Shown in pieces: positions 1 to 64,000 of a stretch of DNA of 64,000 nt. Made by a program: the position numbers and the translations under genes. The notes under the pieces are model-generated. The model was given only the letters and a program-made list of their open reading frames with translations, was not told where the DNA came from and ran no database searches. The stretch comes from a bacterium. GTDB lineage: Bacteria; UBA8248. Numbering within the stretch: position 1 is the first letter of the stretch; every line of letters starts with the position of its first letter. The stretch spans positions 1,792,001 through 1,856,000 of the forward strand of contig CBDBEV010000001.1 of assembly GCA_965204535.1 (NCBI GenBank). Reading direction: 5' to 3'.

Positions 1-1373
1 TCGCGCACGAGCTTCTTGTCGAACCCGGCTTCTGCGATCTTGTTCGCGTGGGTGGGGCCGAAGATGAGCATGATCTCGCAGCGGCCGAACTGCGGCCGCG
101 TGCCGGAGCAGGCGGCCACGGTGCCGAAGGTTCCCAGGATGCCCTGCGCGGTGAGCGCGCTGTGGTCGTCCACCATGTGGAGGGGTTCGGCGGTGAACAC
201 CGTCACCACGCTGTCGGACTCGGCGAAGCCCTTCTCCACGTGGAGCGGCTCCCAGGGGCTCTGCTCCACGTTCTCGGTGATGGCGTCGAAATACTTGGCG
301 AAATGGCCCTGGCAGGTGGCGCCCCGGTTTTCGAGGTCGCCGATGCAGTTGAACATGATGAGCTTGATCGCGCGGCCGACCGAGGCGTTCACCCCCCAGC
401 CCGCTGCGCTCAAGTCGCGCCCGTCGCTCATCCCGACTTCGCGCGCGATGGGGCCGCTCACCACGACGATGGGGAAAAGCGTGTGCGCCGTGGTGATGAC
501 GTGGTTGACGTGGTACTCCTCCGCCCCCATGGCCTGCACCGCCGTCACGAGGATGGGCATGACGCCGGGACTGCAGCCCGCCATGACGGCGTTGGCCGCG
601 ATCCGCTCCACGGTGATGTCCGCCAGCCTCGGCATGAGGCGGGCGACCACCTCATCGCCCTTTCTGCCCGAGGCCGCCACGAACCGCTCCACCATCTCCA
701 GGGTGGGGGGGATGACGGGCATCCCGTCCGTCGCCCCCAGATCGAAGAGCGCGCCGTTCGCACCGATGGGGTCGCCCGCGATCGTGAGGACCCGCTCGAT
801 GGGGTCATCAGCGACTGCGGCCTCTCCCCCGTTCGCCGTGTTCATCCACTCGGCGGCGACCGTATCGACGCCGTTTTTCGCCATGCGCATCAGGGCGTCG
901 CCGCCCTGGTGGGCCACGGTGTCATCGACGAGGAGAAGGCGGAGGTGGGGGGATTTATAGGCTTTGGCGAAGCTGCGCGCCGCCGTCTCGAACCCGTTGC
1001 CCACCACCACGACGGTGGGGACGCCGCGTTTTTCAAGCTCTGCCGAGTCGTGGACACTCCACGACGTGCAACCCCCTCAGACCCCGAAGCCGGTCACCGC
1101 CACGTCGCAGTTCGAAGCGATCTCATCGAGCGTCTCCTGGCCTGCGCCCTGGGCGGCCCATCCCTTCTTGCGCACCAGGAGCTTCGCGTCGTGCCGCTCG
1201 GCGAAGGCTTCGCCGACGTGGCTCAGGAAATCGCCCGCGTGGGGCATGGAGTTATCAAGTAAAGCGATGCGGAGCCCGTCCAGGCCCGATACGGCGGCGC
1301 CTTCGCCGGAACCCCCCTTATCCGCCACGGCGGCGATGGGATTGATGATTTCGATTCGACCGTTCTCGCCCAT
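1..1373 (-). CDS. UGSC-family selenoprotein candidate (UGGC motif) fused to a downstream 'TDGxPxxPPT' domain; 3' end runs off the window
   Basis: ATG at 1373 follows a GGAGGGAG RBS. Frame reads ...VAVTGFGV-TGA(1077-1079)-GGCTSWSVHDSAELEKRGVPTV... and continues through TDGMPVIPPT and IAANAVMAGC; I saw no further stop before the window edge. A SECIS-like hairpin lies 11 nt after the TGA. Confidence 0.82.
1047..1065 (-). promoter_or_regulatory. Putative bacterial SECIS hairpin
   Basis: Minus strand GTCGTGGA-GTG-TCCACGAC is a perfect 8-bp stem with a G-containing loop, starting 11 nt after the in-frame TGA. Confidence 0.7.
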
Positions 1374-1537
1374 AGACAAACTCCCTCCAATCCAAGGGGA
1401 ACACGCACTCCGCGCCATGGGTTCGGCCGCGGTCTTCCAGTATGCTTAGATGGATCAGTTATAGACAGGAATTCGTTCGGATGTCAATTATTGTGGAGTC
1501 AGACCCGACCGAGGAGGGAGGGTCTGACGAGCGGGGA

Positions 1538-1753
1538 GGGGTTGTTGAAAAAGCCCCTTCCTCAGGGGAAAAGGCAACCCCCCCTACCCCCCCTTGTCAG
1601 GGGGGCAAGAAAAAACAAAAGCCCCTCTCCCGGCGGCGGGCGTCGCCTTTTCATACCTCCCTCATCAGGGGGGAGAAAAAGCAAAGGCCCCTCAGCCCGG
1701 CGGGTGTGCATCGCCTTTTTATACCCCCCTGACAAGGGGGGGTAGGGGGGGTT
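1538..1753. repeat. IS1182-type end plus C/G-tract inverted repeat (family P)
   Basis: GGGGTTGTTGAAAAA at 1538, then AACCCCCCCTACCCCCCCTTGTCAGGGGGG ... CCCCCCTGACAAGGGGGGGTAGGGGGGGTT (1576-1753). Confidence 0.85.
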
Positions 1754-1822
1754 GGTTTTCAAGGCGAACAGGCGGAATCCGGAGAGTTTGTCTTTGGCCT
1801 TTTGCCTTTCGTCTTGCCGGTT

Positions 1823-2635
1823 CTATCCCGTGGATTCAAATGCCCGCTCCGTCGGGCCGACCGAACTGAGGCCGCAGCGCAGGGCCTCGAGGTTGAACGT
1901 CATCCAGGGGGGCACGTTCCCGATGTTCACGTCGGGGCCGAATTCGGTGAGCAGGAACTTCTGTAGCTCGTAGATGACGTTGTTCGTCGTGCCCTCGATC
2001 CACCAGCCGGGAAGCTCGAAAATCACCTTCTTGACATCCATCTGCCCGCGGATCGAATCGATCAGAGCGCGGTCGGCCGCGCCGCCGGGCATGAGTTCCG
2101 CCGCCTCGAACAGCACCACCGAGGCGCCCGCTTCCATGCAGATGCGGGCTTGTGCGATCAGCTCCGCCGCGTCCTGCTTGCCGGTCTTGGAGCCCACCTC
2201 GCCGTGCACCTCCAGGCCGGCGTCCACCGCCGAGCGCACCATGCGCTCCCTTTCGCCGTCTGTAAGAGAAACGCAGTTGTCTGAAATCTCTATGGCCTCG
2301 ACCCCGTATTCCGCTGCCGCTTCGAAATAGGGCTGAACCCCGCCCCAGCCCTGTGTGGCGAAGATGAACTCCAGAAACTGCCCGCCGATGAAGGGCTTGA
2401 CGTCGTGGCTTTTGAAGAGCTCCAGCTTCTCCCGGTAGTAATCCTCGAGATACAGGCGCGAGGTACCCACCGCGATTTTGCCGAGGTCGATGAACGGCCC
2501 GCTCATCCGAAGCAGCCCCTGTAGATATTCGATGGTCTCCCCCTTGTCGATCATCATGGTGAGCCCGCTGGTTCTTGGTTTTTCCATGCTCCGCTCCGCG
2601 GAGAGGGGAACGAAGTCGAAGGCGAATCCGGCCAT
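1823..2635 (-). CDS. comA: Phosphosulfolactate synthase (ComA) family protein
   Basis: KPRTSGLTMMIDKG, IDLGKIAVGTSRLY, IEISD, EVGSK, VNIGNV, LEALRCGL motifs. Confidence 0.8.
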   Translation of the reverse strand: MAGFAFDFVPLSAERSMEKPRTSGLTMMIDKGETIEYLQGLLRMSGPFIDLGKIAVGTSRLYLEDYYREKLELFKSHDVKPFIGGQFLEFIFATQGWGGVQPYFEAAAEYGVEAIEISDNCVSLTDGERERMVRSAVDAGLEVHGEVGSKTGKQDAAELIAQARICMEAGASVVLFEAAELMPGGAADRALIDSIRGQMDVKKVIFELPGWWIEGTTNNVIYELQKFLLTEFGPDVNIGNVPPWMTFNLEALRCGLSSVGPTERAFESTG

Positions 2636-2890
2636 CTGAGAACTCCTTTCAGACTTATTTTCAATGCTCAGAATTCGGGGCTTCAGTTAATCGCATCATC
2701 CGCGCGGTTGCAAGGATGGGATGGCAAGGGGGCCGCCACTCCCCTTCATTCGACGATCTTCTCAACTGATTAGGCTCCGGGCGGGCGCGACCGTATAATG
2801 CGCCCACACGCCATGCAATCGAAAGCGGGAGAGAGAGTCGTAATACTCGCCCGAGTGGAGAAACGTCCAAGAATCCATGAAGGAGGAAAC

Positions 2891-3904
2891 ATGCCGGATT
2901 TTTCCAGACCCGTATTCATCGTCAGCGCCCCGCGTTCAGGCTCGACCCTGTTCCGGCTCATCCTGGACGCCCACCCGCGCCTGGCGGTGCCCTCCCCCGC
3001 CTGGCTGTATGAAATGGTCTACCCCTACCTCTACAGCTATGGCGACCTCTCAAGCCCTGAGAACCTCGCGGCCCTCGCCGAGGACATCTTCGAGAGTCCC
3101 TTCATCAAGAACATGAAGCTCGACATCACGCCGCAGGACCTCGTTTCCGCCGCTGCCGAGCCTACCTTCCGGGGGCTTTACGACGCGCTCCACCGCCACT
3201 ACGCCGAGAACACGGGCAAGGAGCGGTGGGGCGAGAAATCCCCCCGCAATTCGTTCTGGATGGAGGAGATCAAAGGGGACTTCCCGGATGCGCAGTTCGT
3301 CCACATCGTGCGCGACGGACGCGACATGGCGATCGACATCGCCGATTCGCCCGAGATGCTGCCCGAGAACGTATATTCGGGCGCGCACGTCTGGAAGGAC
3401 TTTACGGGCACCGCGCACGAATCGGGAAAACGCATGGGGGAATCGGATTATTACGTCATCCGCTACGAGGATCTGTGCGCCGAGCCCGAGAGCGAGCTCA
3501 AGAAACTGTGCGAATTTTTGGGCGAGGACTTTGACGGACAGATGCTGGCCCACCACGAGACGGATTCGTCCAAGAGTTGGAGTTCGCTCCCCAACCATGT
3601 GAAGAGCGGGCGGCCCATCTCCACGCAATACTGCGAGATGTACAAGACGCGCCTGCCTGCGGACGACGTATCCGCGCTCGAAGAAGTGATGGGGGATCTG
3701 CTCGTCGAGTTCGGCTACCCGGTGGGCGGGAGCGCGGAACCCATCCCTGAAAAACTCGCGGCCCAGTTGATGGAGAGCGAGATGATCTCAGCACCCCGCG
3801 TGATCGCCTACCGCAAATGGCACGCCGACCGGCGGCGCGAGCGGCTCGAAGAGGGCGTCTGGAAGCTCGAAGAGAGAAAATCCCTCCTGCGCTCTCTTTG
3901 CTGA
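2891..3904 (+). CDS. Sulfotransferase family protein (paralog 1)
   Basis: 5'-PSB loop VSAPRSGSTL, RWGEKSP, HIVRDGRD, RYEDL; AGGAGG RBS before ATG 2891. Confidence 0.9.
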   Translation: MPDFSRPVFIVSAPRSGSTLFRLILDAHPRLAVPSPAWLYEMVYPYLYSYGDLSSPENLAALAEDIFESPFIKNMKLDITPQDLVSAAAEPTFRGLYDALHRHYAENTGKERWGEKSPRNSFWMEEIKGDFPDAQFVHIVRDGRDMAIDIADSPEMLPENVYSGAHVWKDFTGTAHESGKRMGESDYYVIRYEDLCAEPESELKKLCEFLGEDFDGQMLAHHETDSSKSWSSLPNHVKSGRPISTQYCEMYKTRLPADDVSALEEVMGDLLVEFGYPVGGSAEPIPEKLAAQLMESEMISAPRVIAYRKWHADRRRERLEEGVWKLEERKSLLRSLC

Positions 3905-4524
3905 TGGCGGGAAGGCGGCCGGCGGGCCGAAGCCTGCACCCCTGTTGCAAACAAGCAGGACGGCGGCCCGCGATGCCCGGACCTGATGGGGTTGTTGAAA
4001 AAGCCTTTGTCAAAGGAGCAACCCCCCCTACCCCCCCTTGTCAGGGGGGCAAGAAAAAACAAAAACCCCTCTACCGGCGGCGGGCGTCGCCTTTTTATAC
4101 CCCCCTGACAAGGGGCTGTTGAAAAAGTCCCTGCGCACCCCTCGAATGGCGACTGTAGGGGTCAGACATATATGTCTGACCCCGTGGCCGCCCGTCGGTC
4201 GTATTCACCCAGATACAGCAAGGGCGCGAGGGCCACGGACAGGCACGGGGGCCTGTCCCTACAAAACCAACCCCCCCTACCCCCCCTTGTCAGGGGGGTA
4301 AAAAAAGAAAACCCCACAAAAAAAGGATCAACTCCCCCCTTGAGGGTCTGGCTTCCCGAGGGGAAAGCCAGACGATGAAGCCGAGCGGTTTGTGCGAAGG
4401 CTGAATCGGTGGGGGGTAAAATGCGTTTTATCGCCAGTCCGAATTATACCCCCCACCGAATCGCTTTCGGGCTTACGCCCTCAGCTCTTCGTCTGGCTTT
4501 CCCCTCGGGAAGTCAGACCCTCAA

Positions 4525-6037
4525 GGGGCTGTTGAAAAACCCCTGGTTTTATGATCGTATGGAGTTATCCCCCCTCGCCCGAGATGGGAGATTCCCCGAT
4601 GTTGGACCGCAAGAGGCGCGGGCAGATGGAATTGTTCGTGGCCGGTTCGCTGGAGCAGTTGATTCCCGAAGATTACATATTGTTCCGGGTGAACCGCGTA
4701 CTGGATTTGAGTTGGCTTCGCGAGGAGGTGGCGGAGTGCTATTGCGCGGACAACGGTCGACCGGGGATCGACCCGGAAGTGGTGGTGCGGTTGATGCTGG
4801 CGGGTCTTCTGCTGGGCCACGTTCACGACCGGCATCTGCTTCGCGAGGCGCAGGTGAACCTGGCGATCCGGTGGTTCATCGGTTACGAGCTGCACGAGGA
4901 GTTGCCGGATCATTCGAGCCTGACGCGGATTCGCCAGCGGTGGGGGGAGGCGCGGTTCAAGGAAATATTGCGCCGCACGGTTCAGGCGTGCCTGGAGGCG
5001 CAGGTGGCGAAGGGAGAAGTGGTTCACATGGACGCGTCTTTGATACGCGCGGACGTGAGTTGGGAGAGTCTGGCGGCGCGCCACGCGGAGAAGGTGGTGC
5101 GGGAGAACGACTCGGCGGATGAGGCGGGGAAGAAGGGCGGCGGGGGTTCGGGTCCGGTGAGCCGTACGGACCCCGACGCGCGCCTGGCGCGCAAGAGCGC
5201 TCGGGCGGGGTTCGAGCCGAGCTACAAGCACCACGCGGTGGTGGACGACGAGCGGGGCGTTGTCCTCGACGTAGAGGTGACGGCGGGGACGTTGAACGAG
5301 CGGGAGATGATGGAGCCGCAGTTGGATGCGGTTTGCGAGCTCACGGGTCGCGCGCCCGCGGTGGTGACGGCGGATAGTGGTTATGCGTACTCGAAGGTGT
5401 ATGCGGGATTGGAGCGGCGGGGTGTTGATGCGCTGATACCGGCGAAGAAGGAGCCTTCCCAGAGCCGTGTTCCGCTGCAGTTGTTCCGCTACGACGAGCG
5501 GCACAAGGTGGTGAAGTGTCCGGGCGGCAAGACGCTGCGTCCCCGGAAGGAGACGGAGCGGGGGCGCTACTATGGTTCGAGGACGCGCGATTGCGCGGGC
5601 TGCGCGCTGAGGTCGGATTGTCTGCCCAAGTCGCACACGAGCAGGACGGTGCTGATTCCGCATGAATATCCGGCGCTGTTGCGCGCGCGCCGGCGGCACG
5701 CGCGCCGGGGGGAGGAGGAGGGCCGGCTGTGGCGCCGCCACATGTCGCGTTCGGAGGGCTACCACGGCGAAGCGAAGAGTCGGCACGGACTGGGGCGGGC
5801 GGTGCGCCGGGGCCTTGCGAACATGAGGATCCAGGCCTACCTGACGGCGACTGCGGTGAACCTCAAGCGGCTGGCCGCCGCTTTTGCGGCGGATATATTC
5901 GCTCTGTGGAGGGCCTGGGCCGCCCGGAGACGCCGTCTGCGCGCATATCGCGGCCTCACGCGCCGATTGGGCTTCCTATCCCAAGCCGCGTGAGCCGCCA
6001 TACCCCCTGCTTCAAAACAGGGTTTTTCAACAGCCCC
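4525..6037 (+). mobile_element. IS1182-family insertion sequence
   Basis: Perfect terminal IRs GGGGCTGTTGAAAAACCC (4525) and GGGTTTTTCAACAGCCCC (to 6037) flank a single transposase ORF. Confidence 0.9.
4599..5993 (+). CDS. IS1182-family transposase
   Basis: DUF772-like N-terminus (GRPGIDPEVVVRLML, IRWFIGYELHEELPDHSSL), HMDAS, ADSGY, CPGG...CAGCALRSDC, SEGYHGEAKSRHGL. Confidence 0.92.
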   Translation: MLDRKRRGQMELFVAGSLEQLIPEDYILFRVNRVLDLSWLREEVAECYCADNGRPGIDPEVVVRLMLAGLLLGHVHDRHLLREAQVNLAIRWFIGYELHEELPDHSSLTRIRQRWGEARFKEILRRTVQACLEAQVAKGEVVHMDASLIRADVSWESLAARHAEKVVRENDSADEAGKKGGGGSGPVSRTDPDARLARKSARAGFEPSYKHHAVVDDERGVVLDVEVTAGTLNEREMMEPQLDAVCELTGRAPAVVTADSGYAYSKVYAGLERRGVDALIPAKKEPSQSRVPLQLFRYDERHKVVKCPGGKTLRPRKETERGRYYGSRTRDCAGCALRSDCLPKSHTSRTVLIPHEYPALLRARRRHARRGEEEGRLWRRHMSRSEGYHGEAKSRHGLGRAVRRGLANMRIQAYLTATAVNLKRLAAAFAADIFALWRAWAARRRRLRAYRGLTRRLGFLSQAA

Positions 6038-6291
6038 GACAAGGGGGGGTAGGGGGGGTTGCCTTTATCCCCTGAGGAGGAGGGTTTTCAACAGCCCCGG
6101 ATAAGGCGCGCTTGTGCCGCCTCCTTGGATTCACTATCATGGTCGGCATCCATATTTCATGCGAGTCATGCGCCGCTTGAGGAAGTCCGGTCTATTCGTT
6201 TTCTCTTTCGTTGCGAGAAACCACGAATAAAAGGAGCCGAATACACGGAATCGAAACATAATCTGGGAAAACTGCTCATGGAGGAAGCCCG

Positions 6292-7272
6292 ATGTCCAAG
6301 ATCATGAAATGCATCATCGCCTTTGGTGTTCTGGTATCCGTGGGGGTCGTCGATTCAGCCCCGGCTGAAGCGGCCTATCCCGAGCGCGCCATCAACTACA
6401 TCGTCGCCTACAGGGTCGGGGGCGGCTCGGACAGGACGTCGCGCGCCTTCGTTCCCTTTCTCGAAAAGCACCTGGGCAAGGGCGCCAAGATCGCCATCAT
6501 CAACAAGCCGGGCGCGGGCGGCAACATCGGGTTCAACGCGATAGCGAACGCCAAGCCCGACGGCTACACCATCGGCATGACGAACTTCCCCCAGGCCATC
6601 GTCGGCCCCATCATGGGGAAGGTGAAATACACCATCAAGGACTTCGACTTCCTGGGCAACGTGAACAGGGGACCGACGACGTTCGCCGTGCTCAAGACGA
6701 GCAAGTACAAATCGCTGGCCGACCTCATGGCCGACGTCAAGAAGAACCCCGGTAAAATCTCGATAGGCATGGCGGCGCTCAGCAGCGTCCACAGCATCGG
6801 GACCAGCAAGTTCATGGTCAAGACGGGACTTAAATTCAACAAGGTGCCCTTCGGCGGCGGCGGCCCCGCGCGCAACGCCCTGCTCGGCGGCCACGTTCCG
6901 GTGCTGGCGATCTCGATGTCGGCCATCGCGAAATTCAGGGACAAGGTCAACATCCTCGCCCAGGCAGCGCCCGAGCGGGTGGCCATCGGCTCCTGGGTCC
7001 CGACGTTCAAGGAGCAAGGCGTGGACATCACCAACTTCGTCTATCGTCCCGTGGCCGCTCCCAAGGGTGTGCCGGCGCCCATACTGGCGAAGCTGCGCGC
7101 CGCCTTCAAAAAGGCGATCGCGGACCCGGGATTCCTGAAAGTGGCGAAGAAGCAGAAAGTCGCGGTGGAATACACGAGTGGGGAAGAGATGGCGAAGGTT
7201 GCCAACGATTCTCACATGGCCCACGAGCAGCTCTGGAAGACGAATCCCTGGATGAAGAAGAAAAAGAAGTAA
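6292..7272 (+). CDS. Tripartite tricarboxylate transporter substrate-binding protein (TctC/Bug)
   Basis: Signal peptide, YPERAINYIVAY..GGGSD, NKPGAGGNIG, VPFGGGGP, AAPKGVP. Confidence 0.92.
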   Translation: MSKIMKCIIAFGVLVSVGVVDSAPAEAAYPERAINYIVAYRVGGGSDRTSRAFVPFLEKHLGKGAKIAIINKPGAGGNIGFNAIANAKPDGYTIGMTNFPQAIVGPIMGKVKYTIKDFDFLGNVNRGPTTFAVLKTSKYKSLADLMADVKKNPGKISIGMAALSSVHSIGTSKFMVKTGLKFNKVPFGGGGPARNALLGGHVPVLAISMSAIAKFRDKVNILAQAAPERVAIGSWVPTFKEQGVDITNFVYRPVAAPKGVPAPILAKLRAAFKKAIADPGFLKVAKKQKVAVEYTSGEEMAKVANDSHMAHEQLWKTNPWMKKKKK

Positions 7273-7366
7273 GAACCCATCCGGGTCTTCACGTAAGCGA
7301 GAGCGCAAAATCACGAGCAATCCCGAGGCGTGCATAGCCGGTGCGCCTCGGGATCGGGTGAAAGGT

Positions 7367-8149
7367 ATGCCGCAAATCAGCGTCTCGGGAGTCGACCTCC
7401 ACTACGTCGACGAGGGCGAGGGAAAACCCGTATTCTTTCTTCACGGGAACGCGGGTTCGGGGCGCGTGTGGCGAAAAATCACGCCCGAATTCAAAAAGAG
7501 CTACCGCGTCATCGCCCATGATCGCCAGGGGTTCGGTGATTCCGAGAAAAAAGAGAGCGGCGATTTCTCGCCGCGCGGATTCGCAGGGGAACTGGCGCGC
7601 CTGATGGACGCGCTCGATATCGAGCGGGCCCACGTCTGCGGCCTCTCGATGGGCGGCATGATCGCCCAGTGCTTCGCTCTCGATTACCCCGAGCGGGTGA
7701 ACGGGCTGGTGCTTGTGGGGACGATGCCGGACCGCACGGGGCGCAACGTCCCCGAGACGCTGGCCGAACTGGAACGGGACGGATGGCCCGCCGTCGCGGA
7801 GCGCCTCATCGACCACTGGTTCCGGCCGGGCAGCGATGAGGCGGACGTTGCCGAGGCGTATGAGATCGCCCTCCAGTCGCCGCAGAAATTCCGCGAACTC
7901 ACGGTCACCGCGCTCGGGACGTTCGACATCAAGGCGGAACTCCCCGGCATCGAGGCCCCGACGCTGATCCTGAACGGCGAGGCGGACGTCACCAACGTGA
8001 TGGGCCATGCGGAAATCATGAACGAGGGAATCCCGGGTTCGCGGCTCGTGAGGATTCCCGACTGCGGACACCTGATCCCGATTGAAAGGCCCGAGGCGTT
8101 CTGCCGGCACACGCTCGGGTTCCTGGCCGAGGTCGACGCCATGCCGTAG
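7367..8149 (+). CDS. Alpha/beta hydrolase (enol-lactonase-like)
   Basis: FFLHG, DRQGFGDS, nucleophile elbow GLSMGG, GEAD, CGH. Confidence 0.88.
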   Translation: MPQISVSGVDLHYVDEGEGKPVFFLHGNAGSGRVWRKITPEFKKSYRVIAHDRQGFGDSEKKESGDFSPRGFAGELARLMDALDIERAHVCGLSMGGMIAQCFALDYPERVNGLVLVGTMPDRTGRNVPETLAELERDGWPAVAERLIDHWFRPGSDEADVAEAYEIALQSPQKFRELTVTALGTFDIKAELPGIEAPTLILNGEADVTNVMGHAEIMNEGIPGSRLVRIPDCGHLIPIERPEAFCRHTLGFLAEVDAMP

Positions 8150-8220
8150 CAAGAAAAAGGCGCTTTGAAGTTTCGGCCTCATACGAGTTGTCCCTGGCTT
8201 CACTCGCGGGGGAAGCGCAC

Positions 8221-8661
8221 GTGTTCCAGAACCATGACAGAGTCGCCTCCGTAATCTTCTTCTTTGCGACGACTTTCCTCTACTACCACGCCGGGAGCTT
8301 TCCCGAAGAGGCGGCCTTCTACCCGCGAATGGTCATCGGGTTGATGGTCATTCTCTCCGTCCTCATGTTCGTGAAGTCGTGGCTGAAAACCGGGCGGAGC
8401 AGGACCTTCGAGCCGTTCTTCATCCACCACAAGCGGTTCCTCCTGAGCACCCTCATGGCGCTGGGCTACATCGCGGGCGTTCAGTATCTCGGCTACTACA
8501 GCGCCTCGCTGGTTTTCATTCCCGCCGCGGCCTGGGCGCTGGGCTACCGGAACAGGTTCGTCATGGCGGGCACCACGGTCTGTTATCTCCTGTTCATCTT
8601 CGTGGTGTTCGACCAGCTATTCGACCGTCCGCTCACGCAGGAATTTTTCCTGCGCCACTAA
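8221..8661 (+). CDS. Tripartite tricarboxylate transporter TctB family protein
   Basis: Four hydrophobic segments, FYP and LGY motifs; lies between TctC and TctA. Confidence 0.8.
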   Translation: MFQNHDRVASVIFFFATTFLYYHAGSFPEEAAFYPRMVIGLMVILSVLMFVKSWLKTGRSRTFEPFFIHHKRFLLSTLMALGYIAGVQYLGYYSASLVFIPAAAWALGYRNRFVMAGTTVCYLLFIFVVFDQLFDRPLTQEFFLRH

Positions 8662-8728
8662 TGGGGAGTGAAAGCATGGCGCCTGAACACCGGTCTGACC
8701 CCAAAAGCCGGGCCAGGGGAATGAAACC

Positions 8729-10255
8729 TTGATCGAGCCATTTTATAATTCCCTGTGGGTCATCCTCGAGTGGCAGAACATCCTCGCCATGTTCGTGGGG
8801 GTGATCGGCGGCATCATCTTCGGCGCCATTCCGGGCCTGACGGCGACGATGGGCATCGCCCTCTTGATCCCCCTCACCTTCGGCATGTCGCCGCTCATGG
8901 CGCTGGGGATGATGGCCGGCATCCACAACGGCGGCTCCTACGGCGGCGCCATTCCCGCCGTCCTGCTGCGCATTCCGGGCACGCCGGGCGCCATCGCCAC
9001 CACGTTCGACGGCTACCCGATGGCCCAGCAGGGTCTCGCGGAGCGCGCCCTCAAGATCGCGTGCGTCTCCTCGGCGGTGGGCGGCATGGTGAGCGCCGTA
9101 TCGCTGATGACGCTCTCCCCGCCCCTTGCGGAATTCGCCCTGGCCTTCGGTCCGCCCGAGATCTTCTGGATCAGCCTGTTCGGCCTCTCCAGCATCGCCG
9201 TGCTGCTTGGCTCCGACCCCATCAAGGGTCTCATGGCGTCGTGCCTCGGACTGCTGCTGGGCATGGTGGGCCTCGATCACGTAACCGGTTATGAGCGATT
9301 CACCTTCGACACGCTCGAGCTTTCGGGCGGACTGCAGCTCATCGTCATCATGGTCGGGGTGTACGCGCTGCCGCCGGCGTTCCAGATGGCGGAGCGCGCC
9401 ATCATGACCGGCGTGAAATCCAAAGACTTGGAGTTCGAAGGCAAATCCGACATGGCGAACTGGCCGTGGATGCAGATTTTCCCCGCCTGGGTCCGCGCGA
9501 ACGTCATCGGGATCATCATCGGGATTCTCCCCGGCGTCGGGGGCGTCGTCGGCGCCTTCGTCGCCTACAACGAGACCAAGCGCTCATCGAAAGACCCGGA
9601 GAGCTTCGGCAAGGGAAACCCGGTGGGCGTCGCCGTGGCCGAGTGCGCCAACAACGCCGACAACGCCGCCGCCATGATACCCGCCCTCACGCTGGGGGTT
9701 CCCGGCAGCGGGCTGGCCGCACTGATACTGGCGGGCCTGCTCATCCACGGGCTCGAACCCGGCCCGCGCCTGTTCAAGGAAGCGCCAGACGTGGTGTACG
9801 GCTACATGTGGGCGATGCTGTTCACCTCGGCTTCCCTGTTCGTGTTCGGCGGCATCATCGCGACCAAGCTGTTCGCCAACATCCTGCGGCTGGCGCAGGT
9901 GCAGCTGATGCCGGTCATCATCGCGCTGACGGTGGTGGGCATCTATTCGTTCGAGAACAGCATCTTCAACGTCTACCTGATGCTGGGGTTCGGCCTGTTC
10001 GGCTACGCGATGGAGCGGCTGAAGTTCCCCATCGCCCCGCTCATTCTCGGCCTGATACTGGGGCCAAAAGTCGAGTTCAACTTAAGAGTCGCGCTCCGGT
10101 TGTCGCAGGATGACTGGTCGATCCTGTGGACGCGGCCGATCAGCATCGCGCTGATCATATTGACCGCGCTCGTCCTCGCGTATCCGCTGGTTTCCGCCCT
10201 CCTCCGCCGGAACAGGGAGGGGCCTGAGGAGGAGTTCGCCCTGGGAGAGGAATGA
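8729..10255 (+). CDS. Tripartite tricarboxylate transporter permease TctA
   Basis: GAIPGLTATM, GGAIPAVLLRIPGTPGA..TTFDGYPMA, AECANNA, LTLGVPGS. Confidence 0.93.
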   Translation: MIEPFYNSLWVILEWQNILAMFVGVIGGIIFGAIPGLTATMGIALLIPLTFGMSPLMALGMMAGIHNGGSYGGAIPAVLLRIPGTPGAIATTFDGYPMAQQGLAERALKIACVSSAVGGMVSAVSLMTLSPPLAEFALAFGPPEIFWISLFGLSSIAVLLGSDPIKGLMASCLGLLLGMVGLDHVTGYERFTFDTLELSGGLQLIVIMVGVYALPPAFQMAERAIMTGVKSKDLEFEGKSDMANWPWMQIFPAWVRANVIGIIIGILPGVGGVVGAFVAYNETKRSSKDPESFGKGNPVGVAVAECANNADNAAAMIPALTLGVPGSGLAALILAGLLIHGLEPGPRLFKEAPDVVYGYMWAMLFTSASLFVFGGIIATKLFANILRLAQVQLMPVIIALTVVGIYSFENSIFNVYLMLGFGLFGYAMERLKFPIAPLILGLILGPKVEFNLRVALRLSQDDWSILWTRPISIALIILTALVLAYPLVSALLRRNREGPEEEFALGEE

Positions 10256-10284
10256 GCGGGGTGTCGGCTTAAAACAGGGAAAGG

Positions 10285-10857
10285 GGGGTTGTTGAAAAAG
10301 TCCCTCAAGGGGGAGTGGTTTCTCCCGAAGGTTTGTAGGGACAGGCCCCTGTGCCTGTCCGACGTCATGAGGTTGGATATAAACGACGGGCGGGCACGGG
10401 GGCCCGCCCCTACGAAAAATGTGGTTCTGTAGGGGTCAGACATATATGTCTGACTGTGTGTCCTCCCCCCGCACTCGGGATGAGGGTGTTTTTAGTTTTC
10501 CTCACCCTGAGTAGCCGCCGAAGGTCAAACGCGACTGAGAAAGGAGCGTTTGTATCGAAGGATGGAGGCGTCTCCCGGCCGGCGAGAGCAATCGCTTCCG
10601 CATTGGGCGCGATTGACCTTCGATACGCGGCTTCGCCGCTACTCAGGATGAGGCGGTGCGGTTTTGTTCGTCATTCCGGCGAAAGCCGGAATCCATTTGC
10701 GGATGCGCGTGAATACACGGCGGCGTTTCATTCCCCCGCTGATGCGCGGGAACCCTGACGAAAGGCAAAAGGCGTAAAAATGGATTCCGGCTTTCGCCGG
10801 AATGACGGGCAGAAGGCGAAAATCACGCCTTTCTACAGGGACTTTTTCAACAACCCC
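10285..10857. repeat. IS-end-bounded mosaic of palindromic repeats (MITE-like)
   Basis: GGGGTTGTTGAAAAAG (10285) ... CTTTTTCAACAACCCC (10857), enclosing GTAGGG..CCCTAC, CTCACCCTGAGTAG..GTATCGAAGG and CGTCATTCCGGCGAAAGCCGGAATCC units. Confidence 0.82.
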
Positions 10858-10870
10858 GAACGGCGCGGGA

Positions 10871-10899
10871 TTGACCCGGAAAATGTTTGTTTGTATACC
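10871..10899 (+). promoter_or_regulatory. Putative sigma70 promoter for the TRAP operon
   Basis: TTGACC-17 bp-TATACC upstream of the 11173 ORF. Confidence 0.4.
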
Positions 10900-11172
10900 G
10901 GTTGCATACTTTTCATTCATACTGAGGCGTCCTTCCCGGGTTTCAGGAAGGCCGGATTCCCGATGGCGAGGGTTTCACGGCGTCTTTGCGTTTCGCGCAA
11001 GTAAAACCCGGAGCCGAAACGACGCCTCCCGAATCGCGCCGATAACGAGCGCTCATAAAAAATTTTTGAGGGATTGCCGACAACGACGTTATTGAAAATT
11101 CAGAAAATTCGGGAAACGGAATTTTTCGGATTCCTTATCCGGTGAAACACAGACCACACAAAGGCGAAGCCG

Positions 11173-13095
11173 ATGCAGGATAGAGCCGAGGGCGTAGGAT
11201 CCCAGCACAGGAACCTCCCCGATATTCTGGCGAAGATCGTATTCGCCTTTGGAGCCTTGAGCACCGCGTTTCACCTCTACGTCCTCATGGTCCAGCCGAT
11301 TCAGCCCTGGATTTTGCGATCCTTTCACCTGACGTCATCGGGCATCCTCGTTTTCGCACTCATCCCCTGGAGAGCCGACAGGAAAAACGAAGGCCCCAAC
11401 CTCCTGGATTACTCCCTCGCCTTTCTCCTCGTCACGACGACCATCTTCCTCATCGTCGACTTCGACGAGATGCTCTACCGGGTCGGCGTCGACCCCAACA
11501 TCTACGACGTCATTTTCGCCACCATCACGTTCCTCGTCATCCTGGAGATGGGACGCCGCCTGCAGGGATACGTGCTGCCGATCCTCGCCCTCGTCTGCCT
11601 GGCCTATGCGCTGTGGGGCGACTACCTGCCGGGCCTGTGGGGCCACAGGGGCTATCCGTTCCCGCGCACCATCACGTATCTCTTCAGCCTGGAGGGAATC
11701 TTCGGGCCTCCGCTGGCGGCCTCTTCCACCTTCATCATCCTCTTCATCCTCTTCGGCTCCGCTCTTCAGAGCTCGGGCGCGGGGCGATTGTTCATCGATA
11801 CCTCTCTGGCCATCGCGGGCGGCGCGAGAGGCGGGCCGGCCAAGGTGGCGGTCTTCGCCAGCAGCCTGTTCGGCACGATGTCCGGCAGTTCGGTGACGAA
11901 CGTGGTGACGACCGGCACCTTCACCATCCCCCTGATGAAGAGCATCGGCTATCGACCCGCCTTCGCGGGCGCCGTCGAGACCGTCGCCTCCACCGGCGGG
12001 CAACTCATGCCTCCCGTCATGGGCGTCACGGCGTTCGTGATGGCCGAGGTGACCGGCATCCCCTACCTCAAGATCGCAGCAGCAGGCCTCATACCGGCCA
12101 TTCTCTTCTACGTGGCCGTCTATTTCATGATCGGCGTCGAAGCGAAAAACTTAGGGCTTAGCGGTTTGCCCAGGAGTGAACTCCCGCGCCTGTGGGACGT
12201 CCTGCGCCAGAACGGCCACCTGCTTCTGCCCATCTTCGTCCTCATCTACTTCCTGGTCTACGTGCGCGTCTCGCCGATGAAATCGGCCTTTTACGCCATC
12301 GGTGCGGCGGTGGTCGCCAGCTGGCTCCGGCAGGAGACGCGTATGGGGGCGAAACGGGTGGCCGAGGCGCTCTACCGGACGATGGAGGGCGCTATCCACG
12401 TGGCGACGCCCAGCGCCCTGGCGGGCGTGGTCGTGGGCGTCCTGTCTCTCACGGGGCTGGGGCTCAAGGTCACGGACCTGTTGCTCTCCTACGTGGGCGA
12501 CAGCAAGATGCTGGGGCTCCTCGCCGTCATGCTGGTCTCCATCGTCCTGGGGATGGGCGTGCCTACGGTCGCCGCCTACCTCGTCGCCGCAGCCGCCGCC
12601 GGTCCCGCCCTCGTGAAACTGGGGTTTCCGCTCTTGAGCGCGCACATGTTCATTTTCTACTACGCCGTCCTGGCCACCATGACACCCCCCGTGGCGGCTT
12701 CCGCCTTCGCCGCGGGCGCGCTCGCAGGCGCCCACCCCATGCAGGTCGGCTTCATGGCGGTGCGGCTCGGGATCGCCGCTTACATCGTCCCGTTCCTGTT
12801 CGTCTACGGGGATTCGCTCCTGATGCAGGGCTCCTGGGGAGGCATCGCGATGGCGGTCGGCACGGCGCTTTTCGGCGTCTATGCCCTGGCGAGATGCGTC
12901 ATCGACCAGGGAATCGCCCTGTGGCGCAGGGGTGTGCTGGGGGTGGCGGCCCTGCTGCTGATCCTGACCGGCGGCCTGACGGACATCATCGGCCTCGTCG
13001 TGCTCGGCCTGGGGCTGGGGGGCGACCTTCTCGCCTGGTTCCAGAAGATTCGCAGCGGGAAGCAAAAAGAGGACACACTTGAGGAGAGCACATAA
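11173..13095 (+). CDS. TRAP transporter 4TM/12TM fused permease
   Basis: GHRGY, EGIFG, RGGPAKVAV, SGSSVTNVVTTGTFTIPLMK, ASTGGQLMPPVMG, TPPVA. Confidence 0.93.
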   Translation: MQDRAEGVGSQHRNLPDILAKIVFAFGALSTAFHLYVLMVQPIQPWILRSFHLTSSGILVFALIPWRADRKNEGPNLLDYSLAFLLVTTTIFLIVDFDEMLYRVGVDPNIYDVIFATITFLVILEMGRRLQGYVLPILALVCLAYALWGDYLPGLWGHRGYPFPRTITYLFSLEGIFGPPLAASSTFIILFILFGSALQSSGAGRLFIDTSLAIAGGARGGPAKVAVFASSLFGTMSGSSVTNVVTTGTFTIPLMKSIGYRPAFAGAVETVASTGGQLMPPVMGVTAFVMAEVTGIPYLKIAAAGLIPAILFYVAVYFMIGVEAKNLGLSGLPRSELPRLWDVLRQNGHLLLPIFVLIYFLVYVRVSPMKSAFYAIGAAVVASWLRQETRMGAKRVAEALYRTMEGAIHVATPSALAGVVVGVLSLTGLGLKVTDLLLSYVGDSKMLGLLAVMLVSIVLGMGVPTVAAYLVAAAAAGPALVKLGFPLLSAHMFIFYYAVLATMTPPVAASAFAAGALAGAHPMQVGFMAVRLGIAAYIVPFLFVYGDSLLMQGSWGGIAMAVGTALFGVYALARCVIDQGIALWRRGVLGVAALLLILTGGLTDIIGLVVLGLGLGGDLLAWFQKIRSGKQKEDTLEEST

Positions 13096-13152
13096 ACGCA
13101 GGTTTTCACGTGAACCTGGCAGCCTGTCAATCTCACACAGAGGAGAAAGGCC

Positions 13153-14160
13153 ATGAAACTCACCCGCAAGCAGATTCAACCCGTGGTTATTGCGATCATC
13201 GCCGCCTTCGCCTTCGGAGTCGCGTTGTCCGCTCCCGCCGAGGGGGCGAGAAAAGACTGGCCCAAACGCATCACCATCGGCGGCGGGCCGCTTCAGGGAA
13301 CCATCCAGTTCCAGGCGCTGGGCTGGTCCAGCGTGCTGAACAAGGTCTTGAAGCTCAACTCCTCGGTGGAGTCCACGGCCGGTGCCACGGTGAACGCGAG
13401 GCTCATCAGCCAGGGCAGGCAGGACTTCGGCTTCGGGACGAGTTCGAGCATCTCCGACGCCGCCTATCATGGCAGGGGCTTCGCCAAAGGAAAGCGCTAC
13501 AAGAACCTCCGCATCATGTCGCCGGTCGACAGCTCGGGCGTGCAGTTCTGGACGCCTGCGAAAAGCCCCATCATGAAGGCCGAGGACATCCAGGGAAGAC
13601 GCCTCAACATCAGCCGTCCGGGCAGCGGCGTGGACCGCTTCGGGCGCAACCTCATGAAGGTGGTCGGCTTAAAGCCCAGCCAGGTGACCAACGTGGGCCA
13701 CGGCCAGGCGAACCGCATGATGCAGGACGGCATTCTGGACGTCGCCGCCACGATCGGCGCGCCGCCCCATCCCGCCGTCGCCTCCATCACCTCCCAGCTT
13801 CCTTTCCGCGTGTTCGGGCTCGGGCACGGGAAGTGGGCGGAGATGATGCTGGCGAAATACCCGTTCTACGTGAAGACGGCGATCGTCGGCGGCATGTACA
13901 AGGGGAACCCGAAGCCCGTCAAGACCATCGGGCAGACGAACTGGCTCGGCTCGGGCGCGCACGTGCCGAACGACCTCGTGTATGAGGTGGTGAAGGCGAC
14001 ATTCGCGAACAAGAAGGACCTGGTGCTCGCCCACAGGTCGTGGGAAGCCCTGGACATCAACAAGATGACGAAGGCGAACATCCCCGTGCACCCGGGCGCG
14101 ATTCGCTATTACAAGGAGAAGGGAATCAAACTGCCCGAATCGGCCATGATGGCAAAGTAA
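13153..14160 (+). CDS. TAXI-family TRAP substrate-binding protein
   Basis: Signal peptide, ITIGGG..GT, ESTAGATVN, VYEVVKA, IPVHPGAIRYYKEKG. Confidence 0.9.
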   Translation: MKLTRKQIQPVVIAIIAAFAFGVALSAPAEGARKDWPKRITIGGGPLQGTIQFQALGWSSVLNKVLKLNSSVESTAGATVNARLISQGRQDFGFGTSSSISDAAYHGRGFAKGKRYKNLRIMSPVDSSGVQFWTPAKSPIMKAEDIQGRRLNISRPGSGVDRFGRNLMKVVGLKPSQVTNVGHGQANRMMQDGILDVAATIGAPPHPAVASITSQLPFRVFGLGHGKWAEMMLAKYPFYVKTAIVGGMYKGNPKPVKTIGQTNWLGSGAHVPNDLVYEVVKATFANKKDLVLAHRSWEALDINKMTKANIPVHPGAIRYYKEKGIKLPESAMMAK

Positions 14161-14176
14161 AGAGCCGCTTTGGTAC

Positions 14177-14557
14177 GGGGTTGTTGAAAAAGCCCCTCGG
14201 GGTGTGAGGGAATCCCGATCATCGGATTGTTCACCGTAGCGGACAGGCCCCTGCGCCTGTCCGTGGCCCCCGTGCCTGTCCTGACGAAGGACAACCACGG
14301 GAATAGACATCTTCGATAAGGGCGGCCACGGGGGGCCGCCCCTGGAAAAGCAACCCCCCCTACCCCCCCTTGACAGGGGGGTATAAAAAGGCGACGCCCC
14401 CCAACGAGGAGGGTAGAAAAAAACCTGACAAAGGGGGTATGAAAAGGCAACACCCGCCGCCGGCAGAGGGGCTTTTGTTTTTTCTTGCCCCCCTGACAAG
14501 GGGGGGTAGGGGGGGTTGCCTTTATCCCCTGAGGAGGGGAACTTTTTCAACAACCCC
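14177..14557. repeat. IS-end-bounded mosaic (GTAG-type plus family P repeats)
   Basis: GGGGTTGTTGAAAAAG (14177) ... CTTTTTCAACAACCCC (14557); P repeat at 14352-14517. Confidence 0.85.
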
Positions 14558-14572
14558 AGAAAGGAAAGGATA

Positions 14573-16768
14573 GTGCGTCTCCCGGATTGGACGATACAGA
14601 ACTGGACGGATGAGTTGGGCTTCGCCGAGGTCGACCCCGCCGCCGATGCGGTGGCGGGCGAGTTCGGCACGTGGCGGATCCGCTACACGGTGGGCCGCTG
14701 GGGGATAGACGAGCGCGGCTCCATCAAGGTCGCCTTCCGGCAGGTGAGCAACTGGGGCGCGCCGCAGTTCGACGACCCCGAGGGGGAGAACTACACCACG
14801 GTCCGGCTCCATTCCGATTCCGAAGCGGTGCTCGCACCCAGGTTCGAGAGGCGGGGCTACATCCGCCACTGGCGGCAGGCGCTTACCATCGACGTTCTGG
14901 ACGGGTGTCTCTGGGAAGGCGACAGCATCGAGATCGTCCTGGGCGATACGAGTCAGGGAAGCCCCGGCCTAAAGGCGCAGACCTTCAGCGAGAGCAATTT
15001 CGAGTTCAAGATTTTCGTCGACCCCTTCGGCGCGGGGAATTTTCAGCCCCTGCCGCAATCCCCGACGCTCCGGATCAAAGGAGGAGAGGCGCGCCGCCTC
15101 GTCGCCATCATGACTTCAGAAGCCGCCGTCGGCGAAAAGGGATGGCTGCTCGTGAAGGCGGAAGACAGACACGGGAACATCGCGGAAGGCTGCGCCGAGG
15201 AGATTTCTCTCGAAGCCGAGGGCGCGAATCTGGGCCTTCCCGAGGGGTTGCGTTTCGATGCAGACGGGCTCGCGCTGATAAGGACGGGGGAGATTTCATT
15301 CGGGAGCGAGGGCGTGGCGCGCATTCGTGTGAAAGACAGCGCGGGACGCGAGGCGCTCACGAACCCCGTCGTGGTGCGCGAGCGGATAGACGGCCCCCGC
15401 CTGCACTGGGGGGATTTTCACGGGGGCCAGACCGCCGGCACGGTGGGCGTCAACAGCTTCGAGGAATTCTACCGCTTCGCCCGGGACGCGGGCGCGCTCG
15501 AGTTCACCACCCATCAGGGAAACTGTTTCGAGGTGACGAACGAGGACATGGAGGAACTGAAAGAGAAGACCCGCGCCTTCCACGAGCCGGGCCGCTTCGT
15601 CCCCTTCCTGGGCTATGAGTGGTCGGGAACCACCCCGATGGGCGGGGATCACGCCATATTCTTCTTCGATGAAGAGAACGCGATCCACCGCTGCTCCCAC
15701 TGGCTACAGACGGATCTCTCGGACGCCGATACGGATCGCGACCACATCACCAGGCTCCATGCGCAACTGCGAGGCGGGGGAGCGCTGAGCCTTCCCCACG
15801 TGGGCGGGCGTCCGGCGAATCTCGCCTTTCACGACTCCGAACTCGAACCCGTCATCGAGATCCACTCCAAACACGGTATGTTCGAGTGGATGCTCGAGGA
15901 ATCCATCGAGCGGAACATGAAGGTGGGCTTCGTCGGCGGGAGCGACGACCACTACGGCCAGCCCGGCGCCTGTTATCCGAGCGAGGACGTGAGCCATTTC
16001 GCCGCGCGCAACGGCCTGACGGCGCTCTACGCCGGTGAGCTGACGCGGGAATCCATCTGGGCCGACATCAAGGCGCGCCGCTGCTACGCCACGAGCGGCG
16101 AGCGGATTTACCTGCGCTTCACCGTGAACGATAGGTGGATGGGAGAGGAGATCGAGGCGGCCGGGCCCCCGAGAATTTCGGTCGAAGCCGTGGGAACGGG
16201 CCCCATCGAGCGGATCGAGGTGTTCCGCGGGATGACGCGGGTTCATACCGAGAAAATCGCACAGGATCGGGCGGGCAATTGGCTTCGCGTTCTGTTCTCA
16301 GGCGCCAGGGTGCGCGGACGGGGGCGCTCCACCCTGTGGGACGGGCGGCTATCTTTAAGCGAAGCGCGAATCCTTGAAGTCGATCCCGTCGCGCTCGTAG
16401 ATAACCGAGACCGGCTCGACCCAAGCGCGGAATCGGGGGTCTCCTGGAGTCTCTACACAGCGGGAGATTCCCGGGGGTTCAACCTCGAACTGGACGGCGA
16501 TGCGGGCGAGATGGATATCAGCACGGAACACGCGGAACTTCGGGGGAGAATCCGGGACTTTCTCGATAACCCCGCCATGGCGGACGCCGGAAGGCTCGGC
16601 CAGCGGATTGAAGTCGGAAGAACACCTTCGACGGACGGCCCCTGGGAGGCGCGCTTCGAGTATACCGACGACGATGCGCCTTCGGGTCTCAACACCTATT
16701 GGGTCCGGGTGGTTCAGGTGGATCAGGAAAAAGCCTGGAGCAGTCCCGTGTGGGTGAATCTCGCATAA
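14573..16768 (+). CDS. DUF3604 / PHP-like metallohydrolase
   Basis: WGDFHG, GYEWS, PHVGGR, EIHSKHG, GGSDDH, RRCYATSG, AWSSPVW; GTG start after AAGGA. Confidence 0.82.
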   Translation: MRLPDWTIQNWTDELGFAEVDPAADAVAGEFGTWRIRYTVGRWGIDERGSIKVAFRQVSNWGAPQFDDPEGENYTTVRLHSDSEAVLAPRFERRGYIRHWRQALTIDVLDGCLWEGDSIEIVLGDTSQGSPGLKAQTFSESNFEFKIFVDPFGAGNFQPLPQSPTLRIKGGEARRLVAIMTSEAAVGEKGWLLVKAEDRHGNIAEGCAEEISLEAEGANLGLPEGLRFDADGLALIRTGEISFGSEGVARIRVKDSAGREALTNPVVVRERIDGPRLHWGDFHGGQTAGTVGVNSFEEFYRFARDAGALEFTTHQGNCFEVTNEDMEELKEKTRAFHEPGRFVPFLGYEWSGTTPMGGDHAIFFFDEENAIHRCSHWLQTDLSDADTDRDHITRLHAQLRGGGALSLPHVGGRPANLAFHDSELEPVIEIHSKHGMFEWMLEESIERNMKVGFVGGSDDHYGQPGACYPSEDVSHFAARNGLTALYAGELTRESIWADIKARRCYATSGERIYLRFTVNDRWMGEEIEAAGPPRISVEAVGTGPIERIEVFRGMTRVHTEKIAQDRAGNWLRVLFSGARVRGRGRSTLWDGRLSLSEARILEVDPVALVDNRDRLDPSAESGVSWSLYTAGDSRGFNLELDGDAGEMDISTEHAELRGRIRDFLDNPAMADAGRLGQRIEVGRTPSTDGPWEARFEYTDDDAPSGLNTYWVRVVQVDQEKAWSSPVWVNLA

Positions 16769-16812
16769 AATGATGTGGTTTAACCAAGTATGTATCTTGT
16801 GAGGAGAGCGAA

Positions 16813-17691
16813 ATGTGCACCATAGGCGCCGTCGCGACGGCTGACTCAGACGGCAATCCCGTCGCCTTCGCGCTCAAGAATTCGGACTACATGCAGGTCG
16901 GCCACTGGCACGGCTGCATCACCGGAGGGGCGGGCCATGACTTCATGGGCTTCAACACGGCCTCGCGGCCCGGCGTGAACTCCGGCATGAACGAGAAGGG
17001 CCTGGCCGTCATCCGCTCTTTTCTGGACTACCGGGGGCCTTTCGATGAAAAAGACGAACCTGTGAAGGAACAAAAAGACTTCCCGCTCGACGTCGACCGC
17101 CGCAGCGCCATCGCCGCGGGCCTTCTGGAAATCTACGAGACCGTCGAGGAGACGCTCCTCTACCTGCACGACGTGATCCCCAAACACACGGGCAAAGGCA
17201 CCGGACAGCGCGGCGGAAATTTTCTGCTCGCCGACGCGACGGGCAAGGTCGCCGTGCTGGAGCACTGCGAGGACAGAATCGAATCCCGCGTCTATCCGGA
17301 AGGATTCTCGGCGCGCGGGAACAACGGGCGCCTCATCCTCCTGGGCGAGCAGGCCCGGCTGCCCGAACAGGTGCGAGAGGACAGGGAGACGCGCTGCGAT
17401 TACATGCAGACCGCACTGGAGAGGCTTCACGAATCCATCCCCCAAGGGATGAGCAAGGCGGAGGCGCTCGATAGCCTGAAAAGAACCCTCGCCTGGAAAG
17501 GCCCCGAAGGGGACGGGGGCGTGGGTTCGATCTGCGCGGTGGATTTACGCGCCCCCGGAGCGCGGACGAACAGCGCGCAGCCGTGTTCGACGCGCACCGC
17601 CGTCATCTTCGACCTGATAGAGAAAACCATGCACTTCACGCGGGGAAATCCCGACCGATTCCCCTGGGAGACGATGTGCTTCCCCACATGA
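16813..17691 (+). CDS. Ntn-hydrolase (C45 peptidase / choloylglycine hydrolase-like)
   Basis: N-terminal M-C-T nucleophile, KNSD, GMNEKGLA, NFLLADA, RGNP near the C-terminus. Confidence 0.75.
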   Translation: MCTIGAVATADSDGNPVAFALKNSDYMQVGHWHGCITGGAGHDFMGFNTASRPGVNSGMNEKGLAVIRSFLDYRGPFDEKDEPVKEQKDFPLDVDRRSAIAAGLLEIYETVEETLLYLHDVIPKHTGKGTGQRGGNFLLADATGKVAVLEHCEDRIESRVYPEGFSARGNNGRLILLGEQARLPEQVREDRETRCDYMQTALERLHESIPQGMSKAEALDSLKRTLAWKGPEGDGGVGSICAVDLRAPGARTNSAQPCSTRTAVIFDLIEKTMHFTRGNPDRFPWETMCFPT

Positions 17692-17772
17692 AGATGATGG
17701 AATTCAACCGCTCCAACCACACCCCGGAAAGAAACGCGAACGCGCCGGGGCCGTCCTGAGAGGAAGATTTTC

Positions 17773-18786
17773 ATGACCGAGAACACCGAACGCCCTGTAT
17801 TCGTCGTCAGCTCGCCCCGTTCAGGCTCCACCCTTCTGAGATTGATCCTGGACGCCCACCCGCGCCTGGCGGTGCCCCCGCCCGCATGGCTGACGCATTT
17901 CATCTATCCCTATCTCTACAGCTACGGCGATTTGTCGATCGAAAGTAATCTCGCCGAAATGATCGAGGACTCCCTCGCCACGCCGACGATCCGCGCATGG
18001 CCCATCTCGCCGAGTGCTCAGGAAGTGCGCGCTGAAATGCGAGAGTCCACCTTCGCGGAGATGTACGCCGCATTTCACCGGCTTTATGCGAAATCCGAAG
18101 GAAAAGAACGCTGGGGAGAGAAAACGCCGCGCGTCTGCTTCTACATGGAAGACTTGAAATCCATGTATCCCGGCGCGCAGTTCGTCCACATCATCAGGGA
18201 CGGACGGGACGTCGCCATCGACATCGCGGATTCCGCCCTCTGGCCGAACAACCTCTACGCGACCGCAGGCGTTTGGCGCGACTTCGTCCGTTGTGTGAAC
18301 GAATCGGCAAAAACGCTGGATCCCGAGTCCTTTTACGTCGTCAGGTATGAGGAACTCTGCGCCGAGCCGGAACCCGTTCTGGAGAAACTGTGTGAGTTCC
18401 TGGGGGAGGATTTCTCGCCCGCCATGCTCGCCCATCAGGAAACCGCATCGACGAAAAAGTGGGCCGAAACGCCCATCCACGCCAAGACGGCCCGCCCCAT
18501 CACGACGGATTTCGTCGAGATGTACAAGCATCGTCTGCCGGAGTCGGACGTAGGGGTCATCGAAAGCCTCATCGGCGAGACACTCGGCGAATTCGGCTAC
18601 GCCCTCACGGGCGCGCCGGACGACCTATCTTCGCGCGAGAAGCGCCAGCTGATGGAGAACGACACCATCACCAACATCGCGTCCATCGAGTACAAGCGCT
18701 GGCATGAGGGAAGAAGAAAAGAACGGTGTGATCGGGGCGTATGGGCGCCAGAGGATCGGGATTCCCTCCTCTGGGGTTTCCATTAA
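17773..18786 (+). CDS. Sulfotransferase family protein (paralog 2)
   Basis: VSSPRSGSTL, RWGEKTP, HIIRDGRD, RYEEL; colinear with the 2891-3904 protein. Confidence 0.9.
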   Translation: MTENTERPVFVVSSPRSGSTLLRLILDAHPRLAVPPPAWLTHFIYPYLYSYGDLSIESNLAEMIEDSLATPTIRAWPISPSAQEVRAEMRESTFAEMYAAFHRLYAKSEGKERWGEKTPRVCFYMEDLKSMYPGAQFVHIIRDGRDVAIDIADSALWPNNLYATAGVWRDFVRCVNESAKTLDPESFYVVRYEELCAEPEPVLEKLCEFLGEDFSPAMLAHQETASTKKWAETPIHAKTARPITTDFVEMYKHRLPESDVGVIESLIGETLGEFGYALTGAPDDLSSREKRQLMENDTITNIASIEYKRWHEGRRKERCDRGVWAPEDRDSLLWGFH

Positions 18787-18800
18787 AGGGAGCGTCCGGT

Positions 18801-19976
18801 TTGTCCCCGCAAAACGACCCGCAGGAGCATCCCCGTCTCCTCGTCCCCGAGGAGGAAAGAGCGGATTTAGAACGCGAGGCCGCCGATCTGCCTCACATCT
18901 CCCTCGACGCCCGCCGGCTATGCGATCTCGAACTGCTCTTGAACGGCGGTTTCGCGCCGCTGCAAGGATATCCAAGCCAAAAAGACTACGAGTGCGTTCT
19001 CGAATCCATGCGCCTTCAAAACGGGGCGTTGTGGCCCATCCCCATCGTCCTTGACTTATCCGAGAAAGAGGCGAACAGGATCGAGAAGCGCTCCCGGCTC
19101 GCCCTGCGGGACGGCGGCGGGACGCCTCTCGCCGTTCTGGACGTGGAAGACATATGGCGAGCCGACTTTGAGCGGGAAGCGCAATGCGTATTCGACACCC
19201 TCGATCAGACCCACCCGGGGGTCAGGTATCTTTTCCGGGAAACCGGCCCCTTCTACCTCGGCGGCCGTTTGCGCGGAATCCGCCTGCCCCGGCACGCCGA
19301 CTTTCCCGAATATCGCAATTCCCCCGGAGAGCTGCGGGAGAAATTCCGGGCGATGGGATGGAAGCGGGTCGTCGCCTTTCAGACGCGCAACCCGATGCAC
19401 AGGGCGCACGTCGAGCTGACGAAGAGCGCCGCTTCCGAGAATGGAGCGAAAATACTTCTGCATCCGGTAGTGGGAATCACGAAACCGGGCGACATCGACC
19501 ATACGTGCCGGGTGCGCTGCTACGAGCACGTTCTCAGGCATTACGCGCCTGATTCCGTCACCCTGGCGCTATTGCCCCTGGCGATGCGGATGGCCGGCCC
19601 CAGAGAGGCCCTCTGGCACGCGCTCATAAGAAAAAACTACGGCTGCACCCACTTCATCGTGGGCAGGGATCATGCCGGCCCCGGCGTCGACGGCCGGGGT
19701 GAGCCTTTCTACGACCCGTACGCCGCCCAGGACTTGCTGAAAACCCACCAGTCCGAGTGCGGAATCGCGATGGTCCCGTTCCAGGAGATGGTCTACGCCC
19801 CGGATGAGGAGCGCTACCTGCCGGTGGATCGGCTCCCCGAAAACACCCGCATCCTCAAAATATCCGGCACGAGGCTTCGCGAAATGATGGAAAAGGGCGA
19901 AGAAATCCCCGGGTGGTTCACCTACGCGGAAGTCGCGAAAGAGTTGAGGCGTTATTCTTCCCCGAAAAAGTCTTGA
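18801..19976 (+). CDS. sat: Sulfate adenylyltransferase (ATP sulfurylase), no APS-kinase domain
   Basis: DLELLLNGGFAPL, VAFQTRNPMHRAH, MRMAGPREALWHALIRKNYGCTHFIVGRDHAG, ISGT. Confidence 0.93.
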   Translation: MSPQNDPQEHPRLLVPEEERADLEREAADLPHISLDARRLCDLELLLNGGFAPLQGYPSQKDYECVLESMRLQNGALWPIPIVLDLSEKEANRIEKRSRLALRDGGGTPLAVLDVEDIWRADFEREAQCVFDTLDQTHPGVRYLFRETGPFYLGGRLRGIRLPRHADFPEYRNSPGELREKFRAMGWKRVVAFQTRNPMHRAHVELTKSAASENGAKILLHPVVGITKPGDIDHTCRVRCYEHVLRHYAPDSVTLALLPLAMRMAGPREALWHALIRKNYGCTHFIVGRDHAGPGVDGRGEPFYDPYAAQDLLKTHQSECGIAMVPFQEMVYAPDEERYLPVDRLPENTRILKISGTRLREMMEKGEEIPGWFTYAEVAKELRRYSSPKKS

Positions 19977-20224
19977 GCCGCGCCCGCCGTCAGAACTCGA
20001 AGCCGTGGACGGGATCATGAATGACAATATCCACCAATCACATCCATAGGACAACAGGACTACAGAGCCGATGAGGGCGGCTCGATGCGACGTAGGATGG
20101 CGGAGATGGAGGGTCAATCGCGACTGAGAAAGGAGCGATTGCGGTTTGCGTCCGATGAGGGAGGCTGCGGAAATGCGACAAGGCTGCGGGAACTTCGGAT
20201 GATCCAGCAATCATGCCCGTATGG

Positions 20225-20317
20225 TGGCGGAGAGGGAGGGATTCGAACCCTCGAGGCACCTTGTGGGCACCTATACGATTTCCAGTCGTACTCCTTCGGC
20301 CTCTCGGACACCTCTCC
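20225..20317 (-). tRNA. tRNA-Ser (GGA)
   Basis: Minus strand GGAGAGGTGTCCGAGAGGCCGAAGGAGTACGACT-GGA-AATCGTA, long variable arm, GGTTCGAATCC, ends CTCTCCGCCA. Confidence 0.96.
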
Positions 20318-20415
20318 GCGGGAGTGGGGCCGTCGCGCGAATCACGAACGGGCCATGCGGAGTTTTGTATATCACGGACGAAGCCGGAATGTCAGTCCGC
20401 CACCCCAATCGCGCC

Positions 20416-20444
20416 TTGACTTTTCGCCTCGTTTTCCCGATGAT
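20416..20444 (+). promoter_or_regulatory. Putative sigma70 promoter of the small transcript
   Basis: TTGACT-17 bp-GATGAT. Confidence 0.5.
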
Positions 20445-20450
20445 TCCAGG

Positions 20451-20620
20451 TACGTCAGAAAGGAGGTGATCCTAATATGAAAATACACTGTAGGGACGAG
20501 GTGACCGGCGCCTAGGGGAGAAGCCCTCGGGAGATTCCCACGGGTTTATCTTCGCCCAGGCGAATCCCCACCAGGTCACCGAACCATGAAAGACCCCGGT
20601 CCGAAAGGGCCGGGGTTTTT
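20451..20620 (+). ncRNA. Candidate structured small RNA / mini-ORF mRNA (MKIHCRDEVTGA*, 20477-20515)
   Basis: Extended SD AGAAAGGAGGTGATCC, 12-codon ORF, nested stems (GGTGACC/GGTCACC; GGGGA/TCCCC; AAGCCC/GGGTTT; TCGCC/GGCGA) and a terminator. Confidence 0.55.
20589..20620 (+). terminator. Rho-independent terminator
   Basis: GACCCCGGTCC-GAAA-GGGCCGGGGTT followed by a T-run. Confidence 0.85.
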
Positions 20621-20689
20621 CACGTCGCGCCATATGAAAACTTTCATCTTTCACGCAATTTATCCTCAAAGCATAAGGAGCAGGATTCG

Positions 20690-21148
20690 ATGCCGCAGAC
20701 GAGTTGGACGGTCTATCTATCCGGAGAAGTGCACACCGACTGGCGCGAACGCATCACCGAGGGCGCGGAGAGGGCGGGCCTGCCGGTCACCTTCCTCGCC
20801 CCCGTCACGGACCACGACGCGAGCGACGATTGCGGCGTGTCGATTCTCGGCGGTGAGGAAAAGCCGTTCTGGAAAGACCGCAAGGGCGCGGGCGTGAACG
20901 CCATCAGGACGCGCACGCTCATCGAGAAGGCGGACGTGGTGGTCGTGCGCTTCGGGGAGAAATACAGGCAGTGGAACGCCGCGTTCGACGCGGGCTACGC
21001 GGCGGCTCTGGGGAAAGCCCTCATCACCCTGCACGACGCGGGCCACACCCACGCGCTCAAGGAAGTCGACGCCGCCGCCATGGCCGTGGCCGAAGAACCC
21101 GAACAGGTGGTGCGCATTCTCAACTACGCCATCAACGGGACTTTGTAG
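20690..21148 (+). CDS. YtoQ family protein
   Basis: VYLSGEVHTDWRE, HDASDDCG, NAIRTRT, RFGEKYRQWNAAFDAG, HALKEVD. Confidence 0.88.
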   Translation: MPQTSWTVYLSGEVHTDWRERITEGAERAGLPVTFLAPVTDHDASDDCGVSILGGEEKPFWKDRKGAGVNAIRTRTLIEKADVVVVRFGEKYRQWNAAFDAGYAAALGKALITLHDAGHTHALKEVDAAAMAVAEEPEQVVRILNYAINGTL

Positions 21149-21296
21149 CAGGCGTATACGGGGTTGGTAAAAATCCTGTCCACCCTTCGAGATTGTTCGC
21201 CGTAGGGACAGGCGCAGAGGCCTGTTCGGAACCCCTGTGGTCGCCCGATTGGCTGGCAAGAACGAGGGTTTGACGCGACCGGGGAGAGAAGATTTT

Positions 21297-21512
21297 CACT
21301 CCCCCCTTGAGGGGGCTGTTGAAAACCCCCTCGCCGAGGGACATTGCCTTTAGCGGGAAGGCCGCTTTCGCGCGAACCCCCGACCTCCCTCTTTGAAAGC
21401 AACCCCCCCTACCCCCCCTTGTCAGGGGGGCAAGAAAAAGCAAAACCCCCTCGACTTGGAGGAGGCGCGTCGCCTTTTTATACCCCCCTGACAAGGGGGG
21501 GTAGGGGGGGTT
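21297..21512. repeat. Q-repeat half plus IS end plus spacer plus family P repeat
   Basis: CCCCCCTTGAG|GGGGCTGTTGAAAA at 21312; P repeat at 21401-21512; 21312-21430 matches the reverse complement of 60495-60614. Confidence 0.82.
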
Positions 21513-21596
21513 GCTTTTCCAGTCAAGAGAGGTGTTCCCACTCTCCCCGATCAGGAACGATCTACACAGGAACACATCGGGGTTTCACAGGCTGCC

Positions 21597-22604
21597 TCAC
21601 CTCCCCCTTGGCAGCACCTCATAGGCTTCGGGGTTCACGAGGGTGGAGGGCCGCTCGCCCCGGAAGTAGGCGAGGACGCACTCGGTCGTGTGGCGGAGCG
21701 TATTGCGAATCGCATCCTCGCCCCGGCCGCCCAGGTGGGGGGCGAGCACGGCGTTCTCGAGCGTGAATATGGGATGCGAATAATCGGGCGGCTCCTCGGG
21801 GAACACGTCGATTCCCGCGCCCCGGATGACGCCCTCCTGAAGAGCCTCGGTCACCGCGTCGAGATCGAAGACGGGCCCCCGCGAGGTGTTGAAGACGTAA
21901 GCGTCGGGCTTCATGAGGCTTAAGATTTCGCGGCCTATGATGTGCGTCGTCTCGGGCGTCAGGGGCACGTGGCAGGTGAGGTAGTCCGATTCCCTCGCCA
22001 GCTCTTCCAGGCTCACGAAGCGCACACCCAGCGCATTCGCCGTCTCCTCGTCTTGCACGATGTCGTGGGCGATCACCTTCATGTCGAAGGCGACGGCCCG
22101 TTTCGCCACCTGCTTGCCGATGTTCCCGAAACCCAGTATCCCCATCGTCATCCCGTTGAGCGGACGCATGGGCGGCTGAATTTCGCGCCAGAGGCCCTTT
22201 CTGATTTCTGTGTCCAGCCAGCCGATGCGCCGGACGGCGCAGAGCAGCATGCCGAAGAGATGCTCCGCCACGGATTGTGAGTTCTGCCCCGCCGAGTTCG
22301 CGACGAGTATGCCGCGCTCGGTGGCCGCCGGTATGTCGACGTTGTTCAGGCCCACGCCGGCGCGCACGATGATTCTCACCCCGGGGGCGCCATCCATCAC
22401 GCCTGCCGTATAAGGCTCCGCCCCCGCGATGACGGCGGTCACACCCGGCAGGGCCGCGATGACGTCTTCCTCGGGCATGTAGCCCCGGCACTCGTCGAGG
22501 CGCACCTCAAGCCCCTCGTCCACCAGGGGCTGGAACATCTCCATCGGGTCATCGAAATTCAGGATAAAGGGGGTTCCCACCCAGACGACGGGTTTATCGC
22601 TCAT
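21597..22604 (-). CDS. D-2-hydroxyacid dehydrogenase (phosphoglycerate dehydrogenase-like)
   Basis: RAGVGLNNVD, GILGFGNIG, HVPLTPET, NTSRG, DVFPEEP, APHLGG. Confidence 0.9.
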   Translation of the reverse strand: MSDKPVVWVGTPFILNFDDPMEMFQPLVDEGLEVRLDECRGYMPEEDVIAALPGVTAVIAGAEPYTAGVMDGAPGVRIIVRAGVGLNNVDIPAATERGILVANSAGQNSQSVAEHLFGMLLCAVRRIGWLDTEIRKGLWREIQPPMRPLNGMTMGILGFGNIGKQVAKRAVAFDMKVIAHDIVQDEETANALGVRFVSLEELARESDYLTCHVPLTPETTHIIGREILSLMKPDAYVFNTSRGPVFDLDAVTEALQEGVIRGAGIDVFPEEPPDYSHPIFTLENAVLAPHLGGRGEDAIRNTLRHTTECVLAYFRGERPSTLVNPEAYEVLPRGR

Positions 22605-22666
22605 TCGCTTTCATCTCCATTTCATTCGTTCTCTTGCTTGCTCAGAAAAATACGAAAAACCGGAAT

Positions 22667-23434
22667 CTACCTGCCCCGCCAGACGGGCTTTCTCTTCTCT
22701 CTGAAGGCGAGGATCCCCTCTTTGGAATCTTCGGTGTGCAGGATGCGGTCCGCCACGTCGCGCGACATGTAGACCCTGTCGCGATAGCCCAGGTCCTCGC
22801 CCCGGCGCGCCGCCTCCTTGATGGCGCAGACCGCCATGGGCGCCGCTTCCAGGATTTCGTGCGCGTAGCGCACAGCCGTCGGCAGCAGTTCCTCGTGCGG
22901 CACCACCTCGGTGGCGATCCCCAAACGCAGGCACTCCTCGGCGGGGATGAACTTGCCGCGCATGAGGTAGCTCATCGCCTGCGTCCAGGGAATCGCGTGC
23001 GCGCACATGGCGGGGCCGCTCACCGAGGAGATGCCCCGCAGCACCTGCGGCCAGCCCATGGAGCCGCGCTCCGAGAAGATGAGGATGTCCGAGTTCAGCG
23101 CGAAGCCCGCCCCCTGGGCGAGGCAGGGGCCGTTGATGGCGCAGATGACGGGCTTGTAGAGATAGCGGAGATAGAGATAAAGCTCATCGTTCGACATCAC
23201 CTGGGCGTCGCTCTCGGGCATCTTCTCCACGATGTCCTTGCCCGAGCAGAATACGTCCCCCGCCGCCGTGATGACGGCCACCCAGACGTCGGGGTTGTGC
23301 TTGATGTCGACGTAGGCGTCCTGCACCTCCTTGCGCATGGCGTAGTTGATGGCGTTTTTCTTCTCGGGACGGTTCAGGGTGAGATACGCGACGTGGTTCT
23401 TGACTTCATACGTGGTTGCTTCTCGGTTCGCCAT
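22667..23434 (-). CDS. Enoyl-CoA hydratase/isomerase family protein
   Basis: LNRPEKKNA, FCSGKDI, KPVICAING, EGILAFREKRKPVW. Confidence 0.9.
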   Translation of the reverse strand: MANREATTYEVKNHVAYLTLNRPEKKNAINYAMRKEVQDAYVDIKHNPDVWVAVITAAGDVFCSGKDIVEKMPESDAQVMSNDELYLYLRYLYKPVICAINGPCLAQGAGFALNSDILIFSERGSMGWPQVLRGISSVSGPAMCAHAIPWTQAMSYLMRGKFIPAEECLRLGIATEVVPHEELLPTAVRYAHEILEAAPMAVCAIKEAARRGEDLGYRDRVYMSRDVADRILHTEDSKEGILAFREKRKPVWRGR

Positions 23435-23630
23435 GGCCGGGCTTCCTTTTTCTGAAAAGGTGCGGGAGCGTCTCTATCGCTCCTTGAAATCATTGTCGGG
23501 TCGAAGACCGCCATTGTAGCGAAAAGCGCCCGTGCGCGCTCCCGTGCGCGGAAATTTCCTTATTCTGAAACTTATGAGAGACTCCACCCACCGGAAACAG
23601 CAAATCCACCGAACCGATAGGAGAAGCCAC

Positions 23631-25286
23631 ATGCGCGTCGTCGACGTCATCGCCGGAATCCTGAAGCGCGAAGGGGTGAGGCACCTCAAATGCTACCCCA
23701 CCACCGTCCAGATCGAAGCGGCCGCCGCTATCGGCATCCGGCCCATCGTCTGCCGCCAGGAGCGCGTGGGGGTGGGCATCGCGGACGGCTTCGCCCGCGT
23801 CACCAACGGCGCCGCACCTTCTGTTTTCACCATGCAGTACGGACCGGGGGCGGAAAACGCCTTTCCGGGCATCTCGACCGCGTATTCGGATTCCACGCCT
23901 ATGCTGCTGCTCCCTCTCGGTCACGCCAGGGGGCGCGACCGCGTGTTCCCCATGTTCAGTTCGGTCGACTCCTACGCCTCGGTGACGAAATCGGCCGAGC
24001 AGGTCAACGTGCCCGAACGGGCGGCGGATGCCATGCGCCGCGCCTTTCATGCGATGAGAAACGGCCGCCCCGGCCCCGTGCTCGTCGAATTGCCCGAAGA
24101 CATCGCGGGTATGGAAGTCTCGGAAGATATGCTGGGCGGCTACACGCCCGTGAAGCGAACGCGCGCCCAGGCGGATCCGAAGGACGTGGAAAGCGCCGCA
24201 GAGGCGCTGCTGTCAGCAGAAAGTCCGGTGATCCTTGCAGGCGCGGGTGTGCTCTACGCGGAGGCGACCGGGGAATTGCGCGAGCTGGCGGAACTCCTCC
24301 AGATTCCCGTGTTGACCACCATGGAGGGCAAGAGCGCGATCTCGGAAGCGAACCACCCCTTGGCCCTGGGCGTCGGCTCGAGCGTCATGAGCGGCCCCGC
24401 CTATCATTTCTTAAGAGACGCCGACCTCGTGTTCGCCGTCGGCACGAGCCTCACCGACCACGGCCTCGCCACGCGCGTGCCCGGCGGAAAGACCATCGTC
24501 CACGCGACGAACGATCCGGTCGACATCAACAAGAATTACCCCGCCGATCACCCCGTGCTCGGCGACGCGAAGCTCGTGCTGCGCCAGTTCATCGACTGCT
24601 GCGCCGAGCGGGCGGGGAGCGCGGACAGAAGCGGGCGCGAGGAGGTGCAGGCGCAGGTGGCGGAGGCGCGGAAGGCCTGGCTGGACGAATGGGCGCCCAA
24701 GCTCACTTCGGATGAAAAACCCATCAACCCCTACCGCGTCATCGGGGAGCTGATGCGGAACGTCCCTGCGGCGGAGGCCATCGCCACCCACGATTCGGGG
24801 AACCCGCGGTACGAGATGCTGCCCATGTATCTCTGCGACACGCCGAGGTCCTATCTCGGCTGGGGGAAATCGCACCAGCTCGGCACGGGGCTCGGCCTCG
24901 CCATGGGCGCGAAACTCGCCGCGCCCGAGAAGTTCTGCGTGAACTTCATGGGCGATGCGGCGTTTGGGATGACGGGGCTTGATTTCGAGACCGCCGTGCG
25001 CGAGAACCTGCCCATCTGCACGGTGGTGCTCAAGAACTCCACCATGGCGGTGGAGACCAATCACATGGCGCTCTCCCACGAGAAATACGGCACGCGCGAC
25101 GTGGGCGGCGAATACGCCGACATCGCCAGGGCGCTGGGCGGCTGGGCGAAGCGCGTGGAGGACCCGAATGAGGTCGGCCCCGCCTTCCTGGAAGCCAGAA
25201 GAAAGACCGAAGAAGGTACGCCCGCGCTGCTTGAGTTCATCACGAGCGAGGAGATGGGCTACTCCCACGCCCGCCCGTTCGGCTAG
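23631..25286 (+). CDS. Thiamine pyrophosphate-requiring enzyme (acetolactate-synthase-large-like)
   Basis: RQERVGVGIADG, QYGPGAEN, GRPGPVLVELPED, GDAAFGM TPP-binding variant. Confidence 0.85.
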   Translation: MRVVDVIAGILKREGVRHLKCYPTTVQIEAAAAIGIRPIVCRQERVGVGIADGFARVTNGAAPSVFTMQYGPGAENAFPGISTAYSDSTPMLLLPLGHARGRDRVFPMFSSVDSYASVTKSAEQVNVPERAADAMRRAFHAMRNGRPGPVLVELPEDIAGMEVSEDMLGGYTPVKRTRAQADPKDVESAAEALLSAESPVILAGAGVLYAEATGELRELAELLQIPVLTTMEGKSAISEANHPLALGVGSSVMSGPAYHFLRDADLVFAVGTSLTDHGLATRVPGGKTIVHATNDPVDINKNYPADHPVLGDAKLVLRQFIDCCAERAGSADRSGREEVQAQVAEARKAWLDEWAPKLTSDEKPINPYRVIGELMRNVPAAEAIATHDSGNPRYEMLPMYLCDTPRSYLGWGKSHQLGTGLGLAMGAKLAAPEKFCVNFMGDAAFGMTGLDFETAVRENLPICTVVLKNSTMAVETNHMALSHEKYGTRDVGGEYADIARALGGWAKRVEDPNEVGPAFLEARRKTEEGTPALLEFITSEEMGYSHARPFG

Positions 25287-25333
25287 CTCCGGCACAGCGG
25301 GGCAAGGACGAAACCCACAGCCGCCATGTTGAT

Positions 25334-25450
25334 CTCACCCTGAGCAGTGTTCCCCCTTCCCTCACCCTGAGTAGCGGCGAAGCCGCGTATCGAAGATGTC
25401 TATTCCCGTGCTTCTCCTTTGTCAGGACAGGCACGGGGACCTGTCCCTAC
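25334..25450. repeat. Palindromic repeat remnants (CTCACCCTGAG and GTAG-type)
   Basis: CTCACCCTGAGTAGCGGCGAAGCCGCGTATCGAAG and GGACAGG..CCTGTCCCTAC, between convergent genes. Confidence 0.7.
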
Positions 25451-25511
25451 GGTAAACCATTCGATGATCGGGATGCCCTCCCCGGCGCGGGGTTATTCAA
25501 GGGCCCGCGGC

Positions 25512-26516
25512 TTACGCCTCGACGACGATCTTGCCCATCTGCTGGTTCGACTCCATGTACTTGTGCGCCTCCACCATGTCGTCGAGCGGGAACGTCCTGG
25601 CGACGATGGGCCTGAGGGCGCCCGATTCGAGGCCCTCGTAGATGAATTTCTTCCCCCGCTCCCTTTTTTCCGGGAACTTCGTGATCTCCATGATCGTATA
25701 GCACCGGAAGGTCAGCCCTTTCCGCAGAGCCGGGAACAGGGGTATCTCCGCAGCCTCGGGCGAGAGGCGGCCGTAGAGGAAAATCGAGCCCTGGTACGCG
25801 GTCGCGTCGGCGAGTTTCGGCAGCGTCGACCCGACGACGGGGTCGAAGACGACGTCGGCGCCCGCGCCGTCCGTGATATCCATCACCCGCCCGGCCAGAT
25901 CCTCATCGTCCGTCACGACGACGTGGTCCGCGCCCGCGCCGAGAATGAAATCCTTCTTGCCCGCCCCGCGCGTCGTGGCGATCACCCGCGCGCCGACCGA
26001 TTTCGCAATCTGGATCGCCGCGACGCCGACGCTGCTGCTCGCCGCCGTGAGCAGGACGGTATCCCCCTCCTTCACGCCCCCGAATTCGATGAGCGCGCCG
26101 TATGCGGTGAAATACGGCATCCAGATGGAAGCGCCCTCGGCGGGCGAGAGGTTATCGGGATAGCGGGCGGCGGCGAACGCCGGCACGACCGCCTGCTCGC
26201 CGCACACGCCGTGCTCCACCATCGAGAAACAGGGAATCGTGCTCACTCGGTCCCCGACCGCGAGGCCCTCTACGCCCGGGCCCACGGCGTCTATCGCCCC
26301 GCAGGCCTCATAACCGATGCGGGAGGGGAACACCGGCTTGTCGTGGTAGCGGCCCTCCCGGAAGAGAATCTCCGCCCGGTTGAGCCCCATCGTCTCCACG
26401 GCGACGCGCACCTCGCCCTCCCCCGGCTCCAGATCAGGAACTTCCGCCACGCGGAGCACGTCCGCGCCGCCCAACTCGTCGAACAAAACCGCTTTCGGCA
26501 TTCTCTCATCCTCCAT
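25512..26516 (-). CDS. MDR-family NADPH:quinone oxidoreductase (copy A)
   Basis: GLNRAE, IGYEACG, TAASSSVG, MESNQQMGKIVV. Confidence 0.88.
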   Translation of the reverse strand: MEDERMPKAVLFDELGGADVLRVAEVPDLEPGEGEVRVAVETMGLNRAEILFREGRYHDKPVFPSRIGYEACGAIDAVGPGVEGLAVGDRVSTIPCFSMVEHGVCGEQAVVPAFAAARYPDNLSPAEGASIWMPYFTAYGALIEFGGVKEGDTVLLTAASSSVGVAAIQIAKSVGARVIATTRGAGKKDFILGAGADHVVVTDDEDLAGRVMDITDGAGADVVFDPVVGSTLPKLADATAYQGSIFLYGRLSPEAAEIPLFPALRKGLTFRCYTIMEITKFPEKRERGKKFIYEGLESGALRPIVARTFPLDDMVEAHKYMESNQQMGKIVVEA

Positions 26517-26577
26517 CCTTGTCTATGAATTTGAACGAACCCTTGCAGAACATTCCCGCCCGCTCATACAGACCCGC

Positions 26578-27567
26578 CTACACCTCGACGACGATTTTGC
26601 CCATCTGCTCGTTCGATTCCATGTACTCGTACGCCCCCACGATGTCGTCGAGCGGGAACGTCCTGGCGATGACGGGCTTGAACGCGCCCGACTCCAGACC
26701 GTCATAGATGAACCTTTTCGCTTCCTCTCTCAACCTCGGGTCTCTGGAAATTTCCATTATCGTGTAGCCCCGGAAGGTCAGGCCTTTCCGGATGGCCGGG
26801 TAGAGGGGGATCACCGAATCATCGGGCGAGAGATGACCGTAACAGAAAATCGTGCCGTGGTAGGCGGCCGCCTCGGCGAGCTTCGCCAGATAAGACCCGA
26901 CGACGGGGTCGAAGGTGACGTCAGCACCTGCGCCGCCCGTATGCTCCAGCACGGACTCCGCCAAATCCTCCGCATCCGTCACGACGACGCGAGCAGCACC
27001 GATGTTCAGGAGAAAATCCTTCTTCCCCGCTCCGCGCGTCGCGGCGATGGGCCGCGCACCCAGCGAACGCGCGATCTGGATCGCCGCAATGCCGACGCTG
27101 CTGCTCGCCGCGGTGATCAGGACGTTGTCGCCTTTCTTCACCCGCCCGTATTCGACGATCGCTCCGTATGCGGTCATGTACTGCATCCAGACGGCCGCAG
27201 CCTTGACCGGCGTGAGGTTATCCGGGTAGCGGGCCGCGGCGAACGCCGGCACGACCGCCTGCTCGCCGCACACCCCGTGCTCTATCATCGAAAAACACGG
27301 TATCGTGCTCACGCGGTCCCCGACCGCGAGATCCCCCACGCCGGGGCCTACCGCGTCTATCGTCCCGGCCGCCTCATAGCCGATTCGGGAGGGGAACTCC
27401 GGCTGTACGTGGTAGACGCCCTCGCGGAACATGATCTCCGCCCGGTTTATCCCGAGCGCTTCGACCTCGATGCGCACCTCGCCCTCCCCCGCCTCGAGAT
27501 CCGGAACCTCGGCCACGCGGAGCACGTCCGCACCGCCCAGCTCGTCAAAAAGAACCGCTTTCGGCAT
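26578..27567 (-). CDS. MDR-family NADPH:quinone oxidoreductase (copy B)
   Basis: Same motifs as copy A; tandem paralog. Confidence 0.88.
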   Translation of the reverse strand: MPKAVLFDELGGADVLRVAEVPDLEAGEGEVRIEVEALGINRAEIMFREGVYHVQPEFPSRIGYEAAGTIDAVGPGVGDLAVGDRVSTIPCFSMIEHGVCGEQAVVPAFAAARYPDNLTPVKAAAVWMQYMTAYGAIVEYGRVKKGDNVLITAASSSVGIAAIQIARSLGARPIAATRGAGKKDFLLNIGAARVVVTDAEDLAESVLEHTGGAGADVTFDPVVGSYLAKLAEAAAYHGTIFCYGHLSPDDSVIPLYPAIRKGLTFRGYTIMEISRDPRLREEAKRFIYDGLESGAFKPVIARTFPLDDIVGAYEYMESNEQMGKIVVEV

Positions 27568-27591
27568 ACCTGCATCCTCCCAGGGTTTCTT

Positions 27592-28419
27592 CTAAAGGGC
27601 CGGGCCGACGGGCCACTCGATGACCGTCACCCCCAGAAACCACAGGGGCTCTATCCGGTAAGTCCACAGATTCGCCCCGGTGTCTCCGCTGAGAGCCGCG
27701 GCGGAAATCCATGTCCTGATCTCGTTGCCCCCGTTTCCGCCCTCATCGATTCTGGCCTGCGGCCACGCGGAGAGGCCCTTCGCGTCCGCGCGGCATAGCA
27801 TATCGATCACCTCGCGGTCCCACGCCTCGTCGATATCGCCCTGCTCGGGGGTCCCGATCCAGTGCGAGGGCGCGCCCGTCGCCACGACGGCCACGCGATC
27901 GCAGCCGGCATAATCCTCCAGCAAGCGCCTGAGCGAGACGCCGAGTTCGTATGATCGCGCGGCGGGCGGCAGGGGCGGCGCCACCGTATTTTGCAGGATC
28001 GGCACGATGGGAAGCCCGGTATCGCCCATGAGCGCCAGGGGCGATACGAAGGAATGATCGAGCGCGAGTTCGCGGCAAACCAGGGGGTCGAAGCCGCTCG
28101 CCAGCAGCCCGCGCGTCAGGTGGGATGCCAGCCCCTCGGCGCCTTCGTATATGTCAGACGGCAGAAAAGGCTCGGTCTTCACCGGGCCGAAGCGGGGACC
28201 CGCGCCGATAGCCAGGGCGGGGTATCTGTCCATGGAGAAGGCGTGCAAGTGATCGTTTCCCAGCAGGACCATCGCCTCGGCGCCGCGCTCCACGATCGCG
28301 CGGGCCATCCGACGATAGGAGGAGAACACCTCTTCCCTCACTTCTTCTGCGGGCGCATCGTGCCTCAGGATAAAAAGAGGCGTGTGACTGGCCGCGAAGG
28401 CCCCGACGATCTCCGCCAC
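27592..28419 (-). CDS. LigB-family extradiol ring-cleavage dioxygenase, beta subunit
   Basis: AASHTP, NDH, LDHS, TGAPSH, GGNEIRTW; GTG start just after the LigA-like stop. Confidence 0.85.
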   Translation of the reverse strand: MAEIVGAFAASHTPLFILRHDAPAEEVREEVFSSYRRMARAIVERGAEAMVLLGNDHLHAFSMDRYPALAIGAGPRFGPVKTEPFLPSDIYEGAEGLASHLTRGLLASGFDPLVCRELALDHSFVSPLALMGDTGLPIVPILQNTVAPPLPPAARSYELGVSLRRLLEDYAGCDRVAVVATGAPSHWIGTPEQGDIDEAWDREVIDMLCRADAKGLSAWPQARIDEGGNGGNEIRTWISAAALSGDTGANLWTYRIEPLWFLGVTVIEWPVGPAL

Positions 28420-28420
28420 G

Positions 28421-28699
28421 CTATATCTCCCCCTCATCGGGGCGCGGATAGGATAGGCCTGCAAGCGCCGCCCGGAAATCTTCATCCGAAATGCCTGCGC
28501 GAAACTGCAGCACCCGAAGCAGATAGGGGTTGGCGCCGAAGCGCCACAGCGCGCGCACGTCGGAATCGCGAACCGCCGCAAGCTCCGCATCCGTGACGTC
28601 ATAGCCGCGCGCGAATTCGAGCGGGGCGCGCAGGAACGCCTCGCGTTTTTCCAAAGGCTGAATGTCGTGGATCAAGCGGTTCAGGGATAATTTCGGCAT
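28421..28699 (-). CDS. LigA-like small (alpha) subunit
   Basis: LNRLIHD..REAF..P..ARGYDVTDAE..D..ALWRFGANPYLL; directly upstream of the LigB-like gene. Confidence 0.78.
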   Translation of the reverse strand: MPKLSLNRLIHDIQPLEKREAFLRAPLEFARGYDVTDAELAAVRDSDVRALWRFGANPYLLRVLQFRAGISDEDFRAALAGLSYPRPDEGEI

Positions 28700-28749
28700 G
28701 GATGAAGCCTACATGAGGAGTCTGCGAAAAGAAATCGCCCCGAGACGGG

Positions 28750-28857
28750 GGAGGTGAAAAAGTCGGAGAGGGAAAATTTATTTGTGTGTAGGGGTCGCAT
28801 ACATGCGACCCTGTTTTTCACCCTCCGGCGACGGGCTGCATGTATGCGGCCCCTACA
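28750..28857. repeat. Degenerate IS end plus GTAG-type palindromes
   Basis: GTAGGGGTCGCATACATGCGACCC ... TGCATGTATGCGGCCCCTAC; the lead-in resembles 34575-34610. Confidence 0.7.
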
Positions 28858-29017
28858 ATCGAGGCGGCGCCTGTCTCGAACGGAGTCGAGGAGGCGTGTT
28901 GAGGCGGCTACTCGGAGGGAGGTCGATGCGGAGGCCTCCTCAGGCGGCGTCAGCCGCTAGCCGATTCACGCCCGGCGCGGCTATAATCCCGCCATCTCAT
29001 CGAACAAGGAGTCCGAT

Positions 29018-30340
29018 ATGGAATGCACGCCGGACCCGGCCCTTCCGCCGGGACGCGGAAAACCGGGCAAGGAGATGACCCCCGAGGAAGCGAACGGCTT
29101 CAAGCTCCTGGGCCACTGCGATTTCGGCGGCCGCAACAAGGGCGACGTCATGCAGCTTCTCGTGAAGGACGACTTCGTGCTCTGCGGCCACGTGGGCATG
29201 TCGGGCGCGGGCACGAGCGTCATCGACGCCTCGAACCCCCGGAAGCCCAAACTCGTGAACCAGATTCCCGCCCCGCGCAACACGCACAACAACAAGCTCC
29301 AGATCGTGGGCGACATCATGGTCGTGAACAACGAGCAGTTCGGCGGGCGAGGCCCCGATTTCGAGCCCTTCAAGGCGGGCATCGACATCTACGACGTATC
29401 GAACCTGCCCGAACTCCGCCCGCTGGGGTATTTCCACACGGGCGGGCGCGGGGTGCACCGGTTCTGGTTCGGCGACGGTCGCTACGCCTTCCTGACGGCC
29501 GGGGACGATGAATACATCGATCAGTTCCTGAAGATCATCGACCTGGATGATCCCACCCGCCCCAAAGAGGTGGGCCGCTGGGCGATGCCGGGCATGCGGA
29601 ACGACGAGGAGCGCGACTGGTACCAGATGGGCCAGTTTCGCTTCAAGAAAAACCGCAAGGGCGAATACATCCCCCTGGGCGGCGAGGTGCCCGAGGGGAT
29701 GAAGAAAAAACGCGCCTGCGTGCACATGTCAATGAACGTAGGCGAGAGGTGCTACGGCGCGTGGTGGGATTCGGGCTTCATCATCCTCGACATCGCCGAC
29801 ATCACGAACCCCGCCCTCATCAGCCACACCCAGTGGCCGCCCGAGGAGAGTTCGGCCACGCATTCGGTGCTGCCCCTTTTGGACAGAAACATCTGCATCG
29901 TGTCGGATGAATGCACGGCGGAGGACATGGAGGACATCGAAAAGCAAATCCGCGTGATGGACATATCGGATGAGAAAAACCCGAAAGTGCTCTCCACCTT
30001 CCCGCACCCCGAGGGCGATTACGCCGAGCGCGGCGGACGATCCGGCCCGCACAACCTGCACGAGAACCGCCCGGATTCCCTCATCGATAAAACCCGAGTC
30101 TACATGACGTGGTTCAACGGCGGGCTTCGCGTGTTCGACATCGAAGACCCGCTGAATCCCAAAGAAGTCGCCCACTACGTGCCCGAAACGCCCAAACGCG
30201 ACCCCATCCGCCCCTTGTGGGGGAGAGACTACGAACTCCTGCAGGTCCAGGTGGACGACGTCTACATGGCCGCCGACGGCAGGGCCTACATCAGCGAACG
30301 CCTCGGCGCGGGTGTGTGGATACTGGAGTCTGATTTTTAG
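29018..30340 (+). CDS. LVIVD-repeat beta-propeller protein
   Basis: Repeated (I/V)(I/F/M)D(I/L)xxPxxP units; H-rich sites NTHNNK, GVHRFW, THSV, GPHNLHE; TWFNGGLRVFDI. Confidence 0.82.
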   Translation: MECTPDPALPPGRGKPGKEMTPEEANGFKLLGHCDFGGRNKGDVMQLLVKDDFVLCGHVGMSGAGTSVIDASNPRKPKLVNQIPAPRNTHNNKLQIVGDIMVVNNEQFGGRGPDFEPFKAGIDIYDVSNLPELRPLGYFHTGGRGVHRFWFGDGRYAFLTAGDDEYIDQFLKIIDLDDPTRPKEVGRWAMPGMRNDEERDWYQMGQFRFKKNRKGEYIPLGGEVPEGMKKKRACVHMSMNVGERCYGAWWDSGFIILDIADITNPALISHTQWPPEESSATHSVLPLLDRNICIVSDECTAEDMEDIEKQIRVMDISDEKNPKVLSTFPHPEGDYAERGGRSGPHNLHENRPDSLIDKTRVYMTWFNGGLRVFDIEDPLNPKEVAHYVPETPKRDPIRPLWGRDYELLQVQVDDVYMAADGRAYISERLGAGVWILESDF

Positions 30341-30446
30341 GGGATGCTTCCTTGCATTCGCATATTCGGGCACTGGCTGATGAATGACAAATTGATTCCC
30401 GCTCATCAAGAGTGATCAATGCTGCATCGAGGAAATCTTGGGTAGT

Positions 30447-30701
30447 GTCTCAGTTTGAAAAAATATCCCCATTCAAAAAATCAGAAAAGCTCTCGAAAAA
30501 GATGGATGGGAAATGGAAGAGAACAAAAGGGGCCCCTTGGGGTATAGAAATGACAAGGGCCAACAGGTAGTTCTTCACATGCACCCGAAGGCGACCAAGG
30601 GCCCTAAAACTCTCAAGGGCTTGTTGAATGCCGTTCAATGGACAGAATATGATCTGAGGCCGCTTAAAATTAATCAAGTAGAAAATACTCGGAAAAGATA
30701 G
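30447..30701 (+). pseudogene. HicA-like toxin remnant
   Basis: The frame of the 30513 ORF extends upstream as KNIPIQKIRKALEKDGWEMEE...VVLHMHPKATKGPKTLKGLL..W...DL, but is closed by TGA at 30456 with no proper start. Confidence 0.5.
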
Positions 30702-30724
30702 TCTTTTCTGAGTATTTTCGTTCA

Positions 30725-30772
30725 CATTCCATGTTTTCAATCCGTTCGCATTCCATATTTTCAATCCGTTCG
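30725..30772 (+). repeat. Tandem 24-bp direct repeat (2 copies)
   Basis: CATTCCATGTTTTCAATCCGTTCG / CATTCCATATTTTCAATCCGTTCG. Confidence 0.85.
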
Positions 30773-31080
30773 CAAAATTCCGTTCACATTAATGAAAATA
30801 CGGTTGCGCGTGAACGATTGATGTGTTATCGTTCGTTCATGGCTGGAAAAGGCGATGACGTCTCAGCTGGCCAGCCAAGACGTCATCGGGTGAAACTTGG
30901 TGGTTCAGAAGAGATCCCACCATATCATCCAGAGCCTACCCGGTCAACAACAATATTGGTGTGCCTTTAACCCAGGGAGGTCTGTAGTGCTGGCGGGGAG
31001 GTTGTGCATTCCTTCCCTTGCCAGCAAACTATTTTATACACCATGCGCTGAAAATGCGCAATTTGTACAGGAGAATTATT

Positions 31081-31719
31081 ATGTCAAGTCTTCGAGTTAA
31101 TGATCTTTTAGGGCCATTCATGAAAATATTATGGGAGCGACATCAATGCAGCATCAAAGAAATGGTAGATCAAATAGCGATAAATCTTGGCCTTTCTTTG
31201 GAAGAAATGACGCAAACCATCCCGAGCGGTCGAGAAACTGTGCTTCAAAATAAAGTCGGATGGACCAGAACATATTTAAAAAAAGCGGGGCTGGTTGAGT
31301 CTCCTCGCCGTGGATGGGTCGGAATTACCCCCGAGGGCAGAAAGGCGATTAGAGCTGCTGGAGTTGTTGATATTAATTATTTAAATACGATCCCTGAATT
31401 TGTTGAGTTTCGAAACAAAAGAAGCACAGGCAATCAAAGAGAAAAAAGCAATCAAATCCCTGCGAAAAAGAAAAACTTAACACATCTGATCCCTATAGAA
31501 TTTGGGATGGATCAGTCAGGAGCATATCAAGCAGATCAAGTTTCTCTTTCGTTCGATGGACTTAATCAGAGAATATATTTTCAATTTTCGAAGAAATTTA
31601 ATAGAGCGATATCAAAAGAGGTAATTGTGAGCATTCCTTTTGCCGATGAAGCACCCATAAGCCATGTCACAACACTCTGTAAAATCCTCAATGATATATC
31701 CGACACCCCCAAAAGATGA
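31081..31719 (+). CDS. Mrr N-terminal winged-helix domain protein with an unrecognised C-terminus
   Basis: LSLEEMTQTIPSGRETVLQNKVGWTRTYLKKAGLVESPRRG..ITPEG...YL..IPEFVEF. Confidence 0.78.
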   Translation: MSSLRVNDLLGPFMKILWERHQCSIKEMVDQIAINLGLSLEEMTQTIPSGRETVLQNKVGWTRTYLKKAGLVESPRRGWVGITPEGRKAIRAAGVVDINYLNTIPEFVEFRNKRSTGNQREKSNQIPAKKKNLTHLIPIEFGMDQSGAYQADQVSLSFDGLNQRIYFQFSKKFNRAISKEVIVSIPFADEAPISHVTTLCKILNDISDTPKR

Positions 31720-32320
31720 ACAATTCCTAACTCTCTCCTTACGCGGCTTTCTGCCGCTTCTTGTAGGTTTTCGGGTGCCCCGGCCTCGGTTCCCGCGTTC
31801 TATGAGTCCAACGATCCACTCCATATCACGAAGCTCCGAATCAACTCCAGCGGCCATAGCTGAGCTTACTCGTATGCTCTTGTGAATACGGCAGAAGTTA
31901 TAGTGCAGGAAATAGAGGGCGAGCATATGCACATGGTTCACAAGCCGCTTCGAGAAGGCGTTGGTAAGGCGCGTGAAGCGACACATACACATGCGCATTG
32001 TGAGGTTCTGGCGCTCGACGTAGCTGTTGGAAATATGCTCCGGTTCCGGCCTACCGGATATCACTAATTCTTGTACCCCCAATTATTGACCTCCTGGGCC
32101 ATATATCCTCCTCAGCACCGCGTAATCGATCTTCTTCTCGAAAGCATCATCCACCGCTTCGAGATATGGCCTATGGCCGTCCGTGGCCAACTGGACACGA
32201 TGTGCAAGCCTTGAAGCCACATCCTCCATGAGCTCCTCCGCGTAGCCTCTATCTCGGCTCCCGACCAGATACGATATGATCAGCTTCGAGTCCGCATCCA
32301 GTGCCGCCCACGTCCATAGG
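31720..32320 (-). pseudogene. IS1-family transposase remnant
   Basis: LWTWAALDADSKLIISYLVG...QLATDG..PY...IDYA, then after a break HISNSYVERQNLTMRM..RFTRLTNAFSK...HYNFCRIH; N-terminus missing. Confidence 0.8.
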
Positions 32321-32339
32321 TTGTGCCGTCAAGGTTACG

Positions 32340-32497
32340 AGATCGCCATAGGTGAAATTGCCGAATCTCAAACACCCAACCAGATAATCGCCCGAAAGGG
32401 CGGTAAGGCGAGAGCCGATAATCTTTCGCCCAAATCTCGAAAAGAGATAGCAAAAAACAGCGCGGCGGCGCGCTGGAGAGTTGCCTCTGTAGAGTAG
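32340..32497 (+). pseudogene. Remnant of a small basic protein often found beside IS1-like elements
   Basis: ARKGGKARADNLSPKSRKEIAKNSAAARW motif; no clear start. Confidence 0.5.
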
Positions 32498-32767
32498 TTC
32501 TCAACTGCATTCAGTTCCCTCTCGCTTACAGCAAAACAAGAGAACCGCGATATGTGCGAGCCCGTAAGGGCAGGCGAGAAGGACCATGAAAAATTTCAAA
32601 GTCAACCACCTCCAAATTTTGGCAGTGATTGACTTTTGTTATTTTTATGCCAGAATGATTGTTACGAGGTAAAGCTATCCGCAGTCGTTTAGACCCATGC
32701 AAAAATTTCGAGTTATCTACGCAAGTGCTGCTTAACGCGCCTGGAATCAAAACAGGGATGGATTTTG

Positions 32768-33208
32768 ATGATGACTGTCCGCGCTGTTGACGTGGCCGCT
32801 TACATCCTGCGAAAGCAGGGCAAGATGCCGACCATGAAACTCCAGAAGCTGGTTTATTACGCCCAGGCTTGGTCTCTGGTCTGGGACGACAAATCCCTCT
32901 TCCGCGATCGCATCGAGGCATGGGCGAACGGTCCGGTCATTCGAAATCTCTACAAGGCGCACCGGGGACAATACCTCTTGTCAAATATTCCTGGCGGCGA
33001 CCCGGAAAAATTGGATGCCGTGCAGCGTGAAACCGTCGATGCCGTTCTCGAATTTTATGGAGACAAGACATCTCATTGGTTAAGTGCGCTAACCCATATG
33101 GAGGCCCCCTGGCGGGATGCCCGGGAAGAAGCAGGGCTTCTCAGCGGACAACGCGGAAAGGCGCGTATTTCAAACGCATCGATGGCTGAATACTACTCCA
33201 GCCTCTAA
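32768..33208 (+). CDS. Panacea (DUF4065/SocA/GepA-like) antitoxin
   Basis: DVAAYIL, MKLQKLVYYAQAW, IEAWANGPVIRNLY, LSALTHMEAPW. Confidence 0.9.
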   Translation: MMTVRAVDVAAYILRKQGKMPTMKLQKLVYYAQAWSLVWDDKSLFRDRIEAWANGPVIRNLYKAHRGQYLLSNIPGGDPEKLDAVQRETVDAVLEFYGDKTSHWLSALTHMEAPWRDAREEAGLLSGQRGKARISNASMAEYYSSL

Positions 33209-33214
33209 ATTCCG

Positions 33215-33658
33215 TTGGCCAGGAAATCAAGTCAAAAGAAATCAAAACTCGCTCAAGAACCTCAACCAAAAAAACAGTCAAAAGCGCAGCAAACTACCGT
33301 CCACGGTGCTCCTCTCACCTGGAGATTCAGCGAAAGCGACCGTGGCGGCGATTGGGCGTGGACGAATCTGTCAGACCCAAACCTTTACAAGAACGTGATG
33401 GAAAAACTACAGGAATTCGAAAACAAAAACTGGAGCCAAATCATACAAAGCGGGAGTCACCCGATCCAGATTGCTAATATCGTGAAACCTGCGCGGGATC
33501 GCCTCGAAAAGATCCACAAAGATGATACCGATGAACTCATGTCCTTTCGGCTGACCGGCAAAAATCGAGTCTGGTGTGTACAGGAAGCGAACATCATGAA
33601 GATTCTATGGTGGGATCCGAATCATGAAATCTGCCCATCCACCCAAAGACACACCTAA
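33215..33658 (+). CDS. Putative Panacea-partner toxin
   Basis: 6 nt downstream of the Panacea gene; SH, SFRLTGKNRVW, LWWDPNHEICPS motifs. Confidence 0.65.
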   Translation: MARKSSQKKSKLAQEPQPKKQSKAQQTTVHGAPLTWRFSESDRGGDWAWTNLSDPNLYKNVMEKLQEFENKNWSQIIQSGSHPIQIANIVKPARDRLEKIHKDDTDELMSFRLTGKNRVWCVQEANIMKILWWDPNHEICPSTQRHT

Positions 33659-33732
33659 GAAACCGACTCTGGATTGAAAATGACCAAAATATGATTCCCC
33701 CCCATACGCTTTTTTACTTAAGCAAATCCCCC

Positions 33733-34416
33733 CTACCCCAGCTTCTCACCAAAAAACGCGAGCGTCTTCTCCCAGGAATCCTCGCTCTGCTCGGCGCGGA
33801 AGCGCTCGGGGTTGTCCTCCCACTGAAAGGCGTGGCCCGCGCCGTCGTAGCGGAGGAAGACGTATTCGGCGCCCGCGCTCTTGAGCGCCGCCTCGTAATC
33901 GTCCACGTCTTCGGGCGAGGGGTTCTGATCGTCATTCCCGAAAATTCCGATGACCGGACACGCGATGTCGCCGGTCAGCTCGATGGCGGGCGGGTTTCCC
34001 GCGCCGCGCACCTCCTTCACGCCGCCTCCGTAGAAGACCGCGCAGGCGGCGTAGCGCGAATCCGTGCATGCGCCCAGCCAGCTCACGCGCCCGCCCCAGC
34101 AGTGGCCGACGACCCCGATCCGGCCCGCGTCCACGCTATCGAGCGCCGTCTGCGCGTCGTTGAACTCATCGCGCTTTATCTGCATATCGTCTTCCTTCGA
34201 CCACCAGTGGTAGAGAAACGGAACCGAAACCGCGTAGCCGTTCTCCCGGTAACGCTCCGCTGCTTTGAGCGTGAAGGGATCGCCCTCGATTCCCCCGTGC
34301 CCCGGTATGTGCTGGCAGAGCACCAGCCCCGGATGGGGGCCTGCGCCTTCGGGTTCATACAGGAAAATCTCCATCTCGCTGCCCTGGACCTGCGTCGTCT
34401 CGATTCGGTACGTCAT
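33733..34416 (-). CDS. Dienelactone hydrolase family protein
   Basis: GHCWGG nucleophile motif, FYGG, GNDDQNP, YDGAGHAF. Confidence 0.88.
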   Translation of the reverse strand: MTYRIETTQVQGSEMEIFLYEPEGAGPHPGLVLCQHIPGHGGIEGDPFTLKAAERYRENGYAVSVPFLYHWWSKEDDMQIKRDEFNDAQTALDSVDAGRIGVVGHCWGGRVSWLGACTDSRYAACAVFYGGGVKEVRGAGNPPAIELTGDIACPVIGIFGNDDQNPSPEDVDDYEAALKSAGAEYVFLRYDGAGHAFQWEDNPERFRAEQSEDSWEKTLAFFGEKLG

Positions 34417-34568
34417 TTGTATTCCTCTTTTTGGATAAAGGAGTGAAGCCACGTGGCCCCCTCACGAAATACGACGAATTATGGGAATTATATACTTTAG
34501 TTGACGACTTCCTTTTGCCTGCCCGGGTTTTTCTCACGCCTCCCTTGATTGTTATTTCCGGTCGACAA

Positions 34569-34762
34569 GGGGCTGTTGAAAAACCCAGAAAGGGAAAATT
34601 TGTTTGTGTATGTCGGACATATATGTCCGACATACATGCGACCCACCCTGGTTTTTTTCGCTCACCGCAAGGGCCGCATATATGCGGCCCCTACACTCCC
34701 TTCGGCAAGGCGGTATCCCATTACCACCATTCCGACATTGCGGGGGCTTTTTCAACAGCCCC
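34569..34762. mobile_element. 194-bp MITE-like element with IS1182-type ends and a 5-bp TSD GACAA
   Basis: GACAA|GGGGCTGTTGAAAAA ... TTTTTCAACAGCCCC|GACAA; the interior carries palindromes (TGTCGGACATATATGTCCGACA, GGGCCGCATATATGCGGCCC). Confidence 0.88.
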
Positions 34763-34885
34763 GACAAGCGAGGGAATACGCCCGTAGGGACAGGCCTCCG
34801 TGCCTGTCCGACACCTGAAAAGGGCAACCACGGAGGGCAGGACAACCCCGAGGAGGGGTTGTCCCTACTGATGAAAAACTGCGCC

Positions 34886-35848
34886 TCAAGCGTCCTCGAA
34901 TACGAGGTTCTCAGGGTTTCCCCGCAGATAAGCCTCCACGTTGTCCACCGCTATGCGCGCCTCGCGCTCCACGGCGCCTTCGGTGTGCGCGGCGACGTGG
35001 GGGGTGAGGATGACGTTGTCGAGCGAACGATAAGGCGAATCCCCCGGCAGGGGCTCTTCGGGCTCGAACACGTCGAGACCCGCGCCTGCGATCCTCTTTT
35101 CCCGTAGCGCTTCGAGCAGGGCGTCCATGTCCACGAGCGCCGCGCGCGAGGTGTTTATCAAAAACGCCGTGGGCTTCATCCCCGCGATGCGCTCGCGGGA
35201 GATGACCCCCCTCGTCTCGGGCGTCACGTGAAGGTGAATCGTCACGAAATCGCAGCGCATGCAATCATCGAGCGCCGCCGCGTGTGCTCCTTCTTTCGCG
35301 GCGCGCTCGGGCGTCATGTGCTTCGACCACGCGAGCACCTCCATCCCGAAGCCCCGCGCCATGGGGACAACCTTGCTCCCGATGTGCCCGAAGCCGATCA
35401 CGGAGAGCGTCTTGCCGAGAAGCTCCACGCCCCGGACGGGCTCCCACACCCCCGCCCGCATGGCGGGTCTTTGATAGGGGAGCTGCTTCGCCAGGGCCAG
35501 GACCATCATCATCGTGTGCTCGGCCACCGAGGGACTCCCGGCTCCCGGCGTCACGGAAACAGATACGCCCTGCTCCCGCGCGCGCTTCATGTCCACCGCA
35601 CGGGGGCGCGTGCCCCACACGGAAATGAAGCGCAGCTTAGGGGCGGCATCGAGCAATGCAGTGTTCTTGAAGTCCGTCTGGTAGCGCACGGTGAGGATGA
35701 CCTCCGCATCGGCGATGCGCTCCGCCATCTCCTCCTCACTCGCAGGCCGCTCGGTGAAATGGGCCACTTCTCCTAGGCCCTCTAAGCGCGGGAGATGGGA
35801 CGAATCCGTGAAGTTGCCCTCGTAGTCATCCGGAATCACGATTTTCAT
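34886..35848 (-). CDS. D-2-hydroxyacid dehydrogenase family protein
   Basis: IPDDY, VIGFGHIG, NTSRAALVD, LDVFEPEEP, TPHVA. Confidence 0.9.
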   Translation of the reverse strand: MKIVIPDDYEGNFTDSSHLPRLEGLGEVAHFTERPASEEEMAERIADAEVILTVRYQTDFKNTALLDAAPKLRFISVWGTRPRAVDMKRAREQGVSVSVTPGAGSPSVAEHTMMMVLALAKQLPYQRPAMRAGVWEPVRGVELLGKTLSVIGFGHIGSKVVPMARGFGMEVLAWSKHMTPERAAKEGAHAAALDDCMRCDFVTIHLHVTPETRGVISRERIAGMKPTAFLINTSRAALVDMDALLEALREKRIAGAGLDVFEPEEPLPGDSPYRSLDNVILTPHVAAHTEGAVEREARIAVDNVEAYLRGNPENLVFEDA

Positions 35849-35980
35849 GCGCACACGCTCCGCTCGCCTGAGTCCGCAAAGCCTCCTTACCGGGTTTCTC
35901 CCCTCACGGTATACCCCAATATGATTGACAGAACATATCGTCTCAAGTAGTCCTATGGGATCGGGCAAATCACTATCGAC

Positions 35981-37192
35981 GTGTCTCGCTTCCAGAAGGA
36001 TGCCATCTCCGCCATGATGCCGGACCTGACTTCTGAAGAATCAGAGATGGTGGGCCGCGCGCGCACGATCGCGCGTGAGGACATCCTCCCCATCGCCGCG
36101 GCGCGGGACAGGAACTACGCGCCGGGCGAGGCCTATCCCTGGCATATTGCCGATAAGCTCGACGCCGCAGGACTCAGAACGCTCACCGTGCCCGAGAAGT
36201 TCGGCGGCTTCGGCGCGCGCCATCTCGTGCAGGCCATGGTGGCCGAGGAGATCGCCTACGGCGATCTGGGCGTCGCCGTCTCGGTGGATCAGACCTACAA
36301 GTTCACCCAACTGCTCACGAACGAGACCACGCAGACCCAGCGCGATCTGTATCTCGAAGACTTCATGAACGACCCGAGAGCTTTGCTCGCCCTCGCCACC
36401 ACGGAACCCCAGAGCGGAACCGACACCTTCTTGATGCACGACGAACCGGGCGCCGGCCCGCGCATGACGGCGAAGCGGGAGGGCGATTTCTATATCTTAA
36501 ACGGCACCAAGCACTACATATCGAACGGCGGCCTGGCGAAGTATTACTTCATCTTCGCGCGCACCGCGCCGGACAAGAAGATGAGCGAGGGACTCACCTG
36601 TTTCCTCGTGCCGCGCGACACCGAGGGTTTCGAGATCGGAGAAGCCCACTCGAAGCTTGGCAGGCGTCTTCTTCAAAACGGCGAACTCGTCCTCAGAAAC
36701 TGCCGCGTGCCCGCGCACAACCTCTTCGGCGAATGGAACGGGGGCCTCTCTATCCTGAAACGCATGGTGAGCGGCGCGCTCATCCCGGTGATGGGCCCCT
36801 CGCGCCTGGCCTACGATCTCGCGCGGACGGCGGCGCAGGAAAACGGGGCGGTGAACGAGCAATGGGCGCAGATGGCGCTCACGGAAATGTATATGCTGAT
36901 TGAGGCGGCGCGAACCTACCTGTATTCTGCGGCGTGGCATGCGGAAAAGCCGACGGACGATTCGAAGCGTCGCCTGATGTCCAAAGTGTTCGCTTCTGAA
37001 GCCGGCATCAAGGTCTGCCGCACCGCGATGGAGATCTGGGGGAGGACGGGCGCGACCTATCACGACGACAGGCCGACGCCCGAGAAATGCTGGCGCGACG
37101 TGCTGAGCTACCTGCACGGCTTCGGCACCAACGAGGCGGTGAAGCTCAAGGCCGCGCCGCTGCTCGCTCCCGCCGGCGTGGATGAATGGTAA
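35981..37192 (+). CDS. Acyl-CoA dehydrogenase family protein 1
   Basis: ATTEPQSGTD, LNGTKHYISNG, KLGRR, KVFASE, EKCWRD. Confidence 0.88.
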   Translation: MSRFQKDAISAMMPDLTSEESEMVGRARTIAREDILPIAAARDRNYAPGEAYPWHIADKLDAAGLRTLTVPEKFGGFGARHLVQAMVAEEIAYGDLGVAVSVDQTYKFTQLLTNETTQTQRDLYLEDFMNDPRALLALATTEPQSGTDTFLMHDEPGAGPRMTAKREGDFYILNGTKHYISNGGLAKYYFIFARTAPDKKMSEGLTCFLVPRDTEGFEIGEAHSKLGRRLLQNGELVLRNCRVPAHNLFGEWNGGLSILKRMVSGALIPVMGPSRLAYDLARTAAQENGAVNEQWAQMALTEMYMLIEAARTYLYSAAWHAEKPTDDSKRRLMSKVFASEAGIKVCRTAMEIWGRTGATYHDDRPTPEKCWRDVLSYLHGFGTNEAVKLKAAPLLAPAGVDEW

Positions 37193-37244
37193 ACTGAAAC
37201 CTACGACATCTTTGTCTTCACCCGAGAAGGAAAAGGAGAATTCA

Positions 37245-38213
37245 ATGCCCGCATACAAGAAATCGGACGCACGCGCCTACTGCAAGGAGAACATGCAGGG
37301 AATCTGGGCCGCCATCCCCTACCCCTTCGATGAGAACGACAACATCGACGAGGCGGGCCTGCGCGCCGACATCCGCCACTACATCGACGACCTCGACATC
37401 AAGGGGTTTTTCGTCGGCGGACTGATCGGCGAGTTCTGGTGCCTCACCAAAGAAGAACGACTGAGGGGCCAGGCGATCGCCTGCGACGAGGCGGGAGACG
37501 TGCCCATCATCGCGCACACCGGCCACACCTCGGCGAAAGAAGCCATCGAGCTGACCAATGCGGCGATTGAGGCGGGCGCGACCTATGCGATTCTCGCGAA
37601 CCCCTACCTCGGCGCGCAGGGCATTCCCGAGCGCGTCCGCGCGTACTTCCGGGAGTTCTGCAGCAACGTGGAAATCGGCGTGTCCCTGTTCAACACGGCG
37701 GCGACGGGCTATTCCCTCACGCCGGCCCTCGTCCGCCAGATCGTCGACGACAACGAGAACATCTGCTGCATCAAGAACGCGCAGCCCAAACCGCATTGCG
37801 ACGGTGTGCGCGAAGCCGTGGGTGAGGACATCGTCGTGAGCGACCCGATGGAGACCCAGTGGTTCTTCAGCCGGGCCTATCACAAGCAGCAGACCTTCAT
37901 GAGCGGCCCCGACCCGTTCCTCATGCAGCGCACCGGCAACCTGGGCATGCAGAGATACACCGACCTGATCGACGAGGGGAACCTCGAGGAGGCCTGGACC
38001 GCGCGCGAGTCCATGAACCCGATGCGCCGCGTGGCCGACAAGTGGCTGTGGGAGCCCTGGACGCGGGGGGCGTTCCCCATCGCCGCGCTCAAGAACTGGA
38101 TGGACCTGATGGGCATGCACGGCGGCCCCACGCGCGCGCCGATGATCCCCCTGAGTACGGACGAGAAAGCGGAACTGACCTCGGACTTGAAAAGCGTGGG
38201 CCTCATCGACTAG
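37245..38213 (+). CDS. Dihydrodipicolinate synthase family (hydratase-aldolase-like)
   Basis: GIWAAIPYPF, GLIGEFWCLTKEER, NICCIKNA, GGPTRAP. Confidence 0.82.
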   Translation: MPAYKKSDARAYCKENMQGIWAAIPYPFDENDNIDEAGLRADIRHYIDDLDIKGFFVGGLIGEFWCLTKEERLRGQAIACDEAGDVPIIAHTGHTSAKEAIELTNAAIEAGATYAILANPYLGAQGIPERVRAYFREFCSNVEIGVSLFNTAATGYSLTPALVRQIVDDNENICCIKNAQPKPHCDGVREAVGEDIVVSDPMETQWFFSRAYHKQQTFMSGPDPFLMQRTGNLGMQRYTDLIDEGNLEEAWTARESMNPMRRVADKWLWEPWTRGAFPIAALKNWMDLMGMHGGPTRAPMIPLSTDEKAELTSDLKSVGLID

Positions 38214-38249
38214 CCGGGGCGCTTTCCCGCGTTCATAAGGGTTCGACGC

Positions 38250-39389
38250 ATGGATTTCGCTCCCGCAGAGGCCGCTCTCGCGCTTCAGGGTCTGGCGCGC
38301 GATTTCGCGCGGCAGGAGGTCGCTCCGCACACCGACGCGCTCGATGAGGAAAAAAACCCGGAAAACCGCTTTCCCGCGGACATTCTGGAAAAAGGCGCCG
38401 CCTTGGGTCTGCGCACCCTCCCCATACCGGAAGCCCGGGGCGGAGGAGGCGCGGACCTGTTGAGTCTCTGCTTCGTGGCGGAGGAGATCGGCTGGGGGGA
38501 TTTGGGCGTCGGCGTCATCTACGCGCAGGATTGGGCGCTCATAAACGCCGTATCCCGCCTGTGGGGCGAGGCGGGCTTCGCGGCGAATTTCACGCAAGAT
38601 CACCCGCTCCATCTGGCTCACCTGAAAATCGGTGAAACGGCTGCGACCGAGGATAAAAGCCCGTATCCGTCCGATGCGCGCCAGGGCGCATCCATCGAAA
38701 AAAACGGCGAGGACTTACGTCTTAACGGCGGTGCAGGGCATGTGCTGAACGGCGCGGCGGCCGGGCTGTATCTGCTGGAATCAAGTCCCGCGGATGAGAC
38801 TGGCAGGCAAGTTTGTCTCGTTAAAAACGACGAGACCGCAGGAATCACGGTCACCGGTTACCATGATTCGATGGGGATGCGCTCCTGCCAGGACGTCGAC
38901 CTGCGCTTCGAAGACGTGAAGCTCGGCCATCCGCTCGATTGCGCGGAAGGGAAGTGGAGGAACGCTACGCACGCCGTCCGCATCCTCCCGGCGGCGGCGG
39001 CGGTCGGAACGTCGAGAAAATCGCATGAGCACGCGCTCGACCACGCTCGCGAGCGCGTACAGGGGGGAAAACCCATCATCGAGCACCAGACGGTGGGCTA
39101 CATGCTTTGTGATAACCTGATGGAACTCGACGCCGCCAGAAGAAGCCTGCAGGCGGCGGCCTGGGCGGCGGAACGAGGCGGGGACGCGGAACCCTGGCGG
39201 AGTTTTCTCGCAAAAGCCTTCGCGGCGGAATCTTGCGAGCGCGTCGCGCGGCGTTCGATGGAGGTCTGGGGCGGCGCGGGCTACATGACCGAAGCGCCGA
39301 TGGAGCGTCTGACGCGCGACCTCGTGGCTTTCTCCCACGGGTTCGGCGTGGGCCACGCCGCGCGCTCCGCCGCGATGGGCCTGCTATAG
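38250..39389 (+). CDS. Acyl-CoA dehydrogenase family protein 2 (degenerate FAD-binding motif)
   Basis: EEIGWGD, RVQGGKPIIEHQ, VWGGAGYMTEAPMERLTRD; no TEPxxGSD. Confidence 0.8.
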   Translation: MDFAPAEAALALQGLARDFARQEVAPHTDALDEEKNPENRFPADILEKGAALGLRTLPIPEARGGGGADLLSLCFVAEEIGWGDLGVGVIYAQDWALINAVSRLWGEAGFAANFTQDHPLHLAHLKIGETAATEDKSPYPSDARQGASIEKNGEDLRLNGGAGHVLNGAAAGLYLLESSPADETGRQVCLVKNDETAGITVTGYHDSMGMRSCQDVDLRFEDVKLGHPLDCAEGKWRNATHAVRILPAAAAVGTSRKSHEHALDHARERVQGGKPIIEHQTVGYMLCDNLMELDAARRSLQAAAWAAERGGDAEPWRSFLAKAFAAESCERVARRSMEVWGGAGYMTEAPMERLTRDLVAFSHGFGVGHAARSAAMGLL

Positions 39390-39408
39390 ATGACTCGTGG
39401 ACAAAACG

Positions 39409-40335
39409 ATGGAGGGTGTGGAATTGAGTGAGAGAATCGCATACGTCAAGGGCCGGTTCGTGCCGGAATCAGAAGCGACCGTGTCCATTCTGGACCGGGG
39501 CTTCCTCTACGGCGACGGCGTGTACGACGCATCGCGCACCTTCGGCGGCCAGCCCTGGCATCTGAGGGCGCACATCGACAGGCTCTATCTGTCTTGCCGC
39601 TACGCGCGGCTCGACCCCGGCATGAACACGGACGAGATGGAAGCCCTCACGATGGAGCTCATCGAGCGGAACCGGGGCGTATACGCCGAGGGGGAGGAGT
39701 TCCGCATCAACCACTGGGTGACGCGCGGCGGCGGCGTCAGTTCCGCCGCGACCCATACGCACGGGGCGCACACGGTGGTCATCTTCACCCTGCCGATGGA
39801 CTATACGCGCTACGCCCACGGCTACAGGGAGGGCGTGCCTTCGGTCGTCACCGGCGTGCGCCGCATTCCGCCCGAGTGCATCGAACCGCGCGCCAAGGTG
39901 GGCAACAAGATGAACCACGTGCAGGCCGATTTCCAGGCCGCCGAGGCGGGCGCGTGGCCCATCATGCTCGACACGAGCGGCTTCGTGGCCGAAGGGTCGA
40001 GCTACAACTGCTTTTTCGTGAGAGACGGCGAAATCCTGACGCCCACGGATTACAACTGCCTGGTCGGCGTTACGCGCACCCACGTCATCGACATGGCGAA
40101 AGAACTCGGCATCCCGGTCCGCGAAACCAACCTGACGCGCTACGACCTGCTGATCGCAGACGAGGCCTTCCACACCGGAAACAGCATCTGCATCCTCCCG
40201 GTATCTTCCATCGACGGAACCAAGATGACGCACGGCGCGCCCGGCCCCGTCACCAAGCGCCTCATGGACCTGTGGGCGAGCCAGGTGGGCTGCGACTGGG
40301 CGGCAAAATCCCTCGCCGCTATCGAAGGCTGTTGA
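39409..40335 (+). CDS. Class IV (branched-chain/D-amino acid type) aminotransferase
   Basis: DRGFLYGDGVYD, HIDRL, RAKVGN, AEGSSYNCF, LVGVTR, ADEAF, PGPVT. Confidence 0.9.
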   Translation: MEGVELSERIAYVKGRFVPESEATVSILDRGFLYGDGVYDASRTFGGQPWHLRAHIDRLYLSCRYARLDPGMNTDEMEALTMELIERNRGVYAEGEEFRINHWVTRGGGVSSAATHTHGAHTVVIFTLPMDYTRYAHGYREGVPSVVTGVRRIPPECIEPRAKVGNKMNHVQADFQAAEAGAWPIMLDTSGFVAEGSSYNCFFVRDGEILTPTDYNCLVGVTRTHVIDMAKELGIPVRETNLTRYDLLIADEAFHTGNSICILPVSSIDGTKMTHGAPGPVTKRLMDLWASQVGCDWAAKSLAAIEGC

Positions 40336-40540
40336 AACACCCTGATTCGCGAGAATTTTACTCGTCCAGTGAAAGAGCGATTGCGGGTTTCGTTATCGTA
40401 GGGGCGGGCCCCCGTGCCCGCCCGATGCGATGTCTCCGCTTGAAATCGTGGTGATGGATTCGGTGATTGTCCAAGACGGACAGGCACGGGGGCCTGTCCC
40501 TACGCATTCGGTGATTGCGTTTTTCGTTCGTCATTCCGGC
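40326..40540. repeat. IS-end-like sequence plus GTAG-type palindromes
   Basis: AGGCTGTTGAAACACCC overlaps the aminotransferase stop; GTAGGGGCGGGCCCCCGTGCCCGCCC ... GGACAGGCACGGGGGCCTGTCCCTAC. Confidence 0.7.
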
Positions 40541-40647
40541 CCCTTCCTATAGTCATTTGCCGACATTCCCGCTATATTGCTCACCATCAATCACAAATGT
40601 TCGCGTTTCCGCATCGCGTGCGGAGATTCTCCCGGGAGGAAACTCTC

Positions 40648-41682
40648 ATGAAGGCCATGGTGCTGAGGGAAAAAGGAGCGCCCTTTTCCTTTGAAGACGT
40701 GCCCGACCCCGCCCCCGGAGAGGGCGAAGCCGTAGCCCGCGTCATCGCCTGCGGCTCGGGCCTCACGATCCACCATGCGCGCGCGGGCCGCGCGGAGATC
40801 GACTACCCCATGATCATCGGCCACGAGGTGGTGGGCGAGATCGTCGAGACGGGCGCCGGGGTATCGAACGTGAAGGCGGGCGACATCGTCACTTTCCACT
40901 GCTATCTCACGTGCGGTCACTGCCGCTGGTGCCGGGTGAACAGGGAACCCATTTGCGACAACATGGCCGGCTTCATCGGCAGGCACCGAGACGGCGGCTA
41001 TGCCGAATACATCAACCTCCCCGCACAGAATTACGTCCACGTGCCGGAAAGTCTGGACTACAAGGCGCATCCCGCCGAGGTGGCCGTCATCTGCGACGCC
41101 ATCGTCACCCCTTATAAAGTGGTGCGCCACGCGCGGATCGAGCCGATGGAGACCGTCGCCGTCATCGGGGCGGGCGGGGGCGTGGGGATCCACATGGTGA
41201 TGCTCGCCCGCTGGGCGAACGCGCGCGTCATCGCCGTGGACATTTCCGAGCAAAAACTGGCCCAGTGCAAGGAACTCGGGGCGGAGGCCACCGTCGACGC
41301 CTCGAAGGACGACGTGACGGAGGCGCTGCTCGAACTCACGGGCGGCCTGGGCGTGAACGTGGCGATTGATTTCGTCTCCCAGGACACCACGCTCGAAGCC
41401 GCCGCCGAAGCGCTCGACAAGGGCGGCCGCCTGGTGACGCTGGGCGGCTTCACGCCCAAGCCGTTTCGCCTCTCCGCCGGGAGCCTCCTGAACGGGGAGC
41501 TGGAAGTCATGGGCAGCCGCTCGTTCACCAAGCAGGAGATCATCGAATCTCTCGAGCTTTGCGCGCGCGGAGAGGTCTGGCCCCTGGTCACGGAAACCTA
41601 CCGGCTCGAAGAGGCCGAAAAAGTGCACGAGCGCCTGGAGGCGGGCGCGATTACGGGCCGCGCGGCGATCGTGATGGACTGA
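40648..41682 (+). CDS. Zinc-binding alcohol dehydrogenase (MDR)
   Basis: IGHEVVG, CGHCRWC..NREPIC structural Zn site, GAGGGVG. Confidence 0.9.
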   Translation: MKAMVLREKGAPFSFEDVPDPAPGEGEAVARVIACGSGLTIHHARAGRAEIDYPMIIGHEVVGEIVETGAGVSNVKAGDIVTFHCYLTCGHCRWCRVNREPICDNMAGFIGRHRDGGYAEYINLPAQNYVHVPESLDYKAHPAEVAVICDAIVTPYKVVRHARIEPMETVAVIGAGGGVGIHMVMLARWANARVIAVDISEQKLAQCKELGAEATVDASKDDVTEALLELTGGLGVNVAIDFVSQDTTLEAAAEALDKGGRLVTLGGFTPKPFRLSAGSLLNGELEVMGSRSFTKQEIIESLELCARGEVWPLVTETYRLEEAEKVHERLEAGAITGRAAIVMD

Positions 41683-41712
41683 GCGAATTTTCTCCTAACC
41701 TAAAGGCGAGCG

Positions 41713-42888
41713 ATGGATTTCACCCTTACGGAAAGACAGCTTGAACTGCAGAAACTGGCGCACGACTACGCCAGAGATGAACTCAAGCCCCACGTACGCG
41801 AGCGCGAGCGGATCACCGACCCCGCCGAGCGGTTCCCCTGGGATGTTCTCGAGACCGGGAGCAGGCTGGGCTTGAGGACGCTTTCCATCCCCGAAGAGAT
41901 AGGCGGAGGAGGGGCCGATATACTCACGCTTTGCATCGTGGGCGAGGAGATCGGATGGGGGGATCTGGGCGTGGCCGTCACCTTCGATCAGACCTGGAAG
42001 ATCATTCATTTCCTCGACATCGTCTGGAACGAGGCGCAGCGCGCGAAATTCCTGCCCGCGTTTCTGGAGGATCACCGCTTCCACCTCGCCGTCGGCATGA
42101 CGGAGCCGGAGGTGGGTTCCGAGAACTTCATCCCCGAAGAAGGCCCCGAACTCGGCGTCCGCACGAGTGCGGTGCGGGACGGGGATGACTGGATCATCAA
42201 CGGCAAGAAGCACTACATCAGCAACGGCGGGGTCGCCAAGCTCTACGTGCTCGTCTGCCGCACCGACCCCACTGTCGGCGTCTCGCAGGGGGTCACCTAC
42301 TTCATGGTGACGCCGGACATGGCGGGGTTTTCCATCGGGAAGATCCACGAGAAGATGGGCCAGCAGCTCTCCCAGAACGCGGAACTCATTTTCGAGAACT
42401 GCCGCGTTTCCGATGAGTACCGCGTCACGGCGATAGGCGGGGGCGTGGCGGCCCGCTCGGGCCCGTTTTCGAGAGGCTCGGTCATCGAATCCGCCGCCAC
42501 GAACCTGGGCCCCGCCCGCGCCGCCTATGAGGACGCGCTCGAATTCGCCAAGACGAGAATCCAGGGCGGAAAACCCATCATCGAGCACCAGGGCGTGGGC
42601 TTCATGCTGGCGGACTGCTTCGTCGAGTACGAGGCGTCGCGGCAGATGCTCCACTACGCCGCCTGGCGGGCGATGCGCGAAAACTACGACCCCAAGCTCG
42701 GCTACATGGCCAAGGCGTACACTTCGGAAGCCGGCTTCCGGATCGCCACGCGCGCACTCGAGGTCTGGGGCGGGACGGGCTACATGACGGAAGCGCCGAT
42801 GGAGAAATACCTGCGCGACGTCATCAGCTTCCTCCACTCGGCGGGCACCAACCAGGCGCAGCGGATCCGCACCATGAAGTATCTATAA
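41713..42888 (+). CDS. Acyl-CoA dehydrogenase family protein 3
   Basis: GMTEPEVGSE, NGKKHYISNG, KMGQ, RIQGGKPIIEHQ, WGGTGYM. Confidence 0.9.
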   Translation: MDFTLTERQLELQKLAHDYARDELKPHVRERERITDPAERFPWDVLETGSRLGLRTLSIPEEIGGGGADILTLCIVGEEIGWGDLGVAVTFDQTWKIIHFLDIVWNEAQRAKFLPAFLEDHRFHLAVGMTEPEVGSENFIPEEGPELGVRTSAVRDGDDWIINGKKHYISNGGVAKLYVLVCRTDPTVGVSQGVTYFMVTPDMAGFSIGKIHEKMGQQLSQNAELIFENCRVSDEYRVTAIGGGVAARSGPFSRGSVIESAATNLGPARAAYEDALEFAKTRIQGGKPIIEHQGVGFMLADCFVEYEASRQMLHYAAWRAMRENYDPKLGYMAKAYTSEAGFRIATRALEVWGGTGYMTEAPMEKYLRDVISFLHSAGTNQAQRIRTMKYL

Positions 42889-42959
42889 CCGGGCAACGCA
42901 ATTTTGCATCGTCATTCCCATTCTCTTGGGGGCGGGAGCCCCGAAAGGCAAGGTGCAGC

Positions 42960-44003
42960 ATGAACAAGAAGATCGCCGTACTCGGCGCAGGCGCCATCGG
43001 CGGCAGCGTGTCCGCTGACCTGACCGACGCCGGCCTCGACGTCACCGTCATCGACCAATGGCCCGAGCACGTGGAGGTGATGCGCGAGAAGGGCCTCCAC
43101 GTCCAGATGCCGGACCTCGACCTCAAAACGCCGCCCTTGCGCGCGCACCACCTGTGCGAACTGGCCTCGCTCCGGACGACCTTCGACATCGTCCTCCTCA
43201 TCGTCAAATCCTACGACACGCGGTGGATGTGCGAACTCATCAAGCCTTATCTCAAGAGCGACGGCATATTCGTCGGGGCGCAGAACAGCATGAACAACGA
43301 GGTGATCGCGTCGGTCATCGGGCGCGAGCGCGTGGTGGGCTGCTGCGTGGAGCTCTCGGCGGAGATTTTCACGCCCGGCTTCATCCAGCGGAACACGCCG
43401 CGCAAGGGCACCTGGTTCGCCGTGGGGGAGCTGGACGGCTCGGTCACCCCGCGCGCGGAAGAGGTGCGCGACATCTTCTCCCACGTCGCCGTCACCGAAC
43501 TGAGCACGAACATCGAGGGCACCAAGTGGACGAAGCTCATCGCCAACTGCATGACCATGGGGCCCTTCGGCCTGCTGGGACTCAAGAACGCCGAGACGAA
43601 GGAGCTGCCGGGCGTCATCGACCTTTCTGTCGGACTCGGCAAAGAGGCGATGGTGGTGGGCGAAGCGCTGGGCTACGGGGTGGAGCCGGTGTTCGGCCTC
43701 TCGTCGGATGATTTCGCGGGTTCTGACGATCAGGTGCTCGTCACGGCCATGAAGACGCTGCTCGGCCACGTGGGCCCCCGTTCGCGCACCGCACCGATTC
43801 AGGATCACATCAAGGGCCGGAAGAGCGAGATGGAATACATCAACGGCCTCGTGTCGCGCAGGGCGAGAGAACTCGGCATCCCCACCCCGTTCAACGACGC
43901 GGTGACAGAGATCGCGCGGATGATCGACGACGGGGAAATCGAGATGGGACGCCCGAACTACGAGCTTCTCCAGGCGAGAATCGCAGAATCCGTCCAGGGC
44001 TGA
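42960..44003 (+). CDS. Ketopantoate reductase (ApbA/PanE) family protein
   Basis: GAGAIGG, VKSYDT, QNS, WTKLIAN, QD..KGRKSEMEYING. Confidence 0.88.
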   Translation: MNKKIAVLGAGAIGGSVSADLTDAGLDVTVIDQWPEHVEVMREKGLHVQMPDLDLKTPPLRAHHLCELASLRTTFDIVLLIVKSYDTRWMCELIKPYLKSDGIFVGAQNSMNNEVIASVIGRERVVGCCVELSAEIFTPGFIQRNTPRKGTWFAVGELDGSVTPRAEEVRDIFSHVAVTELSTNIEGTKWTKLIANCMTMGPFGLLGLKNAETKELPGVIDLSVGLGKEAMVVGEALGYGVEPVFGLSSDDFAGSDDQVLVTAMKTLLGHVGPRSRTAPIQDHIKGRKSEMEYINGLVSRRARELGIPTPFNDAVTEIARMIDDGEIEMGRPNYELLQARIAESVQG

Positions 44004-44027
44004 ACACCTGCCGCTGTAAGTAAGAGG

Positions 44028-44402
44028 ATGCCCGCCATGCCCTTCTACCGCTGGGACGACATGAAAAAGCGCAACGTCGTCTCCACCACGGATTCCGAGG
44101 GAAGCATGATCCTCGGCGCGTTCACCACCCTGACGCGCCAGGAGCAGCCGCCCGGCAAGGCGACCCGTCCGCACAGCCACGGCTGCGAGCAAATCATCCA
44201 CATTTTAGAGGGCGTCGGCCGGTTCCGCGTCGGAGAAGAAGAAAAGACCCTTGGACCTGGCGAGGTGGTTCACATCCTCCTGGGCGTGGAGCATGAACTC
44301 AAAAATCCGGGGCCGGACGTTCTCGTCTATCTTTCTTTCAAGAACCGATCCGGAGACTGGCCGCCGAAAGAAGCGCTCGCAAGCGAGGCGGTTGGAGAAT
44401 GA
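44028..44402 (+). CDS. Cupin domain protein
   Basis: PHSHGCEQIIHILEG ... GVEH. Confidence 0.85.
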   Translation: MPAMPFYRWDDMKKRNVVSTTDSEGSMILGAFTTLTRQEQPPGKATRPHSHGCEQIIHILEGVGRFRVGEEEKTLGPGEVVHILLGVEHELKNPGPDVLVYLSFKNRSGDWPPKEALASEAVGE

Positions 44403-44448
44403 CCCGCAGAACCGGACTGAATAAAATTTTCAGGGGGAGAAAACAGCC

Positions 44449-45603
44449 ATGATCGATCCTTTCCGCATGTCCGCCGTGCCGCGCGTGCGCTTCGGCAGAG
44501 GCGAGGCCGCCTCAATCGGCGCCGAGGCGAAGCGTCTGGAAATGGCACGGCCCATGCTGCTCGCGGACCCGGGGCTTTCTGCGGCCGGCGTGCTCGACTC
44601 CGTTACGGAGGGCCTCGATAAGGCGGGCGTCCAATACCGCCTGTATGAAGACGTGGAGCCCAACCCCTCGGACCCGAGCATCACGCGCGCGCAGGCGTTT
44701 TATGAGGCGAACGAATGTTCCGGAATCATCGCCGTGGGCGGGGGAAGCGCCATCGACACCGCCAAGGCGATGGGGGCGCTCCTTGCGAACGGCGGGAAGA
44801 TAAGCGATTACTACGGCGCGGACACGGTGGAAAAATCCATTCCGCCCTTCATCACCGTCCCGACCACGGCGGGCACGGGCAGCGAGGTGACGCGCGCCTC
44901 CATCATCACCGACATCGAGCGCGGCACCAAATCGAGCATCCACTCAGACGCGCTCTACGCCGACGTGGCGGTGGTGGATTCCTCCCTCCTCGCCACGCTG
45001 CCCAAATTCTTCGCCGCGGGCGCGCTCATGGACGCCCTGACCCACGCAGTGGAATCGCTCGGCTCCCCGCGCGCGAACCCCTGGTCGCAGGCGCTCTGCT
45101 TCCAGGCAATCGGCTTGATCGGCCGGAACGCGCGGCGCTTCGTCGCCGACCCCGCAGACCCCGGCGCCGCCGACCCGCTTGCGCTGGCGGCATGTCTCGC
45201 GGGCGCTTCTTTCACCAATACCGGGCTGGGCATCGTGCACGGACTCACCCACCCGGTCTTCAACTTCTTCGGCGGCCACCACGGCACCACGAACGGAATA
45301 CTCCTCGCCCCCGTGATGCGCTTCAACCTGCCCGCCATGCGCGAGACCTACGCCCGGCTGGCCCCGCTTCTGGCGAACCCAGGCGAAGGAGCGGACGACA
45401 CGCTGGACCCGGAACTCGCCATTGCCCGCGTACGCGCCCTGGCGGACGACATCGACATCCCCGAATCGCTCGCGGCCATCGGCGCGAAAGCGGAGTATCT
45501 CGACCGCATGGCGCACGAGGCGGCCGCCAGCACCACGGTGGCGACGAACCCCGTGCCCGCCGACGCGGAAGACATGAAGCGGATTTATCTGGAGTTGATG
45601 TAG
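44449..45603 (+). CDS. Iron-containing alcohol dehydrogenase
   Basis: GGGSAIDTAK, PTTAGTGSEVT, DALTHAVE, GIVHG..H...HHG. Confidence 0.92.
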   Translation: MIDPFRMSAVPRVRFGRGEAASIGAEAKRLEMARPMLLADPGLSAAGVLDSVTEGLDKAGVQYRLYEDVEPNPSDPSITRAQAFYEANECSGIIAVGGGSAIDTAKAMGALLANGGKISDYYGADTVEKSIPPFITVPTTAGTGSEVTRASIITDIERGTKSSIHSDALYADVAVVDSSLLATLPKFFAAGALMDALTHAVESLGSPRANPWSQALCFQAIGLIGRNARRFVADPADPGAADPLALAACLAGASFTNTGLGIVHGLTHPVFNFFGGHHGTTNGILLAPVMRFNLPAMRETYARLAPLLANPGEGADDTLDPELAIARVRALADDIDIPESLAAIGAKAEYLDRMAHEAAASTTVATNPVPADAEDMKRIYLELM

Positions 45604-45616
45604 GCTGCCCGGCGGA

Positions 45617-46237
45617 TCACGGAACCCACCTGCGCGCTTCTTCCCGGATCGCCCGCGCCTTTTCGGTTCCTTCCATCACCAGGTTCGCTGACGGGGGGCT
45701 GCCGCTGAATTTCTCGTTGCGCCAGCAGTGATAGCGCAGCGCCCTGGGATAGGGCGTCAGATCCATCTCCTGGAAGTAGGACGCCGGCACCTCGCCGGGC
45801 TTGTGGGGGTCCATCCTGTCTTTCTCGTAAATCATCGTGCGCTTGATGACGCGCCACCGCCCGTCCCTGCGCTCGAACAGATCCACCACGCTGCTCCACG
45901 TCGAGAAGTCGAAATCGTAACCGTCCATCGTCCGCCTCTGGTGGAGCGTGAGGTAATACTCGCAAACCCCGCGCTCCCCATCCACGCGGACGCGCACGTT
46001 GCCCGCAATGTGTTTCTGGGTGTCGTCGGGGTGATGGCCCTGCATCATGTCGCGCGATTCGGTGATGAACGCATGCGCGTTGCCCATGAACCAGGAGGTG
46101 GTGATGTCCGCATCCGGGTGAAAGCAATCCAGCAGACCCTCCCAGTCGCCCGAATCCCGGCAGTCGTGCGAGAACATGGAGACCTCCATCATCTCGAGCT
46201 TGTCCGCCGCCGCGCGCAGTCTCGCTTCATCACTCAT
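45617..46237 (-). CDS. SnoaL-like / NTF2-family protein
   Basis: RDSGDWEGL..CFHPDA.ITTSWF.G, DLFERRDGRWRV..R..IYEKDR. Confidence 0.8.
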   Translation of the reverse strand: MSDEARLRAAADKLEMMEVSMFSHDCRDSGDWEGLLDCFHPDADITTSWFMGNAHAFITESRDMMQGHHPDDTQKHIAGNVRVRVDGERGVCEYYLTLHQRRTMDGYDFDFSTWSSVVDLFERRDGRWRVIKRTMIYEKDRMDPHKPGEVPASYFQEMDLTPYPRALRYHCWRNEKFSGSPPSANLVMEGTEKARAIREEARRWVP

Positions 46238-46298
46238 TTCATCCGTCTCCTCTCGCGAGCCCACGCCCGCAGTTCGTTTTTCCGTCTATGTATCACGG

Positions 46299-48086
46299 TT
46301 ATAAAACGGTTCGCGAGCCGATCGCAGGCTCCCCGTGTCCCAGGCCGGGCAACTCCCAAGCGCCCGCGCCGCCGGGATTTTCCTCTCCCTGGATGTTCGC
46401 GTCGATCACGTAGGGACGCCCGGCCTTCACCGCCGCATCCACGGCCTCGCTCAAATCGGCCGCCCTGTCCACCCGCACGCCCGCGACGCCCGCCGATTCG
46501 GCCATGGCGGCGAAGTCGGGATTGTAGGGCCTGGCGGAGGCGTGCTCCTGGAAATCGGTGGCGAGTTCGCGGCCGCCCAGATAGCCGCGCTGAAGCCCCC
46601 GGATGGAAGCGAACGCGTAGTTGTTCCAGACGACCCAGACGGCGGGAATGTCGTATTCCACCGCCGTGGTGATGGCGCTCAGGTGCATGGCGAAAGCGCC
46701 GTCCCCGCACACCGAGACGCAGGGTCTCTCCGGCGCGGCCAGCTTGGCCCCCAGCACGCCCGCGACCCCAAACCCCATCGCGCCGAACCCCATCGAGCCG
46801 ATGAGCGATTGCGGCCCCTTGGGGCGGCAATACTGGATCAGCCAGTTGTGGTGGATGCCGACGTCGCTGACGATGACGGCGTCATCGGGCAGGGCCTTGT
46901 CGATCTCATAAGCCGCCCGCTGGGGGTGGATGGGCTCGGTGTCCTCGCGGTAGCCGGGCGCGGTGAACTCCTCCCACTCGTTCCGCCAGCCGTCGATCCG
47001 GCGGAGCCACGCCTCCCGCGCTTCCGGGATTTCCGCGTCCTCCTCCGCGCCGAGCGCCTCATTCACCTGATCGAGAAATACATCCACGTCCGCCATCAAT
47101 CCCAAGGCCACGGGGTAGTTCCGCGCGATCTCCTCGGGATCGATATCCACGTGAATCAGCTTCGTGGGCGGGATGTTGAACGAATAGCCGGGCAGCCAGC
47201 TGCTGGAGGTGCGATCGTCGAAGCGAACGCCGAGCGCGAGCAGAACGTCGGCCTGGCGCGCGGCGTGGTTCGCCGGGTAGGTCCCGTTTCTGGCGATGAG
47301 GCCCAGCGCCAGGGGATGCTGCGCGTCGATCGCCCCCATCCCGCTCGATGAGCACGCGACCGGGATTTTCAGCTTCTCGGCGAGCGCCACCATCTTCGCG
47401 GCCGCGCCCGCGTATTTCACGCCCTGGCCCACGAGAATCACGGGCCGTTCGGCGGAGGCGAGCATCCGGACAGCCCTTTTCACGCCCGCCAGGTCTGCCC
47501 CGCAGCGGCAGGAGATGTTCGCGTTCCACTCCGATGCCTGGGGCATTTCGACCTCGGCCTCTTCCTTGAAGATGTCGAAAGGCACGTCGAGCACGACGGG
47601 GCCGCGCCTGCCCGTCATCATCGTCTTCCACGCCTGGCGCGTGAACTGCGGCACCATCTCCGCCCGCGTGGGCTGGTACACCCGCTTGCAGTAAGCCTGC
47701 ACGGTGGAAGGGAAATCCGCCTGGTAGTGGCGGTAGGTTTCCTGGAACGCGCCCCGGTTGAACTGGTTGGTGGGTATGTTTCCCGTCACGGCCAGAAAGG
47801 GGACCGAATCGAAAAAAGCGTTGGCGAGAGAGATCGGCATGTTCGCCGAACCCGGCCCACAAGAGGTGAACGTCGCCACCGGCCTGCCCGCCACCCGGTA
47901 ATATACGTCGGCCATGAAGCCGGAGAGCGATTCGTGGCGCACCGAGAGCGTCTTGATCTCGTCGGCGCGCTCATGGAGCGCGTCCAGAAAGCTGATGTTC
48001 CCGTGGCCGCACAGGCCGAAGACGTAGGGAACCTCTTCCTGAATGAGGTAATCGACGATGATCTGGCCACCATTCATGCGGGTCAA
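46299..48086 (-). CDS. Thiamine pyrophosphate-binding protein
   Basis: FGLCGHGN, RHE, TSCGPGSAN, GRRGPVVLDVP, CGDGAF...WNN. Confidence 0.9.
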   Translation of the reverse strand: MTRMNGGQIIVDYLIQEEVPYVFGLCGHGNISFLDALHERADEIKTLSVRHESLSGFMADVYYRVAGRPVATFTSCGPGSANMPISLANAFFDSVPFLAVTGNIPTNQFNRGAFQETYRHYQADFPSTVQAYCKRVYQPTRAEMVPQFTRQAWKTMMTGRRGPVVLDVPFDIFKEEAEVEMPQASEWNANISCRCGADLAGVKRAVRMLASAERPVILVGQGVKYAGAAAKMVALAEKLKIPVACSSSGMGAIDAQHPLALGLIARNGTYPANHAARQADVLLALGVRFDDRTSSSWLPGYSFNIPPTKLIHVDIDPEEIARNYPVALGLMADVDVFLDQVNEALGAEEDAEIPEAREAWLRRIDGWRNEWEEFTAPGYREDTEPIHPQRAAYEIDKALPDDAVIVSDVGIHHNWLIQYCRPKGPQSLIGSMGFGAMGFGVAGVLGAKLAAPERPCVSVCGDGAFAMHLSAITTAVEYDIPAVWVVWNNYAFASIRGLQRGYLGGRELATDFQEHASARPYNPDFAAMAESAGVAGVRVDRAADLSEAVDAAVKAGRPYVIDANIQGEENPGGAGAWELPGLGHGEPAIGSRTVL

Positions 48087-48200
48087 AACATGGCTCCTTG
48101 TAAATAGCAAGGGATATAATCAGCGGCGCATCAAGCAGAATCACCCAATGGCGATACAGGATAATACCAAGACATCGGACGAGAACAGGAACGCCCCGAG

Positions 48201-49103
48201 TTACCAGCCTGACGGCTCGCTCTCGAAAATCCCGAGCGATTCGAGTGTGTTTCTGGTATGGGCCTTGGCGTCATCGTCGAGGGACAGGATGGGTTTTCGC
48301 GTCTCGCCGACGGGACGACCCATGAGCTCCATCGCGTATTTCACGGTCGCCGGATAGTTCGTCTGCAGCAAGTGCAAGAGTATGTCCATCTTATATTGCA
48401 GGGCGCGTGCTTTGTCATAATCTCCCGAGACGCAGGCGTCATAAAGGGACAGAACCATCCTCGGAGCGACTTCCCCGCAATTGGAGAACGACCCCGAGCC
48501 GCCGACGGGGATCGACGTAAGGAGCCATTCGATCCCGGTAAACACGGAAAAATCTGATCGAGCGGCGGACGCGATGCGGCACGCGCCCGTGAAATAGTTC
48601 ATGTCGAAACTCGCGTCTTTCAAGGCGTAGAAGTTCGGGAGTTTTTCGAGCATCTCTTCCAGCATGTCGTGGGAGATGGTCACCTGGAGACTCGGGTTGT
48701 TGTAGGCGATCATCGTGATGCCCACGCACCCCCCCATCGTCAGGAAATAATCCAGATGGGCCTCATCCCCGGGCCTCCAATGATAGGGCGAGAGCACGAC
48801 GATTCCCGTCGCGCCTACAGCTTCGGCGTGCCTCGCCAATTCAGTGGAAATATCCGGTCCCGAAGCGGTCACGTTCACGAAGGCGGGAACGCGGCCAGCG
48901 GCCGTGTCCACCAGAAGACGCGCCAGCTCCTTGCGTTCGTATTCACTCAGATTGATGGACTCGCCGATGTGCATGGGATGGGCGATGAAGGGAAAGCCCT
49001 GTTCGATAAGAAAATCTACTTGCTTCGCGAAGGTGTCGTAATCAATGCCGCCATCGGGCTTGAACGCCGTCGTGGGCGCTCCCATGATCCCCTTGAGCTT
49101 CAC
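48201..49103 (-). CDS. Dihydrodipicolinate synthase family protein
   Basis: APTTAF, GESINLS..ER, YNNP, LKDAS, GETRKP; GTG start overlaps the BVMO stop. Confidence 0.87.
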   Translation of the reverse strand: MKLKGIMGAPTTAFKPDGGIDYDTFAKQVDFLIEQGFPFIAHPMHIGESINLSEYERKELARLLVDTAAGRVPAFVNVTASGPDISTELARHAEAVGATGIVVLSPYHWRPGDEAHLDYFLTMGGCVGITMIAYNNPSLQVTISHDMLEEMLEKLPNFYALKDASFDMNYFTGACRIASAARSDFSVFTGIEWLLTSIPVGGSGSFSNCGEVAPRMVLSLYDACVSGDYDKARALQYKMDILLHLLQTNYPATVKYAMELMGRPVGETRKPILSLDDDAKAHTRNTLESLGIFESEPSGW

Positions 49104-50770
49104 TCGGTCTCCCTCACCTCGGGTGCGGCCAGCCCCGAACCGCAAGGAACGGCTTCCTCGTCACGAATCAGATGAAACCCCTCGTATCCCGCCTCCACGA
49201 TCTCTGCGCATTTTTTCGAATAGACGTCGAATCCGGCGATGTAGGGCATGAACACGCGCGGCTTGCCCGGTATGTTCGCGCCCAGATACCAGGAGGTGCA
49301 CTTGTAGCGGATCGTCTTGGCGGTCTCCTCGTTGTTGTGCGCCACCCAGGCGTCCTCCGCCTCCACCGTGGCTTCGATGGATTTCTTCCCGTTTTCGCGC
49401 AAATACACGAGACACGCGCCTATCCACTCGACGTGATGGTCGATGGAAGTCTGCATGTTCGTGAGCACCGAGGGGCTTCCGGGACCGGTGATGGTGAACA
49501 TGTTCGGGAAACCCGCCGTCATGAGGCCGAGATAGGTGCGGGGGCCTTCTTTCCATTTATCCTGCAAGGTGCGTCCGCCGCGCCCACGGATGTCGATTCT
49601 GAGCAGGGTGCCCGTCATGGCGTCGAACCCCGTGGCCAGAATGAGGGTGTCGATGTCATACACTCGGCCCCCCGTCACCACTCCTTCCGGCGTTATCCTC
49701 TCGATGGGCGATTCGCTCACGTCGATCAGGTGTACGTTCGGGCGGTTATAGGCCTCGAAATACTCCGTTATCACACAAAGACGCTTGCAGCCGATGACGG
49801 TTGTGGGGCAAAGCAGTTCCGCTGTTTTCGGATCCTTCACGATTTCCCGAATCTTGTTGCGCACGAATTCGCCCGCCGTCTGGTTCGCCTCCTCGCTGTA
49901 GCGCAAATCCGTGAAGGCGGAGAGGAACGGCAGACCCCCGTGCGCCCAGCGTTTCTCGAATTCGCGCTCGCGTTCTTCTTCGCCGACCTTCAAAGCCTCC
50001 TTATCGCCAAAGGTCTGATCGAAACCCGTGGCCGACTTCTTGGCCCTCGCCCTGATTTCGGGGTAATCCGCCTTCACCTCGCGCACCCGCTCCTCGCTGA
50101 TGGGGCCGTTGTGCGCGGGCACGGCGTAGTGCGCCGTTCTCTGGAAAACGAAAACATCGTCCGCCTCGCGCGCGATGATGGGGATGGACTGCATCGCGGA
50201 TGAGCCCGTTCCGATCACGCCCACTCTCCTTCCCGAGAAACCCACCTTCTCATGCGGCCAGAGACCGGTGTGGTAAACGGGGCCGTTAAAATCGTCCAAG
50301 CCCTCGAAAGCGGGAATATTGGGCGAGGAGAGACATCCGGTGGCCATCACGCAAAACCTCGCCGTGATTCGCTCGCCGCCGTCGGTCTCGACGACCCAGC
50401 GGCTTGCTTCCTCATCGAAGACGGCGGAGACGATGCGCGTGTTGAACACGATGTCTCTTCTCAAATCGAAGCGGTCGGCCACGTGCTCGACATAGCGGAG
50501 AATCTCGGGCTGGCCGGCGTAGCGCTCCGTCCACTCCCAATCTTGTTGGAGTTCTTCAGAAAACTGATAGGAATACTGGACGCTCTCCGTGTCGCACCGC
50601 GCGCCCGGGTAGCGGTTCCAGTACCAGGTGCCCCCCACGTCGCCGCCCGCCTCGTATACGCGCGCCGTAAAGCCGCGCGAGCGCAACCGGTAAAGCATGA
50701 AAAGACCGGCGACGCCCGCGCCGACGATGAGGGCGTCGAGGTCCGTTTTCGCCTTGTTCTTCAACGTCAA
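49100..50770 (-). CDS. Type I Baeyer-Villiger monooxygenase (cyclohexanone monooxygenase-like)
   Basis: GAGVAG, GGTWYWNRYPGARCD, BVMO fingerprint FNGPVYHTGLWP, GTGSS, ATGFD, SWYLGANIPGKPR. Confidence 0.93.
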   Translation of the reverse strand: MTLKNKAKTDLDALIVGAGVAGLFMLYRLRSRGFTARVYEAGGDVGGTWYWNRYPGARCDTESVQYSYQFSEELQQDWEWTERYAGQPEILRYVEHVADRFDLRRDIVFNTRIVSAVFDEEASRWVVETDGGERITARFCVMATGCLSSPNIPAFEGLDDFNGPVYHTGLWPHEKVGFSGRRVGVIGTGSSAMQSIPIIAREADDVFVFQRTAHYAVPAHNGPISEERVREVKADYPEIRARAKKSATGFDQTFGDKEALKVGEEEREREFEKRWAHGGLPFLSAFTDLRYSEEANQTAGEFVRNKIREIVKDPKTAELLCPTTVIGCKRLCVITEYFEAYNRPNVHLIDVSESPIERITPEGVVTGGRVYDIDTLILATGFDAMTGTLLRIDIRGRGGRTLQDKWKEGPRTYLGLMTAGFPNMFTITGPGSPSVLTNMQTSIDHHVEWIGACLVYLRENGKKSIEATVEAEDAWVAHNNEETAKTIRYKCTSWYLGANIPGKPRVFMPYIAGFDVYSKKCAEIVEAGYEGFHLIRDEEAVPCGSGLAAPEVRETE

Positions 50771-51402
50771 AACCCCTTACCTGTTTATATTTCAGTCATT
50801 TAAGCCGCAAAAAATTTTCAGTTATTTATCGAAAAACCTCGTGAATTTATCTGATTTTATCGAATTTTTCGGAAATTCCGAAAGCGCGTTCGCGCGCGGA
50901 GCCCATCCGGAAAGCCTCGTTCGACGCCCCCGCGCCTCATCGTCCGCTCCCGTCTCGATGCGCTCCCGCAAACGCCTCCTCTCGCAAGCCGGATGCCCGG
51001 CCCGGTGGAGAGCCTCGGGCGCCAGGGCAGCGAAACGCCCGGCTCGCGCGATACGCGCAAGTGCGGGTAAATATGGCGCGCGGCCGACATCGCCGACCTG
51101 CTCATCGATCAGGCACGGCGCCTCCCGGCGCATGGAGCCGTAATTCGACGTATCCATGAATAACATATGTTCCATGCCAATGATAGCAGTTGCGGCACAG
51201 ACCCGGTGGGGAGACCGGAGCGGTTCGTCCCGGCTTTTCCGCCTGCCGATTTCATTGTCGGTTTATCTTTTTTTGATTTTACACGGCGGCATCTCGGCAT
51301 GGATTCCGGCTTTCGCCGGAATTACGGTGTTGCGACCTCTCCGGAAGGGTGTCGTAGGGGCGCTTCGTGAAGCGCCCGGTTCTCCGGCAAGGGCCGTTCC
51401 AC

Positions 51403-51434
51403 AAAAAAACGCCCCGCTCGGGAGGAGCGGGGCG
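51403..51434 (-). terminator. Rho-independent terminator of bcp
   Basis: Minus strand CGCCCCGCTC-CTCCC-GAGCGGGGCG-TTTTTTT. Confidence 0.85.
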
Positions 51435-51451
51435 AGGGGATGCAGGGTTTC

Positions 51452-51910
51452 CTAAAGCGCCTTCAGCACGTCCTTCGTATGGCCGGCCACCTTCACGTCC
51501 TTGAACACCTTCTCGATGACGCCCTTCTCATCGATGATGTAGGTGGTGCGGTAGATGCCGTTGAACTTCTCGCCGAACAGCGTCTTCTCCCCGTAGGCCC
51601 CGTATTTGGACGAGATGAGGCCGTCGGGGTCCGCCAGCAGGGTGAAGTCCAGCTCCAGTTGCTCGGAGAACTTCTTGTGGCTGACCTCGTTGTCCGGACT
51701 CACGCCGATTACGGTCGCGTTTTTCTTCTGAATCTTTCCCAGCTGCTTGTTGAAGTCCCGCGCCTCCGCCGTGCATCCGGGCGTGTTGTCCTTGGGATAG
51801 AAGTAGAGCACGACCTTCTGGCCCTTGTACTTCGAGAGCCGGTGCACCTTGCCGTTCTCATCTCTCAAGGCGAAGGCGGGGGCTTTCGCTCCTTCTTTTA
51901 ACGCTGCCAT
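51452..51910 (-). CDS. bcp: Peroxiredoxin Bcp/PrxQ (single Cys)
   Basis: VVLYFYPKDNTPGCTAEA, GVSPD, RTTYIID. Confidence 0.9.
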   Translation of the reverse strand: MAALKEGAKAPAFALRDENGKVHRLSKYKGQKVVLYFYPKDNTPGCTAEARDFNKQLGKIQKKNATVIGVSPDNEVSHKKFSEQLELDFTLLADPDGLISSKYGAYGEKTLFGEKFNGIYRTTYIIDEKGVIEKVFKDVKVAGHTKDVLKAL

Positions 51911-52048
51911 TTCGCCCCCCTGTCGTTGCAGTTCCAGAGTTCAAAAAAACCACGCGTCTTGAGCCGCATGTTTGAGATATTGCAGGAGTAATCGACGTTC
52001 GGATGATTATACTGCCACAGATCGGGAGAGACTTCAAGCGTGTCCGGG

Positions 52049-52240
52049 TTAGGGAGAGTTTTGCTTTGATGCAACGGGGAGTCCGAAGAACTTTTCGATT
52101 GGGGCAATATCGGTTTTCGGCTTAACATCATGAAACTTATCCGCTAATTCCTCCGCCTTGCGCAATGACACGCTTTTGCTTACATCATCGGTTTTTGCGT
52201 CTTTTACGATATCTTCGATTTTCTTCGCCAAGTTAGTCAT
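52049..52240 (-). CDS. Small hypothetical protein
   Basis: Strong RBS GGAGGTGAG before ATG 52240; directly downstream of the SDH protease. Confidence 0.6.
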   Translation of the reverse strand: MTNLAKKIEDIVKDAKTDDVSKSVSLRKAEELADKFHDVKPKTDIAPIEKFFGLPVASKQNSP

Positions 52241-52251
52241 GCTCACCTCCT

Positions 52252-53139
52252 CTACGGATCATATGGACCGACGCGATGGTTGTGCAAGAAAAATCCGAGA
52301 CCCATTCGGTCAATAAATCCAGTAAGACTATCATTATACTGACGAATAAGGTTTCTTAACTCTTCATCGTCGGAATAGTCATCGATTTCAATTCTTAGAT
52401 CTTTTAATTTTATCGTATCTAAATTGCGTCCATGAGACCGCCACCGCTTGTGGTCGGCGAGCGCGACCGCTATTTCTTCGGCGCGTTCTTGTTTTTCGTC
52501 GGGCGTTACCACGGCTCCGACGTTATTAGTCCGATGATGTGTCCAATTCTTAAACTTATATTTGACCAACCACTCCTTCAGTAAATCGCGAGAGAGATCG
52601 CGAGCCTGCTCAAACAATGCGAGCTTCGCCAAATCTAAACTTTTCAGCAACACCACATCCGCAGGAGCCAAATCCCCCTTTTCTGTTATTTCCTTCACTT
52701 TGTCCAAATAACCGAGCGCTGGAATATAATCGCCCGTGTCTGGGGCTGGTATTTGCGGATCTATCGGCCCTAAACTTGAAGCATAGTCCATGTATATCTT
52801 ATCGCCCGACATGCAGAGTATGGTGCCCGCAGACATGGCAAGATCAGGAACAACAAAGTAAACGCTACGATAGTGCTTTCGCAAAACGGCTACGATGCGT
52901 TCCGTTGTTTCCACCGAGCCCCCGCCAGTGCGCAAAAACATGGCAATGGCGTTTTCGTTTCTATCGCTACTGTCATTTACTTTTTCAATGAAGTCGCGAA
53001 ACGATCGAAAATGCCCGGGGTGAATTGAGCCGTGATAGAAAACGACATCGGCCTTAAAGACGTCCTCCAGCTTACGTGCGCAATTATTGACGATATCAAA
53101 AATCGATTTATCTAAAAGATCTGGAACCATTGGAAACAT
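52252..53139 (-). CDS. SDH-family Clp-fold serine protease
   Basis: LRTGGGSVE, AMSAGT (Ser), LGPIDPQ (Asp), WRSHGR (His). Confidence 0.85.
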   Translation of the reverse strand: MFPMVPDLLDKSIFDIVNNCARKLEDVFKADVVFYHGSIHPGHFRSFRDFIEKVNDSSDRNENAIAMFLRTGGGSVETTERIVAVLRKHYRSVYFVVPDLAMSAGTILCMSGDKIYMDYASSLGPIDPQIPAPDTGDYIPALGYLDKVKEITEKGDLAPADVVLLKSLDLAKLALFEQARDLSRDLLKEWLVKYKFKNWTHHRTNNVGAVVTPDEKQERAEEIAVALADHKRWRSHGRNLDTIKLKDLRIEIDDYSDDEELRNLIRQYNDSLTGFIDRMGLGFFLHNHRVGPYDP

Positions 53140-53283
53140 TCATTTCGGCGGCTATATTTATGAGCTTCGAACTCTACCGTTTCGTCAGCAAAACCAATAG
53201 TGCTTCCGCCCCAGCTCGAGTTCCTGCGACGTATGTCAATACCATGATACAAGAATTTCCAGCGCAAACAATACACCCCGGCG

Positions 53284-54135
53284 TTACAGCCCCCAGTCGC
53301 GGGCGTAGCGGAAATCGCGGTCGATGGTGCGCTGGCTGAGCTTGGCGATGAGCGGCAGGCGTCTTTTGTACTGGCTGCGCTGCACGAGGCGCTGGATGCC
53401 GTCCACGAGCTCGGGCGGGAAGCCTTCGCCGAGCAGTTCCTCGCGCGTGTAGCGGCAGTCGATCATCCGGTACAGGACGGCGTCGGCCACCTCGTAGGTG
53501 TAGCCGAGTTCCTGCTCGTCGGTCTGGCCCACCCACAAGTCCGCGCTCGGGGCCTTCTCCACCACCTGCGCCGGCACGCCGACGTGGCGCGAGAGCTGGC
53601 GCACCTGCGTCTTGAACAGATCGCCGATGGGGTTCACCGCGCTCGCCATGTCGCCGAAGAGCGTCCCGTAGCCGAGCAGGAGTTCGGTCTTGTTGCTCGT
53701 GCCCACCACCAGCGCGCCGAGGAAGGCCGAATGATCGTATAAAATCGTCATCCGCTCGCGCGCCATCTTGTTGCCCCGGCGCAGGTTGTCCGCATCGGGA
53801 AAGCGCTCGTAATAGGCGTCCACCTGGGGGGAGATGTCCACCACCTCGATATGGATGTTGCTCTTCTCGGCCACCGCGCGCGCATCGGCCTCGCTCTGGG
53901 GGTTCGAGAGTCGGTAGGGCATGATGACGCCCGTCACGTTCTCGGGCCCCATGGCGCGTGCGGCCAGAAAGGCGGAGAGCGCGCTGTCGATCCCGCCCGA
54001 AAGGCCCAGGACGAGCTTCTTCACGCCCACTTTCGAAACCTCATCGCGAATGAAGCCCGCCAGCAGGCCGGTTGCCAGCTCGCCGTCGAGCTCCAGTTCC
54101 GTCATCGCGTCTTCGATGATGCCTTCGTCGAGCAA
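53284..54135 (-). CDS. nadE: NAD+ synthetase (synthetase domain only)
   Basis: [54 protein letters not shown]. Confidence 0.93.
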
Positions 54136-54271
54136 AACGATTCTCCGCTGCGTGAAATCCTCTGATGCTGTTCCGCCCCTATCATGCCTCCCGCGCACGC
54201 GCTCCGCAACGGCCTTGCGCCATTGACGCCGCGCGAGACCCGGGGATGTCCTTCCCCCATCCACCGCTCAT

Positions 54272-54625
54272 GGGGCTGTTCAAAAACACCATCGAAGAGG
54301 AAGTGCCGCCTGGAAAACCAACCCCCCCTACCCCCCCTTGTCAGGGGGGTATGAAAAGGCGACGCCCGCCGCTGGTAGAGGAACTTTTGTTTTTTCTTGC
54401 CCCCTTGCCAGTGGGGCTTTCTTTTTTTACCCCCCTGACAAGGGGGGGTAGGGGGGGTTGCCTTTCCAGTCTAGAGGGCATCCTTCGATACGGCGCTTGC
54501 GCGCCTACTCAGGATGAGGTGGATAGAGCTTTTTCAACAGACCCCTCAAGGGGGGAGTGATTCTTCTCTCTCGCCGGTAGGTAATATACACTGAATCTCG
54601 AAAGAATGACTTTTTCAACAACCCC
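54272..54625. repeat. IS-end-bounded mosaic (P, CTCAxCCTGAG and Q repeats)
   Basis: GGGGCTGTTCAAAAAC at 54272; right ends at 54544 and 54625; flanks CTCAT / CTCAA / CTTAT. Confidence 0.8.
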
Positions 54626-54641
54626 CTTATCTGGAGTCCTT

Positions 54642-55421
54642 ATGCCGTACGTGGGAAACATCGAAGACTTGAAATGGGTCTACGACCAGGCGGAGGCGAT
54701 GCGCAAAGGCTCGCCCATCCTCATCGACACGCCGAATCTGGAGGTGCGGGTCATCGTCCTTCCGCCGGGCGCTTATCCCCCCTATCACGCGCACCACGAG
54801 GAGATGGACGAGGGCTACCTCATCTATAACGGTCGCGGGCTCATCCTCAACAACGGGCAGACCTTCGAAGTCGCGAAGGGCGACGTTCTCCTGAACCCGC
54901 GCGGTTCGATGCACAACATGAAGAACATAAGCGGCGATGAGTTGATAGAGTTCAATTTCAGAGGCGGCCGGATGCCTTCCGGCTTCCTGCTGCCCGAAGG
55001 CGATCCGCCCCCCAATCCCGACCCCGAGTCGGTGGAAAACCCCCTGGCGCCTCCCGTTCCCTACATCAAGGGCGACGTCGCCGGGCTCACGGGGCCGTTC
55101 GATGCAGGCTCAGTGAAGGAAAAGGGCCTCGCGCGCGCCATCGCCACCGAATACCTCGAATGCCAGATCGTCTCGTTCCCTCCGGGCGGCAGGCCGCACA
55201 TCCACCGGCATCAAGAGACGATGGATGAGGCGACGCTCGTGCTGGAAGGACGCATGAACTTCATCATCGAAGACGAGACCATCGAGGCGGCGGGGGGCGA
55301 TCTCGTCCACACGCCGGGCGGGGCGTGGCACACGGTGCACAACGCGAGCAACGCTCCCGCCGTGCTGTTCAACTTCCGGGGCGGCGCGCTGCCCTCCAAG
55401 ACCGAATGGCGGGATGCGTAG
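54642..55421 (+). CDS. Bicupin protein
   Basis: Two homologous cupin halves: YHAHHEEMDEGY..GSMH..FNFRGG and IHRHQETMDEAT..GAWH..FNFRGG. Confidence 0.85.
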   Translation: MPYVGNIEDLKWVYDQAEAMRKGSPILIDTPNLEVRVIVLPPGAYPPYHAHHEEMDEGYLIYNGRGLILNNGQTFEVAKGDVLLNPRGSMHNMKNISGDELIEFNFRGGRMPSGFLLPEGDPPPNPDPESVENPLAPPVPYIKGDVAGLTGPFDAGSVKEKGLARAIATEYLECQIVSFPPGGRPHIHRHQETMDEATLVLEGRMNFIIEDETIEAAGGDLVHTPGGAWHTVHNASNAPAVLFNFRGGALPSKTEWRDA

Positions 55422-55432
55422 GGGGTCAATCC

Positions 55433-55607
55433 GTAGGGGCGGACCGATGTGTCCGCCCATCTCGATTCGTAAGTCTCTTGTAGGGACAGGCCCCCGTGCC
55501 TGTCCTGGAGAGGGACAACCTCAGGGGCAGAGTTAATTGTAGGGGCCGCATACATGCGGCCCGAGGCTTAACGGCGAAAAGCAGGGCCGCATGTATGCGG
55601 CCCCTAC
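55433..55607. repeat. Cluster of GTAG-type REP-like palindromes
   Basis: GTAGGGGCGGAC..GTCCGCCC; GTAGGGACAGG..CCTGTCC; GTAGGGGCCGCATACATGCGGCCC..GGGCCGCATGTATGCGGCCCCTAC. Confidence 0.8.
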
Positions 55608-55668
55608 AATCTTGTTGCTCATCCAACGGCGCGCAAGTCTTTCGCAAAAACATGCGCATTTTCTTAAC

Positions 55669-56529
55669 TCACCCCGCCCGCGAGCGCTGGATGCGGCGGA
55701 GTTCGCGCAGCGTGAGGTGCAGGTCCTCATCCCGGAGCGTGGGGGATGCGATGCGCGCGCGGCGCACGTTCGCCGTGTCCACTTCGGATACGAGCAATTG
55801 TTCATTGGCGCGCTCGGCCTGGGCGAGCGGCTCCCCGCTGGGCGCGAGTATCTCGGACCCCCCCCAGAAGTTGATGCCGTCCTCATAGCCCACCCGGTTG
55901 CTGAAGACGACGTGCTGGTTGTAGGCCGCGGCGTAGGTTCTCGTGAGCGACTGCCAGACGCGCTGTATCGCGAGGCCGCCCTCGCCGTTCGCCTTGCTGA
56001 CGCCGCGCGCGGGACTCGCCGAGGGAACGATGAGCAGATCCGCGCCGTCGAGCGAGGCGACCCCCGCCAGGCTCGGGTGCCAAGCGTCCTCGCAGATGAG
56101 GATGGCCGCGCGCCCGAACCGCGTGTCGAAGGCGCGCACCTTGTCTCCCCGGCCCACGTAGCGGTTCTCATCGAACAATCCGTACGTCGGCAGATAGACC
56201 TTGCGGTGCACGTGGAGAAGCTCGCCGTTTTCGAAATAGGCGGCCGAATTGAAAAACCCGTGCCTGCGCGACTCCTCGACGAAGCCCACCACCAGGGAGA
56301 GGTTCTTGCTCAAGGCGGCGATTTCCTTCATCGGCGCGGTGTTGCGCTTGATGGCCACCTCGGGGACCATGTCCTTCAGGAAATAGCCGGTGAGCGAGAG
56401 TTCGGGAAAAATGAGGAGATCGACGTTTTCCGCCTCGGCCTTTCTCACTTCCTCCGCCAGCAATTCACGATTCGCTTCGAGGTTCCCGAGCCTCGGGCCA
56501 ATCTGGGCCGCCGCCGCCAGAAATTTCAT
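55669..56529 (-). CDS. Carbon-nitrogen hydrolase; probable glutaminase subunit of NAD synthetase
   Basis: E-K-C triad: FPELSLTGY, HRKVYLPTYGLFDE, LICEDAWH; NRVGYEDG..FWGGS. Confidence 0.85.
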   Translation of the reverse strand: MKFLAAAAQIGPRLGNLEANRELLAEEVRKAEAENVDLLIFPELSLTGYFLKDMVPEVAIKRNTAPMKEIAALSKNLSLVVGFVEESRRHGFFNSAAYFENGELLHVHRKVYLPTYGLFDENRYVGRGDKVRAFDTRFGRAAILICEDAWHPSLAGVASLDGADLLIVPSASPARGVSKANGEGGLAIQRVWQSLTRTYAAAYNQHVVFSNRVGYEDGINFWGGSEILAPSGEPLAQAERANEQLLVSEVDTANVRRARIASPTLRDEDLHLTLRELRRIQRSRAG

Positions 56530-56657
56530 GTCATTTTCCTGTCGAGATCGAATAAGAAACTCATAACGTCCTGCGCACCGCGGGGCGAAACGCCGCGCGC
56601 TCACCTTTGTCTAGCACATTATCAGGGATATAAGAAAACCGGCGCGGGAAAACCGGC

Positions 56658-57032
56658 TCAGATGAAGAGCTTGGTCTCCGCATCTTTCGTTTTCCGCATG
56701 AACTCAGGGAGGCTGATTACCTCGTCCACGACGTCGGCCACGTCTTCGGGCGCCAGGCCCAGGAGCTTGGGCTGCGCGGCGCAGGCGTAAAGCTTAAGCT
56801 TGCCGAGCCTTCTGGCGGACTCGATGAGTTCCTCCGCCGAGTGCGCACCGCGCGCGTTCTCTCCCGCCGGGGTCGCCGCATCGAGTTCGTCATCCACGAA
56901 CCGCCTGAGCGCATCGAAGAAGAGGATGACGTGCACCTCATCCCCGTTCGCGGCGGCACTCGCCGCGAGGGTGGCTATCTGGTGGATGCGTTCGGGCTCG
57001 CCGCTGTGGGCGTATATGACGAACTGGGACAT
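56658..57032 (-). CDS. DsrE/DsrF/DrsH-like family protein
   Basis: ATLAASAAA.GDEVHVILFFDAL ... KLYAC ... KLFI. Confidence 0.75.
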   Translation of the reverse strand: MSQFVIYAHSGEPERIHQIATLAASAAANGDEVHVILFFDALRRFVDDELDAATPAGENARGAHSAEELIESARRLGKLKLYACAAQPKLLGLAPEDVADVVDEVISLPEFMRKTKDAETKLFI

Positions 57033-57099
57033 TTGGGCCTTAAATGTGGCGAAAGGAGGGCGTTGCTAGTCTGCGCGTTTTTATTGCTCCCCCATTGAG

Positions 57100-57463
57100 G
57101 GGTCTGTTGAAAAAGGCCTGACTTCGTGATTCGGCGTATAGGGACGACCGGGGAGGGGACTGTAGGGACAGGTCGCGACCTGTCCCTACAGAACCACCGC
57201 GCCAGTCCGTAATCACTCCCCCCTTGAGGGTCTGGCTTCCCGAGGGGAAAGCCAGACGAAGAGCTAAGGGCATAAGCCCGAAAGCGATTCGGTGGGGGGT
57301 ATAATTCGGAATAGCAGTAAAACGCATTTTACCCCCCACCGATTCAGCCTTCGCATAAATCGCTCGGCTTCATCGACTCCCCCTCAAGGGGGGAGTGATT
57401 TTTCTCTCTCGTCGGTCGGTTACATACGACAAATCCAGAGTTCCGGGCTTTTTCAACAACCCC
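57100..57463. repeat. IS-end-bounded mosaic (GTAG plus family Q repeat)
   Basis: GGGTCTGTTGAAAAAG ... CTTTTTCAACAACCCC; the Q repeat at 57214-57397 shares blocks with 4331-4524. Confidence 0.83.
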
Positions 57464-57549
57464 CTCAAGGGGGGCTTTCCTTCCGATGATCGAAGAATTC
57501 CTCAAATGCCCGATCCGCTTGTGCGAGGAAAAGTGAATCCCAAACCACA

Positions 57550-57819
57550 TCACTCAAAATCTTTCGGCTTCGCATCCTCGAAATCATAGTCGGGCAGATC
57601 CGAGCGGGGCGGCGGGTCGACGCCCTCATCCTGCATGTGGCGAGGCTTCGGGTTCGAGGCCAGGAGATGGGCGACCAAACGATAGACGCCGTACACCAAC
57701 CCGAAGGCCGCGACGAACCAGATCGCTCCCGTAAAATCGCGTTGATAGAAGTAGTAGGCGATGCCCAGCCAGAAAACAAACCCGGCGAATATGCCCAGAG
57801 CCGATCGATTATTCTCCAT
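57550..57819 (-). CDS. Small two-TM membrane protein
   Basis: Two hydrophobic helices and an acidic tail; follows the bactofilin gene. Confidence 0.6.
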   Translation of the reverse strand: MENNRSALGIFAGFVFWLGIAYYFYQRDFTGAIWFVAAFGLVYGVYRLVAHLLASNPKPRHMQDEGVDPPPRSDLPDYDFEDAKPKDFE

Positions 57820-57857
57820 AGCCGGCCGCCTTCTCCGAATCGTCCCGAAGCGCGCGC

Positions 57858-58298
57858 TCAGTCCGCCCCGGGAGCGGATGCCGTGGATTCGCTCTCCCCT
57901 GAATCCTCCTCGGCCTCAGGAGCCTCCTTCGCTTCCTCGGCGCTCGTTATCGAGCCCCTTCCGTCGCCCGTCATGTGGCAGGTCCCCTCGAACACAGCCC
58001 CTTCTTCGATGTATATGCTCGGCGTGAAAATCTCCCCGCTCACGCGGGAGCCGACCCTGATCTCGCACTTTTCCTTGGCCTCTATCTTGCCCTCCATCCG
58101 GCCCATCACGATGACGACGCCGGCCTTGACCTCGGCCTTCACGTTCGCCGCGGTACCGATGATGAAGGTGTCATCCGTGATGACCTCCCCTTCGAGGACG
58201 CCGTCCACGCGCACGGTTCCCTCGAAGGTAATGACGCCCTTGAACTCGGTGCCTTCTCCCAGGAAAGCGCGTATGCTTTTCTCGTAGTTTTTCGCCAT
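57858..58298 (-). CDS. Bactofilin (polymer-forming cytoskeletal protein)
   Basis: FLGEGTEFKG.ITFEGTVRVDG..EG, V.GEI.TPSIYIEEGAVFEGTC.M. Confidence 0.9.
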   Translation of the reverse strand: MAKNYEKSIRAFLGEGTEFKGVITFEGTVRVDGVLEGEVITDDTFIIGTAANVKAEVKAGVVIVMGRMEGKIEAKEKCEIRVGSRVSGEIFTPSIYIEEGAVFEGTCHMTGDGRGSITSAEEAKEAPEAEEDSGESESTASAPGAD

Positions 58299-58337
58299 TC
58301 ATCGATCCTCGCATGAATCCCGATAGAAAAGCCAGGG

Positions 58338-59264
58338 CTAACAAAGCCGCTGGAGCAACCCCTCAAGCGTATCCCTCGTATAATACTCTATTTCTATCTT
58401 TCCGCTCTCCTCGTCTCCCGAAATCGCGACTTTCGTTCCCAGCGCGCTTCTGAGCCGCTCGGCCGCCTCCCGGAGATAAAGCGCCTGCGGCCCCGAGGGC
58501 CCGTTCTGCGGAGCGGGTCGCGGCAGGGTTTCCCTCTTCTCTCTCCCGCCTTCGAGCACGCGCCTGACGCGCGTCTCCAGCTGGCGCACGGAGAGTCTCT
58601 TCTCGACGGCAGCGCTGGCGTGGCTCGCTATCTCCTCGTCCGTGCGCAGGGACAAGAGCGCCCTGGCGTGCCCCATGGTGAGGAGTCCTGCGGCGACGCT
58701 CTCCTGAACGGAGGCGGGCAGATTGAGCAGGCGGAGGTAGTTCGCGACGGTGGAGCGGTCCTTGCCCACGCGGGAGGCGGTCTCTTCCTGCGTGAGACCC
58801 AGGCGCTCCATCATGCTCGCATACGCGGCCGCCTCTTCCATGGGGTTCAGGTCCGCGCGCTGCACGTTCTCGACGATGGCGAGCTCGAGCGCCTCATCCC
58901 CGCCCGCGTCGACCAGGATGGCGGGAACCTCATCGACTTCCGCCAGGCGCGCGGCCCGCCAGCGCCGTTCCCCGGCCACGATCTCGTATCCCCCGCCCGG
59001 GGCGCGCCGGACAAGAAGGGGCTGGATCACCCCGTGGCGCTTCACGGATTCGGCCAGTTCGGCCAGGTCCTCCTCGTCGAAATCGACGCGCGGCTGGTGA
59101 ACGCCGGGAGCGAGGCGGGCAGGAGAAAGCCGCATCAGAATCCCGGCGTCTTCGGCGGCGCCTCCAGGAGGGTCCAGTACCGCCGGTGCGGGCTCTTGCG
59201 CATCATGGGAGGCCAGGAGCGCGTCCAGACCCCGTCCGAGCACTTTTTTTCTCACGGTCGTCAT
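58338..59264 (-). CDS. parB: Chromosome partitioning protein ParB/Spo0J
   Basis: LGRGLDALL, QPR, IVAGERRWRAA, ENVQRADLNPMEEA, GKDRSTVANYLRLL. Confidence 0.95.
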   Translation of the reverse strand: MTTVRKKVLGRGLDALLASHDAQEPAPAVLDPPGGAAEDAGILMRLSPARLAPGVHQPRVDFDEEDLAELAESVKRHGVIQPLLVRRAPGGGYEIVAGERRWRAARLAEVDEVPAILVDAGGDEALELAIVENVQRADLNPMEEAAAYASMMERLGLTQEETASRVGKDRSTVANYLRLLNLPASVQESVAAGLLTMGHARALLSLRTDEEIASHASAAVEKRLSVRQLETRVRRVLEGGREKRETLPRPAPQNGPSGPQALYLREAAERLRSALGTKVAISGDEESGKIEIEYYTRDTLEGLLQRLC

Positions 59265-60106
59265 GTCCGGTTTTTCATCCTTTCCTTCGAGCGCGTGATG
59301 AACTCGCCCGCCAGCGCGAGATACGCCTGCGCGCCCGGCGAGGAAATGTCGTAGGTGATCACCGGCTTCCCGTGGCTCGGCGCCTCGGCGAGGCGCACGT
59401 TCCTGGGAATCACGGCCCTGTAGGTCAACTCCGGCAGATGAGAGCGCAAATCCTCGTTCACCTGACGCGAGAGATTCGTCCTCGAGTCATACATGGTGAG
59501 CAGAATTCCGCCTATTCTGAGATCGGGATGAACGCTCCCCCGTATCCGCTCCACCGTTTTCATGAGCCGGGCCAGCCCCTCCAATGCGAAATACTCCGCC
59601 TGAATGGGGATGAGCACTTCGTCTGCCGCCCGCAGGCCGTTCAAGGTGAGAAAACCCAGAGAGGGCGGGCAGTCGATGAGGATATAACGGAACCGGCTCC
59701 GGAGCGGTTCGATGACGTTCCGCAAGCGGCTCTCTCTTTGCGGCAAATCCGCGATCTCCACTTCCGCACCCGCCAGGTCGATGGAGGAGGGCAAAACGCT
59801 TAAGCATTTAATTTCAGTGTCATACAGGGATTCATCGTCTATCGACTCGCCCAACACAAGCGCCCTGTAGAGTGAAGATGATGGCGAAAATAAACCGAAA
59901 TTACTCGTCGCGTTCGATTGCGGGTCCATGTCGACCAGCAGCGTCGGCTGATCCGCCACGGCGAGGCAGGCCGCCAGATTGACGGCCGTCGTCGTCTTGC
60001 CGACGCCGCCTTTCTGGTTCACGACGGCCACGATCGTGCACGGGCCTTCGCTCGCGCCTGCGTCGGGAACGCTCGGGGAGATGGTCGCTCCGGGTGTGAT
60101 ATCCAT
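59261..60106 (-). CDS. parA: Chromosome partitioning ATPase ParA/Soj
   Basis: NQKGGVGKTTT, DMDPQSNAT, IDCPPSLG, IPRNVRLAEAPSHGKP. Confidence 0.95.
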   Translation of the reverse strand: MDITPGATISPSVPDAGASEGPCTIVAVVNQKGGVGKTTTAVNLAACLAVADQPTLLVDMDPQSNATSNFGLFSPSSSLYRALVLGESIDDESLYDTEIKCLSVLPSSIDLAGAEVEIADLPQRESRLRNVIEPLRSRFRYILIDCPPSLGFLTLNGLRAADEVLIPIQAEYFALEGLARLMKTVERIRGSVHPDLRIGGILLTMYDSRTNLSRQVNEDLRSHLPELTYRAVIPRNVRLAEAPSHGKPVITYDISSPGAQAYLALAGEFITRSKERMKNRT

Positions 60107-60181
60107 ATTGTTGTTTCAGGGCGGGTGAAAACAGGTTCAATAACGGAAGATTCTCACACCGCCCCGGAAAATACAACCGGA

Positions 60182-60197
60182 TGTTTCACGTGGAACA
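60182..60197. promoter_or_regulatory. parS site
   Basis: TGTTTCACGTGGAACA matches the consensus TGTTNCACGTGNAACA. Confidence 0.92.
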
Positions 60198-60224
60198 AAA
60201 TTTCCGCCAAATCCGGGGAGAGAA

Positions 60225-60240
60225 TGTTCCACGTGGAACA
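60225..60240. promoter_or_regulatory. parS site
   Basis: Perfect palindrome TGTTCCACGTGGAACA. Confidence 0.93.
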
Positions 60241-60350
60241 ATGGGGGGTTAGGGATGGGAGGAATGCTCTTCGGTAGTGGGCCGTTCTTGTGAACGGACC
60301 AAGGTCGCGACCTGTCCCTACAGGCTTGTTTGAAAATACACCGGATTGTA

Positions 60351-60614
60351 GGGATTGTTGAAAAAGCCCCTGAGAGGGTAATGGCAACCCCTTGAATACG
60401 AAATCCCATAAAGCCAACCCTCCCTACCCCCCCTTGTCAGGGGGGCAAGAAAAAGCAAAATCCCCTCAGCCCGGTGAGGGCGCATCGCCTTTTTTACCCC
60501 CCTGACAAGGGGGGGTAGGGGGGGTTGCTTTCAAAGAGGGAGGTCGGGGGTTCGCGCGAAAGCGGCCTTCCCGCTATAGGTAATGTCCCTTGGCAGGGGG
60601 TTTTCAACAGACCC
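60351..60614. repeat. IS-end-bounded mosaic with family P repeat
   Basis: GGGATTGTTGAAAAAG ... GTTTTCAACAGACCC; P repeat at 60416-60526. Confidence 0.82.
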
Positions 60615-60677
60615 ATGCGAGCGGCCCGGAATTGCGCCATTGAAACGAAATTCCGGTTTGCCATAAAACCCAAAAAA

Positions 60678-60693
60678 TGTTCCACGTGGAACG
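60678..60693. promoter_or_regulatory. parS site
   Basis: TGTTCCACGTGGAACG (15/16). Confidence 0.88.
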
Positions 60694-60818
60694 ATGGGGG
60701 GGATTCGCGATAGGAGGGGTGCTCTTTGGTAGTGGGCCGTTCTTGTGAACGGACCAAGGTCGCGACCTGTCCCTACATAGCAATACCGACAGAAAAAGGG
60801 AGGCCCGCTCGAAAACCC

Positions 60819-62738
60819 TCACGAAACCGGCGGGGCGGCCTCCTCCCGCGAATTTCCGCTCTGTTTGCGGATGTAGACCTCCAGCACGGCGACGGCGGCG
60901 GGCGTCACGCCCGAGATGCGGCTCGCCTGCCCGAGGGTTTTGGGGCGTATCTGCTCGAGCCGCTGCCGGACTTCCGCCGTCAGGTGGCCCACACCCGAAT
61001 ACGAGATGCTCTCGGGTATCTTCACCCGGTCGGCCATCCTGAGATGATGGACCTGCTGGTATTCCCGCTCGAAATACTCCTTGTATTTCACCTCCGCCAG
61101 CACATAGCGCCGCGATTCGCGGTCCAGCGCCTCCCAAATCTCCCCAAAACGGCCTTTATCGATGGAATCGACCCGAATCGCCAGTTCCGGCCCTGCTTCG
61201 GGGCGTCTCAGGATGTCGGCAAGTGCGGACGGCTTCTTGAGCGGCCTGGAGCCCGCTGCCTCCATGGCGCCTCGCACGTCCGGCTTGGGGTTCATCGTCG
61301 TGGTTTCGAGATAGGTGATGGCCTCCTGCGCCCGTTTCGACTTCTTCTCGAAGGCGCCCCAGGTGGCCTCATCCAGCGAACCGACCCTGCGGCCGAGTTC
61401 CATCAGGCGGAAATCCGCGTTGTCGTGGCGGAGCAGGAGCCTGTGCTCGGCCCGGCTGGTGAACATCCGGTAGGGCTCGGCCGTTCCCTTGGTGATGAGA
61501 TCGTCTATCAGAACGCCGATATAGGCTTCTTCGCGGCTTAATACGACGGGTTCTTCGCCGCGAAGGTAGCGGGTGGCGTTGATCCCCGCCATGATCCCCT
61601 GGGCGGCGGCCTCCTCATAGCCGGTCGTCCCGTTGATCTGCCCGGCGTGGAAGAGGCCCGGCATCTTCTTCGTCATCAGGCTGGCGTCGAGTTCTGTCGG
61701 CTCCACGTGGTCGTACTCGACGGCGTAGCCCGGACGCATCATCTCGGCTCTTTCTAAACCTTTGATTGTTCTTAACATACGGATTTGCACGTCCACCGGC
61801 AGGCTGGTGGAAAGCCCGTTCACGTATATCTCGCAAGTCTCGCGTCCTTCGGGCTCCAGGAATATCTGGTGTTCCCGTTTGCCCTCGAAGCGCATTATTT
61901 TATCTTCGATGCTCGGGCAGTAGCGCACGCCGATCGCGTCGATCTGGCCGTTGTACATGGGCGCGCGCTCGATGTTCCGCCGGATGACCTCGTGCGTCTC
62001 AGGGTTCGTGTAGGTGATCCAGCAGGGCATCTGTTCCTGTTCGATGGCCTCCGTCCGGTATGAGAACGGAAGGGGCGGGTCGTCGCCGGATTGCACGTCA
62101 AGTATTTGAAAATCAATGGATTTCGCGTCCAAGCGCGGCGGCGTCCCCGTCTTCATGCGCCCGATGGCGAAGCCGAACGAGACGAGTTGCTGCGTGAGTT
62201 CGTTCGCCGAACCCTCGCCCGCGCGCCCGCCCTCGACCTTCCTGTCGCCGTAGTGCAGAAGACCGCGCGTAAAGGTGCCCGGCGTCAGAACGACCGCGCG
62301 CGCCTCCCAGGTTTCCCCAAAATGATCCTGAAGGCCCGCTATCGCCCCGTTCTCGACGAGAAGCCTTTGCACCATCCCCTGCTTGAGGTCGAGTCCCGCC
62401 TGGCTTTCGACGGCGTTTTTCATATACGCGCGATAGCGCTGCTTGTCCGCCTGGGCGCGCAGGGCCTGCACGGCGGGGCCTTTTTTCGTGTTCAGCATCC
62501 GGAACTGAATCCCCGTGGCGTCGATGGCGCGGGCCATCTCGCCGCCCAGGGCGTCCACCTCGCGCACCAGAACGCCCTTCGCCAGCCCGCCGATGGCCGG
62601 GTTGCACGACATGAGGCCCACGGTGTCGAGGTTCATCGTGAGCATCATGGTGCGCGCGCCCATGCGCGCCGCGGCGAGCGCCGCCTCGCAGCCTGCGTGT
62701 CCGCCGCCCACGACGATGACGTCATACGAAACAGCCAA
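60819..62738 (-). CDS. mnmG: tRNA uridine-5-carboxymethylaminomethyl modification enzyme MnmG (GidA)
   Basis: [66 protein letters not shown]. Confidence 0.97.
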
Positions 62739-62828
62739 CGGAAAACCTCCAGAAATTCACAAAAAAGCGTTAAATTGCCTTATATTTATCTAAATTTATC
62801 ACCTAATTCTGCCGAAATTATATTATTT

Positions 62829-64000
62829 TCATTTTCCGATGCAAAAAGTGGAAAAAATCCTGTCCAAAAGCGCTTCTCCGTAGTCCCGGCCCAGGAGTTC
62901 GGCGAGCGCCGTCTGCGCTTCGTTCAAATGAACCGCCACCAGTTCGGGGGAAAGCTCTCCCTCGGCTCCCGCCTTAGCACTTCGCACGGCTTCGAGGCAT
63001 TTTGCGATCTGGCCGTGGTGGCGCTCCCGCGTGAGAACGGATTCCGCGCCCGAAAGCCCATCCTCGTCCATCAAAACACGCGCCACCTCCTCGCGCAACT
63101 CGAACAAACCCTCGCCCGTCAGCGCCGAGATGAAGAGCGGCTCTCCGGCACCCGGCGCCGACTCGTTCAAAAGCGCGAGGGCGCGCGCCCTCATATCACG
63201 GGCAGCCTTGTCCATCTTATTGAAAATAAACAGGTTTTCGCAATCAAGCGTTCTCGCCTCCCGCGCCGCCCACCTGATTTCGTCATCCCCTGCCGTCAAA
63301 TCCATCACCATCAGGCCGATATCCGCCTCTCCCGCCGCCTTGCGGGCGCGCTCGGTTCCTTCGAGTTCCACCGGATCCCCCGTATCGCGCAGGCCCGCCG
63401 TGTCGATGAGCCGCACCGGCGCGCCCCCGAAATCGCAGACCTCCTCCACCGTGTCGCGCGTGGTGCCCGGAACCTCGCTCGTGATGGCGCGATCCGCCCC
63501 CAAGAGCGCATTCAGAAGCGTGGATTTCCCCGCGTTGGGCCTGCCGAGGATGGCGGCGCGCGCGCCTTCTCTCAGGATCCTGCCGGAGCGGTAGCTCTCG
63601 ACGAGCCGCTCGAGTGCGGTTTCCGTCTTCGCGAAAAGGCCTGCGAGCTCAGCACTTCCCATCGGAGCGCCGGAAACCGTGGGGCCTGCGCCCGGCTCGA
63701 ACTCGTCGGGAAAGTCAATCGCCGCCTCGATGTGCGCGCCCGCCTCCACGATTTTCTCCCACACGTCTTCCAAAGCCTGCGAGAGGCGTCCTTCCAGGTG
63801 ATGGAGCGCCGCGCGCGCCGCCTTTTCGGTCTGCGCGGCCACGAGGTCCGCCACGGCTTCGGCCTGGACCAGATCGATCTTTCCCTCCAGGAAGGCGCGC
63901 CGGGTGAATTCGCCCTCTACGGCCGGCCTGGCGCCCATCTCCCGGGCGAGGCGCAGGATGGTCCCCACGATGGCCGGGCCGCCGTGGCAGTGCATCTCGA
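62829..64000 (-). CDS. mnmE: tRNA modification GTPase MnmE (TrmE), 5'-truncated by the window
   Basis: CHGG, GEFTRRAF, GRPNAGKSTL, GTTRD, DTAG, NKMD, terminal FCIGK. Confidence 0.97.
   Translation of the reverse strand, partial: EMHCHGGPAIVGTILRLAREMGARPAVEGEFTRRAFLEGKIDLVQAEAVADLVAAQTEKAARAALHHLEGRLSQALEDVWEKIVEAGAHIEAAIDFPDEFEPGAGPTVSGAPMGSAELAGLFAKTETALERLVESYRSGRILREGARAAILGRPNAGKSTLLNALLGADRAITSEVPGTTRDTVEEVCDFGGAPVRLIDTAGLRDTGDPVELEGTERARKAAGEADIGLMVMDLTAGDDEIRWAAREARTLDCENLFIFNKMDKAARDMRARALALLNESAPGAGEPLFISALTGEGLFELREEVARVLMDEDGLSGAESVLTRERHHGQIAKCLEAVRSAKAGAEGELSPELVAVHLNEAQTALAELLGRDYGEALLDRIFSTFCIGK

Follow-up and report, generated by a model that had tools for sequence, protein, structure and literature searches.

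The gene at the low-coordinate end of the window (the whole 64,000-nucleotide stretch of DNA that was analysed) is read from the minus strand and opens with an ATG at 1373-1371. Ninety-eight codons precede a TGA at 1077-1079 (codon 99), after which the frame runs for 358 codons to the window edge with zero further stops; a first-pass annotation of the DNA had placed the break at the same TGA and estimated the open continuation at about 355 codons. Past the window edge the frame continues for 78 codons to a TAG (G000:C2:1791766-1791768), giving 436 codons 3' of the UGA and a complete fusion product of 535 residues. The residues around the UGA read GFGV-U-GGCTSWSVHD...EKRGVPTV, and the features of the gene are as follows.

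1..1373, minus strand: in-window part of a UGSC/Unknown_1 fusion gene of 535 codons, the terminal TAG of which lies beyond the window.
1381..1388, minus strand: Shine-Dalgarno-like GGAGGGAG 5' of the ATG, with a comparable purine run in 13/13 orthologs.
846..1352, minus strand: UGSC domain, residues 8-176 (PF24696, 129.2 bits, cut-off 25), modelled as a flavodoxin-like alpha/beta domain.
1077..1079, minus strand: TGA codon 99, the inferred selenocysteine U99 of U-G-G-C; homologs and paralogs have Cys or TGA at this column.
1068..1070, minus strand: Cys102, the second residue of the UxxC pair, replaced by Ser in 1/8 paralogs.
1047..1065, minus strand: SECIS-type hairpin with an 8-bp stem and a GUG loop, the loop lying 19 nt past the UGA.
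1..806 and extending past the window, minus strand: Unknown_1 domain, residues ~190-535, assigned by the motif of Fig. S1A of PMC2398784 and by conservation in 213 sequences.
573..575, minus strand: Cys267 of A-G-C-x-P, a candidate redox-active residue, Cys in 212/213 aligned Unknown_1 domains.

The split gene very likely encodes one 535-residue selenocysteine protein of the UGSC/Unknown_1 type. The first-pass annotation had proposed a Sec-containing multidomain protein with a UxxC motif, and had made this depend on Sec machinery in the genome, on Cys or Sec at the U column of homologs, and on the downstream part having no translated start of its own; the proposal was borne out on each point. 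The genome encodes selA (572.8 bits), selB (389), selD (331.5) and tRNA-Sec (selC, 75.9), all above curated cut-offs, and its selD itself carries one TGA. The fused gene, with one TGA, is present in 13 of 18 same-genus genomes at 88-98% identity (12 full-length orthologs and one truncated by a contig end), and the search did not find it in the other five. Eight natural full-length homologs span 92-99% of the fusion protein, and seven of them have Cys at the Sec column; all eight UGSC paralogs of the source genome have TGA there, and 29 genome loci have TGC or TGT. PF24696 is found in 41/41 other genomes of the family (2-9 copies each), in one of two other genomes of the order and in none of seven genomes from the rest of the class, and each of the 150 matches listed (of 236, from 51 genomes in the phylum) contains one TGA. 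The closest named homologs carry the labels Nitrospinae or Candidatus Tectomicrobia; in a 2026 database paper (PMC13326102), three genomes with names of this type rank with those richest in selenoprotein genes, at 48-54 each. The idea that Cys versions belong to genomes without Sec was discarded as unsupported, selA being present in 21 of the 29 genomes with a Cys version. Contigs from RNA libraries of close relatives span the UGA in two of four runs, both of these from one study, although contigs cannot show transcription or read-through.

Were the UGA a real stop, the locus would hold either two genes (98 and 414 residues) or a broken gene, and close relatives are in fact stored in databases as separate 98- and 414-residue proteins. 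Such a split would, however, sever the domain at its predicted third strand, and the orthologs argue for protein-level selection between the UGA and the next start: over the 21 codons from the UGA to the downstream GTG, the 13 orthologs show 41 synonymous differences and one non-synonymous difference. That GTG, annotated as the start of the 414-residue frame, has no Shine-Dalgarno-like run 5' of it and is GTC or GTA in 4/13 orthologs, so that neither a conserved start nor a ribosome site is found there. Also against a stop are the Cys homologs, the same TGA column in eight paralogs and family-wide, and hairpin selection specific to TGA loci, although the 60-nt region folds no better than shuffles. 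Database proteins in which Unknown_1 precedes UGSC (P0047, P0272 and P0359) terminate exactly at the Sec column. A genuine stop is accordingly considered extremely improbable; almost certainly, SelB would bind the GU-loop hairpin and insert Sec at the UGA.

The hairpin, GTCGTGGA-GTG-TCCACGAC at 1065-1047, was found where the first-pass annotation had put it, beginning 11 nt past the UGA with its loop at 19 nt. Its 3-nt GUG loop, 8 bp, 19-nt distance and energy of -11.1 kcal/mol fall within the four bacterial SECIS constraints quoted in the Fig. 2 legend of PMC13188914, the limits compared being a loop of 3-9 nt, a stem of 4-16 bp, G in the first two loop positions, 16-37 nt from the UGA and MFE <= -7.5. 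The 19-mer alone was equalled in energy (-11.1 kcal/mol) by 0/200 shuffles, a figure biased by the window having been picked after the fact; longer windows were unremarkable (z -1.34 at 40 nt and -0.29 at 60 nt). Folding energy was therefore dropped as evidence for a SECIS element, and only codon choice was counted. As coding for T-S-W-S-V-H-D already biases the sequence towards the stem, TGA loci were compared with Cys-codon loci encoding the same peptide, using locus patterns that fixed the peptide and left synonymous positions free. At least 120 metagenome loci made up the TGA set, of which 110 were kept, and 29 GTDB genome loci (mostly Acidimicrobiia/Actinomycetes and Myxococcota/Deltaproteobacteria) made up the Cys set, of which 25 were kept; 10/120 and 4/29 respectively were dropped for a peptide off the common pattern. 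All eight stem positions were paired in 103/110 TGA loci and 6/25 Cys loci, and the loop Ser codon was AGT, which gives the GU loop, in 108/110 TGA loci and 0/25 Cys loci (AGC in 25/25), in a comparison that carries no p-value and sets different collections side by side, with GC of 0.65 and 0.70 and with 39 and 19 distinct 30-mers. Since six of the Cys loci also pair at all eight positions, the stem is partly dictated by the peptide. Paralogs in the source genome show paired stem changes, e.g. GTTGTGCA/TGCACGAC and GTCATGGA/TCCATGAC. The hairpin, which the first-pass annotation had called SECIS-like, behaves as a SECIS element at the level of sequence, the codon choice being evidence beyond chance.

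The N-terminal domain belongs, as previously suggested, to the UGSC family: it matches PF24696 over model positions 1-170 of 172 at 129.2 bits against a cut-off of 25, and follows the motif order U-G-G-C-T-S-W-S-V-H-D...E-K-R-G-V-P with G replacing the S of UGSC. Its score against NCBIfam NF041046 (99.4 bits, E 1.8e-28) is below the equivalog cut-off of 125, and homologs lie on either side of this value (P0031 at 133.6, P0034 at 73.3). Past the UGSC domain, neither Pfam nor NCBIfam yields a matching family. In 2008 Zhang & Gladyshev described a UGSC protein joined to a domain that they called ‘Unknown_1’ (PMC2398784, Fig. S1A); the source protein has IAANAVMAGCSPGVMPILVTAV where that figure has AVNGVMAGCRPEYMPILIAL (the motif and its surroundings were matched by eye), and an A-x-N-x-V-M-A-G-C stretch appears in the alignment of Unknown_1 in that paper. 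The fusion to a TDGxPxxPPT...AxNAVMAGC domain noted in the first-pass annotation is therefore the one shown there, and its claim of a newly found hidden selenoprotein falls: the architecture is already published, and the gene adds a member to the type described in 2008. An in-frame fusion is present in 20/110 TGA loci and Unknown_1 lies in the fetched DNA for 57, with only short flanks for 40/120. UGSC was among the most abundant selenoproteins of the GOS survey, with 255 sequences (PMC2398784), and a 2026 review (PMC13188914) still counts the family among the uncharacterised ones. The UGSC passages of the literature covered, a scope outside which most subscription papers fall, draw no link to a fold or to GrdB, and the main text of the BSepDB paper (PMC13326102) does not mention UGSC.

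A structure model of the full-length protein was obtained with pLDDT 90.0 and pTM 0.90. In it the N-terminal domain consists of five alternating strand-helix units (pLDDT mostly 75-95), with UxxC after strand 3 and U99 where that strand ends and the next helix starts. The best 50 fold matches listed are flavodoxin/CheY/Rossmann-type chains at Z 9.5-11.7 with no standout, and there are no thioredoxin-fold chains among them. The thioredoxin fold has the order strand-helix-strand-helix-strand-strand-helix with CxxC after the first strand; the model does not match this order, and its UxxC follows strand 3, not strand 1. Profile comparison of UGSC with the thioredoxin-type partner domains likewise gave no similarity (probability 0.6%). 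The thioredoxin-like fold of the first-pass annotation thus gives way to a flavodoxin-like one in the model, and a thioredoxin-like role, as distinct from the fold, is plausible.

Profile comparison also pointed to the selenoproteins GrdB and PrdB. The UGSC alignment (161 sequences) and a GrdB/PrdB-like alignment (29 selenoproteins of the source genome and its relatives) were joined by hhalign at a probability of 96.5% (score 65.7) over 89 columns, with Sec on Sec; the values were 93% and 50.1 with all Cys masked, and the probability was 86% with small alignments. As controls, the highest scores were 20.8 among 30 column shuffles (probability at most 2%) and 31.9 among 63 real paralog families of the genome (probability 28%). 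When 27,524 genome segments were searched with a GrdB/PrdB profile, six UGSC paralogs came within the top 15 domain hits (best E 0.003); the reverse search, with the UGSC profile, failed to single out the GrdB/PrdB genes. The fusion protein gave no PF07355 match at E 0.1, a sequence search of the PDB copy yielded no solved chain of GrdB or PrdB, and PDB sequence searches with the protein and both alignments returned nothing under E 0.1. The UGSC domain is predicted to be flavodoxin-like in the model and, at profile level, remotely GrdB/PrdB-like. The single PF09338 gene of the genome adjoins a GrdB-like gene elsewhere, not the fusion; Unknown_1 compared with the GrdE-like protein of the genome (one sequence) gave a probability of 0.1%, and no GrdA/GrdC-type genes were seen among the fusion neighbours. 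Stretches L069, L070, L071, L072 and L222 contain a GrdB-like selenoprotein whose motif, U-G-T-G, lacks the second Cys and whose gene has a GrdE-like gene nearby; they also contain three PrdB-like selenoproteins, two reading U-P-L-C and one U-G-L-C, beside which the search turned up no PF09338 gene.

At E 0.001, 1e-10 and 1e-30, Unknown_1 homologs fall into 8,370, 5,494 and 2,634 clusters respectively, the 5,494 being 50% identity clusters with E at most 1e-10. Cys267, kept in 212/213 aligned domains, is the sole invariant Cys, and the near-invariant polar residues in the 213 sequences are D216, T224, C267, N329, R334, E367, W374 and H442. A fold search with a model of the second Unknown_1 copy (described below) returned 59 chains at Z >= 2 and none at 5, the best being class I fumarate hydratase at background level, a result that establishes neither a new fold nor a relationship. 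The ESM Atlas gave automatically named, Pfam-less clusters only, with no usable named match.

Among 120 listed long Unknown_1 homologs (of 284 found), 88 carry a thioredoxin-type N-terminal domain (C-P/E-T-C/S/A), 26 carry PF24696 in either domain order and two are fused to thioredoxin reductase; a second search, in which 34 proteins were scanned, added a third thioredoxin reductase fusion and one fusion to ferredoxin-thioredoxin reductase (FTR) beta. The named partners found are thiol-redox modules throughout, and Unknown_1 therefore most likely depends on reducing power from thiols or selenols. A linker Cys in a P-G-C motif is present in 87/88 of the thioredoxin-type fusions (P0152-P0270). 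The notion that this PGC motif is sometimes Sec was rejected, no internal stop being found in 19 listed P0213 matches from 29 genomes. Some database chains (P0271, P0299, P0313 and P0330) contain two Unknown_1 domains each.

A second Unknown_1 gene starts 4 bases past the fusion stop (L001:16731-17762, minus strand, just outside the window) and is kept in 9/9 relatives. It encodes 344 residues, ~30% identical to the C-terminal domain of the fusion, and its model has pLDDT 92.8. The order of fusion, second copy, PF12831 FAD oxidoreductase and sugar-type ABC transporter is kept in all nine relatives. Of the eight UGSC genes of the genome, seven are fused to Unknown_1 or have an Unknown_1 gene as immediate neighbour, and the remaining one lies 2.7 kb from four such genes; for three of the 15 Unknown_1 genes, the stretches fetched contain no UGSC gene. 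At L011:6667-10891 (plus strand) four tandem Unknown_1 genes are followed by an opposite-strand molybdopterin oxidoreductase and then a UGSC selenoprotein gene. The paralog at L013:7418-8020 (minus strand) reads U-G-S-S, with no second Cys, and sits between CoA-transferase/enoyl-CoA hydratase genes and an Unknown_1 gene. YqeB, a selenium-dependent molybdenum cofactor protein, is encoded at L016:3426-4412 (minus strand; 359.9 bits, cut-off 220), ~1.5 kb downstream of a UGSC/Unknown_1 pair. Outside the genus the neighbours include amidohydrolases, CoA-transferases, acyl-CoA dehydrogenases, SDRs and luciferase-like enzymes; they are mixed catabolic genes with no single pathway.

On the other side of the gene, a comA gene (PF02679) lies at 1823-2635 on the same strand as the fusion, which does sit behind it as the first-pass annotation had observed. 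The sulfur-handling context read from this position was dropped: comA is directly upstream of the fusion in 0/9 relatives (in two it lies ~7 kb off, beyond the transporter), and a dispersed repeat with terminator-like hairpins separates the two genes. ComA is an accidental neighbour. The repeat (window ~1530-1770) is palindromic, gives 100-230 blastn hits per position genome-wide (34 hits of >=150 nt) and has terminator-like hairpins on both strands; sequence resembling it is visible near 3960-4380. The ComA-family protein (1823-2635, minus strand) scores 152, below the TIGR03849 cut-off of 280, and its gene is divergent from a sulfotransferase gene at 2891-3904 (plus strand), a pair kept in two relatives. 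Further on, a 480-codon frame at 4551-5993 (plus strand) is transposase-like by eye and has near-identical copies in L019 and L226.

Because the named Unknown_1 fusion partners found are all thiol-redox modules, UGSC may be viewed as the reductant and Unknown_1 as the enzyme. Unknown_1 would reductively turn over a small organic substrate, leaving Cys267 or a bound intermediate oxidised. The UGSC domain would serve as its dedicated selenol/thiol reductant (U99-x-x-C102): Sec99 would attack the oxidised Cys267 or intermediate, Cys102 would resolve the adduct, and the thioredoxin system of the cell would re-reduce the selenenylsulfide. TlpA-Msr-style relays offer a comparison for this scheme. 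Unknown_1 probably pairs, in its action, with the copy encoded 4 bases downstream, as the two-domain chains in the database and the gene order in 9/9 relatives suggest, and its substrate probably has a connection with the FAD oxidoreductase and sugar-type ABC transporter conserved alongside. The relay is tentative and has slightly less than an even chance of being correct, and the explanation taken whole (a selenoprotein with UGSC as dedicated reductant and Unknown_1 as predicted enzyme) has about an even one. Against the relay, some natural UGSC fusions (P0079, P0286, P0303 and P0315) lack Cys at the Sec column; with the three Unknown_1 genes that have no UGSC gene in the fetched stretches, they imply that the UGSC-Unknown_1 pair is not obligatory. 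The thioredoxin reductase (three) and FTR-beta (one) fusions are few and could include assembly artefacts, Cys267 could be structural instead of redox-active, and UGSC, which has no profile likeness to the thioredoxin-type partners, resembles GrdB/PrdB, in which Sec attacks the substrate directly.

This last resemblance suggests another chemistry, in which Sec99 would attack a carbon of a substrate held by Unknown_1, a pyruvoyl-free binding partner, and cleave a C-N or C-S bond, much as the Sec of PrdB attacks the alpha carbon of D-proline (PMC11229817). The hhalign match, which with and without Cys masking exceeds shuffles and 63 real families, and the rank of the six UGSC paralogs with the GrdB/PrdB profile both favour such an attack. 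However, the likeness spans only ~90 residues, the UGSC profile misses the GrdB/PrdB genes in reverse, Unknown_1 does not resemble the one GrdE-like sequence, and UGSC fusions without Cys at the Sec column exist. Thioredoxin-type fusions also outnumber UGSC fusions (88 and 26 of the 120 listed), which an exchangeable reductant fits better. Direct attack by Sec99 is thus considered unlikely, and so is the corresponding proposal that UGSC/Unknown_1 is an unrecognised third branch of the glycine/proline-reductase type, with a flavodoxin-like Sec module of remote GrdB/PrdB homology and no pyruvoyl partner. If that branch did exist, Unknown_1 would be a large catalytic domain without a close solved structure, and each of the eight Sec and 15 Unknown_1 paralogs would have its own small organic compound to cleave or reduce.

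Rather less probable still is that the U/C, C and H residues are ligands of a metal, a metalloid or an Fe-S cluster at the domain interface, in a hydro-lyase-like enzyme or metal-handling protein rather than one that cycles between selenol and selenenylsulfide. The weak fold matches of Unknown_1 lean this way, with class I fumarate hydratase at the top (Foldseek E 3e-4, TM 0.23-0.28; Z 4.6, rmsd 5.3 over 177) and serine dehydratase at Z 3.0-3.3, both Fe-S hydro-lyases, as do the conserved D216, E367 and H442; yet a Z of 4.6 falls short of the 7-8 that the tool gives as a typical best background value, the PDB searches lend no sequence support, and Unknown_1 has only one invariant Cys. For the N-terminal domain, chain H of the MCR activation complex has the highest identity (18%) among the top-row matches, at Z 10.7 and rmsd 4.8 over 137, but ties with many generic flavodoxin-like chains.

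The gene itself is an ordinary selenoprotein gene split by gene callers, and its fusion has been in print since 2008. The value lies in the predicted non-thioredoxin fold, the remote tie to GrdB/PrdB, the thiol-redox partners of four kinds and the invariant Cys of Unknown_1, which suggest specific experiments, and natural full-length Cys fusions ease expression for such experiments.

The closest known system is the UGSC/Unknown_1 fusion of PMC2398784, with PF24696 and NF041046, in which the same UxxC domain precedes the A-x-N-x-V-M-A-G-C domain. The source protein differs from the published fusion in having UGGC instead of UGSC and in the second, free-standing Unknown_1 gene that comes after its own; a likely Trx-like fold is given in the paper, whereas the predicted model of the source protein is flavodoxin-like. 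GrdB and PrdB (PF07355) align over ~90 residues near the Sec, in the order strand-U-G-x-C-helix-E-x-x-G-x-P-T-strand, but the fusion has no PF07355 match and its partner is Unknown_1, not a pyruvoyl proprotein. The TlpA/AhpC-TSA-type thioredoxin-Unknown_1 fusions (such as P0156 and P0213) share the same Unknown_1 with a redox-motif domain in front, and have a thioredoxin-type domain with CPxC/S and a PGC linker where the fusion described here has UGSC.

Follow-up and report, generated by a model that had tools for sequence, protein, structure and literature searches.

Among described transposons, IS1272 and TnSha1 share the transposase family of the element analysed here and likewise take inverted-repeat structures as targets (PMC5678879, PMC4923244); TnSha1 also mobilises adjacent DNA by way of an end farther off, a further point of likeness (PMC4923244). 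Duplication of a target loop is drawn as a possible pathway in Fig. 13 of PMC5678879. Near-exclusive insertion into a family of host palindromes, also seen here, characterises the REP-targeting elements IS1397, ISKpn1, IS621, ISPpu9/10 and ISRm22 described in PMC1525189, the main text of which does not mention IS1182. MITEs such as Correia, RUP, ERIC and Chunjie resemble the short cassettes described below in being short, non-coding, mostly intergenic and bounded by terminal inverted repeats shared with an insertion sequence (IS), with target duplications in young copies (PMC10969869, PMC3184786). In neisserial intergenic mosaic elements, or NIMEs (dRS3/RS arrays), repeats of about 20 bp surround many families of short spacers, and syntenic arrays differ between strains, for which recombination has been proposed (PMC1797815).

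The window, a stretch of 64,000 nucleotides of bacterial DNA (GTDB UBA8248; GenBank assembly GCA_965204535.1, contig CBDBEV010000001.1, positions 1,792,001 to 1,856,000), contains a complete IS1182-family element, the ends of which recur around short segments of other repeats. Comparison with related genomes goes beyond the original prediction of a mobile, repeat-shuffling cassette family, in that the ends appear to be fixed slots whose interiors are replaced.

An IS1182 element and its hairpin targets

The features of the window are as follows (strand given where assigned).

1538..1760, + strand: unpaired left end and P cluster, adjoining a synteny break
3988..6098: outer cassette (P doublet), recipient of the composite
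4112..6037, + strand: nested composite of cassette left end, GTAG/P/Q cargo and IS, bounded by a GACAA duplication located in a P-arm loop
4525..6037, + strand: complete IS1182-family element, 1513 bp, 19-bp terminal inverted repeats, flanked by a Q half-hairpin (left) and a P half-hairpin (right)
4551..5993, + strand: IS1182 transposase, 480 aa, DUF772 and DDE domains
10285..10857: mosaic cassette, 573 bp, GTAG, R and CGTC doublets, no duplication
14177..14557: cassette, 381 bp, GTAG-like and P doublet
21312..21520, + strand: left end in a Q loop, then a P doublet; partner end lost
34569..34762: cassette, 194 bp, GTAG-type doublet, perfect GACAA duplication
54272..54625: left end and P/R cargo, then an inner right end (54544) located in a Q loop, a Q half-arm and the outer right end
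57100..57463: cassette, 364 bp, GTAG and Q doublets, between Q half-arms
60351..60614: P-doublet cassette, 264 bp, of a two-copy family

All 11 left ends that had been predicted (1538, 3988, 4112, 4525, 10285, 14177, 21312, 34569, 54272, 57100 and 60351) and all nine right ends (6037, 6098, 10857, 14557, 34762, 54544, 54625, 57463 and 60614) are present, that at 54272 with a single substitution, and near the unpaired end at 21312 there is an older, degenerate one at about 21160. Attribution of these ends to IS1182 is borne out by the transposase of the 4525-6037 element, which matches NF033551 at 342.7 bits (cut-off 270) and contains DUF772 and DDE_Tnp_1_6 domains. The genome holds 28 strong matches to IS1182 transposases, and the IS copies are 1510-1516 bp long with a single open reading frame between their terminal inverted repeats.

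Perfect 5-bp duplications flank 19 of 26 facing pairs of IS ends, including those of near-identical copies. When the targets of these 19 copies were reconstituted, every one proved to be the loop of a P/Q-type C-run/G-run hairpin, as the proposed targeting of REP-like hairpins requires. Insertion at a fixed point of a palindrome, such that taking the IS out restores the repeat, is the behaviour of REP-targeting elements; replacement of the stem-loop, as in IS1272, is not the pattern of these 19 copies, which duplicate 5 bp. The remaining seven lack a perfect duplication, and in several of them the flanking hairpin halves come from different hairpins. Sequence comparison shows, then, that IS copies occupy the loops of P/Q hairpins and duplicate 5 bp there; the transposase may recognise an extruded hairpin and not the palindromic duplex.

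Across the genome, 589 ends were found with at most one mismatch, whereas two 3-mer chunk shuffles gave 5 and 9. Neighbouring ends at 100-800 bp form 127 facing and only 8 tail-to-tail pairs, and a perfect 5-bp duplication occurs in 19 of 99 simple pairs (permutations 1.85, maximum 6). Ends are paired and oriented, duplications are in excess and empty sites exist (see below), the opposite of the randomly oriented, unpaired ends without duplications or empty sites that had been named as fatal to the original prediction. Its finer details also hold: GACAA, CTCAA or TTGAG abuts the ends at 4112, 4525, 6037, 21312, 34569, 34762, 54544, 57100 and 57463; the junction said to recur at 21312 and 60614 is 93% complementary over 115 nt (21323-21437 versus 60490-60604); and a second recurring junction corresponds to one subterminal family common to 1538, 6098 and 14557.

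Excision leaving solo ends was dropped as a general source of ends, since the expected footprint, the outer 5-mer repeated just inside the end, occurs at 8 of 589 ends versus 7.8 expected. Likewise dropped was the end as a covarying hairpin, as no covariation was apparent in the tallies and its own hairpin folds weakly (-1.9 to -2.6 kcal/mol). End variants, when split by flank type, are few per family. Across the genus, no clear relation between the number of P copies and that of ends was apparent by eye (G014 has 21 P and 452 ends, G012 432 P and 274 ends).

Short cassettes and the repeats they carry

The short cassettes are facing pairs with an IS end on both sides and no transposase; there are 138 of them, 108-669 bp in length. 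Their cargo comprises five palindrome families, GTAG, CGTC, P, Q and R. The prediction of palindrome cargo stands insofar as it is bounded by ends and transposes, but most of it belongs to REP families other than the P and Q that had been recognised (GTAG in 73 and CGTC in 43 of the 138). Facing pairs in the window span 194-573 bp, close to the predicted 190-570 bp; that their contents differ holds only in part, as clustering of interiors at 80% identity or more places 54 of the 138 in 15 multi-copy families and leaves 84 singletons.

These cassettes share with MITEs their short length, lack of a transposase and terminal inverted repeats of an autonomous IS, and a minority also show a target duplication and an empty orthologous site (C2 2252120, C2 239882 and C2 2585263). 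A homogeneous family or an IS-derived interior is not found. Outside IS copies and split copies, the genome yields only three short matches to the IS interior, so that an origin of the cassettes by internal deletion of the IS is unsupported. With 84 of 138 singletons and interiors not derived from the IS, the cassettes are MITE-like in mobility and do not form one classical family, as had been anticipated. Presence or absence at orthologous sites, with duplications, shows that some have transposed. Target choice is less strict for short cassettes than for the IS, only 9 of the 26 with perfect duplications lying in C-run/G-run hairpins. No inversion of an interior between its own ends was found among 39 cassettes.

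As in the REP, REPIN and BIME systems that are linked to RAYTs, the cargo includes doublets of the GTAG and CGTC superfamilies, with GTAG repeats on both sides of a RAYT-like gene (a Y1_Tnp open reading frame) and CGTC repeats on both sides of a small GIY-YIG open reading frame (PMC3733652 for the systems compared). By this association, GTAG and CGTC each have their own candidate nuclease gene in the genome. P repeats flank a DUF559 gene, and relatives contain two DUF559 score groups, one flanked by P and the other by Q. The cargo thus has the marks of REP/REPIN sequences: its palindromes stand in inverted doublets, and copies of a repeat also flank the gene of its cognate nuclease or transposase. 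In Bacteroidales, Planctomycetota and others, too, palindrome doublets are found between copies of this IS end.

Exchange of cargo between persistent ends

About 2.2 Mb of relatives' DNA contains 294 ends, of which 108 could be scored and 186 could not, the relatives being non-independent of one another. The 108 comprise 54 with a different interior, 5 with a partly different one, 25 with the same interior and 24 without the end in G000; the end therefore lies at the same base in 84, and in 54 of these the interior is unrelated. The different-interior fraction grows with divergence (17/31 in G002, 24/38 in G016 and 9/11 in G011). Identity falls to background by about position 20 of the end. 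Where both ends are kept (21 sites), the interior is different at both sides in 12 and at a single side in 4. Hairpin-type flanks are present at only 9 of 49 swapped sites, and non-consensus end variants are held in common at 14 of the 49, with 1.9 expected (maximum 10 in 10,000 permutations).

The window illustrates the range of these differences. Ends occur in G016 at both boundaries of 3988..6098, around unrelated CGTC/GTAG cargo. The right boundary of 10285..10857 is common to G002, G016 and G003 and the left to G016, with interiors partly or wholly different, and both boundaries of 14177..14557 are kept in G002 with the same cargo and in G016 and G003 with unrelated cargo. At 34569..34762, G011 has a different cassette, a Q doublet; at 54272..54625 it shares a rare end variant and has different cargo. 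The 57100..57463 site is occupied by a P cassette in G002, two tandem cassettes in G016 and a bare Q doublet in G034. The left boundary at 60351 is common to G016, with similar cargo, and to G011, G003 and G014, with different cargo. Beside the unpaired end at 1538..1760, window positions 1-1526 join the sequence from about 20220 onwards in G002. Unrelated cargo thus lies between the same ends in relatives, with variants of the old ends retained. The remobilising vector of the original prediction stands for the cassettes that transpose, but most variability lies in interiors replaced in place between persistent ends.

How are interiors replaced while ends persist? The explanation that we consider probable is nested insertion followed by deletion between same-facing ends. 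A new cassette would jump into a hairpin inside a resident cassette, with the IS1182 transposase presumably moving it in trans; the doubled, same-facing ends would then be reduced to one by ordinary deletion between direct repeats, either the ends or REP arms, so that the old end stays and the cargo changes. Each insertion would rebuild the target at its junction because the end starts with a G-run, which would also explain tandem arrays. New families may be born where chromosomal REP doublets become enclosed by ends, the doublets themselves perhaps having been spread earlier by RAYT, GIY-YIG and DUF559 proteins; only 4 of 589 ends have a P/Q loop and arm directly after them, a scarcity that, with the negative footprint result above, counts against the model.

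Cassettes do carry P/Q targets (61 of 138) and take nested insertions. Among 85 same-direction end pairs less than 700 bp apart, hairpin-type flanks occur at 69 inner and 34 outer ends, with a background of 6%. One-sided products, in which the left end is non-hairpin and the inner right end lies in a P/Q half-hairpin, number 24, and 54272..54625 has the structure predicted for them. Two IS copies share a duplication with an upstream cassette end, and at C2 210772-211085 G000 and G016 have the forms of intermediate and collapsed product, with end variants in common.

Other counts weigh against nesting and collapse. Tandem-intermediate and collapsed-product pairs between genomes were found in only 2 of 22 comparisons, one of them convincing, with chance at 4.4% per comparison. 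The predicted match of the solo end to the outer duplication failed when loosely defined (2 of 29 three-end clusters of G000, with 16 matching the inner, so that most clusters are simple nested insertions) and under a strict definition was modestly in favour of the model (6 of the 24 one-sided cases at one mismatch or fewer, with 2 matching the inner).

Ectopic gene conversion, in which a break inside a cassette (made, for example, by a REP nuclease or by hairpin cleavage) is repaired from another cassette through homology of the ends or of shared REP arms, would replace the cargo in one step. It is the simpler explanation for the excess of two-sided over one-sided swaps (12 versus 4), the former being the commonest outcome among the 21 paired sites; it accommodates the retention of old end variants and old duplications, and several of the mosaic junctions fall within shared REP arms and lack an inner end (10285, 54272), which also counts against nesting. 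About 590 potential donors and RAYT, GIY-YIG and DUF559 genes are present. However, the homology is only about 19 bp per side, under the length efficient for RecA, and neither the preference of inner ends for hairpin-type flanks in tandem pairs nor the pair at C2 211085 is explained, so that we regard conversion as possible and rather unlikely.

Replacement driven by the transposase itself, with an incoming element attacking a resident inverted-repeat structure or two separate hairpins, has precedent within the family, as IS1272 and TnSha1 delete target stem-loops (PMC5678879, PMC4923244). The seven IS copies without a perfect duplication, several with halves of different hairpins, and the absence of duplications from most cassettes would fit. 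Old ends, however, should then vanish, yet shared variants persist about as often at swapped (14/66) as at unswapped (10/38) sites, and the usual outcome for the resident IS is a 5-bp duplication; this route is improbable.

Independent insertion of different cassettes at one hot spot in each lineage, with no swap, is very improbable and largely refuted except at P/Q sites. Some shared sites are indeed P/Q loops, the preferred target (57100), and TnSha1 is reported to have used one hairpin several times independently (PMC4923244), but 40 of the 49 swapped sites lack a hairpin-type flank, duplications are absent from many of them in every genome (14177), and rare end variants cross genomes far above expectation. 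Misjoining of contigs at 19-bp ends can be almost wholly discounted: the compared genomes are all probably repeat-rich metagenome assemblies, but swaps are present in the single-contig genomes G002 and G011 and scale with divergence, and both junction regions of 14177..14557 occur in other studies' contigs, no piece of which spans the whole cassette.

Significance and comparison with known systems

These results bear on the spread of REP palindromes, especially in families without a known transposase, as REP doublets of five families are here carried inside DDE transposon ends, in some cases with target duplications and empty sites. The usual reading of a transposon footprint is a single insertion event. 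As the sequence at orthologous footprints is unrelated in about two thirds of the cases in which an end is kept by both genomes, presence/absence scoring of MITEs can mislead. Both points are directly testable because the system, with one transposase, a 19-bp end and a target of roughly 20 bp, is small and could be rebuilt in a laboratory strain. A broader reading, offered tentatively and with considerable doubt, is that IS1182-type ends are a cross-phylum carrier of REP doublets, a second dispersal route independent of RAYTs that would also serve CGTC and DUF559-type repeats, in which cargo, now and then including a gene, would be exchanged at resident end pairs by the transposase itself, making a cassette-exchange slot of hundreds of fixed sites.

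Loop-duplicating targeting by IS1182 is, according to PMC5678879, mentioned in a review without detailed data, which are supplied here. In contrast to IS1272 and TnSha1, the resident IS duplicates a 5-bp loop without deleting the stem, inserts into specific repeat families and is accompanied by hundreds of non-autonomous ends. For the REP-targeting elements as described in PMC1525189, REP is the target only, whereas in the present system such doublets are also carried as cargo between the ends. Unlike MITEs (PMC10969869, PMC3184786), the cassettes have interiors that are not derived from the IS, combine dozens of arm types and carry other repeat families as cargo, and their ends persist while the cargo is replaced. 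Finally, the dRS3 brackets of NIMEs are self-palindromic and linked to the GIY-YIG nuclease Ssn (PMC11893778) and are not DDE transposon ends; brackets of that kind are not found here, where the brackets are IS ends, target duplications accompany young copies and boundaries stay at the same base.

Ends, element and cassettes

All 20 positions at which the conserved IS1182 end had been noted in the window (C2:1792001-1856000 of a 4.56-Mb genome, G000, in two contigs, C1 and C2) were found to carry it, and a genome-wide scan allowing one mismatch or fewer returned 589 ends versus 5 and 9 in two shuffles. Conservation extends over 15 bp, then fades through a C-rich stretch to about 19–20 bp. Adjacent ends show a preference for facing pairs (127 at 100–800 bp versus 8 tail-to-tail), and the majority of ends are located outside long ORFs, with 81 of the 589 inside Met-start ORFs >250 aa, which constitute 72% of the genome. 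Features of the window considered here are:

1823-19976, phosphosulfolactate synthase, sulfotransferase, tripartite tricarboxylate and TRAP transporter gene cluster
4525-6037, encodes the IS1182 transposase, 480 aa
60190-60243 and 60670-60698, parS-like palindromes, upstream of the parA-gidA region

The block 1825-19981 is located elsewhere in the genus relatives G002, G016 and G003; because its left edge adjoins an unpaired end at 1538, positions 1538 and about 20200 may mark rearrangements.

The genome has 28 strong IS1182 transposase matches. Of the IS end pairs that face each other, 19 of 26 are flanked by a perfect 5-bp duplication. Rebuilding the target yields a P- or Q-type C-run/loop/G-run site in every one of the 19, which bears out the proposal that the element targets REP-like hairpins. 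At C1 164723-169664 three copies follow one another in tandem, as would be expected if the terminal G-run rebuilds the target at every junction. A second IS, for which there are 15 matches of identical score (25% identity to P0001), lies within two IS1182 copies, at C2 1235171-1236487 and C2 2823485-2824801, and splits both near the same codon. The transposase is present in 13 of 23 genus genomes; transposase matches and exact ends are both absent from G001, G007, G009, G010 and G015, and the fragmented assemblies of G016, G003, G005 and G032 yielded no transposase match, although the first three contain many ends.

Cassettes, the adjacent facing pairs, number 138 (108–669 bp), and a palindrome module can be recognised in 136: GTAG in 73, CGTC in 43, P in 37, Q in 29 and R in 19, with 58 mixed. 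The names GTAG and CGTC are taken from an account of REP superfamilies (PMC3733652); R is our own label. Clustering resolved the arms into 57 subterminal types and 79 singletons, while 54 interiors fall in 15 families and 84 are unique. The interiors do not come from the IS. Facing pairs cover 1.1% of the genome and enclose 24–41% of each palindrome family, about 29–53% lying outside ends. Duplications at 19 of 99 simple pairs (1.85 expected), together with empty orthologous sites (C2 2252120 in G011, C2 239882 in G016 and C2 2585263 in G000), show that cassettes are mobile; of the 26 non-IS pairs whose duplication is perfect, only 9 lie in hairpin-type targets. The original prediction is confirmed as an observation and supported in part as an interpretation: of the proposed remobilisation of REP hairpins by IS1182, P/Q targeting and cassette mobility stand, and mobilisation in trans is inferred. 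Candidate MITE-end composite transposons, end-bounded segments with matching 5-bp flanks and ORFs of 247–785 aa, lie at C2 2472911-2476659, C1 1142485-1143981 and C2 781119-782357.

Persistent ends with different cargo

Orthologous comparison took in the sites of the window together with some 2.2 Mb of sequence from relatives, chiefly G002, G016 and G011. At 14177-14557, both ends lie at identical bases in G016 and G003 around unrelated cargo, and G002 carries the same cargo as G000. The GACAA duplication at 34569 also bounds a cassette in G011, where it is of Q-doublet type; G016 carries CGTC/GTAG cargo at 3988-6098; and at 57100 there is a P cassette in G002, a tandem pair in G016 and a bare Q doublet in G034.

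From 294 relatives' ends, 186 were dropped (flank short of the end, 80; repetitive flank, 64; no match, 42). The G000 end was present in 84 of the 108 scored and absent in 24, at least one of these a misalignment. Interiors at the shared ends were different in 54, partially so in 5 and the same in 25, counts that, given the relatedness of the genomes and the recurrence of several sites, do not represent independent events. In order of divergence, the different share was 17/31 (G002), 24/38 (G016) and 9/11 (G011). Non-consensus end variants were common to both genomes at 14 of 49 distinct swapped sites versus 1.9 by permutation, and because such variants are kept about as often as at unswapped sites (10/38, versus 14/66 swapped), the old end usually stays, with change starting at about position 16–20. 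Hairpin-type flanks occur at only 9 of these 49 sites. Simple inversion of interiors was rejected (0/39).

One slot, C1 688754-690305, measures 1552 bp in G000 and encloses a multi-copy ORF within a perfect duplication; in G002 the same duplication surrounds a 247-bp P/GTAG cassette (209-bp interior). The ORF, of roughly 200 aa, belongs to a family with 13 tblastn matches in G000. The TGTTCCACGTGGAACA-type palindromes at 60190-60243 and 60670-60698, which we take to be parS-like, are duplicated, one copy to either side of the 60351 cassette, as part of an 80-bp direct repeat region.

Proposed routes of cargo replacement

Nested insertion is evident from sequence: among 85 same-direction end pairs, 69 have a hairpin-type flank at the inner end and 34 at the outer, against a background of 6%. 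Cassettes, presumably mobilised in trans by the transposase, would on nesting leave two ends in direct repeat, and deletion between these would place new cargo on the old flank and old end. Of 24 one-sided products, 6 match the outer duplication, two of them perfectly, and 2 match the inner one. At C2 210772-211085, a new cassette in G016 has its left side merged with a variant-marked old end, and a 24-bp tandem retained in G000 is single in G016. The segment 4112-6037 is flanked by GACAA, as the IS alone is not, which fits a collapse or a composite jump.

Several points count against nesting followed by deletion. Twenty-two tries at intermediate-product pairs gave only one that was convincing, a loose three-end test failed, two-sided swaps are commoner than one-sided ones, and some swap junctions lie in shared REP arms. 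Replacement of cargo by ectopic gene conversion is therefore a serious alternative to nesting with deletion, and both may operate.

Palindrome sources, other phyla and known systems

The cargo palindromes likely originate from systems other than the IS: GTAG, CGTC and P each surround their own gene type. In G000, GTAG repeats lie around a Y1_Tnp ORF, CGTC repeats around a 119-aa GIY-YIG ORF, and the sole DUF559 gene (C2 1233580-1233994) is sandwiched between P clusters; DUF559 genes of relatives form two score groups, one P-flanked and the other Q-flanked. An IS1182 copy is inserted on the P cluster at each side of the G000 gene. A RAYT-like ORF (C1 983505-984117) contains GTAG repeats in frame and is flanked by more, with tandem repeats of roughly 64 bp upstream (C1 983060-983290).

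A species-genome scan for the 19-bp end gave at least 129 stretches; among the 80 listed, many are labelled 'bacterium' or Nitrospinota/Nitrospinaceae. About 11 of 26 loci from other taxa are facing pairs of 90–230 bp that enclose repeats or palindrome doublets; they come from Bacteroidales, Planctomycetota, Hydrogenedentota and Verrucomicrobiota, and some have 5-bp duplications. Five such genomes have 4–46 exact ends each. The local doublets inside the same end differ greatly between phyla:

L099, L127, L157 (Bacteroidales), end around local palindrome doublets
L104, L125, L144, L164; L112, L141, L143, L152, L161 (other phyla), end around differing palindrome doublets

A 2015 review cited by IS1182 papers reportedly mentions loop duplication. 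In the available parts of the sources, palindrome-targeting IS1182 members (PMC5678879, PMC4923244), REP-targeting ISs of other families (PMC1525189), NIMEs (PMC1797815) and Ssn (PMC11893778) are described, and MITE reviews (PMC10969869, PMC3184786) leave IS1182 unmentioned. Neither IS1182-ended REP-carrying cassettes nor cargo replacement between fixed IS ends is reported in the literature searched (main texts, few subscription papers). The components are of known kinds; what is new is their combination, above all the in-place refilling of persistent transposon-end pairs.

Follow-up and report, generated by a model that had tools for sequence, protein, structure and literature searches.

Organization of the repeat block

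The window, a stretch of 64,000 nucleotides from a bacterial genome (G000, with contigs C1 and C2; relatives are numbered G0xx and loci Lxxx), contains a block of repeats between a sulfotransferase-family gene and a TctC-family gene. The block combines two palindromic repeats (P and Q), GTAG-type palindromes and the ends of an IS1182-family insertion sequence (IS), and is laid out as follows (window coordinates).

3988-4018, forward strand: outer IS1182-like left end (L0) with a short end module, from the inverted repeat (IR) scan; G016 has a left end at the matching position with the same spacer before it
4019-4049, forward strand: left arm of the outer P palindrome, read from the sequence
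4050-4106, forward strand: outer P spacer together with the inner half of the right arm; the same spacer lies upstream of intact right arms elsewhere
4107-4111, forward strand: GACAA, left copy of a putative 5-bp target duplication, read from the sequence
4112-4262, forward strand: distal left end (L1) and a pair of GTAG-type palindromes, with 97-99% matches at C2:88396, C2:2310368 and C2:345259
4263-4330, forward strand: unpaired P left arm and linker within the cargo; 20 of 26 similar P-left-plus-Q units in G000 end in a P right arm of their own
4331-4519, forward strand: Q palindrome truncated at its right-arm target, 97% match to the intact Q at C2:1453085; a long hairpin is predicted
4520-4524, forward strand: CTCAA, target of the Q right arm, located before the left end of the IS itself; absent after the IS
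4525-6037, forward strand: IS1182-family element of 1513 bp with 18-bp perfect terminal IRs, 26 copies in G000
4551-5993, forward strand: intact ORF for a 480-aa DDE transposase (NF033551, 342.7 bits; DUF772, DDE_Tnp_1_6)
6038-6042, forward strand: GACAA, right copy of the putative duplication, read from the sequence
6043-6060, forward strand: outer half of a P right arm, whose owner could be the outer or the inner P
6061-6098, forward strand: end module and outer IS1182-like right end (R0), from the IR scan; a contig of run X20 spans 6051-6800 without difference

Between the two GACAA 5-mers lies a 1926-bp unit (4112-6037) in which an intact IS1182 element is preceded by 413 bp of repeats that begin with an additional left end. 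In total the IR scan found three left ends (3988, 4112 and 4525) and two right ends (6037 and 6098) at this locus, and the end at 4112 is identical to the IS end over its first 15 bp. The segment 4112-4262 corresponds to the first 151 bp of a ~208-bp IR-bounded element that is found whole elsewhere in G000. This ~208-bp unit occupies three sites in G000, where its copies are 96% alike and mostly without target duplication; it is multi-copy, noncoding and enclosed by IS-like IRs, the properties that define an IS1182-type MITE. The cargo consists of repeat modules and carries no passenger gene, and scanning 3900-6300 against Rfam gave nothing at the gathering score. Only one IS is present in the block, so it is not a classical composite transposon with two full IS copies around the cargo.

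The 5-mers and ends reported in an earlier note on this DNA (GACAA at 4107-4111, ends at 4112, 4525 and 6037, CTCAA before the IS, GACAA at 6038-6042) proved correct letter for letter. An insertion signature is therefore seen at the distal end, where the flanks read GACAA and GACAA, as against CTCAA and GACAA at the IS's own end, although a second parse is possible. The note placed the insertion in the centre of a palindromic repeat; the site is not the centre of the large P palindrome but the middle of its right arm, which is itself a mini-palindrome of C-run, 5-mer and G-run. As the note also held, joining position 4111 to 6043 gives the same 30-mer as at 1724-1753 and 21483-21512, and over 154 bp the outer allele so restored has a 94% match to a natural element. 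Taken alone, restoration of an intact P arm proves little: G000 has 304 P-arm and 299 Q-arm matches, and the P arms are near-identical, so any two half-arms give an intact arm.

Moreover, since a P arm such as that in the cargo is normally closed by its own right arm, the GACAA at 6038 has a second possible owner, namely the inner P's own target, reached through a deletion. The true unit would then be 4112-6098, and the two GACAA would come from different P copies with no duplication: a deletion made by the IS would have removed the DNA between the right-arm target of Q and that of the cargo P, and the far half of the outer P would have been lost separately. A P-left-plus-Q unit with its own closing right arm and a similar end module is found at C2:2301450-2302050, and one-sided targets are common, being present in 20 of 98 simple left-right units of G000. 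The half-arm at 6043 itself does little to identify its owner. Its arm-end variants lean slightly to the inner P (14/115 vs 27/118), outer near-duplications match in both pairings with one mismatch and a one-base slip, and spacer families give no assignment to either P. This coincidence of two P arms requires two independent deletion-type events, and in view of the footprints described below we regard it as quite unlikely.

The locus in related genomes and the support for its assembly

The left flank of the block was matched in 12 of the 22 genomes of the genus, and the end of the gene is visible in 11. In seven of these 11 relatives the two genes lie 41-50 bp apart without repeats, in three they are separated by different end-bounded mosaics, and in one the contig ends inside a mosaic. 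The gene neighbourhood across relatives indicates that the flanks belong together and that the repeat block is a lineage-specific insertion. The comparison with relatives proposed in the earlier note thus yielded a repeat-free locus in 7/11 genomes, but none of the 11 shows the outer element without the block. When the interval 3905-6105 of the window and its orthologous loci (L073-L083) are considered, differing end-bounded mosaics are present in G000, G016, G003, G017 and G018 and none in seven others, and from this comparison the intergenic spot appears to be a turnover hotspot.

These data also bear on whether the joined flanks could be an assembly chimera or the product of recombination between distant IS copies. 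Contigs of the public runs X20, X21, X22, X1 and X2 all break at repeats, and none spans the block. Yet the flanking genes are neighbours in 10 relatives, and the unique flanks (3300-4017 and 6051-6800) show zero differences to run X20, which may derive from the source sample, at equal depth (19.2 and 19.3), although a local error within the 2.1-kb repeat block could still have occurred. The reciprocal flanks expected of an exchange (GACAA then CTCAA) are in no IS copy of G000. We therefore consider a joining of unrelated flanks highly improbable. Short joints skipping from ~4111 to 6044 in public contigs were discarded, as their sides are <30 letters long and any of ~300 P arms could give them. 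A full second copy of the cargo was not found in G000 or the 22 genus genomes.

The insertion sequence, its targets and the repeats of G000

The transposase scored 342.7 bits with the IS1182 model against a cut-off of 270, and seven other IS models remained below their cut-offs. The element belongs to the IS1182 family on all four features tested, that is, the transposase, the terminal IRs, the short target duplication or deletion and the palindromic targets.

The earlier note proposed tabulating the 5-bp flanks of all IS copies, and we did so for 114 full-length copies in 8 genomes (26 in G000 and 88 in seven relatives), after exclusion of two G034 copies whose right end could not be located and of a G031 copy that is split. 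Out of the 114 copies, 84 have one of six P/Q 5-mers on a flank, so that a matching 5-mer alone says little, and 94 have the target 5-mer duplicated: 74 exactly and 20 with a slip of 1-2 bases. One further copy has a duplication with one mismatch and 19 have none. Insertion takes place at the central 5-mer of a P or Q arm and duplicates 5 bp; both the choice of target and the length of the duplication are read directly from these copies. In all genomes the fourth base of either IS end is variable and does not track the relatedness of the copies, and an A is added on the left in many slipped duplications; both could reflect conversion or homopolymer errors of long reads. In G034 (L085-L104) a 79%-identical variant of the IS lies in another repeat family, also with 5-bp duplications, and in 3 of 22 G034 copies the flanks resemble left-arm and right-arm targets joined.

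IS-like ends are abundant in G000, with 533 ends in total compared with 2 in a shuffled contig C2, and they bound short units of very varied contents. A second full-length copy exists for 20 of the 98 simple left-right units, and a 5-bp duplication flanks 16 of them compared with 1.7 by shuffling. Repeat elements are themselves inserted in P and Q arms with duplications, for instance at C2:2831681 and C2:2182322. At C1:164723-169664 we observed three tandem IS copies in the same orientation with Q and P modules between them, the middle copy lying between a right end and a left end. Elsewhere, the IS bodies at C2:1111311 and C1:268916 do not differ from each other, and the identity extends upstream through 95 bp of P to a boundary that lacks an IS-like end; judged by its sequence, this P-plus-IS unit appears to have been copied through conversion or by another enzyme. 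In G002 (L024) the whole Q interior is present on both sides of the IS, with the right-arm target at the left and the left-arm target at the right, an arrangement resembling the stem-loop duplication path drawn for IS1272 (PMC5678879 Fig 13).

Distal left ends and the footprints of IS copies

Among the 19 copies without a duplication, four regain one when paired with an unpaired upstream left end, compared with a mean of 0.47 on random re-pairing (P about 0.001). These are this locus (413 bp), C2:1127382 (81 bp), L055 (111 bp) and L067 (53 bp). Extending the count to all 40 non-exact copies adds L070 (27 bp) and gives 5/40 compared with 0.84 expected (P=0.0004), or with 2.06 expected when shuffling is done within genomes (P=0.011), and 4/39 (P=0.005) with this locus left out; the tests behind all these values were devised after the pattern had been noticed, and the copies are kin and non-independent within a genome. 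A random pairing of flanks, as a coincidence of two P arms implies, predicts 0.5-2 matches as opposed to the 4-5 seen. Furthermore, L067 has the same geometry as this locus without a second possible owner of the target. At L055 the distal end lies in unique DNA and not in an arm.

For the other 15 of these 19 copies, no distal end accounts for the missing duplication, indicating that the IS also makes mismatched flanks unaided. Deletions from a left-arm to a right-arm target are seen at C2:2806716, L087, L096 and L098, and they match the stem-loop replacement published for IS1272 (PMC5678879). Insertion followed by deletion therefore had to be weighed as a source of the block and, taken overall, seems possible although doubtful. 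In the version that keeps the same boundaries, an IR-bounded repeat element would have entered GACAA with a duplication, the IS would then have entered its Q arm, and the intervening DNA on the right would have been lost through adjacent deletion, insertion into two targets or recombination between two right ends of 15-18 bp. This stepwise history yields exactly the sequence seen. It draws on processes with precedent, since the IS leaves deletions between targets, as published for IS1272 (PMC5678879, PMC4923244), and repeat elements enter P and Q arms with duplications, as noted above. Its precursors are nevertheless rare. There are 32 copies that have a duplication and lie between an enclosing left end and an enclosing right end; only one of them has an exact outer duplication, which is not a P/Q 5-mer, so that an outer P/Q duplication is found in 0/32. 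Of the 55 nearest downstream right ends, 47 adjoin sequence that is not a P/Q 5-mer; a deletion to an enclosing end would thus rarely leave a P/Q flank, whereas a fresh jump usually should. Stepwise histories should for the same reason mostly leave the right end at non-P/Q DNA, yet L048 is the only one of the 19 in which the IS right end abuts unique DNA. Nor do they give a reason for identical cargo and IS at two sites, as described below. We consider this version unlikely.

Candidate donor-daughter pairs

In G008, the same 27-bp left-end cargo is joined to an identical IS at L069 and at L070, which lie in different arms, and the genome has no third copy of this cargo. L070 has CTCAA on both outer sides. 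The slipped duplication that it also has at its own end is what inheritance of the donor flank would produce. In G000, C2:1011869 and C2:1127382 share an identical 81-bp cargo that ends exactly at the distal end, and C2:1127382 has CTCAA on both outer sides. The IS bodies of this pair differ at 7 sites, three other copies being closer (3 sites), and a third identical copy of the 81-bp module exists without the IS. The same unit at two or more independent sites was thus found for L069/L070 and less cleanly for C2:1011869/C2:1127382, but not for the block in the window. The IS copies nearest to the one at this locus (3-4 substitutions) have other flanks.

Transfer of sequence between copies could in principle give such patterns without transposase. 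By ectopic gene conversion, another copy would have replaced the sequence of an IS resident at GACAA, with pairing over the long IS homology on the right and over the 15 bp shared with the distal left end, and the cargo would have entered along with it. Variants are shared mosaically among IS copies, the pair at C2:1111311 and C1:268916 is of the kind that conversion would leave, and some copies have a foreign 5-mer inside an otherwise continuous arm. However, a 15-bp pairing would have to beat the IS's own left end, which is perfectly homologous, and the event also requires a donor, which was not found. We judge conversion an improbable origin of the block.

Foreign 5-mers of this kind occur on the left in 4 copies (L031 in G011, L064 in G013, and L066 and L068 in G008) and on the right in 1 (L041 in G013). 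In the six identical G008 copies (L066-L071) the left 5-mer is always TTGTC or TCAAA, irrespective of the arm. This suggests either carry-over of a donor flank or gene conversion.

The asymmetry between the two sides extends to the distal ends, with 5 distal-left cases and no clean distal-right case. A downstream right end restored a duplication in 0/19 copies, though right ends are similarly available (62 vs 51 of 114). L026 was formally counted as a distal-right case and rejected, because it has its own slipped duplication in a continuous arm. One tentative reading, which we would not press, is that the right end of the IS is fixed while its left boundary floats, being its own left end, its own end with the donor 5-bp flank, or any look-alike 27-413 bp upstream. 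On this reading the target, made of a C-run, a 5-mer and a G-run and resembling a joined pair of IS ends, would be regenerated by each insertion. If true, the floating boundary would point to a circle or to a single-end-transfer route, and together with the ~530 look-alike ends it would turn the transposase into a permanent means of reshuffling intergenic repeat mosaics.

A proposed origin of the block

Considering these observations together, we think it likely that a single transposition event brought in the whole block, with the transposase pairing the right end of the IS and the look-alike left end at 4112. The history would have begun at a donor site, with an IS insertion at CTCAA in the Q arm of a repeat element bounded by IRs. 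The transposase would then have used the IS right end and the left end of that element, bypassing the IS's own left end, and the resulting 1926-bp unit would have inserted, by cut-and-paste or by way of a circle, at the GACAA of a P arm in an older element (3988-6098). The donor may have been lost or may lie outside the assembly. The donor state, the pairing of the ends and the chemistry are the parts that we infer. The earlier note had proposed such a composite jump through a distal end; in its favour the geometry recurs beyond chance and two sister units have a candidate donor, while on the other side the cargo has no second copy and no contig spans this locus. It is the family-wide evidence that makes use of the distal end probable here.

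Comparison with known transposition systems

Several systems of other transposase families present parts of this behaviour: ISEcp1-type one-ended transposition uses surrogate ends and has a variable far boundary, REP-targeting ISs insert into dispersed palindromic repeats, and IS911 shows targeted insertion beside IR-like sequences. Within the IS1182 family itself, use of an alternative left end is already known from TnSha1 and IS1272L. As described in its report, TnSha1 of staphylococci is made of IS1272, sh-fabI and an alternative left end, IRL', located upstream (PMC4923244). Like TnSha1, the block has one copy of an IS1182-family element, which would combine the right end of the element with an alternative left end lying upstream, at a hairpin target (PMC4923244). 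The two differ in that TnSha1, by the same account, carries a gene, deletes part of the hairpin, makes no duplication, has an IRL' that is 69% identical and occupies many sites (PMC4923244), whereas the block has a cargo of repeats only, a 5-bp duplication and a borrowed end sharing the first 15 bp, and was seen once. The arrangement that defines a TnSha1-type unit, one IS with an upstream IRL-like end in the same orientation, is present at 4525 and 4112. We do not class the block as a proven TnSha1-type transposon, because the unit was seen once and a passenger gene is absent.

IS1272 and IS1272L, of the same family, are likewise described with palindromic targets, deletion between arms and a form, seen at two sites, that has 25 bp of additional left end (PMC5678879), as at L069/L070. 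In that description IS1272 recognises structure without a sequence consensus and makes no duplication (PMC5678879), in contrast to the IS studied here, with its 5-bp duplication in 94/114 copies at a few recurring 5-mers. A circle of IS1272 was not detected according to the same source (PMC5678879). TnCO-1 of Thermoanaerobacter kivui is another case of a single IS1182 with a proposed degenerate distant end; it differs in being an 86-kb circle with a borrowed right end, and its mechanism is left unresolved in its authors' account (PMC12056078). More generally, target duplication or deletion is described as variable in the IS1182 family and its mechanisms as varied and little known (PMC12056078), some members are stated to target palindromes (PMC4923244, citing Siguier 2015), and IS moves with deletions and without duplication are among the events reported (bioRxiv 10.1101/2024.06.02.596822). 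In the literature that we searched, we found no description of the present repeat system.

Implications for repeat mosaics

The earlier note called the locus a direct snapshot of how the repeat mosaics could be assembled. An event of this kind would indeed move and nest modules, and thereby offer one route by which this happens in these genomes. The phrase overreaches with respect to the cargo's own make-up, which the event does not explain: the cargo junction at 4262/4263 is the end of a GTAG-type palindrome and not an IS end. The single locus would hold little surprise for a specialist. The value lies in the surrounding set of 114 copies with readable 5-bp footprints; it provides putative pairs of donor and daughter and an asymmetry between left and right, for a family on which little information is described as available (PMC12056078).

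Two further loci of G000 contain genes associated with the repeats. At C2:1232016-1237568 (L112), the sole DUF559 gene of G000 is bracketed by P repeats; each side also has an IS copy inserted in a P-type arm, and one of these two copies is interrupted by another element. At C1:983551-983739 (L113), a Y1-transposase domain, which we infer to be RAYT-like, is encoded in a 204-aa open frame with GTAG palindromes on either side and a short tandem array of ~60-bp units adjoining. By analogy with REP-associated transposases, the DUF559 and Y1 genes may be spreaders of the P and GTAG units.

Follow-up and report, generated by a model that had tools for sequence, protein, structure and literature searches.

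A single-copy small RNA gene with an extended Shine-Dalgarno sequence and a 12-codon frame, a distant sequence homolog of Ms_IGR-5

Ms_IGR-5 (Rfam RF02471) is a small RNA of Actinobacteria, reportedly first described by Li et al. in 2013; in M. smegmatis, IGR-5 sits between MSMEG_5794 and MSMEG_5795. Rfam lists the family as an actinobacterial sRNA, without a reading frame or most of the fold described here. According to the accessible text of several studies, members are transcribed (bioRxiv 10.1101/2021.12.14.472595, PMC8079986, PMC8780764) and the RNA is a validated, uncharacterised sRNA (the same three sources; PMC10454040; PMC4974804). One of these, in its available parts, reports ribosome-protected reads on homologs in two mycobacteria and ribosome footprints on many non-coding RNAs (PMC4974804).

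The small mRNAs rreB (Bradyrhizobiaceae) and rreR (Rhodobacterales) were described by Hahn et al. (RNA Biol 2016, PMC5711450), in the accessible part of the paper from Alphaproteobacteria only. According to that part, rreB co-sediments with the 30S subunit and is weakly translated, removal of the start codon lengthens its half-life from 10 to 37 min, and a 60-nt fragment accumulates (PMC5711450). Growth was unchanged when rreB was 20-fold overexpressed, at a level far under ribosome numbers; the RreB and RreR peptides are unstructured and unrelated to each other, and an rre-type gene in Azospirillum starts with ATG (PMC5711450). CC2171 (RF01867), a Caulobacter sRNA, appears in the accessible excerpts of two reports as validated, with its condition unknown (bioRxiv 10.1101/2022.01.24.477521; PMC11701678). 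Across the literature covered, with subscription journals mostly outside it, we found no paper connecting Ms_IGR-5 to the rre genes, no description of the helix that we call P0 below, and no mechanistic paper other than PMC5711450.

The locus and its match to the 16S tail

We analysed a 64,000-nt stretch of DNA (the window) from a bacterium of the lineage UBA8248, which contains a predicted small RNA gene between a divergent tRNA-Ser gene and a gene of the YtoQ family (Table 1). The initial annotation had described a promoter, a 16-mer, a short ORF and the motifs GAGGTGA and GGTCACC at this site, and we recovered all five where it had placed them. Homologs were collected with a genome-collection pattern (an extended Shine-Dalgarno sequence, SD, with GAGGTG 22-34 nt later) and a metagenome pattern (SD and GAATCC alone), each of which gave at least 120 matches. 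Pooling the genome and metagenome matches listed gave 188 distinct cores (hereafter the listed cores); these sets are rich in related Actinomycetota, and their members are not independent. Homolog taxonomy follows the MAG labels as printed.

Table 1. Features of the RNA gene and its neighbours (window positions).
Feature	Position	Strand	Remarks
Sigma-70-type promoter (predicted)	20416..20444	+	-35 TTGACT at 20416-20421, 17-nt spacer, -10 GATGAT at 20439-20444
Predicted transcript, 170 bases	20452..20621	+	+1 = A20452; ends inferred
Helix P0, 5' strand	20453..20456	+	partner 20495-20498
SD1, extended SD, 16-nt complement of the 16S 3' end	20457..20472	+
12-codon ORF and TAG	20477..20515	+	ATG to TAG
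Helix P0, 3' strand	20495..20498	+	+19 to +22 counted from A of ATG
SD2 core GAGGTG and helix P1, 5' strand	20498..20508	+	GAGGTGA at 20498-20504
Helix P2, 5' strand	20509..20516	+	contains last codons and stop codon; partner 20555-20562
Variable hairpin P3	20517..20554	+	fold and homolog comparison
Helix P2, 3' strand, then conserved unpaired NANUNC bulge	20555..20570	+	GAATCC at 20562-20567
Helix P1, 3' strand	20571..20580	+	GGTCACC at 20574-20580; terminal 16S anti-SD mimic
Intrinsic-terminator-like hairpin and U-run (predicted)	20587..20622	+	sequence, fold, pair counts
tRNA-Ser(GGA), divergent neighbour outside the RNA	20225..20317	-
YtoQ-family gene, downstream neighbour outside the RNA	20690..21148	+	differs among relatives

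The promoter was the single promoter-like site in 19900-21300, compared to 0.4 in shuffles (promoter scan), and TTGRC occupied the -35 position, 30-40 nt before +1, in 26/26 distinct cores of the phylum. The predicted first base lies 7 nt past the -10 box and lines up with the first position of the Ms_IGR-5 model; an A was found there in 168 of the 188 listed cores. As to the strong terminator that had been claimed, a conserved hairpin (9 bp, G+C-rich) with five U follows P1, and 96% of its cells were paired in 18 homologs; a simple terminator scan of the locus called 0 sites. Two homologous loci (L030, L033) carry an extra TTGAC past the terminator.

Four contigs from RNA runs of four studies cover the element (20464-20640, 20464-20758, 20471-20636 and 20438-20574). 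These contigs give neither strand nor transcript ends, and the runs, which lack a DNA control run, were picked because they hold the stretch. One strandless RNA contig (X2) extends from the element into ytoQ, and another starts 5' of the predicted +1.

SD1 is the exact reverse complement of the end of this genome's own 16S gene, which bears out the earlier claim that it complements the 16S tail; the gene was identified by visual inspection of its end sequence and of the tRNA-Ile and tRNA-Ala next to it, and its mature end is inferred from the gene. Genome-wide, 14 matches of at least 11 nt to the 16-mer were found, and the full 16 nt were reached twice, at this site and antisense to the 16S end. 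With a duplex of -29.9 kcal/mol, SD1 was the strongest SD in the genome and lay far beyond ordinary ribosome-binding sites, as had been proposed (best -21.1, median -8.0 kcal/mol over 8672 ORFs of at least 150 aa; best of the first four starts). Flanking sites left free by the search pattern also remained pairable with the 16S tail, A-to-G wobble changes included: among the 188 listed cores, position -1 was A/G in 188, -2 was G in 186, -3 was A/G in 179 and +12 was C/U in 173. A 16S remnant was ruled out, as identity ends at the 16-mer.

Elsewhere in the window, we observed a family of REP-like repeats between genes, with runs of G/C and inverted arms, in 6-13 copies per sub-family (1574-1770, 4018-4327, 6020-6110, 14320-14534, 21292-21529, 54252-54627, 57080-57475 and 60411-60543); many RNA contigs match the copies near 21300-21520. 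A second family, of short palindromic repeats roughly 28 nt long (D11 and D15), occurs at 4235, 10333-10413, 14235, 21200, 25419, 34782, 40396-40503 and 55478. A tandem pair of paralogous ORFs resembling oxidoreductases (334 and 329 aa) lies at 25512-27567 on the minus strand, their DNA 77-83% alike over parts.

Reading frame, second Shine-Dalgarno sequence and fold

The frame between the SD and the terminal stop was open in 187 of the 188 listed cores. Interrupting stops occurred in 1/188 of these cores in the ORF frame, compared to 144 and 167 in the other two frames, which share conserved letters with it. We took as start the first canonical, otherwise the first near-cognate, codon inside a 10-nt window. 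By this rule the 188 listed cores start with TTG (69), ATG (64), CTG (17) or GTG (16), more rarely with ATC (10), ACG (6), ATA (4) or ATT (2), and their ORFs are 11-15 codons long. The gap between SD1 and the ATG is 4 nt in the query.

The stop is located 9 nt past a nearly invariant GAGGTG (SD2), in the layout GAG GTG, three codons, stop. The 7 nt between SD2 and the last sense codon are predicted to permit pairing of SD2 with the 16S tail at termination. The stop fell exactly five codons after GAG in 85/120 genome matches listed. When GAGGTG was left out of the pattern, as in the metagenome scan, it was nevertheless in place in 85 of the 114 distinct non-16S matches listed, with the stop five codons on in 83; the 29 listed matches that lacked it were mostly unrelated. 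The partner strand of SD2 varied (CACC 65, CGCC 6, TACC 6, other 3; n = 80 homologs among the matches listed), and one SD2 variant carried a compensated change (L265). Because the partner strand changes while SD2 hardly does, SD2 appears to be constrained beyond helix pairing.

The locus fold had a z of -5.3, and 0/200 shuffles were as good. We observed a helix, P0, that the initial annotation had missed; it pairs transcript positions 2-5 with a four-base stretch whose last base is the G of GAG. P0 is testable without an alignment because the search pattern anchors both sides. Four perfect Watson-Crick pairs were present in 153 of the 188 listed cores, compared to a mean of 36.6 and a maximum of 50 in shuffles, and 513/564 free cells were paired, compared to 137-236 in slid registers (matches listed); related sequences inflate these counts. 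The perfect helices comprise 14 pair types, so P0 is not the product of one event. Its loop of 37-46 nt holds SD1, the start codon and an A/U-rich stretch, and has a GC content of 0.36 compared to 0.67-0.68 in the surroundings. Among the listed cores, the 3' strand began at +16 to +28, never closer than +16, a minimum on which it bears that the genome pattern was unable to return much shorter frames. P0 is thermodynamically weak in the query (probability about 0.13), and forcing it together with P1 and P2 gave a structure 8 kcal/mol above the MFE. Being marginal by energy in the query, P0 may need a ribosome or a protein.

P1, which is the GAGGTGA/GGTCACC helix proposed earlier, and P2, the stop-codon helix, were supported in 18 and 24 relatives with compensatory changes present. 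Both were also found in 80 of 83 distant cores among the matches listed, anchored by sequence alone; the other three were left out for a low anchor score. P2 cells were paired in 158/168 cases in the 24 relatives. The NANUNC bulge between P1 and P2 was unpaired and conserved in 80/83 of these listed cores, and the distance from stop to bulge, which spans P3, was 20-132 nt across homologs.

Two other stems from the initial annotation gave way to a different helix. GGGGA/UCCCC had a pairing probability of 0.0, lacked compensatory changes in sets of 18 and 24 relatives and reached 4 bp in 2/80 distant homologs among the matches listed; UCGCC/GGCGA, also at 0.0, needs a 2-nt loop as written. Close relatives still pair both stems (about 88% of cells, compared to 94% for the replacing helix), so the case against them rests on energy and distant homologs.

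The P1 3' strand has an alternative 7-bp pairing with SD1 (fold -72.1 compared to the MFE of -76.3 kcal/mol). In the 80 homologs listed, this strand fitted SD2 better in 43, both equally in 29 and SD1 better in 8; as it mostly favours SD2, occlusion of SD1 is possible, not demanded. Outside the query's phylum, GGAC in the ORF is complementary to a 3' hairpin loop, with compensated variants, a predicted pseudoknot; a complement to the ORF 4-mer was present downstream in 129/144 non-phylum cores among the matches listed. The motif is absent in the query's phylum, where the complement was missing in 18/19 anchored cores. Overall, covariation among the homologous sequences establishes helices P0, P1 and P2.

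We rejected two further ideas about the 3' part. A tRNA- or tmRNA-like 3' end was suggested by a half-T-loop-like bulge 11-12 nt before ACC; there is no 5' T-stem strand, an A follows CACC in 4/80, and the genome has its own tmRNA. For pairing of the bulge with 16S GGAU, about a quarter of the variants were unfit by eye.

Distribution and possible modes of action

With BLAST, the element turned up in 22/22 of the other genomes in its genus and, within the family, in one of the two further genera; other weak matches were partial. A covariance model built from 24 family members (R1) found exactly one copy in 43/51 genomes of the phylum; the eight genomes without a match were 67-99% complete. This search superseded a loose phylum pattern that had matched 48/51 genomes, chance coding matches included. 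R1 retrieved 68/97 loci supplied and matched 0/7 chance loci in coding sequence with the same pattern. The genome matches listed were mostly from Actinomycetota, and also from Acidobacteriota, Thermodesulfobacteriota, Myxococcota, Ignavibacteria and one Heliobacteriaceae; among them were 12 with Rhodobacterales-type 18-codon frames and, by eye, about eleven coding chance matches. On viral contigs, 68 pattern matches gave 55 distinct cores, 0 of which had the architecture.

We also observed extended-SD elements with a short frame and an internal GAGGTG in which the stop position or the frame differs: L163 and L168 (SAR86), L150 (Deinococcales), L103 (Fibrobacteraceae), L085, L127, and L071, L108, L109 and L172 (Planctomycetota). 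They probably represent further variants of this type, and R1 matched L108 and L172 weakly.

The upstream neighbour was tRNA-Ser, tRNA-Cys or no tRNA, depending on genus. A general link to tRNA genes was rejected (tRNA in the 600-nt flanks of 19/24 phylum loci and 0/32 from other groups). Downstream, most of the genus had ytoQ in the same orientation; over all loci the downstream genes varied (YtoQ, HemE, LexA, amidase, HTH-cupin, convergent genes), with 9/15 downstream proteins given a family. This variety points to a free-standing gene and not a leader. The stand-alone RNA of about 170 nt that had first been annotated is supported as a prediction, with its anti-16S-tail pairing and a frame that proved conserved. 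A LexA gene immediately follows the RNA gene in one family of the class (L179:644-1243 on the minus strand, L180-L182, L185); Pfam confirmed its identity for L179. In two genera, a small SRP RNA gene is located close to the element (L212:5557-5656, L213:2660-2758).

We propose by analogy that this is a translation-gated ribosome-docking RNA, and not a toxin, an attenuator or a conserved peptide gene, a reading to which we give an even chance. The 30S subunit would bind the long SD with high affinity and be slow to initiate, and the fold would be unzipped by the occasional ribosome that translates. P0 would pin the 5' end to the middle of the ORF and leave SD1, the start codon and the A/U-rich stretch in the loop. 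An initiating ribosome covers the mRNA to about +15; the structured rod would begin just past its entry site, at +16 or later. The 16-bp duplex would slow passage to elongation, as measured for rreB. Elongation would open P0 first and P1 and P2 afterwards, which would free the 5' end and SD2, and SD2 could re-engage the 16S tail while the stop codon is read, delaying release of the 30S subunit. The freed 3' strand could cover SD1, and the opened RNA would be turned over. RNA state or level would in this way report initiation activity, with the peptide as a by-product. Against the docking reading, we counted the start of the query clade, which is ATG and not a weak codon, and the low computed probability of P0 in the query; SD-induced pausing in elongation is disputed.

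Unlikely, in our judgement, is storage or sequestration of 30S subunits, in which the RNA would hold small subunits or initiation complexes inactive under stress, possibly clasped by P0, and translation would just release them. The genome's strongest SD with a second one at the stop, weak start codons in 124 of the 188 listed cores, and a P0 loop that never closes nearer than +16 are consistent with storage. The 30S trapping envisaged in the initial annotation fits the co-sedimentation of rreB and its stability on the 30S subunit; against it, in the same accessible part of that paper, stands the unchanged growth under 20-fold rreB, far below ribosome numbers (PMC5711450).

A ribosome clasp shared by several phyla is more doubtful. 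P0 would re-close after docking, the loop would ring the 30S neck and hold the initiation complex, and SD2 would recapture the subunit. Release would come under initiation conditions, for example relaxed start-codon fidelity, suggested because near-cognate starts occur in many lineages, and the ribosome would then unzip the RNA. If the clasp were true, Ms_IGR-5, this RNA and perhaps rreB/CC2171 would be one overlooked ancient bacterial translation-control RNA.

Slightly less probable again is a non-coding role, in which the structured RNA would bind a protein or act in trans via the P1-bulge-P2 rod or the freed anti-SD-like strand, with translation setting its level. The conserved unpaired bulge and the predicted pseudoknot of most homologs outside the phylum would suit such a role, as would the 3' strand of rreR-type loci (below) and the 60-nt rreB fragment reported in the accessible text of PMC5711450. 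No gene neighbour was conserved among the loci compared, however, and the pseudoknot motif is absent from the query's own phylum.

We give a shade less credit to a micropeptide made at very low expression and acting on a partner, with the long SD and the fold merely throttling it. Start, stop and length are conserved, Cys5, Glu8 and Val9 are invariant in 22 distinct family ORFs, and a pN/pS of 0.6 over these ORFs is compatible with mild peptide selection. The invariant residues are also invariant codons, however (TGT, GAG, GTG and TAG in 22/22), and across phyla, where length shifts between 11 and 15 codons, likeness is limited to the E-V encoded by SD2. This leaves the micropeptide reading of the initial annotation weak, and the RreB and RreR peptides, in the available part of PMC5711450, likewise lack structure and mutual relationship.

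A leader or attenuator whose upstream ORF controls ytoQ, also raised in the initial annotation, is very improbable. The position of ytoQ in the genus and the reach of contig X2 speak for it, and read-through of the TAG in the query would run in frame with ytoQ; read-through was rejected because that frame is disrupted in most relatives. The downstream genes also differ and are convergent in several genomes, and no antiterminator was seen in computed folds. A strong SD with a fold-back anti-SD strand is the typical look of type I toxin mRNAs with a sequestered SD, but this last of the earlier readings is hardly credible for a hydrophilic 12-aa peptide (GRAVY -0.4) with no minus-strand promoter by scan (one weak motif by a looser pattern), a single chromosomal copy in 43/51 genomes and the architecture in 0/55 distinct viral cores.

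Relation to Ms_IGR-5, rre genes and CC2171

At the gathering threshold, Rfam matched tRNA alone in the window. The query scored 22.3 bits against Ms_IGR-5, below the cut-off of 45, in a match that was collinear and full length (model positions 1-184). None of 41 relatives exceeded the cut-off, and one further ortholog from the query's family scored 47.5 bits (L187). Conversely, R1 found Ms_IGR-5 members that are over threshold (L060, 41 bits; L063, 35.2 bits). By sequence, the query RNA is a distant homolog of Ms_IGR-5, short of formal membership. The initial annotation, which could name no family, was therefore wrong in substance, the RNA being a below-threshold Ms_IGR-5 homolog and, by analogy, of the rre functional kind. 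The printed RF02471 consensus lacks P0, P1 and the GGAC/GUCC pseudoknot, and all six pairs of its SD helix form in 41 of the 188 listed cores; on these sequences, the family structure looks due for revision.

The gene is real and conserved and belongs to a known but unexplained class, not a new one. To that class we add another phylum, in which a single copy is nearly universal, as well as helix P0, a revised fold, an open weak-start frame and a fixed SD2. The covariation-backed fold (P0, P1, P2, the bulge and the optional pseudoknot), the frame and SD2 are specific mutation targets. The RNA is also a defined target for a 30S structure, which would show a natural RNA using the whole 16S tail.

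The query scored 27.5 bits against CC2171 (cut-off 75), a weak full-length match. CC2171 likewise has an extended SD at its 5' end, and the match rests on SD and terminator, whereas the core helix differs. Because the rreB cloning primer starts like the CC2171 consensus (accessible supplement of PMC5711450), CC2171 is likely, by sequence, to be rreB's family.

The rre genes resemble the query in size (about 165-170 nt), in having a tiny ORF and a 16-17-nt complement of the 16S tail, in their own promoter and terminator, which are predicted for the query, and in a context that is unconserved across groups; rreB adjoins a tRNA gene, as the query does. The rre complement extends into a GTG start, whereas the query has its 4-nt gap and then ATG. 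Twelve Rhodobacterales-type loci (L061, L086, L091, L097, L106, L110, L118, L125, L136, L145, L146 and L157) combine an 18-codon GTG frame with an internal GAGGTG and, downstream, a strand like the anti-SD, and from their sequences are likely rreR. Unlike in the query, their GAGGTG lies in another frame, and in 9/10 scored, SD1 is a better pairing partner than the internal GAGGTG for the 3' strand, which resembles the anti-SD. R1 found 0/12 of these loci, which we counted against the rre analogy. We suggest by analogy that the query RNA works like the rre extended-SD mRNAs, without common descent being implied.

Compared to Ms_IGR-5, the query lies outside Actinomycetota, starts with ATG, and has a plain terminator in place of a 3' hairpin with a GUCC loop (predicted pseudoknot to the ORF). 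The two share the extended SD, the 12-codon frame ending in GAG GTG, three codons and a stop, the stop-codon helix, the AAUCC-type bulge and the CACC strand.
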